Shown: positions 1 through 64,000 of the stretch, one piece after another
Position numbering within the stretch: position 1 is the stretch's first letter
How the letters are laid out: every line of letters begins with the position of its first letter
Virus record (IMG/VR): IMGVR_UViG_3300032007_000014
Length of the DNA: 64,000 nucleotides
Strand: one strand, 5' to 3'
Source: a virus
Lineage: Duplodnaviria > Caudoviricetes
Notes under the pieces: generated by a model
What the model was told of the DNA's origin: nothing
The model's input: the letters and a program-made list of their open reading frames with translations, nothing else
Database searches by the model: none
Made by a program: the position numbers and the translations under genes

Positions 1-127
1 CGCATCATGAATGAACCGGATGATTTTTCACGTACAAAATTGTCAGCAGATGACAGACTCTCACCAGATGAAAAGTGGGAACTTCTTTTGAAAAGAACAA
101 AGAATTCTTAACATAAACGAGGACCAA

Positions 128-706
128 ATGCACGAAGGTTTAGCTATTATAGGATTCACTGGAAAGGCTAAGAGTGGTAAAGATACCGCTGCTGAAGTCT
201 TCAGAGAATTGGCTGGACACGATAACTGTGAAATTATGTCGTTTGCACAGCCACTGAAAGAGATTGCAATGATCTTTGGTTTCACCAGAGAACAGTGCTA
301 CAATCAAGAACTGAAAGAAGTTGTGGATGAATTTTGGGGAATTACTCCTCGTAAGTTCCTTCAGCTTACTGGAACTGAAATGTTCAGAAATCATTTTCGT
401 GAGGATTGCTGGACTAAGTTGTTCACACGTCGTATCATCGATCTTCAAAAAAAGATGACTGGACCAAAGTTTGTCCTCGTTACGGATGTGAGATTTCCGA
501 ACGAAGTTGATTGTATCAGACAACTTGGTGGATTCATCTTCAAGATCCAACGTCCAAGTTTGTCCACTTCATCAAACATGTACAAACATCCAAGTGAAAT
601 CTACATCGATGAACTGCAAGCAGATCTTATCATCACGAATGATTGCAAAAATCTCGATGATTATAAGTTACGCTGCAAAAACATTTTCATGGAATGGATT
701 GATTGA
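128..706 (+). CDS. Deoxynucleoside monophosphate (dNMP) kinase, T4 gp1-like
   Basis: P-loop GFTGKAKSGKDT, then SFAQPLKE, TPRKFLQLTGTE, VTDVRFPNE and HPSE motifs. Confidence 0.92.
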   Translation: MHEGLAIIGFTGKAKSGKDTAAEVFRELAGHDNCEIMSFAQPLKEIAMIFGFTREQCYNQELKEVVDEFWGITPRKFLQLTGTEMFRNHFREDCWTKLFTRRIIDLQKKMTGPKFVLVTDVRFPNEVDCIRQLGGFIFKIQRPSLSTSSNMYKHPSEIYIDELQADLIITNDCKNLDDYKLRCKNIFMEWID

Positions 707-718
707 AATTGTTTACAT

Positions 719-750
719 AACCAAGAACCAGTAAACACTGGTTCTTGGTT
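719..750 (+). terminator. Intrinsic terminator-like hairpin
   Basis: 14-bp perfect stem AACCAAGAACCAGT/ACTGGTTCTTGGTT with T-rich tail, just after the kinase stop. Confidence 0.75.
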
Positions 751-848
751 CTTATTTCATTTAGTAAAGAAACCAAATATCTCGTACAAACCATCGTATA
801 GATATTCCCAATATAACTCTCATTAACAATTAACAAGGAGAAACTCTC

Positions 849-1031
849 ATGGGAGCTATCACCAAAAGACAGGTGGCTGCGCTGACAATCGGTTATGCCA
901 TCGTTCGTGGGGTGGTGGAAAAGGTGAAACCTGAATCACCCGCAGAGGAAGCGAACATTGACAATGTTGCTTTCAATCAACTCATGTCGACAGTCAAGTG
1001 TTGCTGCGACAAAATCAAGGGAGGAAATTGA
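849..1031 (+). CDS. Small hypothetical protein (60 aa)
   Basis: AAGGAG RBS; late-type motif CCATCGTATA at 791-800; stop abuts the next gene. Confidence 0.7.
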   Translation: MGAITKRQVAALTIGYAIVRGVVEKVKPESPAEEANIDNVAFNQLMSTVKCCCDKIKGGN

Positions 1032-1033
1032 TC

Positions 1034-2716
1034 ATGGCTGACCTTATCAATTTCAAACAGGCTCTGATGGCTGAAGCTGAGAAGACTCAGGAGCTGCCTC
1101 CCGTTGTCATGTCCGAATCCACTGATCTCGGACAGATGGTCTCTCGTATCACTGGTGTCGACAATCGTGGCGAAGGCGAAAGCGCTGCCGCTCTTGTCGG
1201 TCGTTATGTCGACGAGTTCACTCGCGCTCTGAATGAAGAGGCGAATGCTGATGTTCTCAAGATCTATCAGGAAGTCGTTGATGTGATTTCTGACAAGATC
1301 CTCCACGTGTTCGGCGAAATCTCAGCCGCCAAGACACACGCCGAAGAAAAAGCCGGCGAAATGGAGAAGATCAAGAACGATATTCTCGCTCGCGATCCTT
1401 ACGTTGCCGCACACATCAAGGCACCGGAACTCAACATCGATTTCCCGATGTTTGACTGGAGTGCGATCAGCGTGGTCGGGTCTAAGGCTTACATCATCGG
1501 TCGCGTGAATGGATCCGTGACTGTTGATGAACAGGAAGTTCCGGAATCCTTCTCGATGCATCACTTCAATCTCGCTGTTGAAGAGATGAAGAAAATGGAA
1601 GGAATCAAGGATGTGGAATTCACGCCTGAAACTTCCGGAGTCATCATCGACACGATCGCCGAAAACTGCACGATGCCGAAAGAAGACATCATTGTCGGCT
1701 TCCAGTATCTGAAGACAGCTACGGCTTTCAATCAGGTGATCAATCTGCTCGCTGAGAAAGATCTCGATCCTTCCAAGATCTTCAGCAACATCCTGTATTT
1801 CTCAGGAACGATCGAGAAAGTGTCCTGTGTCATCACAGCGATCACTTCCGATATCGTCGATCTTGGCGCCGCCAATCGAAAACTGATCGATGACAACATC
1901 AGCGTTGCTCGCGTCTATCTCGAACTGATGGCGTACTACATCGCCATGCATCGTGAGACGTCTTATGCAGACGCACTGCTTCTTCCGAACGGTGCTCTGA
2001 ACAAAGACACCTATGATGCATTCGTCGCAGAAGGTGGTAAGAACATCATGATCGCGCATTACATCCGCGCCATGTTCAAAGATGATCTGTCCGCCATCCC
2101 TGTCCGTGGCGTTCCTGCTTCCAGCATCATCAAGAGTGCAACTGCTCTTGAAGAGCGTGTGAAGAGAGATATTGCGAACGTCGAACAGCGCATCCAGATC
2201 GCAACCAACCAGGCCCGCATCGCGGCATTCAAACACATTGCTGGTCAGTATATCAACAGTGCTATTGCACAGCTGATTCCCGATGCAGATGATGTGCAGA
2301 AGGCTGCCGCCGCAAACAAGGTCTTCGTTGCAGTTGCACCTGCAATCGTTCACGCGATCAACATGTACGACATCTCGTTCATGGATGCAGCACTTTCACT
2401 CATCATGGAAGTCAGCTATCCGAACACCTTTGTGTTCGCCATGTTCAAGAAACTCGGCGCCGCCTATGTCAACCGCGTTGACCTTGGTGGAAATGTTGAT
2501 CAAGCGGCGATCGACATCGCAGAAACAGGCGTCATTGCTGACATCGTCAGCGAGTTCGTTGTGAAGAAACTGTACTGCTATGAGGAGTGCAAAGACATGA
2601 CTCCGAAAGCACCGGTTGTCCCACAGCAACCCGCTCCTGCTCCAGCACCTGCAGAAGGTGAGCCATCCGAACAACCGGATGCTGATCCGAATGCAGCACC
2701 TGCTCAGGAAAACTGA
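1034..2716 (+). CDS. Hypothetical, probably virion structural protein with Pro/Ala-rich acidic tail
   Basis: Start re-called to ATG 1034 (GGAGG RBS, MADLINF); long acidic helical ORF. Confidence 0.7.
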   Translation: MADLINFKQALMAEAEKTQELPPVVMSESTDLGQMVSRITGVDNRGEGESAAALVGRYVDEFTRALNEEANADVLKIYQEVVDVISDKILHVFGEISAAKTHAEEKAGEMEKIKNDILARDPYVAAHIKAPELNIDFPMFDWSAISVVGSKAYIIGRVNGSVTVDEQEVPESFSMHHFNLAVEEMKKMEGIKDVEFTPETSGVIIDTIAENCTMPKEDIIVGFQYLKTATAFNQVINLLAEKDLDPSKIFSNILYFSGTIEKVSCVITAITSDIVDLGAANRKLIDDNISVARVYLELMAYYIAMHRETSYADALLLPNGALNKDTYDAFVAEGGKNIMIAHYIRAMFKDDLSAIPVRGVPASSIIKSATALEERVKRDIANVEQRIQIATNQARIAAFKHIAGQYINSAIAQLIPDADDVQKAAAANKVFVAVAPAIVHAINMYDISFMDAALSLIMEVSYPNTFVFAMFKKLGAAYVNRVDLGGNVDQAAIDIAETGVIADIVSEFVVKKLYCYEECKDMTPKAPVVPQQPAPAPAPAEGEPSEQPDADPNAAPAQEN

Positions 2717-2733
2717 CACAAAAAAAGAATAAG

Positions 2734-2767
2734 CATCTAAGGTGTGGATTACTCCACACCTTAGATG
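2734..2767. terminator. Bidirectional terminator hairpin
   Basis: 15-bp perfect stem between convergent genes, A-tract on the left and T-tract on the right. Confidence 0.8.
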
Positions 2768-2776
2768 TTCTTTTGT

Positions 2777-4108
2777 TCAGTTTCTGATTTGTGCTTGCAA
2801 TTGAACAGGCAGATCATCAGAGTAATACCAAACAGTGTTGTGCTTGTCATCCTTGAAGATCTGATCTTCGCTGATAGCGAGATTGGTATGCTTCACCATC
2901 GAGTAGATCTCATCAAGAGACCTGTTCCCATCGATAGGTGATACACCAACTCTCCAATGACCGTGATTCGTCATGACAAATCCAACCAATACTTCAGAGC
3001 ATGCTCCGGTGATCGGATGGATCGCATCGAAACAGTAAGGAAGAGCTGATTTGATGACGGGAATGTACGGATGATTGATCGCGATGCATTTGACAGGAAC
3101 ACTCTCTCCCCAAACAGAGAGGAATGCTTGTGCACGCAGTGCAATCGAATCTGTCTTTGACGCGCACTGATTGATCGTGAAGTTCGAATCTCTCATGGAT
3201 TCGTAGGTCTCATATCCTTTGATAACATCCTCAAGTTTTGTCTTGATTTCCTGTTTCTCCGGATAATGAACAGGCCATTCAGGTGCATTGAATCCAGCGG
3301 CTTTTGGATGACCACCGCCACTGAACTTCTGAGCGATGTCGATGACCTCTTTGATATCATCTGGTGAATACACCGAACAACGAAATCTTCCGAAATCACC
3401 GAACCAGTTGATCAGCATGAGTGCATCGATTCCTGTCTTGTCAACAGAATCAAAGAACATACTGTTCGCTTGCTTATTGTTCGCGACGATAATCTGTCGT
3501 CCATCCAATTCCGTTCTGTAACACAGTTCATCAGCCATGGTTTTATTCCTGAGTTTGATATACTCAGAAATAGGTTTACCGTGATCGATGATCTGATCCA
3601 GTTTGAATTTCTCATTGTTGAGAAGATCTGCCCACATTCCAGCAGATTTGGTTCCAGGACGAACATCGAAGAGATCCATACCGTAGATGAACGGACCAGT
3701 GTTCTCGTATTTCCATTTCCATAGGTCGAAGTCACCGATGAGTTTGATGCACTCTGGCATTGGTTCTTCTGGGAAGAAGAATGTCCATGCCAATTCCGCA
3801 CCACTCATGTCATCTCTGCGAACACCATCGATGGTGTTGAGACCAGCAGATTCGAGTTTGTCGTAGTTGTTCTTGTGATGATCGATCCAGATGATCTTGT
3901 TTCCTCTGGACTGAAGATTGCGGAATTCCTCATATGTCAATGAGAAATCCGTAACAACCACAGTTGCTCCAGGTTGGATCTTCCAGAATGGAATGGGTTT
4001 TCCATAGTTGGTTACGATACATTCCGCATTCGGGAATCGTCTTTTGACTATGGCACCAGCGCCATATCCATCGATATCACAGTGCGTGATACAGGTTACT
4101 GGGATCAT
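2777..4108 (-). CDS. DHH/DHHA1 family phosphoesterase with C-terminal extension
   Basis: HCDIDG, TDFS, IDHH and GGGHPKAAG motifs; early motif TATATTAC at 4154-4161. Confidence 0.9.
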   Translation of the reverse strand: MIPVTCITHCDIDGYGAGAIVKRRFPNAECIVTNYGKPIPFWKIQPGATVVVTDFSLTYEEFRNLQSRGNKIIWIDHHKNNYDKLESAGLNTIDGVRRDDMSGAELAWTFFFPEEPMPECIKLIGDFDLWKWKYENTGPFIYGMDLFDVRPGTKSAGMWADLLNNEKFKLDQIIDHGKPISEYIKLRNKTMADELCYRTELDGRQIIVANNKQANSMFFDSVDKTGIDALMLINWFGDFGRFRCSVYSPDDIKEVIDIAQKFSGGGHPKAAGFNAPEWPVHYPEKQEIKTKLEDVIKGYETYESMRDSNFTINQCASKTDSIALRAQAFLSVWGESVPVKCIAINHPYIPVIKSALPYCFDAIHPITGACSEVLVGFVMTNHGHWRVGVSPIDGNRSLDEIYSMVKHTNLAISEDQIFKDDKHNTVWYYSDDLPVQLQAQIRN

Positions 4109-4153
4109 AATGAGACTCCTTTCATTTGTTGAAGATTAACTCATACCATTTAT

Positions 4154-4161
4154 GTAATATA
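4154..4161 (-). promoter_or_regulatory. phiKZ-type early promoter motif TATATTAC
   Basis: Exact match to the phiKZ early consensus, 46 nt upstream of the DHH gene; recurs before other minus-strand genes. Confidence 0.75.
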
Positions 4162-4295
4162 TACTTTAAAACATGCTGGCAAAATCAACGATTTAGCACA
4201 AGCCAACGCCATTTTATACATATTTTGAAAAAGGAAAACATTATCTTTTCCAAGAACAATTAAGGCAATTGTTTTAACTAACAGGAGAAACAATC

Positions 4296-7200
4296 ATGGC
4301 TGGAACCCTGATTTACGATGCGTCAGCTGGTAGGTACCAGTACGTCATCGGAGGAAGCAGTTCCCAAGCGAAGTCCGTCAAAAAGGTTGTGACTATCGCT
4401 GAGCGTGATGCGCTCAAAGACAAGACAACTGATGTGATGGTGATGGAAGCGTACCGTGATGATCCAACTGTCGAAACAGGGTGGGCTATTTACACGTACG
4501 TTGAATCGTCCGGTACATGGGTGAAGATAGGTGAACAGGAGTCGATGGACATCACTGTGTCACTTACCGGACTTGGCTTCACAAAAACTGCTCAAGAGTA
4601 CAATGCTGCAGTCGACAACAGTCACTCCCATGTGACCGTTGGCAACGTGAAGAACACTTCTGTTCTTTATGCGGCTTATGAAGGAAACGTGGACTTCACC
4701 GCATTCACGCAGGTGTCGCTCCCTACATTCGATGAAGTGAGTGAGTTCCGTGCACTGTATCAGAAAGCAGTGTACATCGGTGATGGTGAACCCTACTACA
4801 TCGAGTCGTCTTCATTCACGAACAACTCCAATAAGTTTACTGGTATTTCCATCTCTGTAAATGACAGTATCATTGATGAAAACACAAGACTTACGAACGT
4901 GACACAGATTACTGGTTCTATCGATACTCTTGCAGTGATCGATTCCGGCAAACTGTATGTCGTTGCCATCCCCAATAGAGGTGGATCTTCGGTGATGTAT
5001 CCGAAGAAGACAACTGATGCCACGTTCCAGGCAGGAAAACTGTACTACACACGTACTTCATTCAATGGAACCACTTCGTATATCTATACGAGGGCTTATG
5101 TCACCGCAGGTGAAACCAGAACTGGTGATTACTATGAAGGTGGTATCGCCAAGTGCGGCACTCTGCTCGGGGACAATCAGTACAGTATTCCTGGTACTGC
5201 CTACACTCAGGTTGGAACGGATTCCAACTGGGAACAGATTGGTGCACTGCATCTCGCGTGGGCTGCCATCAAAGGTGACGGAAACAACGGACACGTTCTC
5301 TACATGGCTGGTATTAACGTCAGCTATCAGCTCGGTACTGCTGCGTATCCGAACACAACTGATCTTGTTCAAACAGCAAAGATCGACAATGAACTTTCTG
5401 GTTTCTCCACTGCATATTTCGAGAAAGTTCCGTACTATCTGAACGAGTTCAAACCGATCACAGTTGTTGAAAACAACACACGTGTTATTCCTACTGACTG
5501 GTTGGATTTCTCGCTTGGTGGTTATTACACCATGGCACGTCGTGGTAACGGTACTACAGTGACTTACAATGGAGTCACCTTCAAGAAGGGTACTCTGTGG
5601 CTCTGGGGTCAGAACCATGATGGTTGCTTGGGTGACGGTTACCACACCATGCATGATATGACATCGAGTGACATTCAGAATTTCAAGGATCCTGATGGAA
5701 ACAACTATCCGTCTGAAATCACTCCTTGCGAAGTCGGTCGTGCAGAACCCAAACCTTTGGCTTGCATTGTCGACAACAGTGAAGTTGTTTATGACGACTG
5801 GGTGGATTATTCTGCTGGTTGGTACCATGCAGTTGCACTCCGTTATGTCAACAAAGGCAACGGTGTTTATGAATCCGAAGTTTACCTTTGGGGTTCGAAT
5901 GAATACGGATGCCTCGGCAACGGTAACTATCTGAACTATCGTCTGCAGGAAGATGGCACGTATGAAGTATCGGAAGACGGTATCGAATATGTTGACAGAC
6001 CTCGTCTGCTCACGACTGCTGAATTCCCATACAAGGATGTTGTTGCAGTTCGTGCCAACCATTACGCGGTGATTTTGGTTCGTGCCAATGGTGAAGCTTA
6101 CTATGCTGGTTGCAACAAACGCAATCAGTTGGGTATCACTGCAGCAGGTGGAGATGCCGTCAATCTGGCAACCTTCACCAAGATGTCTTCCTTCTTCAAG
6201 GATGCATATTGGGATGCTGAGACTTACGGTGGATTCGTCCTCCGTGATGTTCCGTATCTCACGAATGCCGCAGATCCGATCTACAAGAACATCTTCACCG
6301 GTGACATGTCTCTGAACAAGATCGCAAATGCTGTGACCAACAGTCATACGCACGTTGCGTCAACAGATGACATTGATGCTGTTGTGCTGTCCGCAAAACA
6401 GTTCCTCAATAACTACGAAGCAGTTCTTTCGAATTTGCACTCGAATCCGGCAACTGGTTGGCACACCAACATGTCCGTGCTGAACAAGCTGAGTGCCTCT
6501 GGCAATACTCTGCTGTTCAATGGCAACCCGATCGAAGGAAGTGGCGGTGGATCTGGAACTGGTGTCGTCGTGGATGCTTCGAACGAACGTCTTGATGACA
6601 CTGTTGATATCACCGGATTCAACAACATCGCTGGTGGTATGCCTCTGGAAGTCATCAGTTACAATGCCACGATGTCTCCTGTTGGATACATTCTGCGCGT
6701 TGCACCATCCGGTGGTCAGTACCATCGCACATCCCGTTGGGAATCCGTCGGAACTCTCAATGCTGCGGGCACTTACACCGAACTGCTGACAGTTGAAGCA
6801 CAGTCGAAGGGACTTATCGCTGTCATGTCGGGCAGTCCCACGATCAACAAGATCGTGAACAGCACAGGTGACATCAAGTCACTGCTTACCACCATCAGAG
6901 ATGCATCCTCGAATCCGCAAACTCTTACTCTCTACTACATTGCTTTCAATGATCAGGGAGAGATGATCAGGAGTTCTCAAGCGTATACGACTATCCAGCA
7001 GAACAATCTGAAGGGCGGTACGATCAGCAGTCTGGTCTACAAGTCCGCGGATGATGGAGAGTATCTCCCGATTGACGACATGCAGAGTTCCGGACTCAAC
7101 GAGAACTACGATGAAACAGAGCAGTGGATTGACCTCTATGACAGCAATCATGTTCTGAAGTTTGATGGAGCGGATGCGGAAGCTGCTGCAACAGCAGGAA

Positions 7201-9071
7201 CTCCGTATTACTTCAACAACGGAACTCAGAACACAACGGAAGTCAAATCGTCCGCTGAGATCTGCATTCCGAAGGGTCATGAAGGCACGACTCCGATCTA
7301 TCACTCTGTGGTGGATTCCAACGGAGATGTTGTCATCAGTGCGGCAACTATCGCGGAAGGTCTGTACAAGAAGGAAGGTTCTTCCTACAACAGCATCACA
7401 GAACGCGATATTCCTGAAACGTTCAATGAGTCTCTGTTCACATCCGGTGAGATCTACATTCATCCATCGAAGTCGGATTTCACCGCACTTGCGAATCAGA
7501 AGTACGCATACAATCCAGTTCGCAACACGTACCAGTACAAGTACAAGGTCACAACGGATGCGACATTCCAGGCCAACAAGAACTACTATCAGCTGAATTC
7601 CACGCTGAATGTGTACACGAAGGCCACTGTGACTCCAGGAAACACAAGGTCCGGTACGTACTACGAAGAAGACGGCATTGAGTCCGTCATTCTTCTGCTG
7701 ACAGGTCCTGTCGGATCGGATGCCAATTCTTCAACATCTGAGAATTTCGCTCCTGGTTCTGTCGAAGATCCCATGATGGCGGTCATTCCTTCTGATTATC
7801 GCGGATATTCTGCGAGCGTCAGTGGTGAATATAACTCCGCAATCGGATTCAACTCAACAGTCGCTGGTAACTCCAACGATGTGTTCGGTCACTTCTCGCA
7901 GACAACTGGTCTCGCCAACATCATCGTTGGTATGAGCTCTGTTGCGTATGGTGATAGCAACACAGTTGCGGCAGATGAATCCTTCGCCATGGGAAGCGGT
8001 AACGTCGTCGGTGGTGATCGTAACTATGTGTTTGGTTCAGCGAACCACACCTATGGTTACTACGGATTCGTCTACGGTACTCGCAACTTCACCTATGGTG
8101 TTGATGCGTTTGTCGTGGGTAACTCCAACCACACCATGGGATCCAGGTCCTATGTGATCGGTCAGCAAGTGAAGGTCATGAAAGGTGCGAACGATTCAAT
8201 GGTCGTCGGCTATGGCATTGATGTCTATGCTGAGAAAGCCATTGTGTTCGGACGCAATGCGAGTGTTCCGAAGTTTGTCGGCAACTATGTTGACGAAAAC
8301 TCCGATACCATCAAGTCGATGTCTCTTGCCTCCTATGTGGCAAGTTACGACCAAATCTTCATCAGCAACAAGGAAGGTCTCTTCATTGGTGATGGTCTGA
8401 AGAATGGTCAGAATCTGACAACGATCTTCCCTGCATCTCTGACGAAATACAGATGCCGTCCGAATCCGGAATACTTCGATGCATCGACAAGTGCGAGAAC
8501 ATCAAAAGATCCGTATCTGTATGAACCTTATCTGCAGTGGAACTTCGTCGGCGCCATGCACATGTATTTCTCAGATCCCACACAGGTTGGCAACACAACT
8601 AACTACACGTATTCACAGCGTGATGGTGGTCGTGTCAAGACCTTTGATAAGGGTCTGGAGATCGGCAGTCCTTCAAGTGAGTCGACAGTTCTTCTTGACT
8701 TCGACAAAGCCACTCGTTGGAAACTTGGAGAGATTGGCGCTGCAAGCGACAGCGGACTTATCAAAGTGGAAGCACACAACTTTGTTGATGGTGCTGAAGC
8801 TTACATCGTTCTCTATGCGAAGGCAAATGTGTCTTGGTCTCTGCTTACCGGGACAACCAGTACGGCATATGGAACGAACAAATTCGCTGCTGTCAAATGG
8901 GTCAACGAAACTCAAGTCATTGATGGAGTTGAAGTGGTTACTCCTGTCAACGGACAGGGCATGACCAGCGGATACGCTCTCTTGAAACTCATGGTTGTCA
9001 AGTCCGGTGTTTCCAATGGTGTTGATCAGCTTGATCTCATCATCGAAACCGTGGTTAACACCTTGAGCTGA
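4296..9071 (+). CDS. Large tail fibre/spike-like virion protein with RCC1-like repeats and YadA-head-like beta-roll repeats
   Basis: RCC1-like units (LWLWGQNHDGCLGDG, SAGWYHAVAL, VYLWGSNEYGCLGNG); Gly/Asn periodic beta-roll (SAIGFNSTVAGNSNDVFG...); HSH/HTH fibre motifs. Confidence 0.8.
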   Translation: MAGTLIYDASAGRYQYVIGGSSSQAKSVKKVVTIAERDALKDKTTDVMVMEAYRDDPTVETGWAIYTYVESSGTWVKIGEQESMDITVSLTGLGFTKTAQEYNAAVDNSHSHVTVGNVKNTSVLYAAYEGNVDFTAFTQVSLPTFDEVSEFRALYQKAVYIGDGEPYYIESSSFTNNSNKFTGISISVNDSIIDENTRLTNVTQITGSIDTLAVIDSGKLYVVAIPNRGGSSVMYPKKTTDATFQAGKLYYTRTSFNGTTSYIYTRAYVTAGETRTGDYYEGGIAKCGTLLGDNQYSIPGTAYTQVGTDSNWEQIGALHLAWAAIKGDGNNGHVLYMAGINVSYQLGTAAYPNTTDLVQTAKIDNELSGFSTAYFEKVPYYLNEFKPITVVENNTRVIPTDWLDFSLGGYYTMARRGNGTTVTYNGVTFKKGTLWLWGQNHDGCLGDGYHTMHDMTSSDIQNFKDPDGNNYPSEITPCEVGRAEPKPLACIVDNSEVVYDDWVDYSAGWYHAVALRYVNKGNGVYESEVYLWGSNEYGCLGNGNYLNYRLQEDGTYEVSEDGIEYVDRPRLLTTAEFPYKDVVAVRANHYAVILVRANGEAYYAGCNKRNQLGITAAGGDAVNLATFTKMSSFFKDAYWDAETYGGFVLRDVPYLTNAADPIYKNIFTGDMSLNKIANAVTNSHTHVASTDDIDAVVLSAKQFLNNYEAVLSNLHSNPATGWHTNMSVLNKLSASGNTLLFNGNPIEGSGGGSGTGVVVDASNERLDDTVDITGFNNIAGGMPLEVISYNATMSPVGYILRVAPSGGQYHRTSRWESVGTLNAAGTYTELLTVEAQSKGLIAVMSGSPTINKIVNSTGDIKSLLTTIRDASSNPQTLTLYYIAFNDQGEMIRSSQAYTTIQQNNLKGGTISSLVYKSADDGEYLPIDDMQSSGLNENYDETEQWIDLYDSNHVLKFDGADAEAAATAGTPYYFNNGTQNTTEVKSSAEICIPKGHEGTTPIYHSVVDSNGDVVISAATIAEGLYKKEGSSYNSITERDIPETFNESLFTSGEIYIHPSKSDFTALANQKYAYNPVRNTYQYKYKVTTDATFQANKNYYQLNSTLNVYTKATVTPGNTRSGTYYEEDGIESVILLLTGPVGSDANSSTSENFAPGSVEDPMMAVIPSDYRGYSASVSGEYNSAIGFNSTVAGNSNDVFGHFSQTTGLANIIVGMSSVAYGDSNTVAADESFAMGSGNVVGGDRNYVFGSANHTYGYYGFVYGTRNFTYGVDAFVVGNSNHTMGSRSYVIGQQVKVMKGANDSMVVGYGIDVYAEKAIVFGRNASVPKFVGNYVDENSDTIKSMSLASYVASYDQIFISNKEGLFIGDGLKNGQNLTTIFPASLTKYRCRPNPEYFDASTSARTSKDPYLYEPYLQWNFVGAMHMYFSDPTQVGNTTNYTYSQRDGGRVKTFDKGLEIGSPSSESTVLLDFDKATRWKLGEIGAASDSGLIKVEAHNFVDGAEAYIVLYAKANVSWSLLTGTTSTAYGTNKFAAVKWVNETQVIDGVEVVTPVNGQGMTSGYALLKLMVVKSGVSNGVDQLDLIIETVVNTLS

Positions 9072-9159
9072 CCACATCAGTATCAACTAAGAGAGTGATG
9101 CGTGAGCAACACTCCACATCACTCTCTTGTAACTCATTGAACTTATAAGGGTGACTATC

Positions 9160-9792
9160 ATGTCAGAATTCGTGTTTGTAAGAAACGGTGAAGAGATTCC
9201 CTACTCCACCCAGTCAGTGACTGTGAAAGAACAGGTGACTGTTGATGTGCAGAAAGCACTGTGGAGCGGAGCTCAGCGCCTGTCTGTTGAAGCTCTCAAT
9301 GCTCTCGGCATTGATCTGAAATTCAAGCCGACACAGACAGAAGCAAGAATCATGTTCGAGAAAGTCTCGTTCATGTACGGTGCGATTCCTGAATTCGCAA
9401 CTCGTGTTCAGGAAATGAAGGACATGTACGATTTCCTTGAAATCGCATACGACGCCAAGACGGAAGATGTCGAAGCAGCTCTCAAGGCGAAATTCGAGAA
9501 CGCGGACGATCGTGCAGAATACTATGCCCAGTTCCAGGGCGCTCTGCAGAATGTCAAGATCAACTACCAGGCGGGCAATCGTGCTATGTATGAGTACGAT
9601 AATGAAATCATCGGCGAAGGCGAAGCATTCGACCCAGTTGATGACTTCATCGTCTGGATGCATCTTCCCATTCTCATCAAGTGGCTTCCTGGCACTTATG
9701 AGGAGAACGAGATTCCGGAGAAACGTCAGGAAGAAATCGTGACATCTTCGGAACGCGAATCCGTTCTTCGCGGCCAGATGGCGAACGACTGA
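9160..9792 (+). CDS. Hypothetical protein (possibly fibre-associated)
   Basis: ATG 9160 with AAGGGTG RBS; directly follows the fibre gene. Confidence 0.65.
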   Translation: MSEFVFVRNGEEIPYSTQSVTVKEQVTVDVQKALWSGAQRLSVEALNALGIDLKFKPTQTEARIMFEKVSFMYGAIPEFATRVQEMKDMYDFLEIAYDAKTEDVEAALKAKFENADDRAEYYAQFQGALQNVKINYQAGNRAMYEYDNEIIGEGEAFDPVDDFIVWMHLPILIKWLPGTYEENEIPEKRQEEIVTSSERESVLRGQMAND

Positions 9793-9813
9793 TTCTCTAT
9801 CACAACAACTTAG

Positions 9814-9849
9814 ATCTGATAGGGAGTCTTCATTGACTCCCTATCAGAT
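9814..9849 (+). terminator. Terminator hairpin
   Basis: 15-bp stem ATCTGATAGGGAGTC/GACTCCCTATCAGAT followed by TCTTTATTT. Confidence 0.75.
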
Positions 9850-9869
9850 TCTTTATTTGGAGTTCCATC

Positions 9870-10982
9870 ATGGACAGTGAAGAAAAAGATATTGAACCGA
9901 AGATCAATGAAGAAACACACAATGATGAGTTTCTTCCACCGAGTGATGGTGACGAATATTACGGTGAACCAGTCACTCTGAAAGAGAAGATCATCGGTCT
10001 CTTGAAAAGTGCTCTCAATTATACAGCATTGGGTTCTCTGTTACCAGGAGCAACAAGAGAGTTCAACGAATTCGAATACAAACTCATTCGACATCTCTTC
10101 AAGTGCTTTTCGGATTACGAACAAAACATCTCATCATGGTTGTTCGAATATATCGATGTGAATGATGTCAAGTTCGTTTGGAATATGAATTTGCATACGT
10201 CTGGAATCATGGGATCATTCAACCCCCTGCATCCAAAGCAAATTCAAGTGAGTGACATTGCTCATTTCACAACAAGAATTCTACACAATAAGGGATTCGA
10301 AGAAGATGATCCAGATGGAATCATTGGTTATTCACCAATGGCAAACGAATTCAAACCAAGATGGAATGATGTGAACACTGCAGTGTGTGGAATCATGATC
10401 AATAACTTTGCAACAATTGTTCATGAAATGACTCACATGTTCCAGTTTGGCATTGCTTGCAAAGTGAAAGAAAATGCTTCATTCTGGGAGATCTTCCGAC
10501 TGAAAGTTGTGCTTCCTGTTGGATATGTCTTCAACAGATTGTACACAGCATTTGTTGACAATCCTCTTGTTGACGCGATTGTCATAAAAGTTCATGAATT
10601 TCTTCATCCGAACGAGTTGGAGTACAATACAGACGATGCACATCTTCCATTCTTCTACAAGTTCACACTCGAGTATGATGTCGATGAGACAATCGAAAAG
10701 AGTGTGAAATTGAAGGAGTTTGTTGAGAAACTCGATCGTGCACTTACCTCCGTGTGTTTCAAATACAGACAAGATCCAACGGATCCTGAGAACGCACATG
10801 TCCACATTGGCTGCACACCAGAAGAACTTGCGGAGATGAAAAAATCACACGAATTGACAGTCCAGATGGCTATGGAAGAAAACGGTCCCAAGATCTGGAA
10901 ATATGCTGAAGAATTGTATCAGATGCATGTTGAAGAACGTGATCGTATCCTTGCCAAACATGGATACAAAAAAGAAAAATAA
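9870..10982 (+). CDS. Putative zincin metallopeptidase-like protein
   Basis: TIVHEMTHMFQ (HExxH) with downstream Glu candidates. Confidence 0.6.
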   Translation: MDSEEKDIEPKINEETHNDEFLPPSDGDEYYGEPVTLKEKIIGLLKSALNYTALGSLLPGATREFNEFEYKLIRHLFKCFSDYEQNISSWLFEYIDVNDVKFVWNMNLHTSGIMGSFNPLHPKQIQVSDIAHFTTRILHNKGFEEDDPDGIIGYSPMANEFKPRWNDVNTAVCGIMINNFATIVHEMTHMFQFGIACKVKENASFWEIFRLKVVLPVGYVFNRLYTAFVDNPLVDAIVIKVHEFLHPNELEYNTDDAHLPFFYKFTLEYDVDETIEKSVKLKEFVEKLDRALTSVCFKYRQDPTDPENAHVHIGCTPEELAEMKKSHELTVQMAMEENGPKIWKYAEELYQMHVEERDRILAKHGYKKEK

Positions 10983-11035
10983 GTCATCTATCATCTCTGG
11001 TGCGGAGAACATCCGCACCAGAGTGATGATGATTT

Positions 11036-11272
11036 TCAATTCAGACCCATTTCTAAATATGAAGAACGAATCTCTTTCATTACTCTCAATCTCTCTTGGA
11101 GAATCGCGGTACGTTCCTCATCGAATAGGACGCTTACAAGAATCTCCGAAGAAAGTTTTTCGATTGTTGATTGTAACAATTCTTCGAGAACGTACCCGTC
11201 TCGTTCGAACGATTTGAGAATTGAGCGGATCCGACGAGAAAGATGTTTCTGTTTTGGGGCGGGTGTGGACAT
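11036..11272 (-). CDS. Small hypothetical early protein (78 aa)
   Basis: GGAGG RBS; TATATTAC at 11359-11366; hairpin terminator near 10990-11030. Confidence 0.7.
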   Translation of the reverse strand: MSTPAPKQKHLSRRIRSILKSFERDGYVLEELLQSTIEKLSSEILVSVLFDEERTAILQERLRVMKEIRSSYLEMGLN

Positions 11273-11358
11273 TGTGTACCTCCATTGTGTTATTTTTTAC
11301 GTGACTTGATCATCTAATACAAGAGATGATTGCCTACAAGTCACACGACTTCACGTGA

Positions 11359-11366
11359 GTAATATA
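11359..11366 (-). promoter_or_regulatory. Early promoter motif TATATTAC
   Basis: Exact motif followed by TCACGTGAA, as at other copies. Confidence 0.7.
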
Positions 11367-11410
11367 TAGACATTTTCTTATAAACTACACCCAACAACAA
11401 GGAGTTCAAC

Positions 11411-12811
11411 ATGGAACAAATCATCAAGAAGGAGTTCGAGTCGTATCCAGATCGCGACGCACTCCCGATCAAACTCGTCGATCGCACGGTCGGTGTTGTC
11501 GACATTCATGAACCCGATAAGAAGATCGAGAGATTCGCTCGCATCTGTTATCGGTCTGAAGACAAGATCAGTGAGAATTCTTCCGAAAAACTGATCAAGT
11601 TCTGCATCGCACATGATCACGGGAGCATTCTCGAACACTACTACATCTCTGTCTTCTTTCCGCGAGAAGGACATTACAAAGATGTCCTCGGTGATGATCG
11701 CATGACTCCTGGTTACATCTGGGATGCTTGTGATTCCACCGCGAAACGCAAGTTCACGGCTCTCTACTGGGATCGTTATCTCAAAGTGAACAAGGACATT
11801 CCTGACGGACAGCCTCTCATTTGGAGATGCACCAGTGGAACAGTCCGTGTCTGGAGAGACATTGTGAAATCCGGTATTGAAGCATCTATCAAACAGGACA
11901 TTCGTCCCGCAGTCGTGTTCCATCTGGCTCTGCTGAAAGAACTTTATAAGTTCGCCCCGATCTTCTTCCAGGATATCGTGGATTGGGTCGATGGAATCGT
12001 CTCGTTCAGTGCAACGCAGTCCAAGAGTATCAGTTATCTCACGGAAGGCGTAGATCCCTCTGAAATCAAATTCAAATCCATTCCGGATGAGAAGCTGAAT
12101 ATCGGCATCGTTGTCGGAGAATCCATCGGTGCGTACGTCTCATTCATCTGCACCACGGAACGTGCGACTTCGCATCAGTTGGTCCGTCATCGCGTCGAGT
12201 GCTCCTACTCTCAGGAATCCCAACGCTATGTCAACTACGCCAACAAGGGAATCAACGTTGTTGCTCCTCTCGCTGAACAGAAGTTCGCTGATGAAGCCAC
12301 TGCAACCCGTGCGGCGCGCACTTGGATCGATGCAATGATCGATGCAGGAAACGCGTATCTCGATCTCATCGAAGATGGTGTCAAGCCTGAATCCGCGAGA
12401 TCTGTCCTCCCGAATGCCTGTGCAACCACCATTGGTGTCACGATGACTTTCGGATCTCTCGAGCACTTCTTCAACAAACGTTTGGCATCCGATGCGCAAT
12501 TCGAGATTCGTGACATGGCTGCCAACATGTTGAAGATCCTCATCGATGGAGGTCATCCGATTCTGTACAATATCAATCCTTACAGCATCATTCGTTGGGC
12601 GAAGTGGATGGTTGAACAGAAACAGAAGTTCGGCATCGAATACTGGACTGGTGTGATCGAGAAATGGAAAGACATCATCGTTCAGACCAAGAAAGCACAC
12701 GAAGCAGAGGCAAAGCGTCAGGCGGAACTTGCAGCGAAAGCGCAGGAACTCGCTAACTCCAAGAAGGAAGAAGACGCCAAGCCTGCTGAAGAAGTCAAAG
12801 AAGAAAAGTAA
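11411..12811 (+). CDS. thyX: FAD-dependent thymidylate synthase ThyX, enlarged
   Basis: ARICY, HGSILEH, SHQLVRHRVECSYSQESQRY, PESARSVLPNA and AQFEIR motifs. Confidence 0.93.
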   Translation: MEQIIKKEFESYPDRDALPIKLVDRTVGVVDIHEPDKKIERFARICYRSEDKISENSSEKLIKFCIAHDHGSILEHYYISVFFPREGHYKDVLGDDRMTPGYIWDACDSTAKRKFTALYWDRYLKVNKDIPDGQPLIWRCTSGTVRVWRDIVKSGIEASIKQDIRPAVVFHLALLKELYKFAPIFFQDIVDWVDGIVSFSATQSKSISYLTEGVDPSEIKFKSIPDEKLNIGIVVGESIGAYVSFICTTERATSHQLVRHRVECSYSQESQRYVNYANKGINVVAPLAEQKFADEATATRAARTWIDAMIDAGNAYLDLIEDGVKPESARSVLPNACATTIGVTMTFGSLEHFFNKRLASDAQFEIRDMAANMLKILIDGGHPILYNINPYSIIRWAKWMVEQKQKFGIEYWTGVIEKWKDIIVQTKKAHEAEAKRQAELAAKAQELANSKKEEDAKPAEEVKEEK

Positions 12812-12906
12812 CCACCCTCATCCCTCATAGGTGATCGTACGGAGGATAGTCCTCCGTACGATCGCCATTTTATGCACATAACATTCAACCACAAGGAGAT
12901 TGTACT

Positions 12907-13392
12907 ATGGCAAAGAAACTTATCAACGTCACAGCGAAGATGGGTCGTCTCATTCCTGTTCAGAATCTGAACAAGAAATGGAATGAAGGGGAGACTTACA
13001 ACAGCGTCAAGATCGAGAATGATGATGGAAAGACGGAGCGTTGTCTCCTGCTCACCAAGAGCGAGATCAACAGATGCAAGTTTGTCACCACATCAGAACT
13101 CCCGAAATTCACCTTCTTCTCCGATGACAATGTTGAGACGAAGAAACCCAATGGTGAAAAGATGTTCGATCAGATGAAGTCTGGTCGTCTCTATGTCACC
13201 AAGATCGAGAGCAACAAACTCCGTGGATCGATCACTTCATACCTGCTCGCCCTCGACATCTATGAGAACAAGAAGTTCGAAAAGATCGTCATTCGTATTC
13301 CGATGTCCGTTATCAAACGTGCGACCGCACGTGCACAGCGGAATCCTGAAGATATCGCCACAGTTGGTTGGTTCCACGATCTGCTCGACTAA
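12907..13392 (+). CDS. Hypothetical basic protein
   Basis: AAGGAG RBS; late-type motif CCATTTTATG at 12865-12874. Confidence 0.75.
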   Translation: MAKKLINVTAKMGRLIPVQNLNKKWNEGETYNSVKIENDDGKTERCLLLTKSEINRCKFVTTSELPKFTFFSDDNVETKKPNGEKMFDQMKSGRLYVTKIESNKLRGSITSYLLALDIYENKKFEKIVIRIPMSVIKRATARAQRNPEDIATVGWFHDLLD

Positions 13393-13413
13393 CATACAAA
13401 GGAGAGTGACTCA

Positions 13414-14268
13414 ATGCTCACTTACAAATCATTGACACCGGATATTGAGAATCAAGTCCTTGTGTCAATTTCAGGAGGTGGCGTTGCGATGGTTGAGACA
13501 GCAACTGGTGTCTTGAAAGCCATCAATGAACGCTACGGAAAAATCATCACCAACATGTGTGGTGGTTCTGCTGGAGGACTTGTCTCATCCATTTACATGT
13601 CATGGGGTCAAGATCCACAGAGAATGATCGATCTCATCCACAACACCTCGATCGATGACTGGTTCAAACTTTGTCCGTTCCAAGCATTCAAATCTGTGTT
13701 TGGATTGTCCAACTATGTCATGGACAATACAGCACTGTATGAGTTCTTGAAGAAGGAACTCACGATTGCTGCATATGACAGAGTCCAGGTGTCTCTTACT
13801 GAAATGGTTGATGGTGGAAAGATCGGCAAGAGTTTTATGGCTCAAGCCACACCTGCAACCACAACCGGAACTATGTCCATCCAGCATGTGTTTCCACCCG
13901 TTGATCTTGGTGATGGACTGCTTGTTGGAGATGGTGGGGTGAAGAACCTCATTCCTATTCCAAGGATTGTGGACATTCCGAAATACAAGCATATCTTCTT
14001 TGTGCTTGCTCCTGAATCAGAGATGGGTTTTGCCAACTGTGGATGGAGATTCCTTCGCAATGTTGTGTCTCTTTTGAATGGAGCACTTGAACGTGAAATG
14101 TCTCAAGTTGCAGAAATGCACTTTGAAGATCTTCCGAATGTCACAGTGCTTCGTCCCGAGAGTTACGTACCATCTGCTGGATTGCTAAATTGGTCTGACA
14201 AATATGATCAGATCGACAAAGCATATGACTTTGCAATGAAACAACTGGAACACGAGAAGGACATCTAA
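13414..14268 (+). CDS. Patatin-like phospholipase
   Basis: SGGG oxyanion loop, GGSAG nucleophile elbow, DGG catalytic motif. Confidence 0.88.
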   Translation: MLTYKSLTPDIENQVLVSISGGGVAMVETATGVLKAINERYGKIITNMCGGSAGGLVSSIYMSWGQDPQRMIDLIHNTSIDDWFKLCPFQAFKSVFGLSNYVMDNTALYEFLKKELTIAAYDRVQVSLTEMVDGGKIGKSFMAQATPATTTGTMSIQHVFPPVDLGDGLLVGDGGVKNLIPIPRIVDIPKYKHIFFVLAPESEMGFANCGWRFLRNVVSLLNGALEREMSQVAEMHFEDLPNVTVLRPESYVPSAGLLNWSDKYDQIDKAYDFAMKQLEHEKDI

Positions 14269-14269
14269 C

Positions 14270-14485
14270 ATGAAGAAGATATTGGTTGTATTCGCTTGTG
14301 TTGGATGCATCTGTTTCACTGGTTGCAACACCAGCAAGGTTCACATTTCTGATGATGAACAATGGTACATCCAACAGATAGAGAAGGAAAAAAGAGATCC
14401 TTCCAAGACAATTCACAATTGTCCGTACTGCAGATGTCTCAAAAGAGATGCTGTCAGTATACCTGTACAGGAAATACAAAAATAA
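14270..14485 (+). CDS. Small putative lipoprotein
   Basis: MKKILVVFACVGCICFTG-C signal peptide and lipobox; coupled to the patatin gene. Confidence 0.65.
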   Translation: MKKILVVFACVGCICFTGCNTSKVHISDDEQWYIQQIEKEKRDPSKTIHNCPYCRCLKRDAVSIPVQEIQK

Positions 14486-14496
14486 AAGAATGTTGA

Positions 14497-14531
14497 CATC
14501 TGAACCCCAGGAAAATCCTGGGGTTCAGATG
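14497..14531. terminator. Terminator hairpin between convergent genes
   Basis: 16-bp perfect stem CATCTGAACCCCAGGA/TCCTGGGGTTCAGATG. Confidence 0.75.
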
Positions 14532-14573
14532 CCTTAATCAAGATTGTTTCGAATGCAGAACTTGTACGTTGAA

Positions 14574-15575
14574 TTACTTCAACGTGATGTTGCCGTCGGC
14601 ATCGACATTGAGACAATCGAACGCAGTCGTGTTCAACTGACGACGTTCTTTCTCCTCAAAGCGATTCTCTCTCTTGAACTTCTTCTTTCCGCCCTTGTAC
14701 TTGCTCGGATCGAACTTCTCACGGTTCTTGTTGTTGAACTGACGACGAGGAGCGTCCTTGTGCGGTGCATCGGGAACAAATTCCCCTGCGGATTCGTGAA
14801 GATCGACATTCGCCTTGCGGTCGAATTTCTTGTTCACAAACTTGCCGTTCTCATCACGGCATTCCTCACACTCCGGGTTGCGACAATCCCAGAATCCCTT
14901 GCTGTTCTGAACGAGTTCGCTCTTGCAGACTCTGCATTTGTGGACGCGCGGATGATTGGGATCATCCATGGGTTCCTCATGATAGAACGCCGCGAAAGTA
15001 TCGGCATTCGTCACGAGAAGTTCGATGACCGCCTCACAGAGGTAGTGCAGACGGTTGGCTTTGGAACCGGGACCGAAGTCCTTGCGTCCGGTCTTGGCTT
15101 CGTCGATAGGTTCACAACGATGTCCGAGCGCATACATGAGACGACCTTCCGTGGTTTTCGGAGTCGTGTACGCATCGATCAGACTTTCGACAGTGACCTT
15201 GTTGCCGTCATCATCGACGAGTTCTTCACCTTTGTCGAGGCGAGCGAGACTGTCGAGGAACGCAAGGCAGTTCCCGTTCAGTTTCATCACCTCTTCCTTG
15301 GTGAATTTGCGAAGCTTGAATTTGAACCCATATACAATACCGGTCATGGCATTGACCAGCCAGTCACCACCGTGACGACCGTCTTTGGGTCCGTAGCCGC
15401 GGTGCTGCTTCGCATACGCGACAATGTTGTTGGCGATCTCTTCCGTGTAACCGGCTTCGATCAGTTTGGTTTTCCGAGTCTCGTTCTTCTTCTGGATGAA
15501 CGCTTCACGTTCTTCCTTGGTGAACTGTTTCTTCGGGGCGGGAGTGGAGTTGGTGTTCGCAGCGTCGTTCTGCAT
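14574..15575 (-). CDS. Hypothetical protein with zinc ribbon and basic disordered tail
   Basis: CRVC...WDCRNPEC; K/R-rich C-terminus; AAGGA RBS. Confidence 0.75.
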   Translation of the reverse strand: MQNDAANTNSTPAPKKQFTKEEREAFIQKKNETRKTKLIEAGYTEEIANNIVAYAKQHRGYGPKDGRHGGDWLVNAMTGIVYGFKFKLRKFTKEEVMKLNGNCLAFLDSLARLDKGEELVDDDGNKVTVESLIDAYTTPKTTEGRLMYALGHRCEPIDEAKTGRKDFGPGSKANRLHYLCEAVIELLVTNADTFAAFYHEEPMDDPNHPRVHKCRVCKSELVQNSKGFWDCRNPECEECRDENGKFVNKKFDRKANVDLHESAGEFVPDAPHKDAPRRQFNNKNREKFDPSKYKGGKKKFKRENRFEEKERRQLNTTAFDCLNVDADGNITLK

Positions 15576-15587
15576 TCTGGCATTCCT

Positions 15588-16070
15588 TCATGGTTGTTTG
15601 GTGAAAAGATCTCTTCTATACCTACGGACCAAATCCATATGGTGTATGAGATCGGTTAAGATTCGCTCATGTAGTTCTGGAGTGTCACCATATTCGATCA
15701 GTTCGAATAACAGATCTGGTATGACAACATATCCGAGTTCCACATATTTCCTGTTGAGTATGTCGAATCTACCCATACTCAACATGGGTTGATAAACAGC
15801 AAGTTGTTGAAACAGCATCGTTGTGAAATACTGAACCATCTCCAATCTTGTTTTGAATACAATCTCAGGGATGTTATACTTCTCACGATACTTGACCAGA
15901 ACATCGGATTTGAATGTCTGGACCAACACTCTTGTTGCTATCTCGTCACACTTCTCACGATCAACTAGATCGTCGAGCATAGTAATGGTATCTCTTAACC
16001 TTTCATTACGAATGACAACGCATTGCTTAGATGTCAAGCGATACCATATGTTCTTTATCCACTTGAACAT
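15588..16070 (-). CDS. Hypothetical protein
   Basis: AGGAGG RBS; in the PhuZ operon. Confidence 0.7.
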   Translation of the reverse strand: MFKWIKNIWYRLTSKQCVVIRNERLRDTITMLDDLVDREKCDEIATRVLVQTFKSDVLVKYREKYNIPEIVFKTRLEMVQYFTTMLFQQLAVYQPMLSMGRFDILNRKYVELGYVVIPDLLFELIEYGDTPELHERILTDLIHHMDLVRRYRRDLFTKQP

Positions 16071-16094
16071 AGACCCTCCTGGGTCTTAGGGTGA

Positions 16095-17171
16095 TCAAGC
16101 GATAACGCCGGTTGACGAAGTCTCGCCTTCCTTGGCTTGGAGCTGCTCTGCAGCATCGGATTTTGCTTTGAAACTCGCAGCGCGTTCGTACCGAGCTTCC
16201 TTGTCATTCAGCATCTCGATGATATCCTGACTGATCGGGATACCGACATTGACGGTGAACGGAAGGTTGAAGTACTTGGTAAGTGATTCTGTGTCCTCGA
16301 CGATGCCGAGGTACATGACACCAGTGATGATGTCAGGTGCGATGCCATCCTCGGAAACAGTAAAGGTTGCGTGAACCGGAGTTCCATTGTCAAGACGAAC
16401 AGAATCTTCACCAGGGAGACCGTAGCATTCGCCAGTCGAGGAATCAATGGCGTTGATCGACATATTGTACAGACCGTACTTCACAGCAGGCACGATGCCG
16501 ACAGGAGAAAGAAAATTCATCTTGTCGGTGAAATCCACTTCTTCTATCCAGGCGCAGGTGAAAAGACCTTCGAGCTGATGCAGACGATCGATGATGGAAA
16601 GGTTGACTTTCACACGACCGACTTCCACATTGTTGAAGATCATGGACGGGATATAGATCTTCTCATCCTTGGCGAATGCCTCGAGAGTGCGGATGGTGTT
16701 GATGCTGTTGAAACAATCCGTCTCGGAGCACGCATCCACGATGCCGATGGCGATGATCCGTTTCTTGCGCTTGCCAGCTTCGCGGATCAAGAGAGGTGCG
16801 ATGACGGATCCGGAACCGCCGCTCATGGAGAAGATGAAAATGTTGACATCACCGAAGTCATCGTACACTCCGGATTTGTCGAGTTTCCACTGGATGTCCT
16901 TGAGCAATGACGCGCGGTTTTTACCGGCACCCGCTTCCGCGATCACGTGGGTCTTGACCGGGATGTAGGCTTCGGATTCGTCACCTTCGCGACGATCATG
17001 GAATCCGGCTTTGTCGATGTTGGACGTGGAGGTATCGATCACAACGTGACTGATACCGTTGTCACCGCAGATGTCCAATTTGTGAGTGCCGTAATTCTCA
17101 CGATACTTGCGGAGAATGTTGCAAGCGGCACCTCCTGCGGCGATGATTGAGAGATTGATGTTTCGTTCCAT
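16095..17171 (-). CDS. phuZ: Phage tubulin PhuZ
   Basis: AAGGAACNI, IDTSTSN, GAGKNR, tubulin signature SMSGGSGS, T7-like EVDFTD; jumbo-phage context. Confidence 0.92.
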   Translation of the reverse strand: MERNINLSIIAAGGAACNILRKYRENYGTHKLDICGDNGISHVVIDTSTSNIDKAGFHDRREGDESEAYIPVKTHVIAEAGAGKNRASLLKDIQWKLDKSGVYDDFGDVNIFIFSMSGGSGSVIAPLLIREAGKRKKRIIAIGIVDACSETDCFNSINTIRTLEAFAKDEKIYIPSMIFNNVEVGRVKVNLSIIDRLHQLEGLFTCAWIEEVDFTDKMNFLSPVGIVPAVKYGLYNMSINAIDSSTGECYGLPGEDSVRLDNGTPVHATFTVSEDGIAPDIITGVMYLGIVEDTESLTKYFNLPFTVNVGIPISQDIIEMLNDKEARYERAASFKAKSDAAEQLQAKEGETSSTGVIA

Positions 17172-17196
17172 TTGAGAACTCCTTCCTGTTGATTGG

Positions 17197-17433
17197 TTAA
17201 GCGAACATATTGTTCTTTGTGAGTTTTTCTTTCAAAGATTTGTTTTCTTCCATGGATGGCTGAACGTCTGGCATGCACTTAGCACAGATAGGTGGAAGAT
17301 CCTTCGACATTCCAGCGTCACATTCGAAGCAAATGGGTTGACCGCAGACAGAACAAGTTGCGAATGGTGTAACCAGTCCACGGATGGGAGGTGGTAAATT
17401 TCTCCCACAAGATGCACATTTTGTCATATTCAC
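17197..17433 (-). CDS. Small multi-CxxC zinc-finger protein
   Basis: CASC, CSVC, CFEC and CAKC; first gene after TATATTAC at 17481-17488. Confidence 0.75.
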   Translation of the reverse strand: MNMTKCASCGRNLPPPIRGLVTPFATCSVCGQPICFECDAGMSKDLPPICAKCMPDVQPSMEENKSLKEKLTKNNMFA

Positions 17434-17480
17434 TTTAACTCCTTTTGTTAAAATTGCTTCGCGAATATCCTTACTCTAAT

Positions 17481-17488
17481 GTAATATA
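17481..17488 (-). promoter_or_regulatory. Early promoter motif TATATTAC for the Zn-finger-phuZ operon
   Basis: Exact motif 48 nt upstream of the first start codon. Confidence 0.72.
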
Positions 17489-17586
17489 TTCTCATACAAC
17501 CCATGAACATTGTGCATGTAATGATGCTAAAAAATAAAGAGATACAGTAGGGTCCGTACAAGACCCTACTGTATACAAAGTTGTGA

Positions 17587-18087
17587 TTAAGGAGACATTT
17601 CTACATTGACAAGTTTTCCTTTGTAGAAACGAGCATCAAATCCTCTTCCAGAATCATTGTAGTTCATGAACCAAATGACAGTATCGTAAGTGTACAACTT
17701 CCCTTCATTATTATACGTAGCTCTTGCTAGAGTCTCGTCCTGTGAGATCCAGATCTGTCTCAGATCGAAGTCTTTTGTCGCATCAATGGGATCGGTATGA
17801 TCAAGTGGTGCGTTTTTCGGACCGCCTTCCATCTCAACAAATTTCTGACACCACTCGTTGCACATACGAATAATGTCATTGTAGTATTTGTCAAGTTCAA
17901 AAACGAAATTGATGATATCTGCTCCAAGTCTCGTCGGATCGAGTTTCTTCTTTTTGCTTACGTATATGCTTACCAGTGGATTGTATCGTCTGTTGTTGAT
18001 CATCATCGCAACATGGAACCGCAATTCAGTTGACTTAGAATCAGTGTCGATAAGAGATTCAACACTTGGTTGTACTTTGAATTTCAT
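17587..18087 (-). CDS. Putative head-packaged protein with short MKFK...SVE leader
   Basis: MKFKVQPSVE-S N-terminus shared with the head-protein paralogues; GGAG RBS. Confidence 0.65.
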   Translation of the reverse strand: MKFKVQPSVESLIDTDSKSTELRFHVAMMINNRRYNPLVSIYVSKKKKLDPTRLGADIINFVFELDKYYNDIIRMCNEWCQKFVEMEGGPKNAPLDHTDPIDATKDFDLRQIWISQDETLARATYNNEGKLYTYDTVIWFMNYNDSGRGFDARFYKGKLVNVEMSP

Positions 18088-18116
18088 TTAAATCTCCATA
18101 CCCCCCAAATGTTAAA

Positions 18117-18157
18117 AGAACCTTATCGGGGGGGGGGGTGAACCCTCCACCGATAAG
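18117..18157 (-). repeat. Poly-C hairpin element, copy 1 (second copy at 48007-48045)
   Basis: CTTATCGGTGGAGGGTTCA-C11-GATAAGGTTCT on the minus strand. Confidence 0.85.
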
Positions 18158-18166
18158 TTTATTGGT

Positions 18167-18700
18167 TCATGCTCTTTCGAAATATTCGCGTCCATGCAAA
18201 CATGCTGGACACTGTTCCGGTGCTTCAAGCATAGGTGTCGTCACATATCCACAGTTACGACATCTCCACTTGATCTCATCGTTCTCAATGAAGAACTCAC
18301 CGGATTTGATGAGCCCGAAGAACTTGAGAAATCTTCCCATATGGACGTTCTCAACTTCCCCGATCTCTTTGAATCTCTCTGCGAGTTCACCGTATCCTTC
18401 TTCTTTGGCAACATCGGATGCGCCAGGATAGAAGGATCGTGTTTCATCTCGTTCACCTGTCATTGCAGCGATGAGGTTCTCTTCTGTGTTCTTGCCACCA
18501 AGACCAAGTCTATCGAACCAGAGTTTACCATGCTCGAATTCTTGCATAGCAATCTCTCGGAATGCTGCGGCTATCTGACGATAGCCATCTTTCTCGGCTT
18601 GTTTGGCGAAGACCATATACTTAAACACAGCCATAGCCTCACGGATGAGAGCATCCTCAAGAAGGATCTTGCTGCGTTTACCTTGTTCAACAACATCCAT
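18167..18700 (-). CDS. rbr: Rubrerythrin
   Basis: Di-iron motifs EFEH and ENVH, plus C-terminal rubredoxin-like CRNCGY...CPAC. Confidence 0.93.
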   Translation of the reverse strand: MDVVEQGKRSKILLEDALIREAMAVFKYMVFAKQAEKDGYRQIAAAFREIAMQEFEHGKLWFDRLGLGGKNTEENLIAAMTGERDETRSFYPGASDVAKEEGYGELAERFKEIGEVENVHMGRFLKFFGLIKSGEFFIENDEIKWRCRNCGYVTTPMLEAPEQCPACLHGREYFERA

Positions 18701-18709
18701 GATTTGTCT

Positions 18710-19150
18710 TCACTCCGATTTGTCTTTGATCAATTCATCAAGTATATCTTCCGTAACTTCGTAAGCCATGATAGATTCTTTTCTGTCATAGAGAGCTTTC
18801 ACAACTCTATGGAACCCATCAAGAATACGACGATTCTTCCAAACAATGATTGGGAATCTTGTGTCTGCATTATAAATGCGATCAAGATGTTCTGCAAGCA
18901 TAATGGGGTTCAGAGGAATCTTGTCCTTGACTGTAACACCATCTGCTTCAAAGATGCACTTTCCCCACATGGAACCGATTTCACATTTACGGACCAGATT
19001 GCAATCCAAACGGAATTCAACAGGTTCGATATGATGTCGATTCACAAGAGCAATGAGATCTGGAACAGGATATCTCTTACCCTTATATCCAAATTGGAAC
19101 TTTCGATCGATTGCTCCATTTGGAATTGATTTATCTGTTGTAAACAACAT
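18710..19150 (-). CDS. ParB/Sulfiredoxin-like domain protein
   Basis: PIIVW...ILDGFHRVVKA motif; start re-called to ATG 19150 (AAGGA RBS). Confidence 0.7.
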   Translation of the reverse strand: MLFTTDKSIPNGAIDRKFQFGYKGKRYPVPDLIALVNRHHIEPVEFRLDCNLVRKCEIGSMWGKCIFEADGVTVKDKIPLNPIMLAEHLDRIYNADTRFPIIVWKNRRILDGFHRVVKALYDRKESIMAYEVTEDILDELIKDKSE

Positions 19151-19232
19151 GGTTGAATTTCCTTGTTTTATCTTTAGACATAAGATGGATTGCGAAAAAA
19201 AAGAGAACCCATTGCTGGGTTCTCTTTCGTTC

Positions 19233-19604
19233 TCAATTGAGAACTTCTGGAGCGTCGTGTCCTTTCCATTCGTTATATTCTTCGGATACTTGACCATCAG
19301 CAGTGACTTCGAAATGGCAACGAGTACCATTGTTGTAAATCACTTTTACGACAAATCCCTGGAATTCGCCGCATTCTTCTTTTGACAGATTGGAAGATTT
19401 CCTTTCTTTCATCAGATATTTTGCGATGGTAACAAGAGCGTCGAACGAAAGATCAACATTCCACTTGCCGATCTTTTCTCCATTTGAATTGAAACGGAAC
19501 AGTTCCATGCCTTCGTCGTAACAGGTTCCCGTTGTGACAATGTCGAGCTGTGCGAACACAGCGTCCCGGTTGATCGTGTTCATCATGTAGGTTACATTAT
19601 CCAT
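19233..19604 (-). CDS. Hypothetical early protein
   Basis: AGGAGG RBS; variant early motif TAAATTAC at 19652-19659. Confidence 0.7.
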   Translation of the reverse strand: MDNVTYMMNTINRDAVFAQLDIVTTGTCYDEGMELFRFNSNGEKIGKWNVDLSFDALVTIAKYLMKERKSSNLSKEECGEFQGFVVKVIYNNGTRCHFEVTADGQVSEEYNEWKGHDAPEVLN

Positions 19605-19720
19605 TTTGTACCTCCTGGTTGTTATGGATTATTTGTCGATCGTTCATCATTGTAATTTATATACAAACTGAAATCAACTACAAAAAAGGAGACCCTCGAT
19701 GAGGGTCCCCTGGGCGTGGC

Positions 19721-20125
19721 TTAGAGCCACCTGACGAAAGATGAAAATTCTTCCGAAGTCATCTCACGCACGAACACGAAGTCGTTGCGGAGCTGATGCA
19801 TCGAAACAGTTTTCTTGCTCATCGGCATGGTGCCGTGTGCGGAAAGGATCCTCGCCAGCTTGACAGTACCGTCAAGATTCTCACGAACCACGACATAGTA
19901 GTCCGGACAGAATCCGTAGGTCTTGTAAACTCTGCCGCGCAGATCGGAGTCCGTGTTGTCATCGACGATGCGGACGGTTTCGACCGGAGCCGAGACACGC
20001 ACATGCACCGGACGTTCGACGAAACGAACGGAAACGTGAGGACGATTCTCGCGCTCAAGCTCATCGACGATTGCACCACAGGTTGCGCCAGCAGCGGCGC
20101 CGAGAACAGACCAAAAATTGCTCAT
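19721..20125 (-). CDS. Hypothetical early protein
   Basis: AGGAGG RBS; variant early motif at 20171-20178; own terminator near 19690-19710. Confidence 0.72.
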   Translation of the reverse strand: MSNFWSVLGAAAGATCGAIVDELERENRPHVSVRFVERPVHVRVSAPVETVRIVDDNTDSDLRGRVYKTYGFCPDYYVVVRENLDGTVKLARILSAHGTMPMSKKTVSMHQLRNDFVFVREMTSEEFSSFVRWL

Positions 20126-20248
20126 TTGTTACCTCCTAAGGTTAGGTGTTTATTTGGTTGGTTCACGTGGATAATTTATATTTGAAATTCAATGAATAAC
20201 GCAACAGAGCACCTGGGTTTGTGCCCAGGTGCTCTGTTACTGTGTATG

Positions 20249-21412
20249 TTACTTTTCATTCCAAATGTCAAGGATGTTCTTCTCACACTTCTCCAATATC
20301 TCGTTGGACAAGCCAACTAAGAATGGACTAGAGATCAACCTATTTAAAGCACCTCTAGCGCTTGTACACGCCTCCACCTTGATCGAACCATCTTCCGTCA
20401 TGATGTAATCATCATAGACGCGAGAACAAGTTGATTTCAAGGAAGAGTCGAAGAACAGCTTATCTCCCATACGCATACCTTTGGTCTGCTTGATGTAGAA
20501 CCGGAAGATAATGGTCTCTTCAGTGAGATCAATGATTCCGATCTTATCAGTTGCATACAAAGGCTGTGAAGGAGGATAATCCTTACTGTTAGATGACTGA
20601 CTCGCCATCTTAGCACGTTCATTCTTGTCTCGTGTGATAGACTTGACAATCGTCTGTAAAGACTTACTCATATTCCTGAGTTCTGTCTTGTACATCACAT
20701 CGATCTTGACAATCTCTCCAGAATGTCCAGCTTTAGGTGTAGCTCTGTTCAAACTGCTGAGCATCTCAGCAAGTTCTTCATCCACATCATCACCAGCCAT
20801 AGATTCAGGAATGACAGATTCATCAAAGATCATGAGTGCATCTGTTGAGAGAACTTTCGTTCCAACAGTTGCAATCTTGTGAACGTTCGTGCTTGTTGTG
20901 AGAGTGATTTCTTTGACATGGATCGGATTGAATGTCATTCTGTCACACAGTGGTTGTGTAAGGATAGAAGCATCCTCAATTGTACCACCGTTATCCAGAA
21001 GGGCAACCATAGCCGGAACACCGATATTCCAGTCAACTTGTTTGCTATAAGGATCCGGAGTGAAATAGCTCTTGTTGTAGATGATGATATCATCCTTCTT
21101 GAACTTATCACCTTTCTTGAATCCATTGATTGCAACAGGTTGGTCAACCCAGAATCCATTGGAACAGTTGTTGGTGAACTCTTCACCGATATTGAGACAT
21201 ACGGTCTCTCCATCAGCATACTTGATCTTGACAATGCCAAGTTTTTCATCGACTTCCTCGATTACACCATCCTGTTTTGCAGGATAGGCAAATGGAGGAC
21301 GTGTCTTGTGCGCAACAACTTTCTCATAACCAGTTCTGGTTCGCGATGGTTTCATGTTATCCAATGGAACCACGTGAGAAGCTTGTATCGATGAGAAATT
21401 GCAGCGCTTACC
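20249..21412 (-). CDS. Virion RNA polymerase beta subunit (phiKZ gp178-like), exon 2
   Basis: Frame is open upstream of the tracked start (GKRCNFSSIQASHVVP); RTGYE, TIEDAS and GDKL motifs of RNAP beta. Confidence 0.88.
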   Translation of the reverse strand, partial: GKRCNFSSIQASHVVPLDNMKPSRTRTGYEKVVAHKTRPPFAYPAKQDGVIEEVDEKLGIVKIKYADGETVCLNIGEEFTNNCSNGFWVDQPVAINGFKKGDKFKKDDIIIYNKSYFTPDPYSKQVDWNIGVPAMVALLDNGGTIEDASILTQPLCDRMTFNPIHVKEITLTTSTNVHKIATVGTKVLSTDALMIFDESVIPESMAGDDVDEELAEMLSSLNRATPKAGHSGEIVKIDVMYKTELRNMSKSLQTIVKSITRDKNERAKMASQSSNSKDYPPSQPLYATDKIGIIDLTEETIIFRFYIKQTKGMRMGDKLFFDSSLKSTCSRVYDDYIMTEDGSIKVEACTSARGALNRLISSPFLVGLSNEILEKCEKNILDIWNEK

Positions 21413-21790
21413 CTAATGCGTTCAGATATGTTCGCTATACATATCCCGGAATTACATCCAGCTCTACATCACTGTAGATGTACAGACTATATCAACACCA
21501 GTTAAAAGGTGGATACCTTTTCGGTTCGCTTGAACCTACAGGGCGACAAACCCCATTAGTCGTTGGACACATCCTGTATCACAGGACTTCGTACCTGGTT
21601 GGGCATTGTATTGACCTTTAGCACTCTTTCGAGCTTTTATTTCAGCATGGGTCATCTCATTTATTTTTTCTACTTTCGTAACCATCACGCTTATCTTTTG
21701 GATTACGTTGTGGTTAAATGAGCTTTAGCCTTTTCCAGAGTTTAGGTATCTTTACAACCACCATCTTTCGATGATAGCGGACTATAGTTA
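21413..21790 (-). ncRNA. Group I self-splicing intron (378 nt, no homing endonuclease)
   Basis: Exon 1 ends in U, paired U-G in P1 (GAUUA-ACUA-UAGUC); terminal G at 21413; P7 elements CAACGACUA (~21557-21565) and GAUAUAGUC (~21485-21493); splicing restores NDD-GKR in frame. Confidence 0.92.
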
Positions 21791-24700
21791 ATCGTCGTTA
21801 GTAACGCCTGGCATGATCAAAGAGTTCAACGACAGCATGTTCTCTGGTTCGAGTTTGTCAGGATCCGGCGCAACCGCCATACCACGAACATTGGAGATCA
21901 GTGGGTTAAATGGAAGAGTTGCATTCAAACCAACCTTTCCATTATCAACGGTTGCTTCACTCACAACTCCAAGACTGTCTTTGGTAAATTGACGATCTGG
22001 AATCATGAATGTCTCAGCACTGCGTCCACCTGAACCAGCGTTAGAGAACTTGCTGTATGCTTTGATGTCGTCAATTGGGTTGAGAATGTTGACATTCTCC
22101 ATCAACTGTTCTTCCATGATGCGCTGCTTGATGGTGTAGTCACTCATGGAGAATTTGTTGGTCGCACCAATTGATTTGTGTTTGTATGTCGCAAATGCAC
22201 GAGCCATCTCGTTGTAGATGATACCTGTCATCTGTTCAACACCACGGAACCTGAAGTTCGTTGCAGAAGCAGCAGGTTTGTGATCACGTGTTGTCAACAT
22301 GGATGTTGCACGAATGACAAGATCTCTTACATTCGTGGGTTCTCTCATCTCACGAAGGATGTCTCGTGTAATAGGATCGATGAACAAATCAAAGAAGTCG
22401 TCGATACCTTTGATGTTGTTGATGGAGAGTTTCTTCTGTTGGAGCAGATCGTAGTAGATATCCTTCCCATCCATGTCTTCATAAAGAACATTGGAAAGAT
22501 CGAAATCATTCAGACCTGCAAACAACAGTGCGTTCACAGCAGGTACTCGTCCGATCACCAACCTCTTATCGGAGAACTTGATCACAATGTCCGATGTGTT
22601 GTTATGCTGACGCGTGCCAGCATCTTGCAGATCATAAGTAACATTGCAATAGTTCAGCATGTTGGTCAATCCATACCGATATGCAAGAGCGAAGATAACG
22701 GGAACTGCTTTGTTGAGGATGTGCAATTCCACAAACTCATCGATTGGTCCGATCGAACTCAATGTACTTATCTCAATCAGAGTATCAATGAGAGCACTTG
22801 TCTCGTAATCAGTTGGATTCTTCATGTTCACACGTGACACCATGCCATCTGCTTTGATGAAGTAACAGAAGGTATCACTTGCGAAAATACGAGTTGCAAA
22901 GAAAGTTCCGTATTTGTTCTCAAGTTCAGCATACTGACTTGTGAATTCCTTTGGGAACAGACTTTCTCTCTTGTCATACTCAAGATAGATTTCGGTATCA
23001 TTGAGTTTGACGTACTCATACTTGGTTCCGATAGAGGTGTATTCATATGACAGAGGTCTGGTTGGATAGTTGCACTTTCCAATCTTTGTCTGCACAGTAA
23101 TTCCGGCATCTTTGGATTTGCTGAGCAACTTGCCGAACCAAGACATGAAGTCATGTGCAACATTCGTGTTCCTCTCAACAATGACTTTGTTGAAGTTGGA
23201 GTTAAGAGTTACACGAATGGGAGACACCTTGCAGATCGGATTGGATACACGCTGTTTGGTCATGGCTTTCAACGAACCATTGACTTTGGCACGACCTTTA
23301 TCATCCACCTTCGGTATCGTGAACTTGATCCGATGTGTCTTGTGCTTGGTGTCTTCGTATGTTGCTGTGATGGTACGAAGTTCGTTCAATTCATCGATAC
23401 TGACTTCATCCTTCACATCTGTAAGGAACATTCCTTGTTTGTTGAAGGACGTAAGGATGTTACCGATGTCTCGATCCATTGCTTTCTTGACATAGGTTGC
23501 ATCAAGTTCGGCAATGGATGATGCTGTATCTGGACGATCATCCTTATCCACATCTGCAACTGCAGCATCTACCTTGTCATCTTCGAGTTTATCATCGATT
23601 TTCTTGGTGACTTCGGCAAGGGATTTTCCACCGATCTGAAGAGTCTTGTATTTACGACTCATCTCTTTTGCACGTTCTTTCTGTGCGGGGGAGAGATCTG
23701 GTGTTTCTTCGATTGCTTTATCCGCTGCTTTGTCGAGTTCTTCTTCATCCACTTTTGCAGCTTCTTCCAACTCATCTGTTGTCATGGGTTGGTCGAAAGT
23801 AGGAGCATTGGGTTCTGTTTGTTTCTCATCAACGGTGACGAGTTTCTCAGCAACCACGGGTGGTTCAGTAGGAGATTCTTCTTCGATACCATCCATCTCT
23901 TGTTCAACAACACGATGTCCGTTTGCTGCAAGCAAGTTGACATGTGCGATAATACGAAGCAATGCTGAATTTGCAGCACCATTCATCTCCTTGAGATCGC
24001 GGAGATTGTGGATGATAAAGTAATCTCCAGCTGTGAAGATGAAGTTGATCTTCTCATACAGTCTCGGAGGAACCATCTCAAAGATAGAGGTGGTATAAGG
24101 AACTTCATCTCCGAACCCTTCCAACGCCGCGATAGGATCGGCATCGATTGCAAAGTTGGCGAGATTGGTGAAGAAGTCACCTGGATCAAGGTCTGGATCA
24201 AATCCTTCGAGAGACATATCCATACCTTCTTCCGATGCTTCAACTGGTTCAAGGATTTCGCCACGTTTCGGAAGATCGACCTTCTTTGCAAGGATAGCGT
24301 AATAGTGTGCAAGGAAGATGTAGGTGGACACTTCTGGATAGACCATAGAGACCTTGTCCATCTTCTTGAACACACGAATAAAGTCCTGTTTGCTGAACTG
24401 AAGATTTCCAATGGGAATATGAATGTAATGATCCAGTTCAGGAATGCGGTTGATCGTGTTGATGATGTTTGCCAGTATTACAGCAACCTGACGCATCCTC
24501 CTTCTCAGACCAACGATACGTGCTCTGAACAGAGCATTGTAGTTGATGACAGGTTGAGTGGATGGACGAACAGGGATTTGTGTTGGATCTGGATAGAACA
24601 TCACGTTCGGCATAAGGTCACGCTTGTAATTTGCAAGAGCAACCTGAACACCTGTAAGCGTATAGATCATACCAGAATAATCTGGTTGAATCAGATCTGT

Positions 24701-24940
24701 TGGAAGTGCAGGACGAGGTCCAGTCACGTGATAGACAAACTTCTTGTAATTGTTAATATTCAAGAGTTTGTTATCCAGACGTGGAACCATTCTCAGAGGA
24801 CCATCTGAGTTGAAGTTATCCAAGATGTGAAGACAGGAATTCAAAGGGAATTCTTTGAGGTCACTGATCCTGAATACTTCTTTGAAGCGAGAGACTCGCA
24901 TCGTCTCATACCTGAGACGAAATTGGGCGTGTCTGAGCAT
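21791..24940 (-). CDS. Virion RNA polymerase beta subunit (phiKZ gp178-like), exon 1; spliced product 1437 aa
   Basis: KQRVSNPICKVSPIRVTLNSNFNK, FIDPITRDIL, GSGGRS, GVVSEATVDNGKVG; ends MPGVTNDD, equivalent to beta EHDD. Confidence 0.9.
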
Positions 24941-25042
24941 GAAATATTCTCCTTAAGGTAGAGTTATCAAATTGCATAAGATGGCGTTTAAGGGTATTTT
25001 AAACAAAAAAAATAAGGGACCTCCGAAGAGGTCCCAAGCGGA

Positions 25043-25267
25043 TTACTCCGCGATTGCTTCGTCCGGAACTGTTGCGTCAACGGCCAAGCCGATACCAACG
25101 ACAACAGCAACAACCGCTCCAACAACTGCTGTGATTCCGAGAATCGCGTGCAGACACTCCGTCCGTTTGCGCTTCTCTTCTTCGAGCTTATTGGCTTCGT
25201 TGACCATGTCTTGAATGACGCTGTCATTGACACGATTGTTACGATCGTAATTTCTCTCACAGAACAT
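25043..25267 (-). CDS. Small single-TM membrane protein
   Basis: AGGAGG RBS, ATG 25267; hydrophobic ILGITAVVGAVVAVVVGIGLAV; early motif at 25308-25315. Confidence 0.72.
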   Translation of the reverse strand: MFCERNYDRNNRVNDSVIQDMVNEANKLEEEKRKRTECLHAILGITAVVGAVVAVVVGIGLAVDATVPDEAIAE

Positions 25268-25347
25268 AACTACCTCCTTATGGTTTTGTTGTTCAATGTT
25301 CACGTTGGTAATTTATATTCGAAAGTGAATGGAATACAATTTTGACA

Positions 25348-25476
25348 AAAAAGAAACCACCGTCACCTGTGGTTGTCTGCGGGACCTGTGTCTCGGTCGG
25401 ATCCGCATAGTTTCACACCCAAGGACACGGTGTGCTGAGCGCCAGAGAAGATGTGCGATATCTTCAATGAACTCAC
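25348..25476 (-). ncRNA. Candidate structured early small RNA (~130 nt)
   Basis: Between TATATTAC (25481-25488) and a hairpin plus U-tract; four local stems; GC-rich; no RBS-led ORF. Confidence 0.5.
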
Positions 25477-25575
25477 CTGTGTAATATATACCCATTCGTC
25501 TATGAGATACACTGTGTAATATCTTGCAATGATACGATGTATTATAGAACTCAAACAAACATAAGGAATAATACC

Positions 25576-25839
25576 ATGGGTGAAGAGAACAAGAAAGAAG
25601 AAAAGACCTTCTGGCAAAAGGCAGGACACGTGTCATTGATAACCCTGAAACTTGCAGGCATTGCTGCATACGGGATCGTATGTCATATGCTTAAATGGGA
25701 ACCAGATGGTTCTCCTCCAGAAAAGCATGTCGATCCAGATGCTGAGCTGAAGAGAAAAGGATATGAAAAGACAGGTGTCGAAGTCTGGTATGACGATGAC
25801 GGTTGCAGAAGAGAAAAAGAAATTTGGAGCAAAAAATAA
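25576..25839 (+). CDS. Small membrane-anchored hypothetical protein
   Basis: AAGGA RBS, ATG 25576; one hydrophobic segment. Confidence 0.6.
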   Translation: MGEENKKEEKTFWQKAGHVSLITLKLAGIAAYGIVCHMLKWEPDGSPPEKHVDPDAELKRKGYEKTGVEVWYDDDGCRREKEIWSKK

Positions 25840-25882
25840 AAGGCAACTGCCGACTCGTGAGAGCCGGCAGTGCCAATCATTT

Positions 25883-26155
25883 TTATTCACCGATGTTCGC
25901 GAATCTTTCGTTGATTTCTCGCGCCCATTCACGAGCGGCTCTGTATTTGCGCACAATGCTGATACCACCGGTGATGGTGGTGAAAGCATAGAACGCGTAG
26001 ACGAGCATGACGCCAACGAACGCGATCCATCCGCAGTTCAGTGTGCTCAATCCGTAATGGTAGTCCACGATGGCGATGATTGCCGGCGGCATGTACCAGA
26101 CGATGCAAGCGATGAGAACTTTGACGATGGTGAGACGGACGACTTGGTTTTCCAT
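25883..26155 (-). CDS. Small two-TM membrane protein
   Basis: AAGGAGG RBS; TATATTAC at 26203-26210; two hydrophobic helices. Confidence 0.72.
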   Translation of the reverse strand: MENQVVRLTIVKVLIACIVWYMPPAIIAIVDYHYGLSTLNCGWIAFVGVMLVYAFYAFTTITGGISIVRKYRAAREWAREINERFANIGE

Positions 26156-26311
26156 TTTGTACCTCCTTGTTTGGTTAATGGATTTGTTGTTCGTTCATGC
26201 GGGTAATATATGTCCATTCATCATTGAAGTACATGAATGTATTCGAAACATTTTCACATCTAAATCATTTGCGTGCTTTTACAACCATTTTAAAACTTTA
26301 GGAGGTACAAC

Positions 26312-26878
26312 ATGGTTAAGCATCTTAAATGGATGTGTAGAGATCTGATGATTCAGGCTACATTCTGGTCAACTCTACTTTTCTCAATATCACATCCACA
26401 CACCCACAAGTATCTTGTTAGCAATATCAATGCTAACATGATGGCAATCCAAGGTGTCATGACTTCAGTCATGATTATCATCAGCAACTCATCATTCAAC
26501 AAATGGGGTGACAAAATCTTCAAGTATTTTCCACACATGTGCATAGCTGAGATCATTGCATACGGGTTCGCACTGACTGCTGTTGGATTTGGATATATTT
26601 CACCAACACTCTACATTCTCATTGATATTTTTGCATACGGATGCATCACACGCAACATGATCTGTTCTGGTAACAGATTGCGTAGAATCATCTACAAAAA
26701 TGAGATTAGAGAACGGTATGACAACAGCGCTCCGATCGCGAACTCTGCCGCGTGTATTATTGGTGGGCTTCTTGCACTTATCCCATTCCCAGATTGGTTG
26801 CCATGGATTGTTATGATCTGCGGTATTTCAGTGGACAATGTATTCTACCTGATAATATACAAAAGAGCAGTGAAATAA
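26312..26878 (+). CDS. Multi-pass membrane protein (about 5-6 TM)
   Basis: AGGAGG RBS; several hydrophobic stretches; terminator near 26885-26912. Confidence 0.72.
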   Translation: MVKHLKWMCRDLMIQATFWSTLLFSISHPHTHKYLVSNINANMMAIQGVMTSVMIIISNSSFNKWGDKIFKYFPHMCIAEIIAYGFALTAVGFGYISPTLYILIDIFAYGCITRNMICSGNRLRRIIYKNEIRERYDNSAPIANSAACIIGGLLALIPFPDWLPWIVMICGISVDNVFYLIIYKRAVK

Positions 26879-27005
26879 ACTGCAGAGAGGCACCCATGTG
26901 GGTGCCTCTCTTTTTTGTTTATCTTGACCTAATCTGCCATCTTATAGGCTCTTCGAGGTCATTAACCACTTGAGCTGAACCCTATAACAACTATGGATTA
27001 AATAC

Positions 27006-27788
27006 ATGGAAACCAAGAAAGAACAACGTGACTTAAAGTCCCTCATGGACGATGTCTGCAAGGATCTTGTCTCACCTTACGTGCGACAAAAAGAACGTAT
27101 CTTTGTTGACATAGAGGCACTTTATGATTTCAAGTTAGGAGCACTTCTTGCTCTAACATCAGAGAAGGAGTATCCTTATATTCTTGAACACTTGCCAGAG
27201 TATACAAGTGCAAGAGATCTTGAGATCATGAAGTACTTTCCTGACCTTGATTTCACAGAGGAAACGATAGTGAAATTCATGCAAGATGAGAAACACAGGA
27301 CAATGCTTTCATTGCTTGCACCTCCTCTATCTTTGTTGGAAGATTTCAGAGATATGATTGCAGGAATCAACACCTACAATACATCAAAGGAATCTCACGA
27401 ACCTCTCAAGATAACCATCAATCAATCCACATTCCAAATCGATGACATTGCTAAAGCAAGACTCATCGAGTATATCACCTCCATAGATCCTCACATTACA
27501 GTTGATTTTGTGAGCTATCAATGGAGTGAAATACCAAAGGAAATCCTTGCTAAACAAGACATTCTGATCATCTATGACATCGTGTCTTTTGTTGCAGCAG
27601 ATTCCAAGTTTGTGGATTGTTGTAGAGAAGGATTGCTTGGTAAAACAACCATAGCAACCTTCATACAAGTGACAAACCATAATTGCGATGAAGGTGAAGC
27701 GATTGCCAATTTCTCGGCAACGATGAACATCTTCTGCAATAACTTCCTAGTCTTAGAAAAGGAACTTCTTATTGGGAACCCTGAATAA
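27006..27788 (+). CDS. Hypothetical protein coupled to the tape-measure gene
   Basis: IFVDIEALYDFKLG N-terminal motif; TAATG overlap with the next gene; late motif at 26937-26946. Confidence 0.65.
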   Translation: METKKEQRDLKSLMDDVCKDLVSPYVRQKERIFVDIEALYDFKLGALLALTSEKEYPYILEHLPEYTSARDLEIMKYFPDLDFTEETIVKFMQDEKHRTMLSLLAPPLSLLEDFRDMIAGINTYNTSKESHEPLKITINQSTFQIDDIAKARLIEYITSIDPHITVDFVSYQWSEIPKEILAKQDILIIYDIVSFVAADSKFVDCCREGLLGKTTIATFIQVTNHNCDEGEAIANFSATMNIFCNNFLVLEKELLIGNPE

Positions 27789-30700
27789 TGGCCGATGACA
27801 AAGACGATTTCTCGACCGAGTATGATGATCTCGATCTAGATCTGGATATCATGGGTGACGAGGGTGACTTGATGGATGACAATGGTTCACGCCGTCCATC
27901 AGCAGTAACCAAAGAGTTCTTCTCAGGTGCTTTGAGTGGCCTTGGCCAAGGAATGAAGAAAGTTGCTGCAGATGAATTTGCACGCAAGTTTCCTGTCGCA
28001 TCTCAGGTAAAATCTGAGGTAGATCAGACTTATCAAGAGTTCCAGCAACTCAAGAGTGATCTTGCACAGCAACTCCAGCCAATGCTGACATCTCTGGAAG
28101 ATAGTGCTACAAAACTTCTTCCAAAAGCTAAGAAGCTGATACCTTCTCGACTGTATGACAAGATATCCAAGAAGTTGGATGCGCGTGCCAAAGCAAGACG
28201 AGAAGAAGCTGCAGCTTCTAGACAACCTTCCAAAGAAGAGTACGAAGCTGAGATGATTGCTGGTGAACTTAGTGCTCTCTTTGGAGAGCAGACTGAGTAC
28301 CAGCAAGCGCAAGCCGCTGAGCAGAGACAAGCCAATGTTCTGAATCAAGCTCTGGAAGCAACCAGAGCTCACAAGTTGAACATTGGTCTTGGTCACATCT
28401 ATGAATCCGTCAGGTGGACGGAACAGTTCCACCGCACTACGCATACTGCGTATATGAAGAAGAGTCTCGAGTTAAAATACAAACATTTGTTTGCAACTCG
28501 TGATATCTTCAACTTGATAAAACAGCAGACTTATATGCAGAACGAGTACCTGAAAGGTATCGCGAAGAATACAAGTCTTCCTGAAATTGTCAAGGAAAAA
28601 CCTCTCGACTACGTGTACCACGAGAAGACCAAGTCTTATGGTACAAAGATGGCTGAATTCACTGGTAACTTCAGAAGGAAACTCTTCCAAACTGTAAAGC
28701 AACGTGGAGTGGAATTCATTCAGAATGGTATCGGTGGATTGGTATCCAACCTCCAGCAAGCTGCTGATGCTGCAGATATGGCAGCAGGTATTCCTGGTGG
28801 TGACAGCATGGTGAAAGGAATGGCTGCAAATACAGCTGGCTCCCAGATCATGTCTGCTATCATTAACAATACCATCGGTGGTGCTGGTGTTCGCGCCATC
28901 ACAGATAAACTGACTCCTTACACCCAAGATCTTGATAAAACTCTTGCGAATGTGAAGACAGATTTTCTGTTGAAGCTGAACAAGAAACGTCAAGAATGGA
29001 TGGCTGGTGGAGGTGGAATCTTTGGTAACCTGATGGCTACTGTAGCAGGTGCATTGCCTGGTATGGAAGCACTCAACTATGGTACCAACGACCTCCTTAC
29101 CAAAGGAAATGAACCAACTGCATTCGACAAGCTGACACGTCAATCCATTGTCGAGATCATCCCTGGATTCCTGGGTAAGATCTTACAGTCTATTGATGCG
29201 GTCAGAACTGGAGAGATGCAGGAGGAAACTGTTTACGATATCAGATCTCGTGCGTTCACTTCGGTTTCGAAGATGAAAGAGACTGCTATCGAAGCCATGT
29301 TTGGTGAAGAGTCGGTTCGTCAAGATATGCTTGGTCGTGCACTCGGTACTCTGAAAGCAGGATATGCTACAGAGCATACAAAAGAACAAACAGATCAAGC
29401 ATTTAAGAATCTCGATAAAGATATCTATCGAGTCCTCTTGAACCACGCCATACACAATCTTCCTATTGATCCTCTGAAAATGAGGAAGTTCGCTACAGCG
29501 GGAGGAGTCCCCTATAACGAACTTGATGTTTACACAAGGAACATCATCAACAAGGTTGAACATCCAGTTGAAGCACTTAGGGTGATTGCAGATGCTGTGA
29601 TTAACCAAGATGGTGCTATCGACTCTGGTGTGATGACAGAACTGAAGACTGCGATCTTCCGTATATTCGATTCGGATGCTTACAAAGAAGAGCTTCCGAA
29701 GATGTTCGAAGATTGGGGTCAGAGAAGGTTCTTCCAAGATCAGTTCACGAAAGTGGATCGTGATCGTTTGCAACGTGCTGCGGATGCTGGAGATCAGAAT
29801 GCATTGAAACTTCTCCGTGAAGGAGAAGGATTGATTCAAGCTGGAACCAACAAGTTCAATCTCGGTAAACTTACTGAGATGGGATCTGATATGGATTACA
29901 GTGGTGTCTCTAGAATCTCCAGAGAAACCATGACTGATGTTGGTGAACGTCTGAAGAATTCATCAGAACTTCGTAAGACAATGACTGCTAACATTGGATC
30001 AGCTGGTGCTGCAGCAAGTCGTGGAATTGGTAAAGTACTTGGTAAAATCGGTGATCTCGGTGCACGAATTGGTTTATCACCAATATGGCTGGATGAACTC
30101 ACTGATAAGTTATCAGGTGCTACTAACGAAGAGACAGTTGCAAAACTGAGAGACTTTGCTAGCAAGCATGGATTCTCGGTTGATCGATTCACCAATTGGA
30201 CATTGAGTGAAGAAGACAAAGATGCCGCAAGAGCAGAAGAAGACAAGTCCGTCATCGAAAGTGCAAAGAGTGTCATTGGAAGATATGCAAGTAAGCTTCC
30301 AGCTGACTCTAGAAAATTCTTTGAAGAGATGTATGATCAGCTCCCTGGAGCAGCACAAGGTGTGCGTTCAAAGATGCAATCAGCTGGTGCTGATCTCGGA
30401 CAAGCTGTTCAGAATGCAGCGTCTTCTGTCAGATTCAATGACACTTCTATCGTTGAAGCTCTGACCAATATCAACAGAGATATGGGCGACGGTTTCGCAA
30501 GCATAGCTTCATTGCTGGTTGGCGAAATGGTCAAACCTAAATCTGGTGATCAAGCTTTGTACGATAGACTTCGTGATATCGTCGCGAACAAATCTACAGC
30601 TCCTGCAGGTGCAACAAATATGCAGGAAAGATTCCAGAATGTTGACGTTACTGAAACTGATACATCAGAAGAGTCTATTCCTGGTTCCAACCCAATGCTT

Positions 30701-33700
30701 GATGAATTCAGGAATTGGCGTGAAGAATACACTTCTGTCACAGGTACTCTGTTCGATGCTATCATGCACGTGGCAGAGAAAGTGGAAGCTAGTGGATCTG
30801 TTGTCCCAGGCGAAGGTGGAGAAGCAGGTGCTCCGAAAACTAAGAAACCGAGTTTCATGAGTAAACTTGGTAAAGGTGTTGTTGGAGCAACCAAGTTCGT
30901 CGCGAACAAATACGCACAGCTCTATGGAGGAATCCTGAAAGCTGGTGCAAGTGCGGCCAGTTATGTTGGTAAAGGACTGATGAATGCGTTCGGTGCATCA
31001 CCTTATCTCGACATCTATGTCAAAGGTGAGATTGGTCCAAAACCTCTCGTAACTTGGAAGCAACAAGCATACGACCCTGGTATTGTATTTGCTGACACAG
31101 GCAAACGTGTTGGTTCATCTAAAGAGATCGATCGTCCTTGTATTGATCCAAGAACTGGCAATATTGTCATCAGTGAAGAAGATATCAAAAAGGGTCTTGT
31201 CACTATATCCAACAATCCAATTGGATCAGCCATGAAAATGGCAGGTCTTGCTATTGGCGGAGCGGCCAAAGTTATTGGTAAAGGTTATTTTCAGGTTTAT
31301 GCAGCAGCACTGAAAGGACTTGGAAAGATCGGTTCTGCTATTGCAGGCGGATTGTTTGGAAGCAAGGAAGAACAGTTCTTTGATGTCTATCTGAAAGATC
31401 GCATTGAACCAGGGAAACCACTTCTTTCTGTCAGACGACAAGAAGAAGGTGTGTTCTTTGAGAACAATGAGCGTGTAATCAGAACCAAAGACATCAACAA
31501 ACCTGTGTTTATTCCTGACAAAGAGAGACCCAAGTGCATCATCGGTGATGAGGAACTTAAGATTGGTTTGGTTGATATCAACAATAAGCCAATCAGTAAA
31601 GGACACTCAGCATCTGAAGGATTGCTTGGAAAACTTGGTTCTGGATTAAAGGCACTTGGCATTGGTATTGGGAAAACACTTCCCAGTATTGGTGGACTTT
31701 ATGCTGACATCTACAAAGGTCTCTTTGACCTCGGTAAGAAGGGAATCAGTGGAATCTTTGGAAAGTTGTTCGGTGCTGGCAAAGGTAGTGGACAGATCGG
31801 TGAAGAAGGTCTGAAGACTATCACTACTCGCATGGACAAGATGATCGATCTTCTTGGTAAGGTTGTCGAAAACACGAACAAGAAGAAGAAAGATGCTGGA
31901 GACAAGGACGGTGACGGAATTGTTGATGGATCTTATGCCGATCAAATGAAGAACAAGAAAGAAGGTGGCGGACGAGAGAAAGCCGATCTTGATGCTCTTC
32001 ACAAAGATGTCGACCATGCATTCCCTGAGGAAGGAGCTGCTGCTGCAGGTGGTGAAGCAGGTTCACAAGCTGGTGGTGGATCCAAGAATCAAGCTTTGGA
32101 TTATCTCAAGAAAACCAAGTTCGGTCGTAACATGAAAGCCAGACTCCTGAAAGGTAAGAGAAGTGCTCTTCGTATGGGCAAGAACTTACTGACGAAAGGA
32201 AAAGGCTTGGGAAAGACACTCCTGTCGAAAGGAGGGTCTCTGATGAAGACTGGACTTGGAAAAGTCGGTACTTTTGCAAAACCATTGCTCGGTAAAGCTG
32301 GCGCGCTCGTCGGTAAACTTGGTGGTGGTACGCTTATGAAAGGTGCCGGCATGCTCGCAGGAAAACTTGGTCTCGGTACCCTTCTTGGAGGTGCTGGTAC
32401 AGCTGCTGCTGGAGGAACAGCGGCCGCCGCAGGAACTGCAGCAGCGGGAGCTGGTGCAGCGGCAGCAGGTGGCGCTGGTCTTGCAGGACTTGCTGGTGCT
32501 GCGTTACCAGCGGCTGCAGTAGCCGCCGCACTGTACGGTGGTTACCGTATGGCTAAAGGTTTCACTGCAAAAGAAACAATGGACAATCTTGGTATCGAAG
32601 ATGAACGTGATGTTCTTCTTGAAGACAGACTCGCATCTGCGCTTGGATTCAACACGAAGATAGGTGCAAAGGCAATGCGTGGTCTTCAGAAGATCAATCC
32701 TATCATCGGACTTATCAAAGGTATCCGTGGAAACGACAATCCGATGACTCCTGAAGAAGTTGAACAAGGTCGTGCCAAACTCCAACGTAAGGCTGAAAAA
32801 GGTCTTCCTGGATATGACAAGATCTTGGATGCTTACGAGAAGGCATTGGAAGATCATAACTGGTCACGTGCTAGACAACTCTGTGGTAAGGAAGCTGATG
32901 GTGTTATCGCATCGATGTGGAAACATTCGATCACTGGTAAGACTGTTACATTCCTTGGTAACCTGATCTTCGGTGACAAAGATAAGCCGATGGAAGAGGG
33001 TGAGATCGAGAAAGTACGTGCGAAGTTCAACAGCATGATCGAGAAGGGTAACAAGAAGGCTGAAAAGCTTCTTGACAAATTCGAAGATTATGTTGCAGAA
33101 GGGAACTGGAAGAAAGCTCGTGAATTGGCTGGCATGGAAAAGCGTGGTCTGTTCGGAGCATTGTTCCAGGATTCTCAAGGAAATGTACAATGGGGTAAAG
33201 TAGCAGGTGCTGCTGTCGGCGGAGTTGTTGGATATGGGTTGGGTTGGCTCTTCTCAAAGAAGGATCCAAATGAACCTATGTCTGATAAGGAAGTCGAAGA
33301 GTCTAGAGCGTATCTCCAGAAACTCATTGATGGTGGAAATAAGAAAGCCGAGGTCATTCTCGAACAATTCGATGAAGCCGTCACTGAGATGAGATGGAAG
33401 AAGGCTCGTGCACTTGTTGGCAAAGACGTGAAGTCCAATCTCGAGAAAACTGGAAGAGCATTGAAGACTGTGAATAAGTGGTCTAGAGCAATCGGAACAC
33501 TTGGTTTGTCTTTGCTGTTCGACAGCGATCAAGAGACTCCCATGGATGAAAATCAGATCAAGAAGTTCACTGACAAGATGAACTTCATGATTGAGAAAGG
33601 CGATAAGCGTGCACAGAAGAAGCTCGATGCTTTCCAAGACGCTGTCGCCAAACAAGACTGGGAGAAAGCACGTCGTATTGCGAACATGCCTCATGAATCA

Positions 33701-35677
33701 CTTGCAACAAGAGGTTTTAAAGCTAACCTTGCTTTCTGGTGGGGAAATGACGACAAGGAAATGACCCCAGAGGAAATTGAGAAAGCCAGAGCCAGTATGC
33801 AACGCAAGATCGACATGGGTCAGAATGGTATCAAGAAGAAACTTGACGCCTTCGAAGATGCTGTCGGAAGACAGAATTGGAGAAAAGCGAGAGCTATCGC
33901 TGACATGCCTGACGATGGAGTGATGCAGAAGACCGGTAAACTCATTGCGAATCAATGGAGATTCTGGTTTGGTGGTGATGGCAAACCTATGGATGAAGGT
34001 GAGATAGAGAAAGCTCGAAAACGTTTCGAAGACAAAATCTCTGATGGTGATAAAACTGCTCAGAAGAGACTGGATGCGTTTAACGATGCAGTCGCTGATG
34101 AGAAATGGGAACGTGCTCGCCAGATTGCAGATATGCCTTACGAAAACATTGTCAAGAGAGCTTGGAAATCCACCATGTCCTGGTTAACTGGTGACAATGA
34201 CAATCCGATGGATCCGAAAGAAATCGAGAGATTCCAAGGTCAATGCGAACAACGTATTGCGGATGGAGACAAGACAGCTGAAAAGGTCTTGGAGAAATTC
34301 AATGAATATGTTGAAGGCGAACGTTGGAATAAAGCAAGAGAACTTTCCGGATTCAACGATTGGGGTGTTGCTGGATCCATAGCCAAAGCTGGTAAGAGTA
34401 TTTGGAACTTCTTCACTGGTGGTAAAGAAGCAGAAGATTGCGACAAACTGCGTGAAGAAATCGAGCAGAAAGCTCAGGATGATGAATCCGGTATGATCAA
34501 TAGAGGTCTGGATGAATTCGAAACCCTGTACCGTAGACAGAAGTACAAAGAAGCTTATGAACTTGGTCAGGATCTCATGAAGTTAAGTCCCAAAGAACTG
34601 AAAGAGAAACACGGATTCAGTACTGACGAATATGAAGCACTCTCTGGTGAAGCGAATAAGTTGGTTGAAAAGATCAACAAGAAGCAAAGAGAGAATAATG
34701 GTTGGTTGCATCCTATCACAGAGATGAAACTGGCTATGCTTCGTAGACGTATCACAGGTAACCCAGATCAGTGGTCAACTGATTTCTTGGACAAAGCAAG
34801 AAGTGATCTGTCTGCTATAACAGGCGAAGATGAGTTCGCTGAGGATTATGAAGAAGGTGGAGATGACACTGCTGAGAAAGCAAGATTGTTGATTGAGGAT
34901 TCTGAGAAAGCGCTGGACAACTGCAGTGCTTGGAAACACCCGATTGACAAGGCACAACTCGCGGGTTGGAACCTTCTGAATAAAGCTCAAGCACCGAACA
35001 TGTCGGATGAAGAACTCGAAGCTCGTTACAAGAAGATGGAAACAGACTTCGGTGATTATTTCAAACGTTCAACTCCTGCAGAGAAGGAGAAAACTGAAGA
35101 AGAACCGGAGGCTGAAGAACCAGAAGAACCCGAAGAGGATACTTCAACTCTGGATGGTGAAGGTGAAGAGGAAGAAACAACGGAAACGTTTGACGCTCCT
35201 CCTCCGCCTGAAGAGGAAAGCCTGCAAGATATCGTGAGGAACTTCAAAGGAGATCGCACGACCTCCATTGCTGCACGAGATCTGAGAGGTGTTGGTGCTT
35301 TGCCTGAAACCAAGGCAGAGACACCTGAAGAAGCTGCTGCTATGGCACCGCCGCCTCCTGTGTCATCCACTGACATGTCGATCGCAGCATCACGTGCAAA
35401 TGCACAGCAATCTTCGAGTTCGACCTCATCCATATTCCAGAAATGGTTTGGTGGTGGTCAGAAGACAGCTACGAGTAACGAATCCGCAATGCAGATGTTG
35501 GTTAAACAGAATCAACAATTGCTTGCATTGCTTGGTGCAGTCATGTCGGCGAATGGTGTCAAGGTTGAAGGTATGGAAGCACTTGCTGCTGGATTGGCAC
35601 AAGGACCTTCTGTTGTCAACAATGTATCCAATGCATCGACCAATGACGTTAACGGACTCGACTTCCGTAAAGCATAA
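27788..35677 (+). CDS. Tail tape-measure protein, phiKZ gp181-like
   Basis: 2629 aa, helical and Gly/Ala-rich; KSLELKYKHLF; FDKLTRQSIVEIIPGFLGKI; two D-x-Y-V-K-G-E...GLVD repeats typical of the family. Confidence 0.85.
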   Translation: MADDKDDFSTEYDDLDLDLDIMGDEGDLMDDNGSRRPSAVTKEFFSGALSGLGQGMKKVAADEFARKFPVASQVKSEVDQTYQEFQQLKSDLAQQLQPMLTSLEDSATKLLPKAKKLIPSRLYDKISKKLDARAKARREEAAASRQPSKEEYEAEMIAGELSALFGEQTEYQQAQAAEQRQANVLNQALEATRAHKLNIGLGHIYESVRWTEQFHRTTHTAYMKKSLELKYKHLFATRDIFNLIKQQTYMQNEYLKGIAKNTSLPEIVKEKPLDYVYHEKTKSYGTKMAEFTGNFRRKLFQTVKQRGVEFIQNGIGGLVSNLQQAADAADMAAGIPGGDSMVKGMAANTAGSQIMSAIINNTIGGAGVRAITDKLTPYTQDLDKTLANVKTDFLLKLNKKRQEWMAGGGGIFGNLMATVAGALPGMEALNYGTNDLLTKGNEPTAFDKLTRQSIVEIIPGFLGKILQSIDAVRTGEMQEETVYDIRSRAFTSVSKMKETAIEAMFGEESVRQDMLGRALGTLKAGYATEHTKEQTDQAFKNLDKDIYRVLLNHAIHNLPIDPLKMRKFATAGGVPYNELDVYTRNIINKVEHPVEALRVIADAVINQDGAIDSGVMTELKTAIFRIFDSDAYKEELPKMFEDWGQRRFFQDQFTKVDRDRLQRAADAGDQNALKLLREGEGLIQAGTNKFNLGKLTEMGSDMDYSGVSRISRETMTDVGERLKNSSELRKTMTANIGSAGAAASRGIGKVLGKIGDLGARIGLSPIWLDELTDKLSGATNEETVAKLRDFASKHGFSVDRFTNWTLSEEDKDAARAEEDKSVIESAKSVIGRYASKLPADSRKFFEEMYDQLPGAAQGVRSKMQSAGADLGQAVQNAASSVRFNDTSIVEALTNINRDMGDGFASIASLLVGEMVKPKSGDQALYDRLRDIVANKSTAPAGATNMQERFQNVDVTETDTSEESIPGSNPMLDEFRNWREEYTSVTGTLFDAIMHVAEKVEASGSVVPGEGGEAGAPKTKKPSFMSKLGKGVVGATKFVANKYAQLYGGILKAGASAASYVGKGLMNAFGASPYLDIYVKGEIGPKPLVTWKQQAYDPGIVFADTGKRVGSSKEIDRPCIDPRTGNIVISEEDIKKGLVTISNNPIGSAMKMAGLAIGGAAKVIGKGYFQVYAAALKGLGKIGSAIAGGLFGSKEEQFFDVYLKDRIEPGKPLLSVRRQEEGVFFENNERVIRTKDINKPVFIPDKERPKCIIGDEELKIGLVDINNKPISKGHSASEGLLGKLGSGLKALGIGIGKTLPSIGGLYADIYKGLFDLGKKGISGIFGKLFGAGKGSGQIGEEGLKTITTRMDKMIDLLGKVVENTNKKKKDAGDKDGDGIVDGSYADQMKNKKEGGGREKADLDALHKDVDHAFPEEGAAAAGGEAGSQAGGGSKNQALDYLKKTKFGRNMKARLLKGKRSALRMGKNLLTKGKGLGKTLLSKGGSLMKTGLGKVGTFAKPLLGKAGALVGKLGGGTLMKGAGMLAGKLGLGTLLGGAGTAAAGGTAAAAGTAAAGAGAAAAGGAGLAGLAGAALPAAAVAAALYGGYRMAKGFTAKETMDNLGIEDERDVLLEDRLASALGFNTKIGAKAMRGLQKINPIIGLIKGIRGNDNPMTPEEVEQGRAKLQRKAEKGLPGYDKILDAYEKALEDHNWSRARQLCGKEADGVIASMWKHSITGKTVTFLGNLIFGDKDKPMEEGEIEKVRAKFNSMIEKGNKKAEKLLDKFEDYVAEGNWKKARELAGMEKRGLFGALFQDSQGNVQWGKVAGAAVGGVVGYGLGWLFSKKDPNEPMSDKEVEESRAYLQKLIDGGNKKAEVILEQFDEAVTEMRWKKARALVGKDVKSNLEKTGRALKTVNKWSRAIGTLGLSLLFDSDQETPMDENQIKKFTDKMNFMIEKGDKRAQKKLDAFQDAVAKQDWEKARRIANMPHESLATRGFKANLAFWWGNDDKEMTPEEIEKARASMQRKIDMGQNGIKKKLDAFEDAVGRQNWRKARAIADMPDDGVMQKTGKLIANQWRFWFGGDGKPMDEGEIEKARKRFEDKISDGDKTAQKRLDAFNDAVADEKWERARQIADMPYENIVKRAWKSTMSWLTGDNDNPMDPKEIERFQGQCEQRIADGDKTAEKVLEKFNEYVEGERWNKARELSGFNDWGVAGSIAKAGKSIWNFFTGGKEAEDCDKLREEIEQKAQDDESGMINRGLDEFETLYRRQKYKEAYELGQDLMKLSPKELKEKHGFSTDEYEALSGEANKLVEKINKKQRENNGWLHPITEMKLAMLRRRITGNPDQWSTDFLDKARSDLSAITGEDEFAEDYEEGGDDTAEKARLLIEDSEKALDNCSAWKHPIDKAQLAGWNLLNKAQAPNMSDEELEARYKKMETDFGDYFKRSTPAEKEKTEEEPEAEEPEEPEEDTSTLDGEGEEEETTETFDAPPPPEEESLQDIVRNFKGDRTTSIAARDLRGVGALPETKAETPEEAAAMAPPPPVSSTDMSIAASRANAQQSSSSTSSIFQKWFGGGQKTATSNESAMQMLVKQNQQLLALLGAVMSANGVKVEGMEALAAGLAQGPSVVNNVSNASTNDVNGLDFRKA
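32732..34370 (+). repeat. Seven tandem ~75-aa helical repeats in the tape-measure protein
   Basis: Unit PM..EEIEK.R......EKG.K.A.K.LD.F.DAV....W.KAR. Confidence 0.88.
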
Positions 35678-35682
35678 ACATC

Positions 35683-35718
35683 AAGGAACAGAGGTGGAGT
35701 GATCCACCTCTGTTCCTT
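35683..35718. terminator. Bidirectional terminator
   Basis: 16-bp perfect stem between convergent genes. Confidence 0.8.
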
Positions 35719-35724
35719 ATTTTT

Positions 35725-36498
35725 TCATGATTTTGCGATCTTGAGATTTCTGAACAAACCAGATATTGTCATCAACACCGTATCCCATATGAAAGAATCA
35801 TAAGACATTGTGTATGGAGTGTTATCACTCTTCAATACCTGTGTCAATGAAGATGCACTGTTTCCTTGGAATGGAACAAACCAAACTGTATTCATAGATG
35901 TTTGTGCTCCTGCAAGCCTCATAGTTCTTCCATGTGTATCACCAGATCGGATTACCATGAGATATGTTCCATCTGTTACAGGAATCATAAGTGTACCAAA
36001 CCCATGATCATCCTCAGCTGTCCACGACGTAGTAGAATGCATGATAACTGGTAACCATGAAGCAACTTGTCTCCAGTAATTTGTTTCAGTACCAGGTAAT
36101 TTAGTTGCATTTGTGAACTGTTTGATACACTGATAATACTTTCCATCATACTTGACAAGAGCGCCTACAGAATATCCATTATAATCAGTTCCATTGAATT
36201 GATATTCATATATTCTGCTGTCAAACTCACTGATCCGATTGGTCAGCAATGTACAAGATTGTCCTGTAGTTGCTGCAAATCTCACATATCCATCAGCGTT
36301 TGCTTTGTACAAAGTATACTGATTATCTGTGAAGATACGTGCGTTCTTATAATCAGGATACTTGAATCCAACATCTGTGTGAGTGTGTCCAAGTTTGCTA
36401 TAAACAGTATCATGATTGTGATTCTTTGCAGCATATGTCTGGTTTAACCAAGATTTACATGCTTCAGAGAACGGGATGACTTTGGTTGGAAATGCCAT
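35725..36498 (-). CDS. Tail-fibre-tip/receptor-binding paralogue (MAFPTK family) with CBM5/12-like module
   Basis: MAFPTKVIPFS...HNHD..YSKLGHTH N-terminus; YSVGALVKYDGKYYQC...PGTETNYW module. Confidence 0.72.
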   Translation of the reverse strand: MAFPTKVIPFSEACKSWLNQTYAAKNHNHDTVYSKLGHTHTDVGFKYPDYKNARIFTDNQYTLYKANADGYVRFAATTGQSCTLLTNRISEFDSRIYEYQFNGTDYNGYSVGALVKYDGKYYQCIKQFTNATKLPGTETNYWRQVASWLPVIMHSTTSWTAEDDHGFGTLMIPVTDGTYLMVIRSGDTHGRTMRLAGAQTSMNTVWFVPFQGNSASSLTQVLKSDNTPYTMSYDSFIWDTVLMTISGLFRNLKIAKS

Positions 36499-36529
36499 GA
36501 TTCATAGTCCTTATGTTGGGTTGTTAAAA

Positions 36530-36559
36530 TTCAACATTACTATTCATAGTAATGTTGAA
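36530..36559 (-). promoter_or_regulatory. Palindromic late-promoter-like element P1 (TATG points at gene 36498)
   Basis: TTCAACATTACTAT-TC-ATAGTAATGTTGAA, 14-bp perfect arms. Confidence 0.75.
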
Positions 36560-36649
36560 ACATTTTCAATTGGCATTCCAAAAAAATAAATTCTTAGGAT
36601 CAGGGATGGATTGCTCCATCCCTGACCCCTATAATGTCAAGAGATAAAA

Positions 36650-37627
36650 TCACTTATTGTCAAGTTCTTTTTCTCTTCTTTCAATATGTTCACGTCTCCA
36701 CTGATCAGTTGGTTTGTTTCTCACATCAAGCATCTTTTTCTCGTAGTTCAAATTGGCTCTATCAATTCTGGCAAGAATTGGAGTGAGTTTTCCAAGAGTT
36801 ACGAGAACAATGCGTTTGTCTGCAAGATTTTCCTTTGTCTCTGGTTTCTTGAATAGAATGCTATCCGCCTTTTCTTCCAGAGATTCAATTTCTTTCTCTG
36901 TCGCTTCAAGACCATGCTTGATATCAAGCATTCCTTTATTAGCATTTCCTGTTATAAGAGAGATATCACCGAACTCGCTATATTTCTTCTCTTTATAATT
37001 CCTCTTATCTTCTTCGCTCATAGATTTGACGAAAGATTCAAGAAATTCGAGAGATCCAGAATCAGTCTTATAAAAGACTTGACTTCCATAACGCAAGAAT
37101 GCATCTACATTCCTGTCATTATGTCCTGTCCAGTTGTGACTCGGTGTCCTGGATTGATGTGCAACCATCAAACATTGTTCCATTGGTTTCTTCTCAGGAA
37201 GTCCAGTACATGGAATATCATCTTCAGTGGGAACCTTCTTTGTTTCTTTCAGTTTCTTCTCAAGTTCCTCACGTTCTTTGGCACTACGTTTGTTGAAGAA
37301 TCCTGTAATAAACTCCACAATCTTCCTGATAATTTTCCGCATGAAGTCAAACACAGCTTTGGCACCAGTGGCAATAGCTTGTCCGATACCTTCGAGACAA
37401 GCATCTTTGTCATCCGTACGGATATTCATACTTTCGAGGGTGCCACCAATTAAGTCCATGACTTGTTCTGTGATCCCATAGGTCTCTATGTTTTCCTGAA
37501 GTGCGATGAAGTCACTTAGTTCTTCCATAGCTCTGTCCAGATCTTTGATCTCTGAAGACAGATCCAACTCTTCTGTAGTTGATAAGTCCTGAACAACAGC
37601 GACATTTTGTTCAACTTTGAATTTCAT
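36650..37627 (-). CDS. Internal head protein paralogue (phiKZ internal-protein-like)
   Basis: MKFK leader, ENIETYGITEQVMDLIGGTL...ACLE-G propeptide, amphipathic FDFMRKIIRKIVEFI; late motif at 37666-37675. Confidence 0.78.
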   Translation of the reverse strand: MKFKVEQNVAVVQDLSTTEELDLSSEIKDLDRAMEELSDFIALQENIETYGITEQVMDLIGGTLESMNIRTDDKDACLEGIGQAIATGAKAVFDFMRKIIRKIVEFITGFFNKRSAKEREELEKKLKETKKVPTEDDIPCTGLPEKKPMEQCLMVAHQSRTPSHNWTGHNDRNVDAFLRYGSQVFYKTDSGSLEFLESFVKSMSEEDKRNYKEKKYSEFGDISLITGNANKGMLDIKHGLEATEKEIESLEEKADSILFKKPETKENLADKRIVLVTLGKLTPILARIDRANLNYEKKMLDVRNKPTDQWRREHIERREKELDNK

Positions 37628-37755
37628 TTACATCATCCCCTTTGTGATGTGTTATAAAGATTTGTCATAAAATGGACTAGCAACCATAGGCTAAAACCAA
37701 CCCTTCGGACGATAATATAGCTTAAATAAACTTAAAACTTCGGAGAATTGAACTT

Positions 37756-39669
37756 ATGGCCAAACGTGATGTTGTTAGTGATAATGACAGTTCTTGGCTG
37801 AAGCAACCATATGGTGTGATCATAGGTAAGGATTATAAGACTTATGAACTCGCATTGTTGGAAGCACTCACTAAAGCACTGGCAGGATCACCTGGTTCTA
37901 CTGGCTACGTCATGTCAGAAGAAGAAGCACGTAAACGTGCGAAAAACCTTATCATCCAAAATAAGCAAGAGAGGAACGGGGGTATATCCGATCCTTATCA
38001 GTATCAATCACCTCGTGTATCTGATGCATCAGTGGGTGGTAATGATGCGATCAATCCTTACTCTGCATTTTGTTTGGATGATGACATCGTGCACGATCTT
38101 CACAAATGTTCTGGTAACATTTATGGAATGGGTCGTGTCTACAATGAAATCTACGAGTCAAAACAACAGATTCTGTATTTGACAATGGGTGTTCCAAAAT
38201 ACAACAACCTTGACAAGTACTTCATGAATGCCAATGACAAGATGGTTGCCAATCTTGCTGATAATGGATACATCAGCATGGCTGTCAAACTTGGCAATCT
38301 CTTGGCAAAGGGAGTAATGCTTGCAATCGAGTTACCTTGGTTGCCGATCATCTGGGCGAAGGATCTGATGTTTGCATCCAAGAAACTGGATGTCACGGAA
38401 TACTTTTATCTGTATTCATCCATGGTGGTGTACTACAGAACTGTGAACACTCTTCTTTCTCATGTTGCAGTCAATATGGGATTGTACGGTGCATTCGGTT
38501 CACAAAAAGGTTCCAACATGTCGACAGCTCAGCTTGCAAGATACAACAAGAATCTTCCCACCATTATGAAAGATGGTCCGGATATCTTTACGATCATCAA
38601 CAAGAGAGCTGCTCGTCTTGGTAAGTCATCCAAAGTTGCAACAACAGATGATCTTATCAACAAATGTAGAGTCCAAGGAAAGAAACTGGATATCTTTGCC
38701 AAAGGTAAAGGAAGTACTTCCAATGGATCTACATGCAAAGCACCTTCTGTTTGGAACAAATTCACTGGCGCGCTCGTCAGTACTTCTCTTGCAGGAAGTG
38801 ACTTCATTGGATTCCGTGTAGAAAAGAGCACAGATGCAAGTGAATCATTTTCCAACAGTACAAAAGACTCTCCACTTGGATCACAATTGAATGGTATGGT
38901 GGATGCCAACCGTCAGAGAAACATGAGCGAGTTTGCTCAAAGCAAAGGTATGGCTGCATTTGCAATGAATGCTGTCAACCAAGCAAAGAGCGCGCTTCAA
39001 GCTATGGCTGGTGGATTGAAATCATTCACTCAGTATGTGGTCACCAGTAATGGATACTTTGATCTTCCTCAGACATGGTCGGGTTCTACCTTTTCAAGAT
39101 CGTACAGTTTCAGTATGAGATTGAGAGCAAGAACTGGTGGAGATAATGTGTCGATCTTTCAATCGATTATGATTCCACTTTGTCTGCTTATGGCAGCAAC
39201 ACTCCCAAGAGGTGCTGGTTCTTCAACTTACACATCTCCATTTATCGTGAGAGCATTCTGTAAAGGTATGTTCAGCATTCCTGCTGGAATTATCACAACT
39301 CTGTCGATCAAACGAGGTGATGGTGAATTTGGTTGGAGTATCAACAGAATTCCGACTGTTATCGATGTGTCTTTCCAGATACAAGATCTCAGTCCCATTC
39401 TGTTCATCTCACTTGCTGGTGAAGGTGGGTTCTTGAAAGCTCTTAGTAACAATACAAAGTTACAAGAGTATCTCTCAACACTTTCTGGTATTGGTTTGCG
39501 CGAACGTTATTTCCGTCTTGGACAGATCAAACGCAAACTCGCAACTGCTGTGTTGATCAATAAGAACACCACATTCTCATCCACTTACTGGGGAACTGCA
39601 CTGGGTGATACTGCTGTTGTCAAGATGATTACAGCAATGAGTCCTTGGGATCGCATTCCGAACAATTAA
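37756..39669 (+). CDS. Baseplate/tail structural protein, phiKZ gp182-like
   Basis: DASVGGNDAINP, GMGRVYNE, FRVE..ESFSNS, YTSPFIV, GIITTLSIKRG motifs. Confidence 0.78.
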   Translation: MAKRDVVSDNDSSWLKQPYGVIIGKDYKTYELALLEALTKALAGSPGSTGYVMSEEEARKRAKNLIIQNKQERNGGISDPYQYQSPRVSDASVGGNDAINPYSAFCLDDDIVHDLHKCSGNIYGMGRVYNEIYESKQQILYLTMGVPKYNNLDKYFMNANDKMVANLADNGYISMAVKLGNLLAKGVMLAIELPWLPIIWAKDLMFASKKLDVTEYFYLYSSMVVYYRTVNTLLSHVAVNMGLYGAFGSQKGSNMSTAQLARYNKNLPTIMKDGPDIFTIINKRAARLGKSSKVATTDDLINKCRVQGKKLDIFAKGKGSTSNGSTCKAPSVWNKFTGALVSTSLAGSDFIGFRVEKSTDASESFSNSTKDSPLGSQLNGMVDANRQRNMSEFAQSKGMAAFAMNAVNQAKSALQAMAGGLKSFTQYVVTSNGYFDLPQTWSGSTFSRSYSFSMRLRARTGGDNVSIFQSIMIPLCLLMAATLPRGAGSSTYTSPFIVRAFCKGMFSIPAGIITTLSIKRGDGEFGWSINRIPTVIDVSFQIQDLSPILFISLAGEGGFLKALSNNTKLQEYLSTLSGIGLRERYFRLGQIKRKLATAVLINKNTTFSSTYWGTALGDTAVVKMITAMSPWDRIPNN

Positions 39670-39687
39670 CATATCAAAGGAAAACAA

Positions 39688-40647
39688 ATGGATTACAAAC
39701 CGAGTCACAGAGGTGTGGCGGATTCTTCATCTGTTCTCAAGTTGAATGACTTGATGGACAGGTATGAAAGAAATCTGGAGTGTCTGAAAGAACTCCAGAT
39801 CATCCGCAAAGCCATGTTGGATGGTACGTATGACAACAGTCTTCACAGAGTTGTCAACGCATCTGAAGCACTGACAACCATGATTGGTTGTTCACTTCCT
39901 CCTCCGAGCAATGGCTACGACAACAAAGAACTTCTTGACGTTTATGTCAAGCACATTGATGTCGCAATCGAAGGATTGAAAGAATCGATTGTCAGTATCA
40001 TCGAGACACTGTACAAGGCATTCTGCGAATGGCTCAAGGATCAATTCCTTGTTCTCAACAGATACCGCATCAAACTGCAGAAGTATCGTGCAGAGTACGT
40101 GGTGAATAAGAGTGTCATTGGAAGCAAAGACACGTTCGACAAGATCGAGCTGTTCACATATGCTTACAATGATTGGGATACTCTTGTGAAAGCAGCGAAG
40201 AACCTTTCCGTCATTCTGAGCAAGATCAAAGCAGATGATGTGAATGGTTGGGTCAATTCCAATCTTCAGAAGATCAACGAGTATCTCGGTGAGTTCGGCG
40301 CCAGTATTGAAGGTGGGTCTTTCAAACGCGGTTCTGTGAAATATGAACGCACGAACAAACGACTCAGCGACCTTCGCTGGAGATCTGACAACTTTCAGGT
40401 CTACTTCGATATGGCTATCGATCTGCTGAAAGAAGCCATCGAAGATCAGAACACCGAGAAGATCGTCAAGACCGCGTATGCTGCGGCTCGCAAAGAAGCA
40501 GCAGAATCAGGTGACAACAAAGCGAAGGATGAACTGAAGATGGTTCTTGATCTCTTCAGATTCCATCGCAACAACGTTGCTGGAGTTGCACGCGTTCTTG
40601 CTGTTATTTATGAGACAGCAAAGAACAACAAAGGTGAAAAGAAATAA
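39688..40647 (+). CDS. Putative internal head protein
   Basis: ASE/AIE-G cleavage-like sites followed by an amphipathic helix (SIIETLYKAFCEWLK). Confidence 0.65.
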   Translation: MDYKPSHRGVADSSSVLKLNDLMDRYERNLECLKELQIIRKAMLDGTYDNSLHRVVNASEALTTMIGCSLPPPSNGYDNKELLDVYVKHIDVAIEGLKESIVSIIETLYKAFCEWLKDQFLVLNRYRIKLQKYRAEYVVNKSVIGSKDTFDKIELFTYAYNDWDTLVKAAKNLSVILSKIKADDVNGWVNSNLQKINEYLGEFGASIEGGSFKRGSVKYERTNKRLSDLRWRSDNFQVYFDMAIDLLKEAIEDQNTEKIVKTAYAAARKEAAESGDNKAKDELKMVLDLFRFHRNNVAGVARVLAVIYETAKNNKGEKK

Positions 40648-40658
40648 AAGAAGAATAA

Positions 40659-40692
40659 CATCTACCATCCGGACTAGTCCGGATGGTAGATG
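40659..40692. terminator. Bidirectional terminator (34-bp perfect palindrome)
   Basis: CATCTACCATCCGGACTAGTCCGGATGGTAGATG between convergent genes. Confidence 0.75.
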
Positions 40693-40703
40693 CTTTATTT
40701 GTT

Positions 40704-41003
40704 TTACAGAGTTGCGAAGGATCCAACCTTATTGACACGAAGTAACGCCATAGGCGCGGTCATGTCAGGTGTTGAGATCAATCGTTCACCTGTTTGATTG
40801 TATCCACTTCTGAGTGAAATCGCTCCAGATTGGATTTTGTAATGTTGCGGATTTGACACAAAATCACCAAGGTTTTCGCCTGGTATTGCATTCACATTCG
40901 CATACAAAACACCACTTGCTGATGGAGTGGACACACTACCAGAAATCACCTCAACTGAGTTGATCAAACCAGTGGAGGTATCATATTTGCATTTCACATA
41001 CAT
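40704..41003 (-). CDS. Small hypothetical tail-associated protein
   Basis: AAGGAGG RBS; last gene of the structural operon. Confidence 0.7.
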   Translation of the reverse strand: MYVKCKYDTSTGLINSVEVISGSVSTPSASGVLYANVNAIPGENLGDFVSNPQHYKIQSGAISLRSGYNQTGERLISTPDMTAPMALLRVNKVGSFATL

Positions 41004-41023
41004 GATGACAATCCTCCTTGTTA

Positions 41024-43222
41024 TCAGTTGAAGTGAAGACGGATTTGACGAAGATCAAATCTCTCGTTAATGATGCTGTTCGTTCCAAGTGATGTGATGA
41101 CAGACATCTGCATCACATTGTTGACAGTGTTGAAAGCATATCTGAGAGAACAGAGATCCTGCAAACAGAAGATAACTTCCTGTCCAGAGAATTCCTTGTT
41201 GGGTCCTGTTCCTCCAATCTCCAAGGGATAAATAGATCCCGTGTAAGAAAGGTTTGGACGACAAGGTGATTCCACAGTGAAGTAACATCCAGCAATCCTG
41301 TCAAAGATATCAAACGACACTCCAGTAACCTGTTGTGGTGACAAGAGTGTATCTTGGACAAGAGGTTGAAGAATGGTTCTTGACTGTGACTGGAAAGGAT
41401 CAGCATCTGTGTGTTGGCTCATCATGAGATGCATCGGGTAGTTGCCAGCCCAATAGATCATCCCATCTTCATGTTCCAAAGGTTTGACATTCTGACGAGC
41501 ACCATTTCCCTGTGTGGACCAGATGGTCTTTCCATCAGGCATGGTGAAATCATCGTCATCCGCATGCTCGTCATAGACTGGCATGCTGAAGTTATCATCC
41601 GATGGATATTTCAGAGCAAGAGGATCGCTGTACAGTCTCCATCTCGAAGCATTCCCTGACTTATTTGTCACGATCAGAGTATCAGTGATGACACCATTCT
41701 GAGGAATGACAAACTTGTCAAATTTCATGCCATACTGCAGAACAACACCAGACTGTTCTCCATTGTCAACCCAGCAAAGACGAACATACACATTATCTCT
41801 CGCATCGAGAACAATGTAGTTCTTCATGTCTGTGACAGTGTTGTCATCCGCACATGCTCTGGTTTTTACACGGAACATTCTTGCTTTGTCAGCAGCAATG
41901 TTGGTAATGACATCGAATTCATACGACCAGTTTCTCGCAAGAGATTCAATGCGGAATGTACCAAGATCCGTAATCGAATCTTCCAGTCCATCCCACCTGT
42001 TGTCGTAGATGAATGCAATGTTGTACCAATGGAATCCTTGATCTCTCACTGAGATGATGTGTTCAACCTGAGCATAATGGTTGTGGAACTCATCGAATGC
42101 ATTCAGTCGTTTCACCAACTCGGAGATGAGAGGATGTGTGTACAGAGAGGAATCTGTCACCAATCCAGATCCTTTGATCACGGACACCAGGTTGGCGAGA
42201 TTCTTGTGAATGTCAATCACGTCTTGCGTGGAGACATGTCCACCAAATGCATGGTAGCTGATCATCACATCTCCGACATAAGACTTCAGAACATGGATGT
42301 GTTCATACACACCACTGGTGTGAGATGAGATCTTGGTCTTTGCAAGATTGACTCCGATGATCTCGTAGTCAGTTCCTTCCACCCAAGTAGACACATTGTC
42401 AACGATGTGTCCTGACATATCCACATATCCATTGGCATTCTGACGTGAAAGAATCACACGTCTCTCTTTCGATGTCGTTGTGTTCAGTGCTTCATTCCTG
42501 GTGGACTCCGTATAAATGAAAATCTTTCCATAGAAGGATGCCAGATTCTCACGTGTGAGAGTTACAGGAGTTGTGGTGAATCCTTGAACAACAAGATCGT
42601 GTGCATAGAAAGAACCACGATCGGGACTGATGAACATCTGTCCACGAGGAACGTTGACAGTATGTCTCTCGTTCACGATGTAGTTTGCAGATTCAAGACC
42701 AGTAAGATCTTGTTCGAGATACGTGTGGTCTTCAAGGGATGCACCGAACAGATCGGTAACACCCATACTTCTGTTTCTGAGGAACTCAATGTCCGTAAGG
42801 ACTTTGGCCATCAGAGCAGGACTGTACTCAGGGCCATCGCCGTCATACAAGTATGATTCATTGAGATCGAGACGAAGACGTTGGTAATCAACAGAGATCG
42901 TCACATTGGAAGACCCATTGTTCCGTACTTTGAGAATGATGGATTTGACCAAGTTCTTATTGAATGCACTGTTTTGAAGCAATGCATCAGAAACTGCATC
43001 ATAGTCGTAATCATTCTCATCAACGATCCAACCATCAGCCGCTCCATTAGAGAGCACGTCCCAAGAAGCACCATTCTTCTTTCGAACAACGATGCTGCTG
43101 AGAAATACTGGTTCATTGAAGCTGATACGCTGATCCGCTCTGCTAATAACAAAGCGAAGGTCTTCTCTCTTGAACGCGGTTTCGGACCCAGAGAGATCAT
43201 ATTTCACATTTGCACGTGTCAT
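41024..43222 (-). CDS. Baseplate/fibre-attachment structural protein
   Basis: Two DL(S/T)G-type units (KYDLSG; EQDLTG...NYIVNERH...GSFY...EGTDY...YHAFGG) as in phiKZ-like tail proteins. Confidence 0.68.
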   Translation of the reverse strand: MTRANVKYDLSGSETAFKREDLRFVISRADQRISFNEPVFLSSIVVRKKNGASWDVLSNGAADGWIVDENDYDYDAVSDALLQNSAFNKNLVKSIILKVRNNGSSNVTISVDYQRLRLDLNESYLYDGDGPEYSPALMAKVLTDIEFLRNRSMGVTDLFGASLEDHTYLEQDLTGLESANYIVNERHTVNVPRGQMFISPDRGSFYAHDLVVQGFTTTPVTLTRENLASFYGKIFIYTESTRNEALNTTTSKERRVILSRQNANGYVDMSGHIVDNVSTWVEGTDYEIIGVNLAKTKISSHTSGVYEHIHVLKSYVGDVMISYHAFGGHVSTQDVIDIHKNLANLVSVIKGSGLVTDSSLYTHPLISELVKRLNAFDEFHNHYAQVEHIISVRDQGFHWYNIAFIYDNRWDGLEDSITDLGTFRIESLARNWSYEFDVITNIAADKARMFRVKTRACADDNTVTDMKNYIVLDARDNVYVRLCWVDNGEQSGVVLQYGMKFDKFVIPQNGVITDTLIVTNKSGNASRWRLYSDPLALKYPSDDNFSMPVYDEHADDDDFTMPDGKTIWSTQGNGARQNVKPLEHEDGMIYWAGNYPMHLMMSQHTDADPFQSQSRTILQPLVQDTLLSPQQVTGVSFDIFDRIAGCYFTVESPCRPNLSYTGSIYPLEIGGTGPNKEFSGQEVIFCLQDLCSLRYAFNTVNNVMQMSVITSLGTNSIINERFDLRQIRLHFN

Positions 43223-43238
43223 AAGTTACTCCCTGAAA

Positions 43239-44528
43239 TTACGTATTTTTGTAGACGGCGTTTGCCGAGAGGATTTCTTCAAGTGCATTGATCTGCGCTT
43301 GCAATTTCGCATTCTTTCTTCTCTCCATTTCGTAGAGATAGAAGAAGTTGCGATCACTCACGTTGTCTTTCACAACATAGACTTCTTTGTACAGCGTTCC
43401 TTGCATCGTATCATACTGCTCAATGTTGTCAGCATCGATCGTTACAATTTCAGCTATGTGAGAGTCTGTTGGAATATACCTGAACTTGAACCCGATGAAC
43501 TCTTCAGGAGAGTTTTTGTCAATAGTGACAGCGTGTTCAGCGACACTGTCAATATCAACAATTGAATCAGTTGATTTTTCGAAATATGTATTCGAAGGAA
43601 CTGTTTCACCGGGTCTCACTGTAGCGACGTCGTATCCTCCAGTGCTTGTATTGATTCTGTAATAAATCTTTTCTTCACGGAATTTAGTGTCGCCTGTGAT
43701 GAAATAAGGAGATTTTAACAGGAGAATTTCGCCGTGTTCAATAACAACGCTACCTCTGTATTTCTCCTTGTTGTCATTTGTGATGATGGTTCGGGTTCCA
43801 GGAAGTCGTTTTGCAACAATTTCCTCATACTCACTCTTGGACATCCATTTCTCATCAGTGACGATCATGTTGATGTCACTGGAGTATACTCCATACAGAG
43901 CAAGTTTGTCTTTGATGGCTTGGAGCATCGGTTCAAGCATGGTTGCGTCATCGAATAATCCAAGTCTTATAGCAAGAGTGATATCCACGTACTGATTGAT
44001 GTCCACTTCTGGGAAAGTTTTGATTGTTTGTTGCGGAACATACAACACATCTTTCTCATCAACAATATCAACCAATTTGTAGATTGGGTAATTGGCATAA
44101 GACACATCTTCGAGGTACTGCTTGACAAGTTCGGAGTTTCCAGTTGGAGTTTTCTCGTAACGAGTTTCCATGACTTCCTGACGAACAGGAACAACCACTT
44201 CAACTCCATCAATGACTTGAGTTTCATTGACGTATTTGACAACAGGGACTTCAACTTCAGTTGTTGTCATCTCTGGTTTATACACGTCTTCTGGTCTTCC
44301 ATCGAAATAAGCAGTATACTCATCCCTGGTGTATCCGAGCGGTTCAAAGAAATTCTCGAAAAGTTTCACACCAGATTTCGCTATATCCTCAAATGATGCA
44401 ATCTGTTCGAGGCGGAAAACCCCCTCTCCTTTGTGAAGACAAGGGTTCCCGCCTGCACCATGGTTAACGAACTCTGATTTGAACTTGAAACGATAGACTC
44501 TACCGAGTACAAGTTGTTGAGTTATCAT
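43239..44528 (-). CDS. Virion structural protein with inserted modules and C-terminal coiled coil
   Basis: LYVPQQTIKTFP...Y..ITLAIRLG core; coiled-coil end; shares modules with 4296-9071. Confidence 0.65.
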   Translation of the reverse strand: MITQQLVLGRVYRFKFKSEFVNHGAGGNPCLHKGEGVFRLEQIASFEDIAKSGVKLFENFFEPLGYTRDEYTAYFDGRPEDVYKPEMTTTEVEVPVVKYVNETQVIDGVEVVVPVRQEVMETRYEKTPTGNSELVKQYLEDVSYANYPIYKLVDIVDEKDVLYVPQQTIKTFPEVDINQYVDITLAIRLGLFDDATMLEPMLQAIKDKLALYGVYSSDINMIVTDEKWMSKSEYEEIVAKRLPGTRTIITNDNKEKYRGSVVIEHGEILLLKSPYFITGDTKFREEKIYYRINTSTGGYDVATVRPGETVPSNTYFEKSTDSIVDIDSVAEHAVTIDKNSPEEFIGFKFRYIPTDSHIAEIVTIDADNIEQYDTMQGTLYKEVYVVKDNVSDRNFFYLYEMERRKNAKLQAQINALEEILSANAVYKNT

Positions 44529-44551
44529 GTTCGGTTCCTATGCTTGACAGA

Positions 44552-46222
44552 TTACATTCCGAATTGATTGGAAGGATATGACTGGCGTGTGAGGATGTAG
44601 TAGGTGATTCCATCAACTGTGAATGACACCGACATCGATCCATTGTAGAGCTTCGCTCCCGCTGGTTGTGGATTTCCTTCAGTTGGATTGAAACTGATCA
44701 GTGCACCAAGCTTGTCATTGAGTTGTTCTGCAAATGCTCTTGTGACAGAGCTCTGCTTGTTCACATTGACATCTCCATTTGGCAACGCCATGTATGTCGG
44801 ATGGATTTCTCTGAGTTTGCGGTACTGTGCCGCATTGTCGGTCGACGGAATGGAGAGCAGCAAAATACTCGAAACACTGTTCGGGAGAACTTCGAGATAT
44901 TTGTCGATGTTTTCTTCGAGGTAGTTCGGATAAACTGCTCTGATCACATCTTTGAACATGGTGTAACCATAGGCCTGTGAAGGAATAATGGTTCCAGAAC
45001 CATTGTCAACAAAGTGATGCCAAATCGGAACGATCATGAAGGTTGCGCTTGCGAACAAATCTGGAAGGATATCCATCCAGTCTTCATCCACAGTACCCGT
45101 TTTCTTCAAGAGATCTTCCTTGATGGCGATACGCACTTCATCCGAGGATGGAACAGCACCCTTGTACATCGCTCCAAAATAGAGGTTGTACTGACCTTGT
45201 CCATTTCCAATGACATTGTTGATATACTGACAAAGGAACACAGATACACCAGAGTGATCCGTTTCTCTGACAGGGTTCGGAATGCCATACTCATTCATCA
45301 GATATGAAGATGCCTCAGAAAGAATGTCCGCCACATTGTCAGCATCGCTCAGTGATCTCAGAAGTGCTGGATCACACGGATACACGATATTCGTGATATT
45401 CGAATACGGGTAGTTGTTCAGGAACGCTTCGCGTGACAGAAAAATGTGGAAGCACACGATCTGATCGTTCGAAAGATTGACCTCGAACTCAATCCATGTT
45501 CTCAACATTGGGTTGAATGGATCAGCCATTCCGTTGAAGTACATCTCAATCGGAGCTGATGAAATGATGTAACCAGTCTTGTTGAGATAATCTTCACGAT
45601 TATCAACTGTGAGTGTGACAGGTGTGGACGATCCGATGGGGAGGAAGGTCGTGTTCCGATAAGAGTCAATGTTCTCATTTGTCAGAGTAACACGAGTTCT
45701 TACATCGGTGTCAGTTCCAAGAACATCTGCAGACACTTTCAGTGATCCAGTCAGATAGACATTCGTTCCATAGGTGTCATGGTTTGCATTGACAATGGCG
45801 TTCATTGTTGCGGCAGTTGGAAGAACGCCGTTCACATTCTGACTGTACACACAATACTCGATGATGTTGAACAGATACTTCAGTTCAGCATCCGTGAGTG
45901 TCGCTGCAGAAAGATCAGTCGATCCGATTTTTGTTCCATCGAAATGGAGTGACATCACACCGTCCGGACGTCCAGTACGAGAAGTGTCACCAAGAAGAGG
46001 ATCATTCGGAGCGACTTCTGAACTATCAGTACTGATAGCAACCAGACGGTTCGCTCTGCGATCAACGATGGTGGATGGCTCAACGAAGTAGTTGACCATC
46101 TGATCATCCATGTACATGAATCCTTGATCTTTATCTGCAAGTGCACCCATACCTCTTGTACGACGATGCAGAGCTGTGTCATCAAGGAACGCGTAAATGG
46201 TAGTCGTTGCTGTAGTAGCCAT
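44552..46222 (-). CDS. Virion structural protein (phiKZ-like)
   Basis: WMDILPDLF...FMIVPIW motif; AGGAG RBS; late motif at 46285-46294. Confidence 0.68.
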   Translation of the reverse strand: MATTATTTIYAFLDDTALHRRTRGMGALADKDQGFMYMDDQMVNYFVEPSTIVDRRANRLVAISTDSSEVAPNDPLLGDTSRTGRPDGVMSLHFDGTKIGSTDLSAATLTDAELKYLFNIIEYCVYSQNVNGVLPTAATMNAIVNANHDTYGTNVYLTGSLKVSADVLGTDTDVRTRVTLTNENIDSYRNTTFLPIGSSTPVTLTVDNREDYLNKTGYIISSAPIEMYFNGMADPFNPMLRTWIEFEVNLSNDQIVCFHIFLSREAFLNNYPYSNITNIVYPCDPALLRSLSDADNVADILSEASSYLMNEYGIPNPVRETDHSGVSVFLCQYINNVIGNGQGQYNLYFGAMYKGAVPSSDEVRIAIKEDLLKKTGTVDEDWMDILPDLFASATFMIVPIWHHFVDNGSGTIIPSQAYGYTMFKDVIRAVYPNYLEENIDKYLEVLPNSVSSILLLSIPSTDNAAQYRKLREIHPTYMALPNGDVNVNKQSSVTRAFAEQLNDKLGALISFNPTEGNPQPAGAKLYNGSMSVSFTVDGITYYILTRQSYPSNQFGM

Positions 46223-46284
46223 GTTTACGCACTAGCTCCTATAGTTGTTTTAAGTGATTTTAACCTGAGTTTTGCTTCAAATTG

Positions 46285-46311
46285 CATAGGATGTTCCTAG
46301 ACAATTCTATG
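46285..46311. promoter_or_regulatory. Back-to-back late-type promoter half-sites
   Basis: ACATCCTATG (minus, 46294-46285) and CAATTCTATG (plus, 46302-46311), each facing its gene. Confidence 0.65.
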
Positions 46312-46339
46312 TAAAATGGCTTATATAAGGAGATAAAAT

Positions 46340-47995
46340 ATGGCTAATGGACCATTGAACATCCACCTTCTCGACGTGGATAAATTCATTCGAGAGCATG
46401 GGTGTAAAGAAGTGACCAGTACCTTTGTGCATGCTCCTTCTTCCAATCAATTCCATGAAGCAGGTCTGTTCTCAGAACAGATCTTTGGTAATATTGCAGA
46501 TCAGAGAAGATTGATAACTTTTGGTTACATCAATCTGAACTGCAAGATCTTTGCACCTCATGTGTTTCAGATCATTCAATCTTTGAAGAGATTCTACATC
46601 GAGATCATGAGTGGAAAGAGCTATGCCATCTGGAATGAAGAAGTGAATGACTTCGATCGTGCAAGTGATGCTGATCCGAATGCAGATACTGGATACACCT
46701 TCTTCTTGAGTCATTTCTTTGAGATCGATTTCTTGAAGAATGCTTCATTGAAACGAAACGATAAAGTTGATGTCTTGAAGAAATATCAAGACAGACTTCT
46801 CATTGACAAGTATCTTGTGATACCTGCTGGATTGCGTGACATCAAGGTTGATGAAGCACGTCAAGAAAAAGACAGCATCAATAACTTGTATGTGTCATTG
46901 CTGAACAACGCAAAAGCTATGCCACCAACAGGTGCCAACAAATCCATCTATGATACCATTCATTACGCCATCCAACGCAAGGTGAATGAAATTCATCTTT
47001 ATGTGGCTGATATGATGAAAGGAAAGAAAGGATTCATGGAGGGTAAGTACGGTGCGCGTTCCATCGCACAAGGAACACGTAACGTTATCACAGCATCCTC
47101 TATGGAATCCATCAGTTCCAACTCTGAACAATATCACAAGGTGGATGAAACAAAGATTCCTTTGTTCCAATGTGCAAAAGGATTCTCTTCTCTTGTCATT
47201 TACCAAATGAAACACAACTTCTATTCCACTGTGCTGGAGAATAGTTCTGATCAAGTTCCTTTGATCAATCCAGACACGTTGAAATTGGAGTATGTTCCGA
47301 TTGACGAAGCTGAGAAGGACAAACTACTTGGAACAGAAGGCATGATGAAGTTCATCGACCTGTTCCAGGATGGTGAATTCCGATTCAAACCTGTAACTGT
47401 GGTGTCTGATAAGAAGAAGTATTGGATGTATCTTGTGTATGACACAGGAAAGACAATCAACATCTTCCGAAATATCGATGAGTTCAAACTTGCAATGGAA
47501 AGCAAACATGTGGAGTTCGATCCGAAATATGTGAGAGCTCTCACAAACTGTGAATTGCTTTACATGGCAACTTACGCTGCAAGTTACAACAAGCATGGTA
47601 CTGTGACACGATATCCCATCACAGATGAACAGAGCATCTATATCAGCAAGGTTCACTTGATGAGTACAACTCCAAGTCGAGTTGTGTTTCTCAAATCAGA
47701 TGTTGGATCGGATACTACGTATGATACGAAGTTTCCAGAATATCCAATCATCGGAGAGAACTTTGTCGATGCGATGCTTCTGCATCCTACAAGATTGAAA
47801 GCACTGGGAGCAGACTTCGATGGTGATACATGCTCTTGGATTCCAATCTTGAGTGAAGAGGCGAACAAAGAATGCGAACAATACATACATTCATTATCCA
47901 ACTACATCCTTCCAAGTGGACAGATGCCGTTGGCTATGGATGACTTGTGTTTGCTCACACTTCACAGTCTCACCATGGATCCACCGAAAGAGTGA
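46340..47995 (+). CDS. Virion RNA polymerase beta' subunit (phiKZ gp180-like, catalytic)
   Basis: GLFSEQIFG, FGYINL, VIPAGLRD, GKKGF, TRYPI and catalytic LGADFDGD. Confidence 0.93.
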   Translation: MANGPLNIHLLDVDKFIREHGCKEVTSTFVHAPSSNQFHEAGLFSEQIFGNIADQRRLITFGYINLNCKIFAPHVFQIIQSLKRFYIEIMSGKSYAIWNEEVNDFDRASDADPNADTGYTFFLSHFFEIDFLKNASLKRNDKVDVLKKYQDRLLIDKYLVIPAGLRDIKVDEARQEKDSINNLYVSLLNNAKAMPPTGANKSIYDTIHYAIQRKVNEIHLYVADMMKGKKGFMEGKYGARSIAQGTRNVITASSMESISSNSEQYHKVDETKIPLFQCAKGFSSLVIYQMKHNFYSTVLENSSDQVPLINPDTLKLEYVPIDEAEKDKLLGTEGMMKFIDLFQDGEFRFKPVTVVSDKKKYWMYLVYDTGKTINIFRNIDEFKLAMESKHVEFDPKYVRALTNCELLYMATYAASYNKHGTVTRYPITDEQSIYISKVHLMSTTPSRVVFLKSDVGSDTTYDTKFPEYPIIGENFVDAMLLHPTRLKALGADFDGDTCSWIPILSEEANKECEQYIHSLSNYILPSGQMPLAMDDLCLLTLHSLTMDPPKE

Positions 47996-48006
47996 TCAAC
48001 ATTCAT

Positions 48007-48045
48007 CTTATCGGGGAGGGTTCACCCCCCCCCCGATAAGGTTCT
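48007..48045 (+). repeat. Poly-C hairpin element, copy 2
   Basis: CTTATCGGGGAGGGTTCA-C10-GATAAGGTTCT. Confidence 0.85.
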
Positions 48046-48074
48046 ACAATATTTTGGGGAGAATAGGAAATATC

Positions 48075-48731
48075 ATGCAATACACAATCACTGATGTTTC
48101 TCTAGAGTTTCTTGGATTTGGGAATCCGGTAAAGAAACGTCTGGAGAATCTCAAACAACTTTCAGCCAATTTCAATATGGCTGCAGATATCTTTGGAAAA
48201 GAATTAGAGAATGCTTACTCTAATCTTGACAAAGACATTCTCAAGGACAAGTACAACAAAGGTGACATTGTTACACAAGCACCTTCCAGTAAGGATGTTC
48301 TTGCAAGGAATCAAAAGTTCATCAATCTTTTGAAAGAATTCGTCAAATTCGAATTCAAAACCATCCCAAGTGGAAATGATCTTGAAAACCTTTATTTCAA
48401 GACAATGAATGGAAGTCCCTATCCTGGTAAATTCGCGGATACCTATGATCCCGAACGTAAAGGATTCATGCTCCGTCCTCTCGACACCAAAGCAATTGTC
48501 TATCCACAATCTGGATGGTTCGGTTTACCTGGAATACAAGTAAGGAGATCGTGTGAACAGATGTCTCCATTACTTCGTTCCATCGGAAATAAGCTTGCAT
48601 CAGTAAAAGAAGATGATGTAAAAGAACGTGAAGATTATGGAAGGATTTCCGTACTTTTCAGTCTCTATGCTGATGTCTTTCATGTGGTTGAAGCCGAGAG
48701 TATTGATTGGCTTTACAGACTTGAAAAATAA
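48075..48731 (+). CDS. Putative head-packaged protein with short ...VSLE leader
   Basis: Start re-called to ATG 48075 (AGGA RBS); MQYTITDVSLE-F. Confidence 0.62.
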   Translation: MQYTITDVSLEFLGFGNPVKKRLENLKQLSANFNMAADIFGKELENAYSNLDKDILKDKYNKGDIVTQAPSSKDVLARNQKFINLLKEFVKFEFKTIPSGNDLENLYFKTMNGSPYPGKFADTYDPERKGFMLRPLDTKAIVYPQSGWFGLPGIQVRRSCEQMSPLLRSIGNKLASVKEDDVKEREDYGRISVLFSLYADVFHVVEAESIDWLYRLEK

Positions 48732-48791
48732 AATCAAATGCAATATACCAACTGCTGTAGCATTAAGCTACAGCAGTTGGCTTTTATTCGT

Positions 48792-49010
48792 TCACTTGCG
48801 AATACCGTAAGATAGATCACAGATGTCACCTTGTCTTTCTTCAAAACAAGGACACCTGGTGATACACCTTGCAGCATATGTTGGTATTCTCAGCATTCGA
48901 TGTGTGCAAGTGTAAGTGACAGTTCTGGTGAATACACCTTTGTGTATATTACACCACGCACAGTTCTTGCACTTGCGAATACAGAACACCTTTCTCAACC
49001 ACTTGAACAT
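48792..49010 (-). CDS. Small Cys-rich protein
   Basis: MFKWLRK...CKNCAWC...YTC...CPCF; resembles 49511-49810. Confidence 0.62.
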   Translation of the reverse strand: MFKWLRKVFCIRKCKNCAWCNIHKGVFTRTVTYTCTHRMLRIPTYAARCITRCPCFEERQGDICDLSYGIRK

Positions 49011-49013
49011 AGT

Positions 49014-49514
49014 TCACCTTTTCTTACGATTGTTGAGAATGTGATTCACGTGATCTCTGTAGGATTTCTTGGTCTTATAGATCCATATGCTTATGGATCC
49101 ATCATCTCCGAGATTAAATCTGAAATAAAAATATTTCCGATATCTGTCGAGAATCTCATACACTCTCCTGTTACTTTCTCTATCGTAGAAAGGGATTTGC
49201 ACATTCCCGTAGGGCGTAAATGTGTTCGTCACTCTGTCATTGTTCCATATACTGGCAATCCCTTGAAATTTGAATTCTTCAACGAGTTCAAGATAATGAT
49301 CAGGTTTATGTGTCTCGTGCATCTTGTCGTAAAATCTGACAAGATCTATAAATGAGTCAAGTGCTAATATTTCACGTCCGGAACAGAATAGCACATAACT
49401 GACTCCTTTATCTGTTTTCACCTCACTTATATTCCTGTCCATCTCATCCCTGTAAACAGTCGGTGTGATTTCAGTCCATTTTTCTCTGACTGCAAGTTGC
49501 TTGAGTGTCATCAT
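49014..49514 (-). CDS. Hypothetical early protein
   Basis: Start re-called to 49514 (AAGGAG RBS, ATGA overlap with the upstream gene). Confidence 0.68.
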   Translation of the reverse strand: MMTLKQLAVREKWTEITPTVYRDEMDRNISEVKTDKGVSYVLFCSGREILALDSFIDLVRFYDKMHETHKPDHYLELVEEFKFQGIASIWNNDRVTNTFTPYGNVQIPFYDRESNRRVYEILDRYRKYFYFRFNLGDDGSISIWIYKTKKSYRDHVNHILNNRKKR

Positions 49515-49810
49515 TTTGTTGCTCCTTTCCAATACATGCATTTGAATGGTTTCTCCATCATGAGGTAATCTATATCCTTCAGATAAGGTGCCCACTTATC
49601 CTGTGTATCAGGACAAGTGCAATCCACACTTGTGTATTTGGAGAATCCAACAAGATGACGTTTGACTTTCTTCTTTTTGGATCTCTTATACACATGCGTG
49701 TAGTGTGTGTACAGTGGTTTGGTTGTGTACAACAGAGTGCAGTACACACAATTCTCACAACATTTCTTCTTGAATGCTGATTTGATGTGATTCCATAGTT
49801 TCTTGAACAT
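49511..49810 (-). CDS. Small Cys-rich basic protein
   Basis: AAGGAG RBS; MFKKLW...CCENCVYC; variant early motif TACATTAC at 49845-49852. Confidence 0.65.
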   Translation of the reverse strand: MFKKLWNHIKSAFKKKCCENCVYCTLLYTTKPLYTHYTHVYKRSKKKKVKRHLVGFSKYTSVDCTCPDTQDKWAPYLKDIDYLMMEKPFKCMYWKGATK

Positions 49811-49925
49811 GATCATTCTCCTTTGTATAAGTTGGTTCATTGTAGTAATGTATAATTGAACTGGACATGAGATTAAGCACAGCAACTGATGTGACTATAC
49901 GCCACATCAGTTGCTTCCTATAGTT

Positions 49926-49956
49926 TCTCAACGATACTATGATAGTATCGTTGAGA
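49926..49956 (+). promoter_or_regulatory. Palindromic late-promoter-like element P2 (TATG points at gene 50029)
   Basis: TCTCAACGATACTAT-G-ATAGTATCGTTGAGA, 15-bp arms; identical to P5. Confidence 0.75.
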
Positions 49957-50028
49957 TTGGATGTGTCACGATCTCCAGCATACTCGTGTGTCAGTTACAA
50001 TAAAACATTGAACAAAGGATCCTTTCAC

Positions 50029-50841
50029 ATGAAATTTAAAACCACAAATCACGATGCCTCAAGTGAAGGTCTTGGATTCGGAGATGGTGTTGCACTTGGT
50101 CTTGCATTGCCTTATCTGATTGTAATCGGACTTGCCACAATCGTGGGTCTCGTTGAAATGATTGACAAGTGGCGTGACAGCAAACGTTCACCTGCTGAAC
50201 GTCTTGCACGCAAACTAGATCGACTCACGAAAGAGAAAAATTATCTCTGGTACAACAATGAGGAGTTCCCTGATATGTGGGGAAAGTCCCCTGATCAGCA
50301 AGATTACGAATGGGGATATCATCTCGAACCTTCCTCCAAGGTTGCAACTCCGAGACTGTCTGTCGACAATGTTGTATCATCTGCAGAATTTATCGTACAG
50401 ATTGGCAAACTCAAAGCTTTCGCTGAAGGAGTTGCAAAACTGAGCGACACAAATAATTGCGGTACTGAGATCGACAAGATATTCAAGAAATCCTTCGGCA
50501 AGAGTATGATCATCGAACAGAACAAGTGCATGTCGATCACCATGAAACGAGAAGTTGCGACATGGCCGACTAATGAATACTTTGCGCATCTCAGCATTCC
50601 CATGTCAAAGATCAACAAAGCATACATGGCACTTATTCCAGCTTATACTAAGCTGAAACAGAATATCGATGAGATCATCAAAGCAGAGACCAAGGGTGCT
50701 GCAAAGGAAGAACTTGAAGGTCGTGTGACCTATGTGAGAACATGCGAGTTCATTCTCTCCATCCATGATTACATTGAACATCAGCTCTATGGTCAGCTTG
50801 ACCGTATGGCTGAAACTGTGGATGTGGTTCCCGTTTGGTAA
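50029..50841 (+). CDS. Putative head-packaged protein with TM helix after the leader
   Basis: MKFKTTNHDASSE-G then hydrophobic helix; AAGGA RBS. Confidence 0.72.
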   Translation: MKFKTTNHDASSEGLGFGDGVALGLALPYLIVIGLATIVGLVEMIDKWRDSKRSPAERLARKLDRLTKEKNYLWYNNEEFPDMWGKSPDQQDYEWGYHLEPSSKVATPRLSVDNVVSSAEFIVQIGKLKAFAEGVAKLSDTNNCGTEIDKIFKKSFGKSMIIEQNKCMSITMKREVATWPTNEYFAHLSIPMSKINKAYMALIPAYTKLKQNIDEIIKAETKGAAKEELEGRVTYVRTCEFILSIHDYIEHQLYGQLDRMAETVDVVPVW

Positions 50842-50854
50842 ATAACTGAAGAAA

Positions 50855-50890
50855 AAGATCAGGTGGAGGAACATTCCTCCACCTGATCTT
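50855..50890. terminator. Bidirectional terminator
   Basis: 17-bp perfect stem between convergent genes. Confidence 0.78.
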
Positions 50891-50920
50891 ATCAAACATA
50901 TTTGGTTTGTAATCAGAAGA

Positions 50921-52030
50921 TTACTTGCCTTCGTCTTTCTTGCCGGGGGCTTTGGCGACGAGAGTCTTGCATTTCATGCAAGCTTCGTGCATGGACCACG
51001 CCATTTCATTGATGCAGGCGCCGACACCCTGGGACAGGTTCTGAATGGCTTCGAATTTGGCGCGCAGAATGAGTTTCTTCTGTGCATCATATTCTTTCTC
51101 TTCTTTCGTGCGCTTGTCGTTGAACCAATCACGAATTCTGGCGAAGAAGCCGCGCTTGTCCTGCATGGCTTTGTCGAACTCTTTGTTGCGAGCTTTCGCC
51201 GCTTCATAGATCGACTGGAATTCCTTCACAAGATCGCCGAGATCTTTGCAGGTCTGCTGAAGCGTACGTGCATCGAAACCATGCTCACGCAGGGTCTTCA
51301 TTTCACGTTCCGGAAGGTTGTTCCTCCAGCCATTCCACCACTGTGCATTTTCGTCGATGGTCCAGCTGTCGGGAGCACCCCACAGTTTGCCGGCGGTACG
51401 CTCGATGTCAGCCAGTTTGAACTTCTCATCGAAGATTTCGGAAACAGGTTTCTTCAGGAGCTTGATGCAATCCTGACAGGCCTTGATCTGAGAGGAGAAC
51501 TGCTTGAAGGAGTAGCTGTTGACAGCGACTTCATCGAGTGCTTCATTGACTTTGTTGCCGAATGCCTCATCCAGAGAACGGACGTAGTTGTAGTACTCTT
51601 CGTACTTGCTGTAGAATTTGGCTGCGCCGGCAAGTCCCATGACAACCGATGCAACGATTGCGATGGCATATGCGGTGAGAAGAGCTTCAACAAGCGCTTC
51701 ATTGGATGCTTCGACATCACCCTTCGCAAGGTCAAGGCATTTGCCGACAAATTCCTGGTCGTCCATGGTGGACAGAGCTTCAACCGAGCATCCGAATGCA
51801 TCGGCAAGATCCTGACGCAGTTCAGGTGTCAGAGTCTCGACAGCGACTTTGCCGATGGCTTCGCGACGAGCGGCGATGGTCTCAAAGGACTTCTCGATCG
51901 CGGTAGCCGCTTCGAACTGAGCCATCTCCTTGTTGAATTTGCGCTCAAGCTGGATGTCGTGCTGAAGGTCTTCCAGAGTGAAAGCTTCAACAGATGCAGC
52001 AGGAGCTGATTTCTGTGACGAGAATTTCAT
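50921..52030 (-). CDS. Putative internal head protein with TM helix
   Basis: MKFSSQ...ASVE, CSVE and ASNE sites followed by a hydrophobic helix; GAGGA RBS. Confidence 0.75.
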   Translation of the reverse strand: MKFSSQKSAPAASVEAFTLEDLQHDIQLERKFNKEMAQFEAATAIEKSFETIAARREAIGKVAVETLTPELRQDLADAFGCSVEALSTMDDQEFVGKCLDLAKGDVEASNEALVEALLTAYAIAIVASVVMGLAGAAKFYSKYEEYYNYVRSLDEAFGNKVNEALDEVAVNSYSFKQFSSQIKACQDCIKLLKKPVSEIFDEKFKLADIERTAGKLWGAPDSWTIDENAQWWNGWRNNLPEREMKTLREHGFDARTLQQTCKDLGDLVKEFQSIYEAAKARNKEFDKAMQDKRGFFARIRDWFNDKRTKEEKEYDAQKKLILRAKFEAIQNLSQGVGACINEMAWSMHEACMKCKTLVAKAPGKKDEGK

Positions 52031-52126
52031 TGTATGGTATCCTCTTGTTTTCACACGTGTTGATTGAGCGAGAACACACTTTATGACAGCCTCGTCAAAA
52101 AAAACAGTCACCGACACTGATTATTT

Positions 52127-52161
52127 TTCTTCAACTATGCTATCATAGCATAGTTGAAGAA
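52127..52161 (-). promoter_or_regulatory. Palindromic element P3 between divergent head genes (central TATG points at 52030)
   Basis: TTCTTCAACTATGCTAT-C-ATAGCATAGTTGAAGAA, 17-bp arms. Confidence 0.75.
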
Positions 52162-52251
52162 GGACAAGTGTGTCGTCAATCGTTTTTTTTTGATAACTGC
52201 TATCACCGTGTGTTTAGCTCATAGCCATAACAACAAACAAAGGTGATTTAC

Positions 52252-53271
52252 ATGAAATTCACTTCAACTGTCAAAGACAATCACGAAGGACTCTCTGATG
52301 TTGAGTTCTACGCACTTGTCGACAACATGAATGGAGATCTTGATGCACTTGATCGTGAAGACGATGCATCGAGTGCTGTCATTCTGAACAACCTCCATTC
52401 ACTGGAAGCTCTGATCGGATGCACGACAGAAGATTTCGTGAAGGACTTCTGTGCATCGAATGAAGATCTCGCATCCATGTACAATGGTGATCTGGAAGCA
52501 TTCAAGAAAAGCGTCCATGATGAGATCGTGTCCATGGAAGGCGTCATTGACGAATGGTTCGGCGATGGCATCATCAAGGCTCTGGTTGGTCGTAAGATGA
52601 CCACGCTCGAATATCTGAAACCAGCTCTTGATGAATGCGAACAGAGACTCGCTCAGTGCGACGAAAAGAAGGTCGAGTCTCGTGCGAAGATCTGGATCTT
52701 CGGTCGTGTCATCTCTCGTTTCCTCCCCTCAACAGATGCCTACTACAAGAACATCGCCGCTCTCGAAAAGGCGGCTGGTGTTGTCAAGAGTTTCTCCAGT
52801 CTTGACAAGTTCGAGGCCCCCAAAGTGATGGATGCTCTCAAGGACTCCACCTATTGGAATGCGGCAAAAGGAAAACTGAAAGGTCAGTCTGACAACGACT
52901 GGGCTTATGTTGCCATTCGTTCACTTCCTGCACTTCCGTATGTTGGATTTGCTGCTGGCATCCACAATGCATTTTTCTGGGATCCCGACAAACCGGTGTC
53001 CACTCGTGGATGGAAATCCAAAGCTGATTTCGAGAACGGCATCAAAGAAGCAAGGAAGCTCATCAAGATCATGGAAGAGACTGATGCTGCTTGCAAGAAA
53101 CTTCTCGGAAATGCGCAGCCTGAACTGAAGAAACAGGGACATGAAGCTGCATCTGTGTGCAAGTTCATTGTCGCAGAGTGCGGACATCTTGGACGTGGTA
53201 TCGTGACCGCAGCTAAGAAAGTCACTTCTGGATTTTTCGGACGAGTTGGACGCAATATCGTCCACGCATAA
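52252..53271 (+). CDS. Putative internal head protein
   Basis: MKFTST leader; SLE, SNE and SME-G cleavage-like sites; acidic pro-region and basic mature region. Confidence 0.75.
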   Translation: MKFTSTVKDNHEGLSDVEFYALVDNMNGDLDALDREDDASSAVILNNLHSLEALIGCTTEDFVKDFCASNEDLASMYNGDLEAFKKSVHDEIVSMEGVIDEWFGDGIIKALVGRKMTTLEYLKPALDECEQRLAQCDEKKVESRAKIWIFGRVISRFLPSTDAYYKNIAALEKAAGVVKSFSSLDKFEAPKVMDALKDSTYWNAAKGKLKGQSDNDWAYVAIRSLPALPYVGFAAGIHNAFFWDPDKPVSTRGWKSKADFENGIKEARKLIKIMEETDAACKKLLGNAQPELKKQGHEAASVCKFIVAECGHLGRGIVTAAKKVTSGFFGRVGRNIVHA

Positions 53272-53285
53272 CAAACAAATACATC

Positions 53286-53322
53286 AACACTATCCACTCT
53301 CGCAATGAGAGTGGATAGTGTT
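53286..53322. terminator. Bidirectional terminator
   Basis: 16-bp perfect stem between convergent genes. Confidence 0.75.
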
Positions 53323-53333
53323 ATTTGAAACAA

Positions 53334-54371
53334 TTATTCTTTTCCAAATGAAACCATTTTTTTATCGGAATCAGTATTACTTCCAAGACCATAACCTGCT
53401 CTGAGTGCAGATGCAAGTTTTTTCATGATGGTGATGTCTGTCCGGAAAAGATTCAAGACATCTTTGATAAACTTTGGAAGTTGTGTTTTTGCGGCGGAAA
53501 TGAGTGCTTTCGTTTCAACCTTTCCATCATCTTTCGCCTTAGTGAACCGACGCAATTCTTTCTTGATATCGTCAAGCGTGTGTTTGCAAGATATAAGCAT
53601 ATCTGCCGCGGAGATAATATCCAAAGGTGTTCGCTTGGGATCGTAGCCAAGTTTTTTGAGTGATTCTTGAGGATCCCCACCACCACCATCCATCAGGATA
53701 CTCATACCAGTAACAAACCAATCCACTTCGATGCCGAACACACCAGGAACATTCTTTTTGGTCGTATCAATTCCGACGACTTTGGTACGACCTTTGTTTG
53801 ATTCGAGAACATTGTTGATTTCACTGATGGATTTTGATGGCACGTCGAAATCAAACTTTTTGACAACTGCCGCCACGGTGCCTGTCAGCGTAGCAATATC
53901 ATGAGTGAAGTCAAGAAATTTTGATCTCTCAATCATTGCAGCTGCAACAAACTTCGATTCATCGAACTGAAGTTTACCTCCTCGCGAATCTTCAACAATT
54001 TTCTTGGAGAATGCCACGAGTGCATTGCAAGAATGTTCAACGCCGACGATATATTTATCAATGAATTCGATGATTTTGTCAATCACTGTTTTCATGATTT
54101 CGGCAATCGACTGAACAAGTCCTTCCAGACATGCATCCTTATCATCGATACGGATGTTCATGCTCTGCAAAGTACCTCCAACGAGATCCATCACAGGTTC
54201 GGTTATACCGAACTTTTCGATATTCTGCTGAAGCATCTGAAGATCGTTGAGTTCTTCAAATGCCTGATCAAGAGATGATGTATCGAGAGTATTCATCAGT
54301 GCTTCCACTGATGCAATATCCTCTACAACCAAATCCTGAACAGTAGAATTTGATTCGAGTTTGAATTTCAT
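53334..54371 (-). CDS. Internal head protein paralogue
   Basis: MKFKLE...NIEKFGITEPVMDLVGGTL...ACLE-G. Confidence 0.78.
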   Translation of the reverse strand: MKFKLESNSTVQDLVVEDIASVEALMNTLDTSSLDQAFEELNDLQMLQQNIEKFGITEPVMDLVGGTLQSMNIRIDDKDACLEGLVQSIAEIMKTVIDKIIEFIDKYIVGVEHSCNALVAFSKKIVEDSRGGKLQFDESKFVAAAMIERSKFLDFTHDIATLTGTVAAVVKKFDFDVPSKSISEINNVLESNKGRTKVVGIDTTKKNVPGVFGIEVDWFVTGMSILMDGGGGDPQESLKKLGYDPKRTPLDIISAADMLISCKHTLDDIKKELRRFTKAKDDGKVETKALISAAKTQLPKFIKDVLNLFRTDITIMKKLASALRAGYGLGSNTDSDKKMVSFGKE

Positions 54372-54427
54372 TTTGTTGTATCCTTCGTTGAATGCTGACA
54401 CACTGATGTCTTGCTATACACACGTAG

Positions 54428-54458
54428 TCAAGACAATGCTATGATAGCATTGTCTTGA
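54428..54458 (+). promoter_or_regulatory. Palindromic element P4 (TATG points away from gene 54371)
   Basis: TCAAGACAATGCTAT-G-ATAGCATTGTCTTGA, 15-bp arms. Confidence 0.75.
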
Positions 54459-54465
54459 AATAAAA

Positions 54466-54499
54466 ACTAGAGAAGGAGCAGCAACGCTCCTTCTCTAGT
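54466..54499. terminator. Terminator hairpin sharing its stem with 57507-57542
   Basis: ACTAGAGAAGGAG.../...CTCCTTCTCTAGT. Confidence 0.75.
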
Positions 54500-54511
54500 G
54501 TATAGAAAAAG

Positions 54512-55420
54512 TCAGTTATTTGTTTGTTCTTTTTCAGATTCATGAAACTTTTGTCCATAACTTTTCCCACTCGTATAAATGCGATTGAGAATTGTTGCAA
54601 GTTTCATACATCCTGAAAGACAGTCTTTTGAACCCTTTAAGAAGTATTCTACAGATTTGTTTTCACTCTCGTTCAGAATATTTCTTGCAGCATAAAGTCT
54701 TTCATTCTTGAATACTTCATTCCTCAAATAATCACAAAGTTTTCCAATTTTCTTCACAGATGAATCCGCTTCAATCATAGTCGTCTGGATTACATCTTGT
54801 GGAGTGGAATAACCTTTTTTCTTATAATTGGATTCAGCGTCATCCATTGATGCTACAAGTTCATCAGAGATTTCGATATTTCCAGCATCATTGATTTTGA
54901 AGAGCAATCTATGCATCTTCACCATATGTTCGCCGCTCCAATCAACATCATTACCTGATGCAAAATCTGCAATATCTTTCATGAATTTTTTATCTGGGAT
55001 GCCATGCATAGAAATCGTCAGACCTTTATCTTGAAACTTTTTGACAGTATCTGAAATTTCTTTTGCTTCCTTTGGATCGTGTTTGTTGATGATACCTTTG
55101 ATAAAGGTAATGATCTTATCAACAAGCTGTTTGATGAACTCCCAGACTTTCTTGGATCCTTCTTTCAGTTTGTCACCGAGTCCTTCAAGACAAGCTTCCT
55201 TGTTCTGAATAGAGATGTTCCAGGACTCAAGTGTCCCACCGATCAGATCCATGACAGGTTCCGTGATGCCATATTTTTCAATATTGGCATGCAGTAGAAC
55301 CAGATCATCGAGATTCTCAGCAGCTTCGCACAGATCAACATTCAGAAGAGTGTTGATATCCTGTTCAAGAGCGCTGAAATCCACAGGTGTTTCTGATTTC
55401 AGGTTTGATTTGAATTTCAT
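54512..55420 (-). CDS. Internal head protein paralogue
   Basis: MKFKSN...NIEKYGITEPVMDLIGGTL...ACLE-G...VWEFIKQLVDKI. Confidence 0.78.
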   Translation of the reverse strand: MKFKSNLKSETPVDFSALEQDINTLLNVDLCEAAENLDDLVLLHANIEKYGITEPVMDLIGGTLESWNISIQNKEACLEGLGDKLKEGSKKVWEFIKQLVDKIITFIKGIINKHDPKEAKEISDTVKKFQDKGLTISMHGIPDKKFMKDIADFASGNDVDWSGEHMVKMHRLLFKINDAGNIEISDELVASMDDAESNYKKKGYSTPQDVIQTTMIEADSSVKKIGKLCDYLRNEVFKNERLYAARNILNESENKSVEYFLKGSKDCLSGCMKLATILNRIYTSGKSYGQKFHESEKEQTNN

Positions 55421-55505
55421 GGCGTTTACTCACTTTGTTGTGATTTGTATAAGAACAAGAAGACACACATATGAAAATTATCGTCAGCAGATTGACACTA
55501 TCTAG

Positions 55506-55536
55506 TCTCAACGATACTATGATAGTATCGTTGAGA
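55506..55536 (+). promoter_or_regulatory. Palindromic element P5 (TATG points away from gene 55420)
   Basis: 31-mer identical to P2. Confidence 0.75.
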
Positions 55537-55584
55537 AATCACACAAAAAAGAGACCCTCGTGAGAGGGATCTCTTAGCACCGGT

Positions 55585-55800
55585 TTATTTTCCGGTGCAC
55601 AGTCCTGCGGGTATCGCATACCCGCGGAACCCGAACCAAGCGTCCGGATTCACACTGACGTGCGATGTTTTGGGGTTCCGCATGGCCACCAGTTTGCTGA
55701 TGACCAGTCTTCTCTGGGCGGCAGGGAGCCGCCGCACAAAAGCAGCGGCTTCCACGAAGTCCTCGGAGGTGTACTCCGAGATCGGTTTGCGCAAATCCAT
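55585..55800 (-). CDS. Small stand-alone early protein (71 aa)
   Basis: GAGGAG RBS; TATATTAC at 55837-55844; own terminator near 55550-55573. Confidence 0.7.
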   Translation of the reverse strand: MDLRKPISEYTSEDFVEAAAFVRRLPAAQRRLVISKLVAMRNPKTSHVSVNPDAWFGFRGYAIPAGLCTGK

Positions 55801-55916
55801 GTTTCAATCTCCTCATTGTTGTTGGATTTCACACGTGTAATATATGCTCTAAATAACATCACCTACAGGGAGAATATCCCTGTAGGTGATGCTAATGAAA
55901 TCAAGTATGTTCTCGA

Positions 55917-57398
55917 TCAATAGATGATGTCAGAAGGTCCACAATCAACAGCTTTACCGTCGACCACAATAAGACCAACGCCATGTTCTTCATCCCATAC
56001 ATCAGGTGTAGAATATCTACCTGTGAGAACAATACCCACAGCAGCTTTCCACTTACCACCCTGTTTGATGTAAGTTCCAACAGGATATGCAGACTCAAAG
56101 TCCTTCTTCAAATCAGCATAAGTCAGTTTCTTACGTTTCGAAGTCTCAGTGACACTGTCGTGATAGATCTGACACCGATTTAGAATCATGTCAGCAGCAC
56201 TTTCAATGATCTTGTCAATCTTTGGTATCACCATGTTGAATTGATCAACCATATTTGTGTCGATACCAAATTGAGACAATTTTGAAGTTTGTCCACCAAT
56301 TGTCCGATCAACACCGCATTCAAGATACACACCACATGCCACTTGTTTCCCGAATACCGTGAAACGGATCTTCGCGACATATCCTCCCTCAAGATCTCCC
56401 TTCATGGAAGCAGGATTGAAAGATTCAAGAGAAGATCCGCATTCTGTATATGCTTTCATGTTCTCATACATGAAGCTTTCAACAGATGCATCAGATCCGT
56501 AATAACCTTCAACTCCTGCGAACACAGAAACAACTTTGTCATCGCGAATGCTGAGACCAATGTTGAGTTTTCTGCTCACGATGGAGGACTTGTTCACCTT
56601 GACATTCTCATCAATCTTCTTGAGAGATTTGACAACTTTGTCAAAGGTATTTGGAATGAGTGTGACTGCATTGCACACAACATTGACGTCATCGAAGAAT
56701 TCAACTCCTTCAACCTGTGCGTCATCATTGTAGTACACGTGCATGTAACCGAAGTCATCGACAGGGTATTTCTTTGACTTGGTTTTCTTAAATTCCTTGA
56801 AGGATCCTTCACCCATCTTGGAACGAAGTTGGTCTCTCTTGGTACCGAATTTGATACCACCAGCTTCTTTTCCTGGATTGATGCTGATGGACTTGGGTTT
56901 ATTGGACCCATTCAACCCTTCAAGACCTTCTGATGATTTGTCACCAAATGACTCTTTGTATTCGTTTTCAATGAACGCAAAAAGTTTCATGGATTTGGTG
57001 GATTTCTCATCGAACACAGGACTTGAGTCATGTTGATACCAAGACACTTTGTCTGATGAATCAGCACAAAGATGGTTACCAAATCCATCACTTCCGACAA
57101 CAACACGATCGATCTTTTTATTCTTAAGACGATCATCGTCTTCGAATAATGATCGTGTCTGTTCAATTGCAAGCTTCAGATCGCTCACATATTCTGTGCT
57201 CTTGCTGAAGTACAAACCTGCATATTTTTTGAAGAACTCTTTTGTTTGTGAGCCAAACTTGATTCCAAGTTCTTCTTCAGCTTTCTTGATGTCAGCGTCA
57301 GATGCCATGTATTCCTTCTTGGAAGTCCACACTTTTCCTGGAGTAAGTGGTATCTGAAGATTTTCAAGAGATGCTTGAAAACTTGTTTTGAAAATCAT
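55917..57398 (-). CDS. Head-packaged multidomain protein with SMI1/KNR4 (SUKH) and other immunity-like domains
   Basis: ASDADIKKAEEELGIKF..TKEFFKKYAG...DGFGNHLC; INPGKEAGGIKFG; WDEEHGVG; SxE sites in the linkers. Confidence 0.75.
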   Translation of the reverse strand: MIFKTSFQASLENLQIPLTPGKVWTSKKEYMASDADIKKAEEELGIKFGSQTKEFFKKYAGLYFSKSTEYVSDLKLAIEQTRSLFEDDDRLKNKKIDRVVVGSDGFGNHLCADSSDKVSWYQHDSSPVFDEKSTKSMKLFAFIENEYKESFGDKSSEGLEGLNGSNKPKSISINPGKEAGGIKFGTKRDQLRSKMGEGSFKEFKKTKSKKYPVDDFGYMHVYYNDDAQVEGVEFFDDVNVVCNAVTLIPNTFDKVVKSLKKIDENVKVNKSSIVSRKLNIGLSIRDDKVVSVFAGVEGYYGSDASVESFMYENMKAYTECGSSLESFNPASMKGDLEGGYVAKIRFTVFGKQVACGVYLECGVDRTIGGQTSKLSQFGIDTNMVDQFNMVIPKIDKIIESAADMILNRCQIYHDSVTETSKRKKLTYADLKKDFESAYPVGTYIKQGGKWKAAVGIVLTGRYSTPDVWDEEHGVGLIVVDGKAVDCGPSDIIY

Positions 57399-57469
57399 GT
57401 CAACTCCTTATGAATTGATATTGAAGATAACACACATGATAGAAGTTGCTCCGATCTATCGACACCTAG

Positions 57470-57500
57470 TCAGATCAATACTATCATAGTATTGATCTGA
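57470..57500 (-). promoter_or_regulatory. Palindromic element P6 (TATG points at gene 57398)
   Basis: TCAGATCAATACTAT-C-ATAGTATTGATCTGA, 15-bp arms. Confidence 0.75.
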
Positions 57501-57506
57501 AATATC

Positions 57507-57542
57507 ACTAGAGAAGGAGTCAGATCTGACTCCTTCTCTAGT
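57507..57542. terminator. Terminator (36-bp perfect palindrome)
   Basis: ACTAGAGAAGGAGTCAGATCTGACTCCTTCTCTAGT downstream of 57558-58439. Confidence 0.7.
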
Positions 57543-57557
57543 TAAGATATAATGAAC

Positions 57558-58439
57558 TCAGTTCGAAGCTTTGTCAAGTTTGACTGCAATCCTTGATGCA
57601 GATCTCACTGATTTGGCAATGTAAGGCATAAGCTTACTGATGAGTTTGCTCACCAGTTTGAAAGACTCTGCTTCATCATTGTCTTTCACATTGGCAGACG
57701 AAGCAACCTTCTTTGCATATGCAACACATTCATTGGAGAACTTGATCAGTCCACCATATGCATCAATCATACGAATGGAATCATCGAGAACGTTGTCAAT
57801 GGAAGAGTATCCTTTGACAGACAACTTGATGTCATCACATGCATCGATGAACTTCTGATCCAGCTCCAAGGTACCTGCGTTCTGATCAATGGTCCCCAGT
57901 TTGATCACAGCATTCAGTCCCTTCAGGAATCCCCATACAGAAGTTGTCACACTACTCACCTTGGTGTTACCAAGTTGAATAATGGAGTTGACATACTTGG
58001 AGGGGATAAGACCTGTTGCATCTGTGTACTGATCCAACCTTTTACCAGACAGTTTCTTCTTCAGATTGATCAGTCTTTCTCTGTTGAACTTGACCAGTTG
58101 TTCATTGACCCAATCCCTGATCTTCTCATAGATACGAACAATGAACTCCCAGATTTTACGAGCGCCTTCTTTGATGCGCTCTGCAAGATCTTCAAGACAC
58201 TTGTCTTTGTCAGTGATGTTGATATTCCATTCTTGAAGAGTACCACCCACAAGATCCATAACTGGATCTGTGATACCATACTTCTCAATGTTGGAATAGA
58301 GAATCTGACAATCACTGATGATAGATTCCATAGATTCCAATTCTGTGAAATCAATAACACAGATATCCTCCATCGAATCACTCAATGATTCCATATTTGG
58401 AATTGTCTGCTCGACAACTCCTGTTTGTTTGAATTTCAT
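57558..58439 (-). CDS. Internal head protein paralogue
   Basis: MKFKQT...NIEKYGITDPVMDLVGGTL...KCLE...IWEFIVRIYEKI. Confidence 0.78.
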   Translation of the reverse strand: MKFKQTGVVEQTIPNMESLSDSMEDICVIDFTELESMESIISDCQILYSNIEKYGITDPVMDLVGGTLQEWNINITDKDKCLEDLAERIKEGARKIWEFIVRIYEKIRDWVNEQLVKFNRERLINLKKKLSGKRLDQYTDATGLIPSKYVNSIIQLGNTKVSSVTTSVWGFLKGLNAVIKLGTIDQNAGTLELDQKFIDACDDIKLSVKGYSSIDNVLDDSIRMIDAYGGLIKFSNECVAYAKKVASSANVKDNDEAESFKLVSKLISKLMPYIAKSVRSASRIAVKLDKASN

Positions 58440-58479
58440 AACTCACCCTTCATTGCATTAAAGTGTGCCTAAATACCGT

Positions 58480-58490
58480 CATAGTATCGT
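58480..58490 (-). promoter_or_regulatory. Unpaired late-promoter half-site ACGATACTATG
   Basis: Identical to the inner arm plus centre of P2/P5 but with no partner arm; faces gene 58439. Confidence 0.72.
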
Positions 58491-58542
58491 CCGAATAAAA
58501 AAAAGAGACCTCGGGTGGGTGATACCCGAGGTCTTCTTTTGT

Positions 58543-58971
58543 TTAACTTTTTGGATTTGGAGAAAACCAATCAAAAAACCAAAATTTTGGAATCAGATCG
58601 AGCATCCAAAATTCATGTTCGTAAATCACAGTCTTCGGATGATATGAGACAGTTACTTGTTCAAACTTGTGTGGACGAATAGTGCTTGATGCGCTGAACA
58701 CCCATCCAAGCTTATCATCCCACTCGTGAAAGTGTTGTATGATCATATTTGTCACTTTCCAACTGTGTATATCAACCTTTTTCTTACAATGACGAATGTT
58801 GTTGACATACACAAAAGATATCCAACTATGATCTCCTTTCTCATATTCTGAAATCACAACATAGTGATCTGGATTTTTTGTTATTGGACCACGACGATAA
58901 CATTTTATCCAAGGTTTGACTCCAAACAGAAAGATTCTGTAACTCCTGTACTTTTCACTTTCTCTTTTCAT
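58543..58971 (-). CDS. Hypothetical early protein
   Basis: AAGGA RBS, ATG 58971; TATATTAC at 59020-59027. Confidence 0.65.
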   Translation of the reverse strand: MKRESEKYRSYRIFLFGVKPWIKCYRRGPITKNPDHYVVISEYEKGDHSWISFVYVNNIRHCKKKVDIHSWKVTNMIIQHFHEWDDKLGWVFSASSTIRPHKFEQVTVSYHPKTVIYEHEFWMLDLIPKFWFFDWFSPNPKS

Positions 58972-59089
58972 GATGCATTTCCTTTCTTGATTTAAGGTTT
59001 GAGTGCGCACGTCACTTGAGTAATATATGCATTAAAAGAGAAGAGAGACACGATGTCTCTCTTCTCTTGACAGAATGTGTTATATTCCC

Positions 59090-59119
59090 TTCAACATAAC
59101 TATTCATAGTTATGTTGAA
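59090..59119 (-). promoter_or_regulatory. Palindromic element P7 (TATG points away from gene 59148)
   Basis: TTCAACATAACTAT-TC-ATAGTTATGTTGAA; differs from P1 by one compensated base pair. Confidence 0.75.
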
Positions 59120-59147
59120 TTCTAGCACAAACAAGGAGATTACTCAA

Positions 59148-59963
59148 ATGGCATTCCCTACAAAAGTAGTACCGTTTTCACAAGCATGTAAGACATGGTT
59201 GAATAACACATATGCTCCAAAGATTCATTATCATGATGATCGATACAGTAAATTAGGTCACACGCATCCAGATAGTATTGCAGGTAATATGCCAGATTTT
59301 TCAAGATCAAAATCACTCGGTGCTCAAGAAGTATGGAAATCACGCACATCTGAATGCTACAAAGAACCAGGTACTAATAACACTGTAACTGGTGGATGTC
59401 CGTACGTCCTCAAAATAAAACACCCGTGTTATGTCATACTACAATTCCAAGATGTCTCGAAGGCTACTGGTGACTCTGAATGGGGGATGTGGTGGGGTAC
59501 TAATTATCGTCACGTATGTGCACTCAATCAAGCTGACGACAACAACACCGGAACAGCTATCAGAAAAATGACAGATGCCAATGGTTTTTCAGGACTCAGT
59601 TATGGAGTGAATTTCTTTACATTCTTTCGAATTTGTGATAACATTGAAACTGCTGGAACCATTGCATTACCAATGACCAATACTGATTGGTACTACAGAC
59701 CATACATTGGTTCTGGAGGGTCGAGGAATGAAGCTTGGGAGAGCTTTGATTTTAAACTGATACCCATGCTTGGCACTCCATCAGGAACATTGTTAGTAGA
59801 GAGATACATGTTTACCGCAGACAATAGTGTATCATCCATTCTCAATTCTAATGTTACATTAGGAACCATGAGTGGGAATAACAATGTGATGACATATTAC
59901 AACAAGGATTCGAATCCTACAGAAAGCATGTCTATAACTAGACCAGGAAAATTTTATGCATGA
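59148..59963 (+). CDS. Tail-fibre-tip/receptor-binding paralogue (MAFPTK family)
   Basis: MAFPTKVVPFS...HYHDDRYSKLGHTH then MPDF; divergent beta-rich C-terminus. Confidence 0.72.
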   Translation: MAFPTKVVPFSQACKTWLNNTYAPKIHYHDDRYSKLGHTHPDSIAGNMPDFSRSKSLGAQEVWKSRTSECYKEPGTNNTVTGGCPYVLKIKHPCYVILQFQDVSKATGDSEWGMWWGTNYRHVCALNQADDNNTGTAIRKMTDANGFSGLSYGVNFFTFFRICDNIETAGTIALPMTNTDWYYRPYIGSGGSRNEAWESFDFKLIPMLGTPSGTLLVERYMFTADNSVSSILNSNVTLGTMSGNNNVMTYYNKDSNPTESMSITRPGKFYA

Positions 59964-60024
59964 TACAAGAGACAAGAGGAGATGTCTCCTCTTGTCTCTT
60001 ATTCATTATTTTGTTAGTTTGGTA

Positions 60025-60052
60025 TCACTATTACTATTCATAGTAATAGTGA
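60025..60052 (-). promoter_or_regulatory. Palindromic element P8 (TATG points away from gene 60088)
   Basis: TCACTATTACTAT-TC-ATAGTAATAGTGA, 13-bp arms. Confidence 0.75.
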
Positions 60053-60087
60053 ATTCTGAAACCCAAACAACAGAAGGAACATACAAC

Positions 60088-60603
60088 ATGGCATTTCCAA
60101 CCAAAGTAATTCCATTGTCAGATGCATTTAAACAGTGGTTAAATGCAACCTTTGCACCTAAGGTGCATAAACACACAATGTCCGATATTACTGGGCTTAA
60201 TCCAATTGGTGGATCGATATACATTGTAGACGAGGGCGATATATCGAATTCAAATGAAAACACTACCATGAAAGTGTATAGAGGAGACGGTACATTACTT
60301 TCAACAAATATTACGGGTCATTGGATACAGTATTCAAACGATCTTATCGATCAATGGTTTGAATTACCACCAAATGATTACGGACATTATGATGGTGCTA
60401 TATATCCAAAATCTAAAGTAGTGTTTTCAAAACCTTTTAAAACCACATCTTACAGTATATACATGCAAGTATTTCGTGCAGATGCCAATGCTGCGGATGG
60501 ACATGGGTATGTTGAAGTAAAATATAGATACACTACTCATTTTACCTTTGACACCGCCGCATTAGCAAATTCGTGTTACATGGTAAGAATGATAGGATTC
60601 TGA
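60088..60603 (+). CDS. Tail-fibre-tip paralogue (MAFPTK family) with fibre C-terminal domain
   Basis: MAFPTKVIPLS...HKHTMSDITGL; WIQYSNDLIDQW...VVFSKPF fibre-tip motif. Confidence 0.72.
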   Translation: MAFPTKVIPLSDAFKQWLNATFAPKVHKHTMSDITGLNPIGGSIYIVDEGDISNSNENTTMKVYRGDGTLLSTNITGHWIQYSNDLIDQWFELPPNDYGHYDGAIYPKSKVVFSKPFKTTSYSIYMQVFRADANAADGHGYVEVKYRYTTHFTFDTAALANSCYMVRMIGF

Positions 60604-60661
60604 ACTTCACAACAAAAAGAAGATCTAAGGAGGATACGAGTCCTCCTTAGATCTTAGTGAT

Positions 60662-60892
60662 TCAGAACAAAGTGCTGATTGGATAAACAACCCAAATAAC
60701 AATGAATTCAGCAGGTACGAAGAACGGATAGTAATACCAAGGTTTGTTACCTCGATATCCATCTCTTATCCAACCAGACTGATATTCATACCATTCTTGT
60801 TGATCCTCTGGTGTTGTGGTGCATACACAACCTGTGCACATACCACACATCAGTAAAGACAAACAAATGATGAGAATATATCGTTTCATCAT
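60662..60892 (-). CDS. Small putative lipoprotein/membrane protein
   Basis: MMKRYILIICLSLLMCGMCTG-C plus C-terminal hydrophobic segment; ATGA overlap with the upstream gene. Confidence 0.55.
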   Translation of the reverse strand: MMKRYILIICLSLLMCGMCTGCVCTTTPEDQQEWYEYQSGWIRDGYRGNKPWYYYPFFVPAEFIVIWVVYPISTLF

Positions 60893-62070
60893 GAAATGTA
60901 TCCCATGTATTGTGACCATGATCCGGTTGTTGATGGACTCATTTCCGTGGTGCAATTTTCAAATTGGATACCAGATGCAATGGGTCCATTATTCGGTCGC
61001 ACTTCAGCCTTTGATACAGAGCTAACGCTCAATCCAGTCGTACAATTTTTGCAAATTACACATTGATCACGGTATGGTTGAGATCTCAGAAATGAGAAAT
61101 TGGTGACACTGATCCCTATACCGAATCCATCCACAGTATTGGATCGAAGCAGTGCAACATCAGATTTTTTATCAACAACCAATCCGGTACCTTGTTGATT
61201 TCCTTTGTTCACGATAACAACATCTTGCATCTGTGAAATTTTTGTTTCAGAAATCTGAATACCGCCCCATCCTTTAGCATAGATCTCCACTCTCTTGATT
61301 TCATTGCAGAAGACTTCCTGAAGACCCAATACATAAGAGTCTGCTTCATCTGTATTGGATAATCTGATGTCAAACAAAGAACAATCAGTGGTTCTTCTAG
61401 AGATCCACATCAAATTCGCACCCAACTGGAATTCAGTTCTCTTGGATGTGAAGACAATAGATGCTGGATTGTCAACGAAGCGAGTGTTGTCGTACACACG
61501 AAGTGTATATCCCGCGTGTACTTCGAATTCTCCAGAATTTGATGAGAGAGCGTGAACATAGGTATCACCTCCTTCTTCATACTGGACATGCACTATGGTT
61601 TCCTCTCCATCGGCTACAACAACTCCATCACCTGTGAATGTGTACACAGGATCTTCCGAATTGTTGATCTTTGTAAGAAGTTGATTGTAGATGGTCGTGT
61701 CGTCATCGAACGGAGCCCCTTTAATGAGCACACGGAGACCTGGTTTATAACACTTGACGCTCTGTTCTTCTGCAGAATAATCATAGACTCCTGCTGCACA
61801 ATGAATGTACGCTCTACCACCATCTGCGATGGACGTGATTCTTGTATTGATGTATTCAATACACTTGTTCAGAGAGAAGAATGGTTTAGCTTGTGTTCCA
61901 TCTCCAGTTACATCACTACCGTCTGGACTGATGTAGATGTCCAGATCGTTAGTAACAACTCTATTGGAGACAAGTTTTGCTGATTGAACATCAGGAGTCA
62001 TCTGTGCGATAGAACTTGCAAGAGATTCCTGTTCTTCAACATAACTGTCACCATGCCAAGTTTCACTCAT
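60889..62070 (-). CDS. Tail spike-like protein with right-handed beta-helix
   Basis: IYISPDGSDVTGDGTQAKPF, IHCAAGVY and G-I/L-x-V/I coil repeats; late motif at 62123-62132. Confidence 0.7.
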   Translation of the reverse strand: MSETWHGDSYVEEQESLASSIAQMTPDVQSAKLVSNRVVTNDLDIYISPDGSDVTGDGTQAKPFFSLNKCIEYINTRITSIADGGRAYIHCAAGVYDYSAEEQSVKCYKPGLRVLIKGAPFDDDTTIYNQLLTKINNSEDPVYTFTGDGVVVADGEETIVHVQYEEGGDTYVHALSSNSGEFEVHAGYTLRVYDNTRFVDNPASIVFTSKRTEFQLGANLMWISRRTTDCSLFDIRLSNTDEADSYVLGLQEVFCNEIKRVEIYAKGWGGIQISETKISQMQDVVIVNKGNQQGTGLVVDKKSDVALLRSNTVDGFGIGISVTNFSFLRSQPYRDQCVICKNCTTGLSVSSVSKAEVRPNNGPIASGIQFENCTTEMSPSTTGSWSQYMGYIS

Positions 62071-62141
62071 GATGATAAATTCCTTTTTGTGTTTATACTG
62101 TTAAATTGTGGGAATTGCCTGTTATAGGATGGCAAGAAAGA

Positions 62142-62176
62142 AGGTTAGAGAGTGTCATTATGACACTCTCTAACCT
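62142..62176 (-). terminator. Terminator hairpin (17-bp arms)
   Basis: AGGTTAGAGAGTGTCAT-T-ATGACACTCTCTAACCT with U-rich tail on the minus strand. Confidence 0.7.
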
Positions 62177-62188
62177 ACCGAAAAGAAA

Positions 62189-63106
62189 TCAGTACTTGAT
62201 ATAATGACCAAAAGCTACAGATGAATCAGCTACCCATTGTGCAAGAACATTTTCAGTATGATTCCAGGCATCATATCCAGCTGTAATCTTTTTTGTACCA
62301 GTACCGTGCAACATGTACACAATACCAGTTTCTGTGTGGATCAACTTGATATTGATCCAACAATCCCAGTTTCCATTCCAATTGGCATCTTTCTCACTGT
62401 ACGATCCAGATCCTCGTCCACTTTGGTTCCCCCAGAAACCAAAGTAACTGCTGGCTGTTCCTTCCTGAATGTCACGGCTAAATGTTGCCGAACTTCCATT
62501 TGTGATTGTTCCGGAACCACCATCAGCATAATACCATGTATAATCTTCCAAATTCCTCGTAACCTGATAGCTACTATGGATAACCCATCTTTGAGGAAGA
62601 TTTCCACTCACTCTCGTGAGAGTAACTTCAAGTCTGCATGGTCTCAGATTTTCTGGAATGTTGAATGTGATAGATCCCTGATATGAAACAACAGCTCGTA
62701 TTCCTTTTTCAGGATGTGCTGAATCATACTTCACTTCAATAGAAGAAGCTGACCATTCACCGTTCGTTGTCTGACCAACTTTACAGTTTATAGAACTTCC
62801 AGTCCTTGCATATAACCTTGGAAGGTTAAAGGTTGTTGATCCATCACCTGCACCGAACTTTGTTCCAAGTTTGGCAAACAGTGCAGAATATGTAGTTCTA
62901 CTAACTGCTTGTCCGCTGCATTTCAAGAATCCAGTCAATGCGTGATAACCTTTGACAATTGTTCCGACTGGAACTGATGGAGCAAGGTTGGTGACGTTGG
63001 TCTTGAATGTAGTGTGAGCAACTATCTTGTTCACAACATTGGTGATGAATGTTGTATCATTCGGGAGATTCTTATAATCCATCACCTTCTTTAACAAGTT
63101 AGCCAT
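62189..63106 (-). CDS. Tail fibre protein with phage tail collar domain
   Basis: VPVGTI...GFLKCSGQAVSRTTYSALFAKLGTKFGAGDGSTTFNLP; ends YIKY; AGGAGG RBS. Confidence 0.88.
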   Translation of the reverse strand: MANLLKKVMDYKNLPNDTTFITNVVNKIVAHTTFKTNVTNLAPSVPVGTIVKGYHALTGFLKCSGQAVSRTTYSALFAKLGTKFGAGDGSTTFNLPRLYARTGSSINCKVGQTTNGEWSASSIEVKYDSAHPEKGIRAVVSYQGSITFNIPENLRPCRLEVTLTRVSGNLPQRWVIHSSYQVTRNLEDYTWYYADGGSGTITNGSSATFSRDIQEGTASSYFGFWGNQSGRGSGSYSEKDANWNGNWDCWINIKLIHTETGIVYMLHGTGTKKITAGYDAWNHTENVLAQWVADSSVAFGHYIKY

Positions 63107-63173
63107 AGCACACCTCCTCGTTTCTGACAAAGAGTTGTGCTATAAACTTACAGATGGATTCAGTAACTTGGTG

Positions 63174-63818
63174 TCACCAAGTTACTGAAGGAAAGTTGTC
63201 CTTCCAGTCACCTGCAAAAATAGAACTCTTGGTTGTTCCGAAGAAATATGCAAGACTACCGGATGTATAAGTACCATTTCCAGATCCAGCATTTGTGCAC
63301 CAATTTGAAGATGCTATTTTTCCATTGATACCAACTGCTGGTAGAAAGAACAGAACAGCTTTTTGTGCTTCCTGTCGCATCAACCTAAAATAGGTTGATG
63401 TTCCTGGAACTATCGGATACATGATAATATGACTTGCACCACCATCAACGTAGTTGTGATACAATACAGTTGCCTTATTTGACGCGAGTATAGTCGATCC
63501 TGATTTGAGATCATTCACGTTGTTCGCTGCGACGATGCAATAATCCATATCCTGATATTTCAACGTTGGGATCCAGTAGTACAGGTAACCAGGGACATTG
63601 CATTTCCATATCGGATTGGTTTTATGATTAACATTTTGATCTTCAAGAGTTTTCGCATTCAAGAAATCCGGCATACCTTGTGCTGGATTCACAGGAGCTT
63701 TCACATTACGGAGTAATGCGTTTACCTCCGCTTCAGTGTAGTATCTCTCATCATGGTTGTGACCAGAAGGAGAGTATTGTCTTGAAAGACTCAATACTTT
63801 CTTCAGAAAACTAGCCAT
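63174..63818 (-). CDS. Tail-fibre-tip-like protein
   Basis: HNHDERYYTEAEVN and MPDF motifs shared with the MAFPTK family; GGAGG RBS. Confidence 0.7.
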   Translation of the reverse strand: MASFLKKVLSLSRQYSPSGHNHDERYYTEAEVNALLRNVKAPVNPAQGMPDFLNAKTLEDQNVNHKTNPIWKCNVPGYLYYWIPTLKYQDMDYCIVAANNVNDLKSGSTILASNKATVLYHNYVDGGASHIIMYPIVPGTSTYFRLMRQEAQKAVLFFLPAVGINGKIASSNWCTNAGSGNGTYTSGSLAYFFGTTKSSIFAGDWKDNFPSVTW

Positions 63819-63857
63819 GTTTTCCTCCAATTCTGTTGAAAATTTGTTGTAAATCTT

Positions 63858-63890
63858 TAGGGAACTATGCTATGATAGCATAGTTCCCTA
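63858..63890 (+). promoter_or_regulatory. Palindromic element P9 between divergent fibre genes (central TATG points at 63922)
   Basis: TAGGGAACTATGCTAT-G-ATAGCATAGTTCCCTA, 16-bp arms. Confidence 0.75.
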
Positions 63891-63921
63891 TTCAAAATCA
63901 ACTCTTAAGGAGGGATAAATC

Positions 63922-64000
63922 ATGGCATTCAATAAAAAATCTCTTCCTATTGATCTACCAACAGGAGGGAATGTACCTATCGGTACGATCATATTTTTCA
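63922..64000 (+). CDS. 5' end of a probable tail collar/fibre gene (runs off the window)
   Basis: AAGGAGG RBS; MAFNKKSLPIDLPTGGNVPIGTIIFF, where PIGTII is the typical collar start. Confidence 0.6.
   Translation, partial: MAFNKKSLPIDLPTGGNVPIGTIIFF

Follow-up and report, generated by a model that had tools for sequence, protein, structure and literature searches.

Three predicted tail-fibre tip genes with a common N-terminal module and exchanged heads in a phiKZ-like jumbo phage of the rumen

Analysis of a stretch of 64,000 nucleotides (hereafter the window, that is, the whole DNA analysed) from an uncultured phiKZ-like jumbo phage of the rumen, which encodes phiKZ-type internal head proteins and an RNA polymerase with split beta subunits, revealed three intact open reading frames that begin with the same short module and diverge completely after it. 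Gene 1 lies about 23 kb from genes 2 and 3 (Table 1). Judging from their sequences, the three are predicted to be modular genes for receptor-binding tail-fibre tips, because their module carries HxH motifs and resembles a segment of the fibre protein FibU, and because a close variant of it heads a fibre with a Collar domain. In the explanation that we favour and consider reasonably probable, they code for small tail-fibre tips expressed from their own late units, which share a common anchor and whose heads are exchanged by recombination. Varying the host range by joining one attachment end to unrelated host-binding ends is a known strategy of phages. To our knowledge, little is known of the receptor-binding proteins of phiKZ-like nucleus-forming phages, and nothing of those of their uncultured members in rumen and gut. 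A docking module of 30 residues would provide a handle that marks host-range genes and reveals heads exchanged between lineages.

Table 1. Genes, palindromes and hairpins of the three gene units and their surroundings (positions in the window)
Feature	Position	Strand	Description
Bidirectional terminator	35683..35718		Between convergent 2629-aa gene and gene 1
Gene 1	35725..36498	-	257 aa; shared module, two HxH, jelly-roll-like head with inserted CBM5/12-like module (about residues 95-147)
Palindrome of gene 1	36530..36559		Perfect; 14-nt arms, 2-nt centre GA on gene strand; central TATG directed toward gene 1, 47 nt from ATG
Hairpin	36600..36625	-	G+C-rich, followed by T-run; 3' of 36650-37627, just upstream of palindrome; terminator of preceding gene
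Hairpin	59036..59068		Between early-type gene 58543-58971 (-) and gene 2; T-run on minus strand
Palindrome of gene 2	59090..59119		Perfect; 14-nt arms, 2-nt centre TC on gene strand; central TATG directed away from gene 2
Gene 2	59148..59963	+	271 aa; shared module, two HxH, conserved C-terminal domain
Terminator of gene 2	59967..60000	+	Directly upstream of palindrome of gene 3
Palindrome of gene 3	60025..60052		Perfect; 13-nt arms, 2-nt centre TC on gene strand; central TATG directed away from gene 3
Gene 3	60088..60603	+	171 aa; shared module, one HxH, weak Gp53-like C-terminal tip
Terminator-like hairpin	60620..60655	-	Just past stop of gene 3
Tail protein	60889..62070	-	Weak beta-helix similarity; neighbour in fibre cluster
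Tail-collar fibre gene	62189..63106	-	Variant N-terminus; orthologue in a relative has N-terminal module 64% identical to that of gene 1
Fibre gene	63174..63818	-	Variant N-terminus, one HxH; head homologous to a head joined in relatives to the shared N-terminus
Palindrome	63858..63890		1-nt centre, between two divergent fibre genes; central TATG faces plus-strand gene, arm TATG faces minus-strand gene
Fibre gene, start only	63922..64000	+	Runs beyond window end

The common N-terminal module

The module shared by genes 1 to 3 spans about 30-41 residues and contains 19 invariant positions (M1, A2, F3, P4, T5, K6, V7, P9, S11, A13, K15, W17, L18, N19, T21, A23, K25, H27 and H29). Profile-profile similarity among the three gene families is limited to the first ~43 columns, which, with the invariant positions, bears out the original prediction of three reading frames with a constant N-terminus and a variable C-terminus. 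Using a profile of the first 32 residues, 12 clusters were retrieved at E<1e-10 among 1.84e9 proteins, and each match begins at the start of a fibre protein. Given the rarity of these matches and their constant location, the shared N-terminus goes far beyond chance. The module is under purifying selection, with pN of 0.11-0.22 against pS of 0.39-0.85, and each of the three genes has intact orthologues, with identities of 44-83%.

The invariant H27 and H29 form an HxH, which we take to be the His-x-His fibre motif of the T4 gp37 tip, and genes 1 and 2 have a second one at residues 38-40. Among the weaker fibre-like matches from the databases, this motif recurs in many copies. In the protein P0047 of a relative, an N-terminus 64% identical to that of gene 1 over 33 residues is joined to a Phage Tail Collar domain (42.8 bits for a cut-off of 24). 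Module residues 12-35 also align with a segment of about 25 residues of the upper-fibre protein FibU of staphylococcal phage 80alpha (gp68; PDB 6v8i) that ends in K-N-H-N-H-D (E=7e-4; PMC7048315). The FibU segment (residues 317-340) is internal, was not resolved in the structure and follows distally on a collagen-like shaft, whereas its counterpart here forms the extreme N-terminus of a stand-alone small protein (PMC7048315). The possibility that the module is a repeated shaft unit of the 2661-aa protein P0046 is ruled out by the single HxH of P0046.

The set had been described as three paralogues only. Three genes do carry the shared module, to which at least three further fibre genes with variant N-termini in the window have to be added. 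The one that starts at 63922 (+) may open with a tail-collar domain, to judge from its first residues by eye.

Heads and their exchange between lineages

In the databases, seven unrelated C-terminal families are joined to the one N-terminus. The gene-2 head is found at 47-64% identity on a different N-terminus in other lineages (P0025-P0030), and relatives with N-termini 86-97% identical to that of gene 3 bear a different head. Together with the HxH motifs, the FibU match and the variant on the Collar-domain fibre, these families and exchanges support the proposal that the genes code for receptor-binding tips that are interchangeable and dock through the same end.

The CBM5/12-like module proposed for gene 1 is retained as a candidate. 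Its match to Pfam PF02839 (CBM5/12) reaches 17.7 bits, below the gathering score of 26.2 (E=0.0036), and 4 of the 7 members of the gene-1 family match PF02839 at E<=0.1; the profile match to the chitin-binding domain 1ed7 of the PDB is weak (E=0.078). The structure of gene 1 was modeled as a monomer with a pLDDT of 59.5, the first 49 residues having values below 50. Residues 95-147 of the model match 4ny2, 4tx8 and 2d49 with Z of 5.3-6.6, below the caution level of 8, and an rmsd of about 2 over 48-49 residues, the best chitin-binding fold match having a Z of 6.6 and an rmsd of 2.1 over 49 residues. The same residues match the tail fibres of phages Pa193 and 7-7-1 in the fold comparison (Z below 8). 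Folds similar to that of the head were found in chitin-binding modules, in phage tail fibres and in TNF/C1q jelly rolls, all with Z below ~8. Foldseek gave no match of the model in the PDB at E<=1e-3. The low pLDDT of this model and the fold matches below Z ~8 count against the explanation that we favour.

The fibre tip named in the original prediction is likewise kept as a candidate, as a Gp53-like tip in gene 3: the match to Pfam PF21882 (Gp53-like_C) scores 14.4 bits, below the gathering score of 24.9 (E=0.059), and is found in 1 of the 5 members of the gene-3 family. A search of the ESM Atlas with gene 2 gave no lead, and its head has no recognisable fold. In the explanation that we favour, gene 1 would have a jelly-roll head with an insert of the chitin-binding type, gene 2 a conserved domain and gene 3 a Gp53-like tip.

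The Pfam matches of the heads all fall below the curated cut-offs; this and the gene-2 head without a recognisable fold would be compatible with accessory virion or non-virion proteins that do not bind receptors, such as decoration proteins or assembly factors, in which the N-terminus would serve for targeting or chaperone binding. We regard this as highly improbable in view of the HxH fibre motifs, the FibU match, the presence of the module on a Collar-domain fibre, the location of genes 2 and 3 within a cluster of fibre and tail-protein genes, and the shuffling of heads, which is typical of receptor-binding proteins.

Gene units and palindromes

Each of genes 1 to 3 forms an insulated unit with a terminator, a perfect palindrome and a ribosome site. 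Genes 2 and 3 are intact, with their own ribosome sites and conserved orthologues. Silent promoterless cassettes that feed one expression site are ruled out, since every one of the genes comes with a start codon and ribosome site of its own and with the complete N-terminus. Sigma-70-type promoters are no more frequent than expected by chance.

The CTAT..ATAG pattern occurs 10 times in the window for 0.81 expected. Besides the palindromes of genes 1 to 3, the window holds six with this pattern, all with a 1-nt centre; within the window, the 2-nt centre is thus confined to genes 1 to 3, as originally predicted. Neither the region nor gene 1 found a match among the INPHARED phages by megablast and tblastn, and scans of IMG/VR and GTDB genomes for related DNA found none. 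A metagenome scan gave a single related locus of 1.7 kb (L001), in which the 2-nt centre recurs. In the nine long palindromes of the window and in the single one of L001, TATG is present on exactly one strand. The centres GA and TC of otherwise near-identical palindromes are exact inversions of each other. The earlier claim that TATG faces only gene 1 holds for the central TATG and fails for the arms: the right arm of the gene-2 palindrome has a TATG at 59110-59113 that faces gene 2, and in L001, too, an arm TATG of the palindrome faces the gene. The palindrome of gene 3 has no gene-facing arm TATG. Across the window, the central TATG points toward the adjacent gene at only three of the six informative palindromes.

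These sites resemble the late promoters used by the non-virion RNA polymerases of phiKZ and AR9, with a TATG whose G lies at the centre of the site (PMC4666361, PMC12809450, PMC5312081). In phiKZ late promoters, the G of TATG is the +1 position and substitutions abolish transcription (PMC4666361). Two of the three sites here have AACA at -11 to -8, and the sites lie 43-50 nt upstream of the start codon of predicted late structural genes. Unlike in phiKZ and AR9, the motif lies at the centre of a perfect palindrome of 28-30 bp, so that the upstream half is present on both strands and only the 2-nt centre is asymmetric; the starts are predicted ones. We propose that the genes are transcribed late and separately, each from a unit that combines a terminator and a ribosome-binding site with a palindrome serving the non-virion RNA polymerase as a promoter-like site. 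A symmetric site for a dimeric regulator is unlikely, as the half-site spacing varies (1 or 2 nt) and the outer arms differ between copies. If the palindrome formed an RNA leader hairpin, the retention of TATG on one strand of every centre would be left unexplained.

The half-site has only two non-palindromic matches. Their +1 positions, 58480 (-) and 46311 (+), are both occupied by G, and the genes that they face lie 41 and 29 nt away. These matches, together with the restriction of TATG to one strand in the nine window palindromes and L001, and with arms that fit the AR9 consensus AACA-N6-T(A/G) and a centre that fits the phiKZ TATG (PMC5312081, PMC4666361), would suit a strictly directional late promoter set by the 2-nt centre. 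Only gene 1 would then be transcribed, and gene 2 or 3 would be turned on when the centre is, on rare occasions, inverted through template switching or arm recombination, which would yield heritable alternate tips and host-range switching. The GA/TC inversion argues that such flipping has happened. Under a strict phiKZ rule, with an essential G at +1, genes 2 and 3 would have central promoters that point away from them, which would speak against co-expression in the present state of the genome. That gene 1 alone is ON is a fair hypothesis, because the palindromes fit the phiKZ and AR9 late promoters, and it would hinge on one or two promoter bases. As an account of the three genes, the directional switch nevertheless appears unlikely to us. 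With TATG toward the gene at only three of six sites, half of the insulated late genes would be silenced; gene 2 and the L001 gene have a gene-facing TATG in an arm, and genes 2 and 3 have been conserved in intact form. Moreover, we know of no recombinase that inverts 1-2 bp, and template-switch rates are low.

The arm TATG in gene 2 and its absence in gene 3 could also mean that all three genes are transcribed late and that a central or arm TATG sets promoter strength, giving different but fixed ratios of tips. Sequences outside TATG strongly modulate phiKZ promoter activity, which would agree with graded output, but TATG is too short a motif for a prediction of strength, and we consider this reading very unlikely.

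Genetic switches of related design are known from the invertible tail fibres (Gin of Mu, Cin of P1, Min of p15B) and the invertible promoters (fimS, Hin). They share with the present genes a constant fibre N-terminus with alternative C-termini, or a promoter that depends on orientation. They differ in that the window yielded no recombinase gene, that each alternative is a complete gene with its own start, and that the putative invertible segment of 1-2 bp is far below the length of a recombinase synapse. Serine or tyrosine recombinase domains were absent from the ~40 window ORFs scanned, as were reverse transcriptase domains from the scanned window ORFs. No template/variable repeat pair was found among the window ORFs tested, and the window has no direct repeat longer than 46 nt apart from the palindromes. 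The expectation that neither a DGR nor a Gin-type invertase is involved is therefore upheld for the window ORFs tested.

It is quite unlikely, in our estimate, that the palindromes are minimal invertible promoters, in which a hairpin-mediated inversion of the 1-2-bp core would reverse the TATG start of the polymerase with no recombinase, making heritable ON/OFF contingency loci of the insulated fibre-tip genes and of the head-cargo genes that have such a site. If this were true, virions of many compositions and many host ranges would coexist in one phage population. A palindromic promoter core that sets the direction of transcription would amount to recombinase-free phase variation, which would be new for viruses. 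In the explanation that we favour, the reversed 2-nt centres would most likely stem from occasional inversion of the palindrome core, and host range would be varied mainly by recombination, through the exchange of heads behind a constant unit of promoter and N-terminus.

Docking and known systems

According to this explanation, genes 1 to 3 encode small, probably trimeric, tail-fibre tip proteins built of about 11 N-terminal residues, a short helix, one or two HxH turns and a swappable receptor-binding head. The first ~11 residues, which are lineage-specific, may be the docking peptide, and the HxH turns would be of the kind that hold fibre trimers together. Purifying selection has preserved the N-terminus in all copies, and one common anchor for all of them is therefore most likely; it could be located on the baseplate or on a larger fibre. 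Such a common anchor would give virions with several or mixed tips.

This arrangement resembles that of the Klebsiella phages of the KP32, KP34, Menlow and PhiK64-1 groups and of phages K1E, K1-5 and SP6, in which secondary receptor-binding proteins dock via N-terminal peptides of 7-29 residues (PMC6872550, PMC13352976). In the Klebsiella and K1-5/SP6-type phages, the receptor-binding proteins are present together on the virion and do not alternate (PMC6872550, PMC13352976). The likeness lies in the short, lineage-specific N-terminal peptide on otherwise unrelated receptor-binding proteins, in the docking to an anchor or branching domain and in the horizontal exchange of heads (PMC6872550, PMC13352976). 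Unlike in the Klebsiella and K1-5 systems, no T4gp10-like branching partner was identified here. The proteins of the present phage are also far smaller (171-271 aa) and have HxH turns instead of depolymerase beta-helices. Finally, they belong to a phiKZ-like nucleus-forming lineage, with gene 1 placed 23 kb apart and a palindromic promoter-like site for each gene. The principle of the conserved docking peptide, as seen in Klebsiella phages and coliphages, would here extend to HxH fibres of very small size and to a remote group of phages.

A shared N-terminal module joined to exchangeable heads

The three fibre-tip ORFs of the original prediction (genes 1, 2 and 3) are intact and lie where it had placed them, and its description of a common N-terminus followed by divergence is borne out: 19 N-terminal positions are invariant, and profile-profile comparison limits the similarity to approximately the first 43 columns, with genes 1 and 2 alike as far as residue 41. 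A search of 1.84 billion representative proteins with a profile built on residues 1-32 retrieved 12 clusters at E<1e-10, and in every one the match is at the beginning of the fibre protein (105-342 residues). Over codons 1-29, 39-85% of synonymous sites differ between the paralogues, compared to 11-22% of non-synonymous sites, so selection on the peptide, rather than recent gene conversion, maintains the N-terminus. The module closes with one or two His-x-His motifs, and many such repeats occur in weaker fibre-like database matches. The gene-1 family profile also matches FibU, the upper fibre protein of staphylococcal phage 80alpha, at E=7e-4 over a segment ending in K-N-H-N-H-D; this part of FibU is distal to the collagen-like shaft and was unresolved in the structure (PMC7048315). 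In P0047, a protein of a relative, an N-terminus 64% identical to that of gene 1 occurs together with a Phage Tail Collar domain above the Pfam cut-off.

Past residue 42, the database proteins starting with the shared N-terminus fall into seven families mutually lacking BLAST similarity. Other lineages carry the gene-2 head behind a different, similarly patterned N-terminus, while in relatives P0036-P0040 N-termini 86-97% identical to that of gene 3 are fused to a different head. The head of the ORF at 63174-63818 is homologous to one that relatives, including the metagenomic locus L001, place behind the shared N-terminus. Since heads change N-termini and N-termini change heads, recombination between them has run both ways. 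The family also exceeds the three genes originally counted, with at least six small fibre genes in the window. In L001, a second small ORF follows the fibre-tip gene; this ORF is without the shared N-terminus and, judged by eye, resembles Gp53-like tip heads.

The AlphaFold model of gene 1, built from 7 sequences (pLDDT 59.5, pTM 0.55), has a beta-sandwich at residues 46-221 that resembles, at Z 5-6.4, jelly rolls of the TNF/C1q type and a fibre head from Bdellovibrio. For an insert at residues 95-147, the structural matches are chitin-binding modules (49 residues at Z 6.6 and rmsd 2.1), in agreement with two weak CBM5/12 sequence matches, and the tail fibres of phage Pa193 and phage 7-7-1; every one of these Z-scores lies in the range where, as the comparison tool cautions, a match may mean a common arrangement only. 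The gene-3 head has a sub-threshold Gp53-like tip match only. For the gene-2 head, conserved in six further clusters (47-64% identity), no recognisable fold was found. That these proteins are accessory components with no role in receptor binding seems highly improbable.

We consider it probable that all the tips are late proteins whose shared N-terminal peptide would attach them to one kind of anchor, giving multivalent or mosaic virions, and that host range would evolve through head exchange behind a constant promoter-plus-N-terminus unit. The proposed attachment resembles 'conserved peptide' docking, which has been validated experimentally for secondary receptor-binding proteins in systems where the partners occur together (PMC6872550, PMC13352976). 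The protein architecture is a known principle in a new variant. To our knowledge, host-recognition proteins of this phage group are essentially uncharted.

Palindromes as candidate late promoters

Upstream of each of the three genes stand, in order, a G+C-rich hairpin, a perfect palindrome, a leader of approximately 30 nt and a GGA-type ribosome site. Genes 1 and 3 are flanked by terminator-like hairpins, and such hairpins also separate genes 2 and 3. The core CTAT-N(1-2)-ATAG occurs 10 times in the window (0.81 expected), and nine of these cores sit within long perfect palindromes. Among these nine, as predicted, the 2-nt-centre subtype is limited to genes 1, 2 and 3; L001, the sole metagenomic relative recovered, has the same arrangement, also with a 2-nt centre. 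The arms are conserved far better than synonymous sites of the adjoining coding sequence, and each substitution has its counterpart in the opposite arm.

Palindromes with a 1-nt centre (49926, 52127, 54428, 55506 and 57470) precede genes starting with MKF or MIF between 49926 and 57500, several of them phiKZ internal-head-protein-like. In their leaders, GTGTC lies 4-9 nt past the palindrome and the box GTGTGT 33-55 nt ahead of the ATG; at 52127, both genes of the divergent pair have them. Neither motif was found in the fibre-gene leaders.

Late promoters of phiKZ consist of TATG with G as +1, every position being needed in vitro (PMC4666361), and the beta-like subunit recognises TATG on the non-template strand (PMC12809450); those of AR9 read AACA-N6-T(A/G) (PMC5312081). 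The gene-1 and gene-2 palindrome arms with the central G fit both consensuses. A half-site matrix gave only two non-palindromic intergenic matches, with predicted +1 at 58480 (-) and 46311 (+), both with G at +1 and facing a gene 41 and 29 nt away, respectively. Given these fits, the non-virion polymerase plausibly uses the palindromes as late promoters, and a directional reading of their centre is a legitimate hypothesis. Early-type promoters of the TATATTAC kind sit upstream of a different gene set. The early-promoter-like box has the form TATATATTAC / TATAAATTAC, in most cases with ACGTG no more than a few bases beyond it; fibre gene 2 is back to back with one gene bearing this box (58543-58971).

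Orientation of the palindrome centre

The original prediction held that the 2-nt centre sets alternate expression of the tips, with only gene 1 ON. On the coding strand, gene 1 has GA at the centre, and genes 2 and 3 and L001 have TC. Excluding the palindromes between divergent genes as uninformative (52127, 63858 and 59090), six of the nine have one adjoining gene start; the central TATG points toward the gene at 36530, 49926 and 57470 and away at 54428, 55506 and 60025, the outcome of random orientation. TATG faces gene 1 only, as predicted, if the central copy is counted, but an arm TATG at 59110-59113 faces gene 2, and the L001 palindrome has a gene-facing arm TATG as well. Between divergent genes of one class (52127 and 63858), each arm holds an extra TATG, hence one per direction. 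Such arm copies weaken a strict directional reading. Graded promoter strength among the palindromes is very unlikely. Genes 2 and 3 are intact, with their own ribosome sites and conserved orthologues, and must therefore be expressed often enough for selection.

TATG lies on exactly one strand in all nine long palindromes and in that of L001, GA and TC among near-identical palindromes are exact inversions, and 49926 and 55506 combine identical arms with opposite centres relative to their own genes. It follows that cores have inverted and that the centre is constrained; that inversion acts as an ON/OFF switch is nevertheless unlikely. An evolved switch working through the core, argued from the motif rule by itself, is more doubtful still, and such switching, if true, would be categorically new. 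Among the window ORFs scanned, neither an invertase nor a reverse transcriptase was detected, and the window gave no template repeat, in line with the original claim of variation without a DGR or Gin-type invertase. Calls of gene 3 differ in length (proteins P0031, P0055 and P0056; region 59956-60087). In this genome it is called at 203-215 aa, as the reading frame continues upstream across the palindrome, against 171 aa for a 96%-identical variant on other contigs. With a flipped gene-3 centre, an in-frame TGA would arise there, so the 171-aa call may reflect a flipped allele.

The phage and its other genes

Split RNA polymerase beta subunits are encoded in the window (PHROG E 1e-136 and 1e-150), with closest cultured relatives, at no more than 33-36% identity, in phiKZ-like phages of Vibrio, Erwinia and Pseudomonas, and phiKZ-type internal head proteins are also among its products. 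No DNA-level similarity to the window was found in the cultured-phage collection, and protein clusters assign the window to contigs of approximately 238 kb. The source is an uncultured, distant phiKZ-like jumbo phage. The product with a weak GTPase-domain match is possibly a PhuZ-type spindle protein, like those of nucleus-forming jumbo phages.

Coordinates of fibre genes and other features
Feature	Coordinates	Strand	Remarks
Fibre-tip gene 1	35725-36498	-	palindrome 36530
Fibre-tip gene 2	59148-59963	+	palindrome 59090
Fibre-tip gene 3	60088-60603	+	palindrome 60025
Collar fibre	62189-63106		41% identical to P0047
Tubulin/FtsZ-like GTPase domain	16095-17171	-	weak, E 2e-6, under Pfam cut-off
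Early-box gene	2777-4108		box upstream
Early-box gene	11036-11272		box upstream
Early-box gene	17197-17427		box upstream
Early-box gene	19233-19604		box upstream
Early-box gene	19721-20125		box upstream
Early-box gene	24988-25227		box upstream
Early-box gene	55574-55816		box upstream
Early-box gene	58543-58971		box upstream
SUKH-domain protein	55917-57398	-	493 aa; SUKH/SMI1-KNR4 domains (E 4e-8) and DUF6985; downstream of palindromic late-type site
Long ORF	27788-35677	+	2629 aa; no Pfam family; low-complexity Ala/Gly stretch
C run	~18100-18190		~11-12 C (G on opposite strand); divergent intergenic, between 17587-18087 (-) and 18194-19129 (+)
Second small ORF of L001	1014-1439 (in L001)	+	141 aa

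SUKH domains are immunity-protein-like, and such a protein would be unusual beside head-cargo genes. The long ORF has internal repeats at a spacing of approximately 450-1000 nt (repeat family D3) and is convergent with fibre gene 1, one bidirectional terminator being common to both. Accessory genes for nucleotide metabolism and other functions (128-706, 2777-4108, 11411-12811 and 13414-14268) encode products that include a dNMP kinase, a DHH-family phosphoesterase, a thymidylate synthase and a patatin-like phospholipase.

Follow-up and report, generated by a model that had tools for sequence, protein, structure and literature searches.

What do nine mirror-image elements do upstream of internal head and fibre-tip genes, and what is decided by the one or two bases at the centre of each? 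The elements lie in the 238-kb genome of a giant, uncultured cattle-gut phage, with related contigs from the rumen. We analysed a 64,000-nucleotide stretch of this genome (the window). The answer that we favour, with slightly better than even confidence, is that the palindromes are opposed late promoters of the phage's own polymerase, whose centre aims transcription and is flipped by template switching.

Palindromes, hairpins and flanking genes

A first-pass annotation had described nine perfect inverted repeats, and all of them (P1 to P9, Table 1) were recovered where it had placed them. Arms of 13–17 nt surround the core CTAT-[G/C/TC]-ATAG, giving palindromes of 28–35 bp in total; the centre lies 44–114 nt from the start codon, and divergent gene starts flank four of the nine. 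The 31-mer of P5 is identical to that of P2. Palindromes with arms of at least 12 nt and a spacer of at most 2 nt were counted in the window and in 20 shuffles, which yielded 18 hits versus 0 in each shuffle. Across all TAT-N(1–2)-ATA cores, arm complementarity is bimodal, reaching 13–14 of 14 at nine sites and at most 11 at the rest; P1 to P9 are therefore a discrete class of sites. The directions previously assigned to TATG, toward five genes and away from six, were correct in every case.

A second class of perfect hairpins has purine-rich stems and a T-rich tail, and one of these lies 6–25 nt from most palindromes. In the phiKZ-type intrinsic terminator motif, which marks gene 3' ends, a T-rich tail comes after a G+C-rich stem (PMC10914365). 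P1 to P9 do not fit it, as their core is A+T-rich, they show no consistent T-run and four of them stand between divergent starts. Among the flanking genes, the three of the MAFPTK family are 62–69% identical over their N-terminal 29–55 residues.

Table 1. Palindromes, neighbouring hairpins, unpaired motif copies and flanking genes in the window. TATG directions refer to the window's alleles; genes are named elsewhere by the coordinate of their start.
Feature	Coordinates	Strand	Description
MAFPTK-family gene, fibre-tip-like	35725..36498	-	Paralogue of 59148 and 60088
P1	36530..36559	.	14-nt arms; centre TC on +; GA (TATG) toward 36498 (-)
Terminator-like hairpin with T-run	36600..36625	-	Ends gene 36650-37627, just upstream of P1
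Unpaired weaker motif copy, arm + G	46297..46311	+	Score 9.1; 29 nt before beta-like RNA polymerase gene 46340
P2	49926..49956	.	15-nt arms; centre G; TATG toward 50029 (+)
MKF... gene	50029..50841	+	Faces TATG of P2; RNA depth high
MKF... gene	50921..52030	-	Faces TATG of P3; RNA depth high
P3	52127..52161	.	17-nt arms; centre C; TATG toward 52030 (-), away from 52252 (+)
MKF... gene	52252..53271	+	Faces TATC of P3; without RNA contig
phiKZ internal-head-protein paralogue	53334..54371	-	Faces TATC of P4
P4	54428..54458	.	15-nt arms; centre G; TATG away from 54371 (-)
Terminator-like hairpin	54467..54498	-	8 nt from P4
phiKZ_IP (PF12699) internal head protein	54512..55420	-	Faces TATC of P5
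P5	55506..55536	.	15-nt arms; centre G; TATG away from 55420 (-)
SUKH/SMI1_KNR4-domain protein	55917..57398	-	Faces TATG of P6; RNA depth high
P6	57470..57500	.	15-nt arms; centre C; TATG toward 57398 (-)
Terminator-like perfect palindrome, 36 nt	57507..57542	-	6 nt from P6
Unpaired promoter-motif copy, arm + G	58480..58494	-	41 nt before gene 58439
Hairpin, T-rich tail on minus strand	59036..59068	-	In path of TATG-direction transcripts from P7
P7	59090..59119	.	14-nt arms; centre TC; TATG on minus strand, into hairpin 59036-59068, away from 59148 (+)
MAFPTK-family gene	59148..59963	+	Faces TATT of P7
Terminator-like hairpin	59967..60000	+	After gene 59148-59963; 24 nt before P8
P8	60025..60052	.	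13-nt arms; centre TC; TATG away from 60088 (+)
MAFPTK-family gene	60088..60603	+	Faces TATT of P8
Fibre-like gene	63174..63818	-	Faces TATC of P9
P9	63858..63890	.	16-nt arms; centre G; TATG toward 63922 (+), away from 63818 (-)
Tail-collar-domain gene, 174 aa, start only	63922..64000 (window edge)	+	Faces TATG of P9

Late-promoter motif and RNA depth

The late promoters of phiKZ consist of TATG, in which G is +1, and every position is needed; the annotation had likewise placed TATG over the start site; no conserved sequence is reported downstream (PMC4666361). TATG of the non-template strand is bound by phiKZ gp123 (PMC12809450). Late promoters of AR9 read AACA-(6N)-T-A/G, with the start at the last base (PMC5312081). 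When the centre of each palindrome was taken as +1, TAT occupied −3 to −1 in all nine arms and AAC[A/G/T] occupied −11 to −8, the AR9 register, in six of the nine sites (AACA at P1 and P7, AAC plus another base at four; the remainder have GACA, ATCA and ACTA). TATG stands on one strand of every palindrome and in both unpaired copies. Arm plus centre thus appears to fit the AR9 and phiKZ late promoters in both mapped registers, with the centre as the predicted +1. A split RNA polymerase subunit of the phiKZ type is also encoded by the phage, in gene 46340-47995, which matches phrog_2986 (E 9e-150) and is 33–36% identical to its best cultured relatives.

Single-base centres are always G or C, both at six sites in the window and at about six distinct sites in relatives, and TATG is therefore found on exactly one strand; two-base centres are always TC/GA. 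Unpaired sites had been said to end in a purine and to face their gene, and the two intergenic copies, the only ones, both end in G toward the gene. The copy running from 58494 to 58480 on the minus strand is, as proposed, identical to the inner arm of P2 and P5 plus G. The likeness to the late promoters of phiKZ (P119L type, TATG) and AR9 appears to extend over the motif, its register, its end at the predicted start base, its position before late virion genes and its occurrence in a phage with split multisubunit polymerase genes. Unlike in those phages, the promoter is here fused to its own mirror image in a 28–35-bp palindrome.

An asymmetry in expression is supported by one crude data set, namely the depth of assembled RNA contigs in a single metatranscriptome run (X4), with facing defined by the window's alleles. 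Among TATG-facing genes, depth was 51 for 50029, 61–75 for 52030 and 52 for 57398; among TATC/TATT-facing genes it was 0 for 52252, 3–4 for 54371, 2.5 for 55420, 0 for 59148, 0.1 for 60088 and ∼1–2 for 63818. The split is complete (three high versus six low), in line with the unequal transcription that the switch idea entails. At the divergent pair of P3, depth was 75 on the minus-strand gene versus 0 on the plus-strand gene, and at P2 it was 51 versus 7. X4 has the window base at 61278, unlike X3 and X6. The zero depth over 59.2–60.6 kb, a hypervariable region, could be due to divergence between strains.

None of the X4 RNA contigs crosses a palindrome. They start 12–49 nt downstream of the predicted starts and 9–32 nt outside the palindrome edge (for example at 49965 by P2), which also fits a transcription start just downstream of the palindrome. 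By P6, a contig of depth 52 covers 55911–57460, and another, 57557–58468, ends 12 nt downstream of the predicted start at the unpaired copy at 58480.

Inversion of the centre between strains

Both centre orientations are present in natural populations. The first-pass annotation expected G/C alleles at the six single-base centres; they occur at four of these (49941, 55521, 57485 and 63874), the other two (52144 and 54443) being covered in two strains only. The centre is C at P2 in L002 and L005, C at P5 in L001, L022, L024 and L025 (G in L005 and L023), G at P6 in X3, X6, L005 and L022–L026, and C at P9 in X3, X6, L005, L022 and L023. At P3, L005 has the same state as the window, and L001 has P4 in an altered form, its centre being C and its arms bearing two mirrored changes. 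Linked TC to GA changes, expected at the three two-base centres, were seen at 36544-45, where L019, L020 and L021 carry the P1 centre in the opposite orientation, with TC directed at the gene, but not at 59104 or 60038: the centre is TC in all eight strains covering P7 and in all seven covering P8. In each covering strain, these two sites present TATT to intact, conserved genes.

Wherever a flip was found, the spacer had become its exact reverse complement within unchanged flanks (G to C or the converse at four sites, GA to TC or the converse at P1), and no arm change accompanied the flips at P2, P5, P6 and P9 in the strain comparison. Over 20 kb, 7 bases distinguish run X3 from the window, and at least 2 of these are centres; L022 differs from L023 by 4 mismatches in 8.7 kb, one at a centre. 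Over near-identical pairs (28.7 kb), 3 of 11 differences fell on 13 centre positions, compared with an expectation of ∼0.005. The rate of centre flips is well above that of point substitution.

Flips also affect two sites in another, distant phage species, which has an internal head protein of ∼41% identity. Arm changes are mirrored on both arms, as at site d (TCCAAC versus TCTAAC) and in the P4 variant of L001. Every palindrome copy is perfect. The differences of L005 in the loops of hairpins 54467-54498 and 59036-59068 are ordinary point changes, with no flip. As a point against the answer that we favour, a non-promoter palindrome centred at 63174 may be mixed too.

A proposed mechanism and its alternatives

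In the mechanism that we propose, each palindrome would be two late promoters set head to head on one shared start position and served by the phage's own multisubunit RNA polymerase, of the non-virion type. Read from the outside in, an arm would be the upstream element, with AAC at −11 to −9 and TAT at −3 to −1, and we infer that transcription starts at the centre, as +1. Since the strands differ solely at the centre, the consensus promoter would exist only on the G strand (TATG), the opposite strand (TATC or TATT) being weak. The centre would then aim the promoter, giving an either/or choice at divergent genes and on versus off at tandem genes, where transcription in the off state would run backward into the adjacent hairpin. 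At short inverted repeats, template switching is known both to turn the spacer around and to homogenise the arms (PMC8604942, PMC8794818). Switching between the arms during replication is the most likely cause of the change of the centre into its reverse complement, and it probably explains the perfect symmetry of the arms as well, so that a recombinase would be unnecessary. Mutation would in this way alter, heritably and reversibly, the set of internal head protein and fibre-tip paralogue genes that is strongly transcribed.

A neutral flip-flop, in which functionally symmetric elements (DNA structures or promoters that work both ways) often have their centre inverted by template switching and expression is unaffected, seems unlikely to us, although several findings suit it. 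Inverted repeats are known to give rise to spacer inversion as a by-product; TATG points away from the sole downstream gene at P4, P5 and P8 in the window and at P6 in most strains; and at P7 and P8 it is never directed toward their genes. Gene 52252, which faces TATC in both the window and L005, differs between them by 17 synonymous and 0 non-synonymous changes, which indicates strong purifying selection. An 'off' state could therefore not be permanent, and judging from the coding sequence, TATC-facing genes must be expressed at some time or some level. Against neutrality, none of about 12 distinct single-base sites has A or T at its centre, as expected only if a G at +1 matters; the unpaired copies carry G toward the gene, the phiKZ polymerase requires G (PMC4666361), RNA depth is unequal at P3 and P2, and the terminator-like hairpin loops show point changes rather than flips between the same two strains. 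If a dimeric phage protein bound the palindromes to regulate late cargo genes, and the likeness to TATG promoters were incidental, this would account for the dyad symmetry, the location upstream of functionally related genes and the conserved inner core. Such an operator is improbable, as even the positions at which sites differ from one another are perfectly mirrored inside each site, which protein contacts do not demand; moreover, the register appears to be that of two mapped polymerase promoters, lone half-sites with G precede two genes, and the restriction of the centre to G/C is left unexplained.

We give similarly little credence to the idea that the palindromes act at the RNA level, by ending, processing or stabilising transcripts. 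The predicted fold is strong (−8.5 to −14.8 kcal/mol with DNA parameters, z −7 to −10) and the palindromes adjoin other hairpins in tandem gene arrays; however, no transcript is expected to span both arms at the four sites between divergent starts, there is no U-tract, and upstream genes already have separate terminator-like hairpins. The arm sequence is also conserved in distant species (a 14-mer common to L006, L012 and L014), no G-T intermediates occur in ∼25 copies, RNA contigs of X4 leave the palindromes uncovered and no Rfam family matches. That a site-specific recombinase, with its gene elsewhere in the genome, inverts the centres in a programmed way is extremely improbable, even though both orientations exist and the genes under control belong to the host-interaction type, as in classical invertons. 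Known invertases act on sites at least 100 bp apart. Here the two flanking sites with a loopable segment between them are absent: the 13–17-bp arms abut a 1–2-bp centre, which cannot be synapsed and exchanged in that manner, and no recombinase or invertase was found among the window proteins scanned (part of the window's genes). The alleles, the motif fit and the RNA asymmetry partly support the original idea of a switch, while 'invertible switch' in the recombinase sense misfits so short a centre.

Opposed promoters flipped by template switching would resemble the invertible promoters of Escherichia coli fimS and Bacteroides capsule loci and the fibre-gene inversion of the phage Mu G segment (Gin) in changing promoter direction or host-recognition genes heritably and reversibly, and in having several independent sites per genome. 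Those systems need an invertase, and the segment inverted between their two recombinase sites measures 100 bp to several kb, whereas here 1–2 bp change and the replication machinery would suffice. Contingency loci, where simple-sequence repeats drive phase variation, likewise use a mutation-prone control sequence for frequent, reversible on/off change with no dedicated enzyme, but here the mutable unit is a palindrome centre rather than a repeat tract, and direction is altered rather than spacing or reading frame. Known template-switch spacer inversions (quasipalindrome mutagenesis, loop inversions in RNA hairpins) share the perfect arms, the reverse-complemented centre, changes that are mirrored between the arms and a frequency far beyond that of point substitution. 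Their spacers are deemed neutral or a mutation, while the centre here is a predicted promoter +1, so that each flip should re-aim transcription.

Whether the palindromic promoters are kept so that template switching re-aims them is a more tentative matter; such recombinase-free phase variation, a bet-hedging on virion diversity, is possible but less than probable. If so, virions of one population would differ in ejected internal head proteins and fibre-tip paralogues, and bets on host range and counter-defence would be encoded in a single SNP-like base.

The hairpin promoters of the phage N4 virion RNA polymerase offer a further parallel, as they are extrudable hairpins with key bases in the loop, but they have 5–7-bp stems and serve a single-subunit polymerase. 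Extrusion of P1 to P9 as cruciforms is a conjecture; their predicted loops read T-G-A or T-T-C-A.

Palindromes, neighbouring genes and late-promoter motifs

The nine perfect inverted repeats reported by the first-pass annotation (P1–P9) were all recovered, with arms of 13–17 nt, centres of G, C or TC and the core CTAT/ATAG. Scanning the window for arms of at least 12 nt and spacers of at most 2 nt gave 18 palindrome hits, versus 0 in each of 20 shuffles. Over all TAT-N(1-2)-ATA cores in the window, arm complementarity is bimodal, with nine sites matching at 13–14 of 14 positions and the others at 11 or fewer, and no half-decayed copies were found among these cores.

The window sequence is identical to a portion of a 238,223-bp bovine-gut metagenome contig (ENA ERZ27256887 k141_92418), and the runs containing it come from 16 studies and are of rumen or bovine-gut material; uncovered stretches and runs with a small share of the window were not used as evidence for absence or habitat. 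Gene 46340–47995 encodes a phiKZ-type split RNA polymerase beta-like subunit (phrog_2986, E 9e-150), whose best cultured-phage proteins are just 33–36% identical. A megablast search of the cultured-phage collection with 12 kb gave no match, and a protein-based locus search of IMG/VR plus two DNA patterns found no DNA-level relative, the pattern matches L029 and L030 being rejected as unrelated chance matches. Relatives (contigs from other data, numbered L001 onwards) were gathered by one DNA pattern and by homology to two proteins encoded nearby. No PHROG or Pfam family was assigned to most of the controlled genes (named here by start-codon coordinate).

Directly 3' of the polymerase gene, 738 nt (47992–48729) are missing from sequencing run X6, in which 47991 abuts 48730, and a C-run at 48024 varies in length by run (+1 or +3 C). 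Contig L005 has ∼270 nt extra at 47821/47822 and a polymerase subunit of 509 aa versus 551 aa. Neither an Rfam intron nor a Pfam domain was detected in ORF 47853–48731.

The late promoter of phage AR9 is AACA-(6N)-T-A/G, starting at the last base (PMC5312081), and that of phiKZ is TATG, with G as +1 and all four bases required in vitro; the phiKZ beta-like subunit gp123 contacts TATG on the opened non-template strand (PMC4666361, PMC12809450). Counting the centre as +1 and reading inward, six of the nine sites have AAC at −11 to −9, and every site has TAT at −3 to −1. An arm-derived weight matrix found just two good unpaired intergenic copies in the 64 kb, before gene 58439 and polymerase gene 46340, each ending in G and pointing at its gene. 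Given this register and the unpaired G-ending copies, each palindrome is best read, from sequence, as two opposed late promoters with one common start position. An ordinary one-way promoter was rejected, because in three of the window's five tandem sites, and for most strains at P6, TATG is directed away from the sole downstream gene. In the literature searched, late promoters that are palindromic and aimed by their centre were not described, and no Rfam family reached its gathering score over 36000–64000.

A second class of hairpins, with perfect, purine-rich stems (often ...GGA), loops of 0–4 nt and T-rich tails, occurs across the window, mostly 3' of genes, and lies 6–25 nt from most of the nine palindromes. 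The order within the insulated gene cassettes is hairpin, palindrome, leader, gene. These hairpins are comparable to the conserved terminator motif of phiKZ (PMC10914365) and are probably the terminators of this lineage. On the gene side of the palindromes, the motif GTGTC or GTGTGTC recurs at a distance of ∼8–12 nt, with more copies deeper in the leaders of MKF... genes; it may act as a signal in the leader RNA or belong to the true start region.

Cassettes are gained or lost at palindrome or terminator borders (59119–60083; L001 3017–3058), and L001 lacks both gene 55917–57398 and P6. In contigs of X6 and of X1, the likely source run, 31 other bases link the end of a P7-like arm with a gene start resembling that at 60083; the genome probably has a paralogous cassette at another place. 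The protein of 55917–57398 (SUKH/SMI1_KNR4 plus DUF6985), placed among head-cargo genes, has 493 aa in the window versus 326 aa in L005 and L022–L025; the long form coincides with the sole strain where the P6 TATG points at the gene.

Coordinates of palindromes and associated features, with palindrome centres in window orientation unless stated
Feature	Coordinates	Centre alleles or description
P1	36530–36559	Toward gene 36498, GA: window; TC: L019, L020, L021
P2	49926–49956	G: window, X3; C: L002, L005
P3	52127–52161	C: window, L005 (two strains)
P4	54428–54458	G: window, L005 (two strains)
P5	55506–55536	G: window, L005, L023; C: L001, L022, L024, L025
P6	57470–57500	C: window/X1 only; G: X3, X6, L005, L022–L026
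P7	59090–59119	TC: 8/8 strains
P8	60025–60052	TC: 7/7 strains
P9	63858–63890	G: window/X1 only; C: X3, X6, L005, L022, L023
phiKZ internal-head-protein paralogues (PF12699)	36650–37627, 53334–54371, 54512–55420, 57558–58439	Adjoin palindromes
Other MKF... proteins		Adjoin palindromes; no family match
SUKH-domain protein	55917–57398	Adjoins palindrome
MAFPTK paralogues (n = 3)	35725–36498, 59148–59963, 60088–60603	N-terminus in common, C-termini differ
Tail-collar-domain proteins		Adjoin palindromes
Second-class hairpins	719–750, 2734–2767, 12833–12863, 14497–14531, 19200–19227, 26884–26911, 35683–35718, 36600–36625, 40659–40692, 50855–50890, 57507–57542, 59036–59068, 59967–60000, 62142–62176, 63159–63189	Purine-rich stem
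GTGTC/GTGTGTC motif regions	49957–49970, 52100–52126, 52162–52180, 54405–54427, 55485–55505, 57445–57469	

Centre alleles among strains

All six single-base centres in the window are G or C, as are those of ∼6 more distinct sites in relatives, and all two-base centres, in the window and relatives, are TC or GA; exactly one strand therefore reads TATG. A or T was never seen as a centre, though either would likewise put a purine on one strand, and this absence fits the phiKZ need for G. The expected exchange of G and C was found among related contigs at P2, P5, P6 and P9. At P1, the two bases change together while the flanks stay the same, as expected for a true inversion.

The arms are unchanged in all the strain comparisons tabulated, though L005 differs from the window by 3–18% near the sites. 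Run X3 shows 7 base differences from the window in 20 kb, at least 2 of them at centres, and the 239-kb genomes L022 and L023 have 4 mismatches in 8.7 kb, 1 at a centre. In total, 3 of the 11 differences between near-identical pairs fall at 13 centre positions in 28.7 kb (∼0.005 expected). The same kind of palindrome occurs in a second species, represented by L006, L012 and L014, with ∼41% identity in the internal head protein; one 14-nt arm is identical to a P1 arm, flipped centres separate its strains at two sites, and in one case an arm change recurs in mirror image on the opposite arm. When the window is compared with L005, the terminator-like hairpins differ in their loops by ordinary point changes and by no flips.

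An assembly or sequencing artefact was rejected as the source of the flips: the 28–35-bp sites are spanned by reads, independent assemblies agree with one another (P6 is G in at least eight data sets and P9 is C in five), and P1 changes at two bases. P2 and P5 are an identical 31-mer flanking a 5.6-kb block of five genes, where Logan contigs break. Exchange or inversion between them is conceivable, yet every contig seen is colinear, and exchange as the sole source of flips was rejected because the unique-arm sites P1, P6 and P9 and second-species sites b and d flip too.

Both centre alleles may be present in some samples, judging from assembled contigs. Logan contigs of X6 end exactly before the P2 and P5 centres, one contig of run ERR2200665 begins just past the P5 centre, and the G allele at position 57485 stands at 6.9 of 11 depth in X3. 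At the centre of the non-promoter palindrome 63159–63189, one X1 contig ends at 63173 and the next begins at 63175, so that X1 may hold both alleles (T and A) at 63174; other 31-nt palindromes are crossed by contigs without a break.

Transcript depth and predicted promoter direction

Transcription was gauged in one bovine-gut metatranscriptome (X4), whose assembled phage contigs are mostly >99% identical to the window and which agrees with the window, and not with X3 and X6, at the only informative SNP (61278). With facing states taken from the window centres and depth from X4 contigs, genes faced by TATG had depths of 51 (50029), 61–75 (52030) and 52 (57398), versus 0 (52252), 3–4 (54371), 2.5 (55420) and about 1–2 (63818) for TATC and 0 (59148) and 0.1 (60088) for TATT. 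The three TATG-facing and six TATC/TATT-facing genes are fully separated (one-sided rank probability 1/84). Depths in the gene pairs at P3 and P2 were 75 versus 0 and 51 versus 7, respectively; gene 58439, behind an unpaired TATG, had 12–20. Bins of zero depth indicate that DNA carry-over is negligible, and zero depth over the hypervariable 59.2–60.6 kb could come from strain divergence. No X4 contig spans a palindrome; contigs begin 12, 24, 25 and 49 nt 3' of predicted starts, compatible with a start at the centre.

Origin and significance of the flips

Inversion of 1–2 bp between abutting arms by a site-specific recombinase is not plausible. Template switching during replication at short inverted repeats inverts the spacer and homogenises the arms (PMC8604942, PMC8794818). 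Such switching between the arms would turn the centre into its reverse complement, and would explain the flips, the perfect symmetry at positions variable between sites and the mirrored arm changes. The special feature here would be that the flipped base is the predicted +1 of a promoter.

Motif, centre constraint, strain comparison and crude RNA data make it, on balance, probable that promoter direction is set by the centre and that centres flip from one strain to another, as first proposed; flips were seen at P1, P2, P5, P6 and P9, but P7 and P8 are constant, with TATT toward intact genes in every strain covering them. That the flips form an adaptive minimal switch for virion composition is a tentative hypothesis; flipping may serve bet-hedging or may simply be tolerated. 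An element that works symmetrically and whose centre is neutral would fit the general flip-flop phenomenon, the constancy of P7 and P8 and the conservation of TATC-faced gene 52252, but leaves the G/C-only centres and the RNA asymmetry unexplained, and we consider it unlikely. An operator for a dimeric regulator is very improbable, as it explains neither the mirroring of variable positions nor the lone G-ending half-sites before genes. Against an RNA hairpin or terminator, which we judge highly improbable, stand the location of four sites between divergent starts, the lack of a U-tract, arm conservation across species and the lack of RNA contigs over the sites.

If the centre aims the promoter, gene switching would be heritable and reversible without a dedicated enzyme or repeat tract, and, since it registers as a G/C SNP, would be missed by standard inverton searches. 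Such aiming would also account for how a start motif of four bases becomes specific in jumbo phages, and for how ejected head cargo and fibre tips come to differ among near-identical uncultured giant-phage strains. Even if the flips are neutral, they would mark template switching as a major source of mutation at the regulatory palindromes of phages, and a G/C 'SNP' in a palindrome centre is not to be handled as an ordinary substitution.

Gene 52252–53271 is TATC-faced in both strains (a look-up yielded no additional strain), and the window and L005 encode the same protein (100% identity) while the gene differs by 17 synonymous and 0 non-synonymous changes. This purifying pattern implies that TATC-faced genes do get expressed at some point; switching must then outpace divergence, or else the weak direction retains some activity. 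The neighbouring gene 50029–50841 carries 37 non-synonymous and 68 synonymous differences, constraint on the cargo genes being very uneven.
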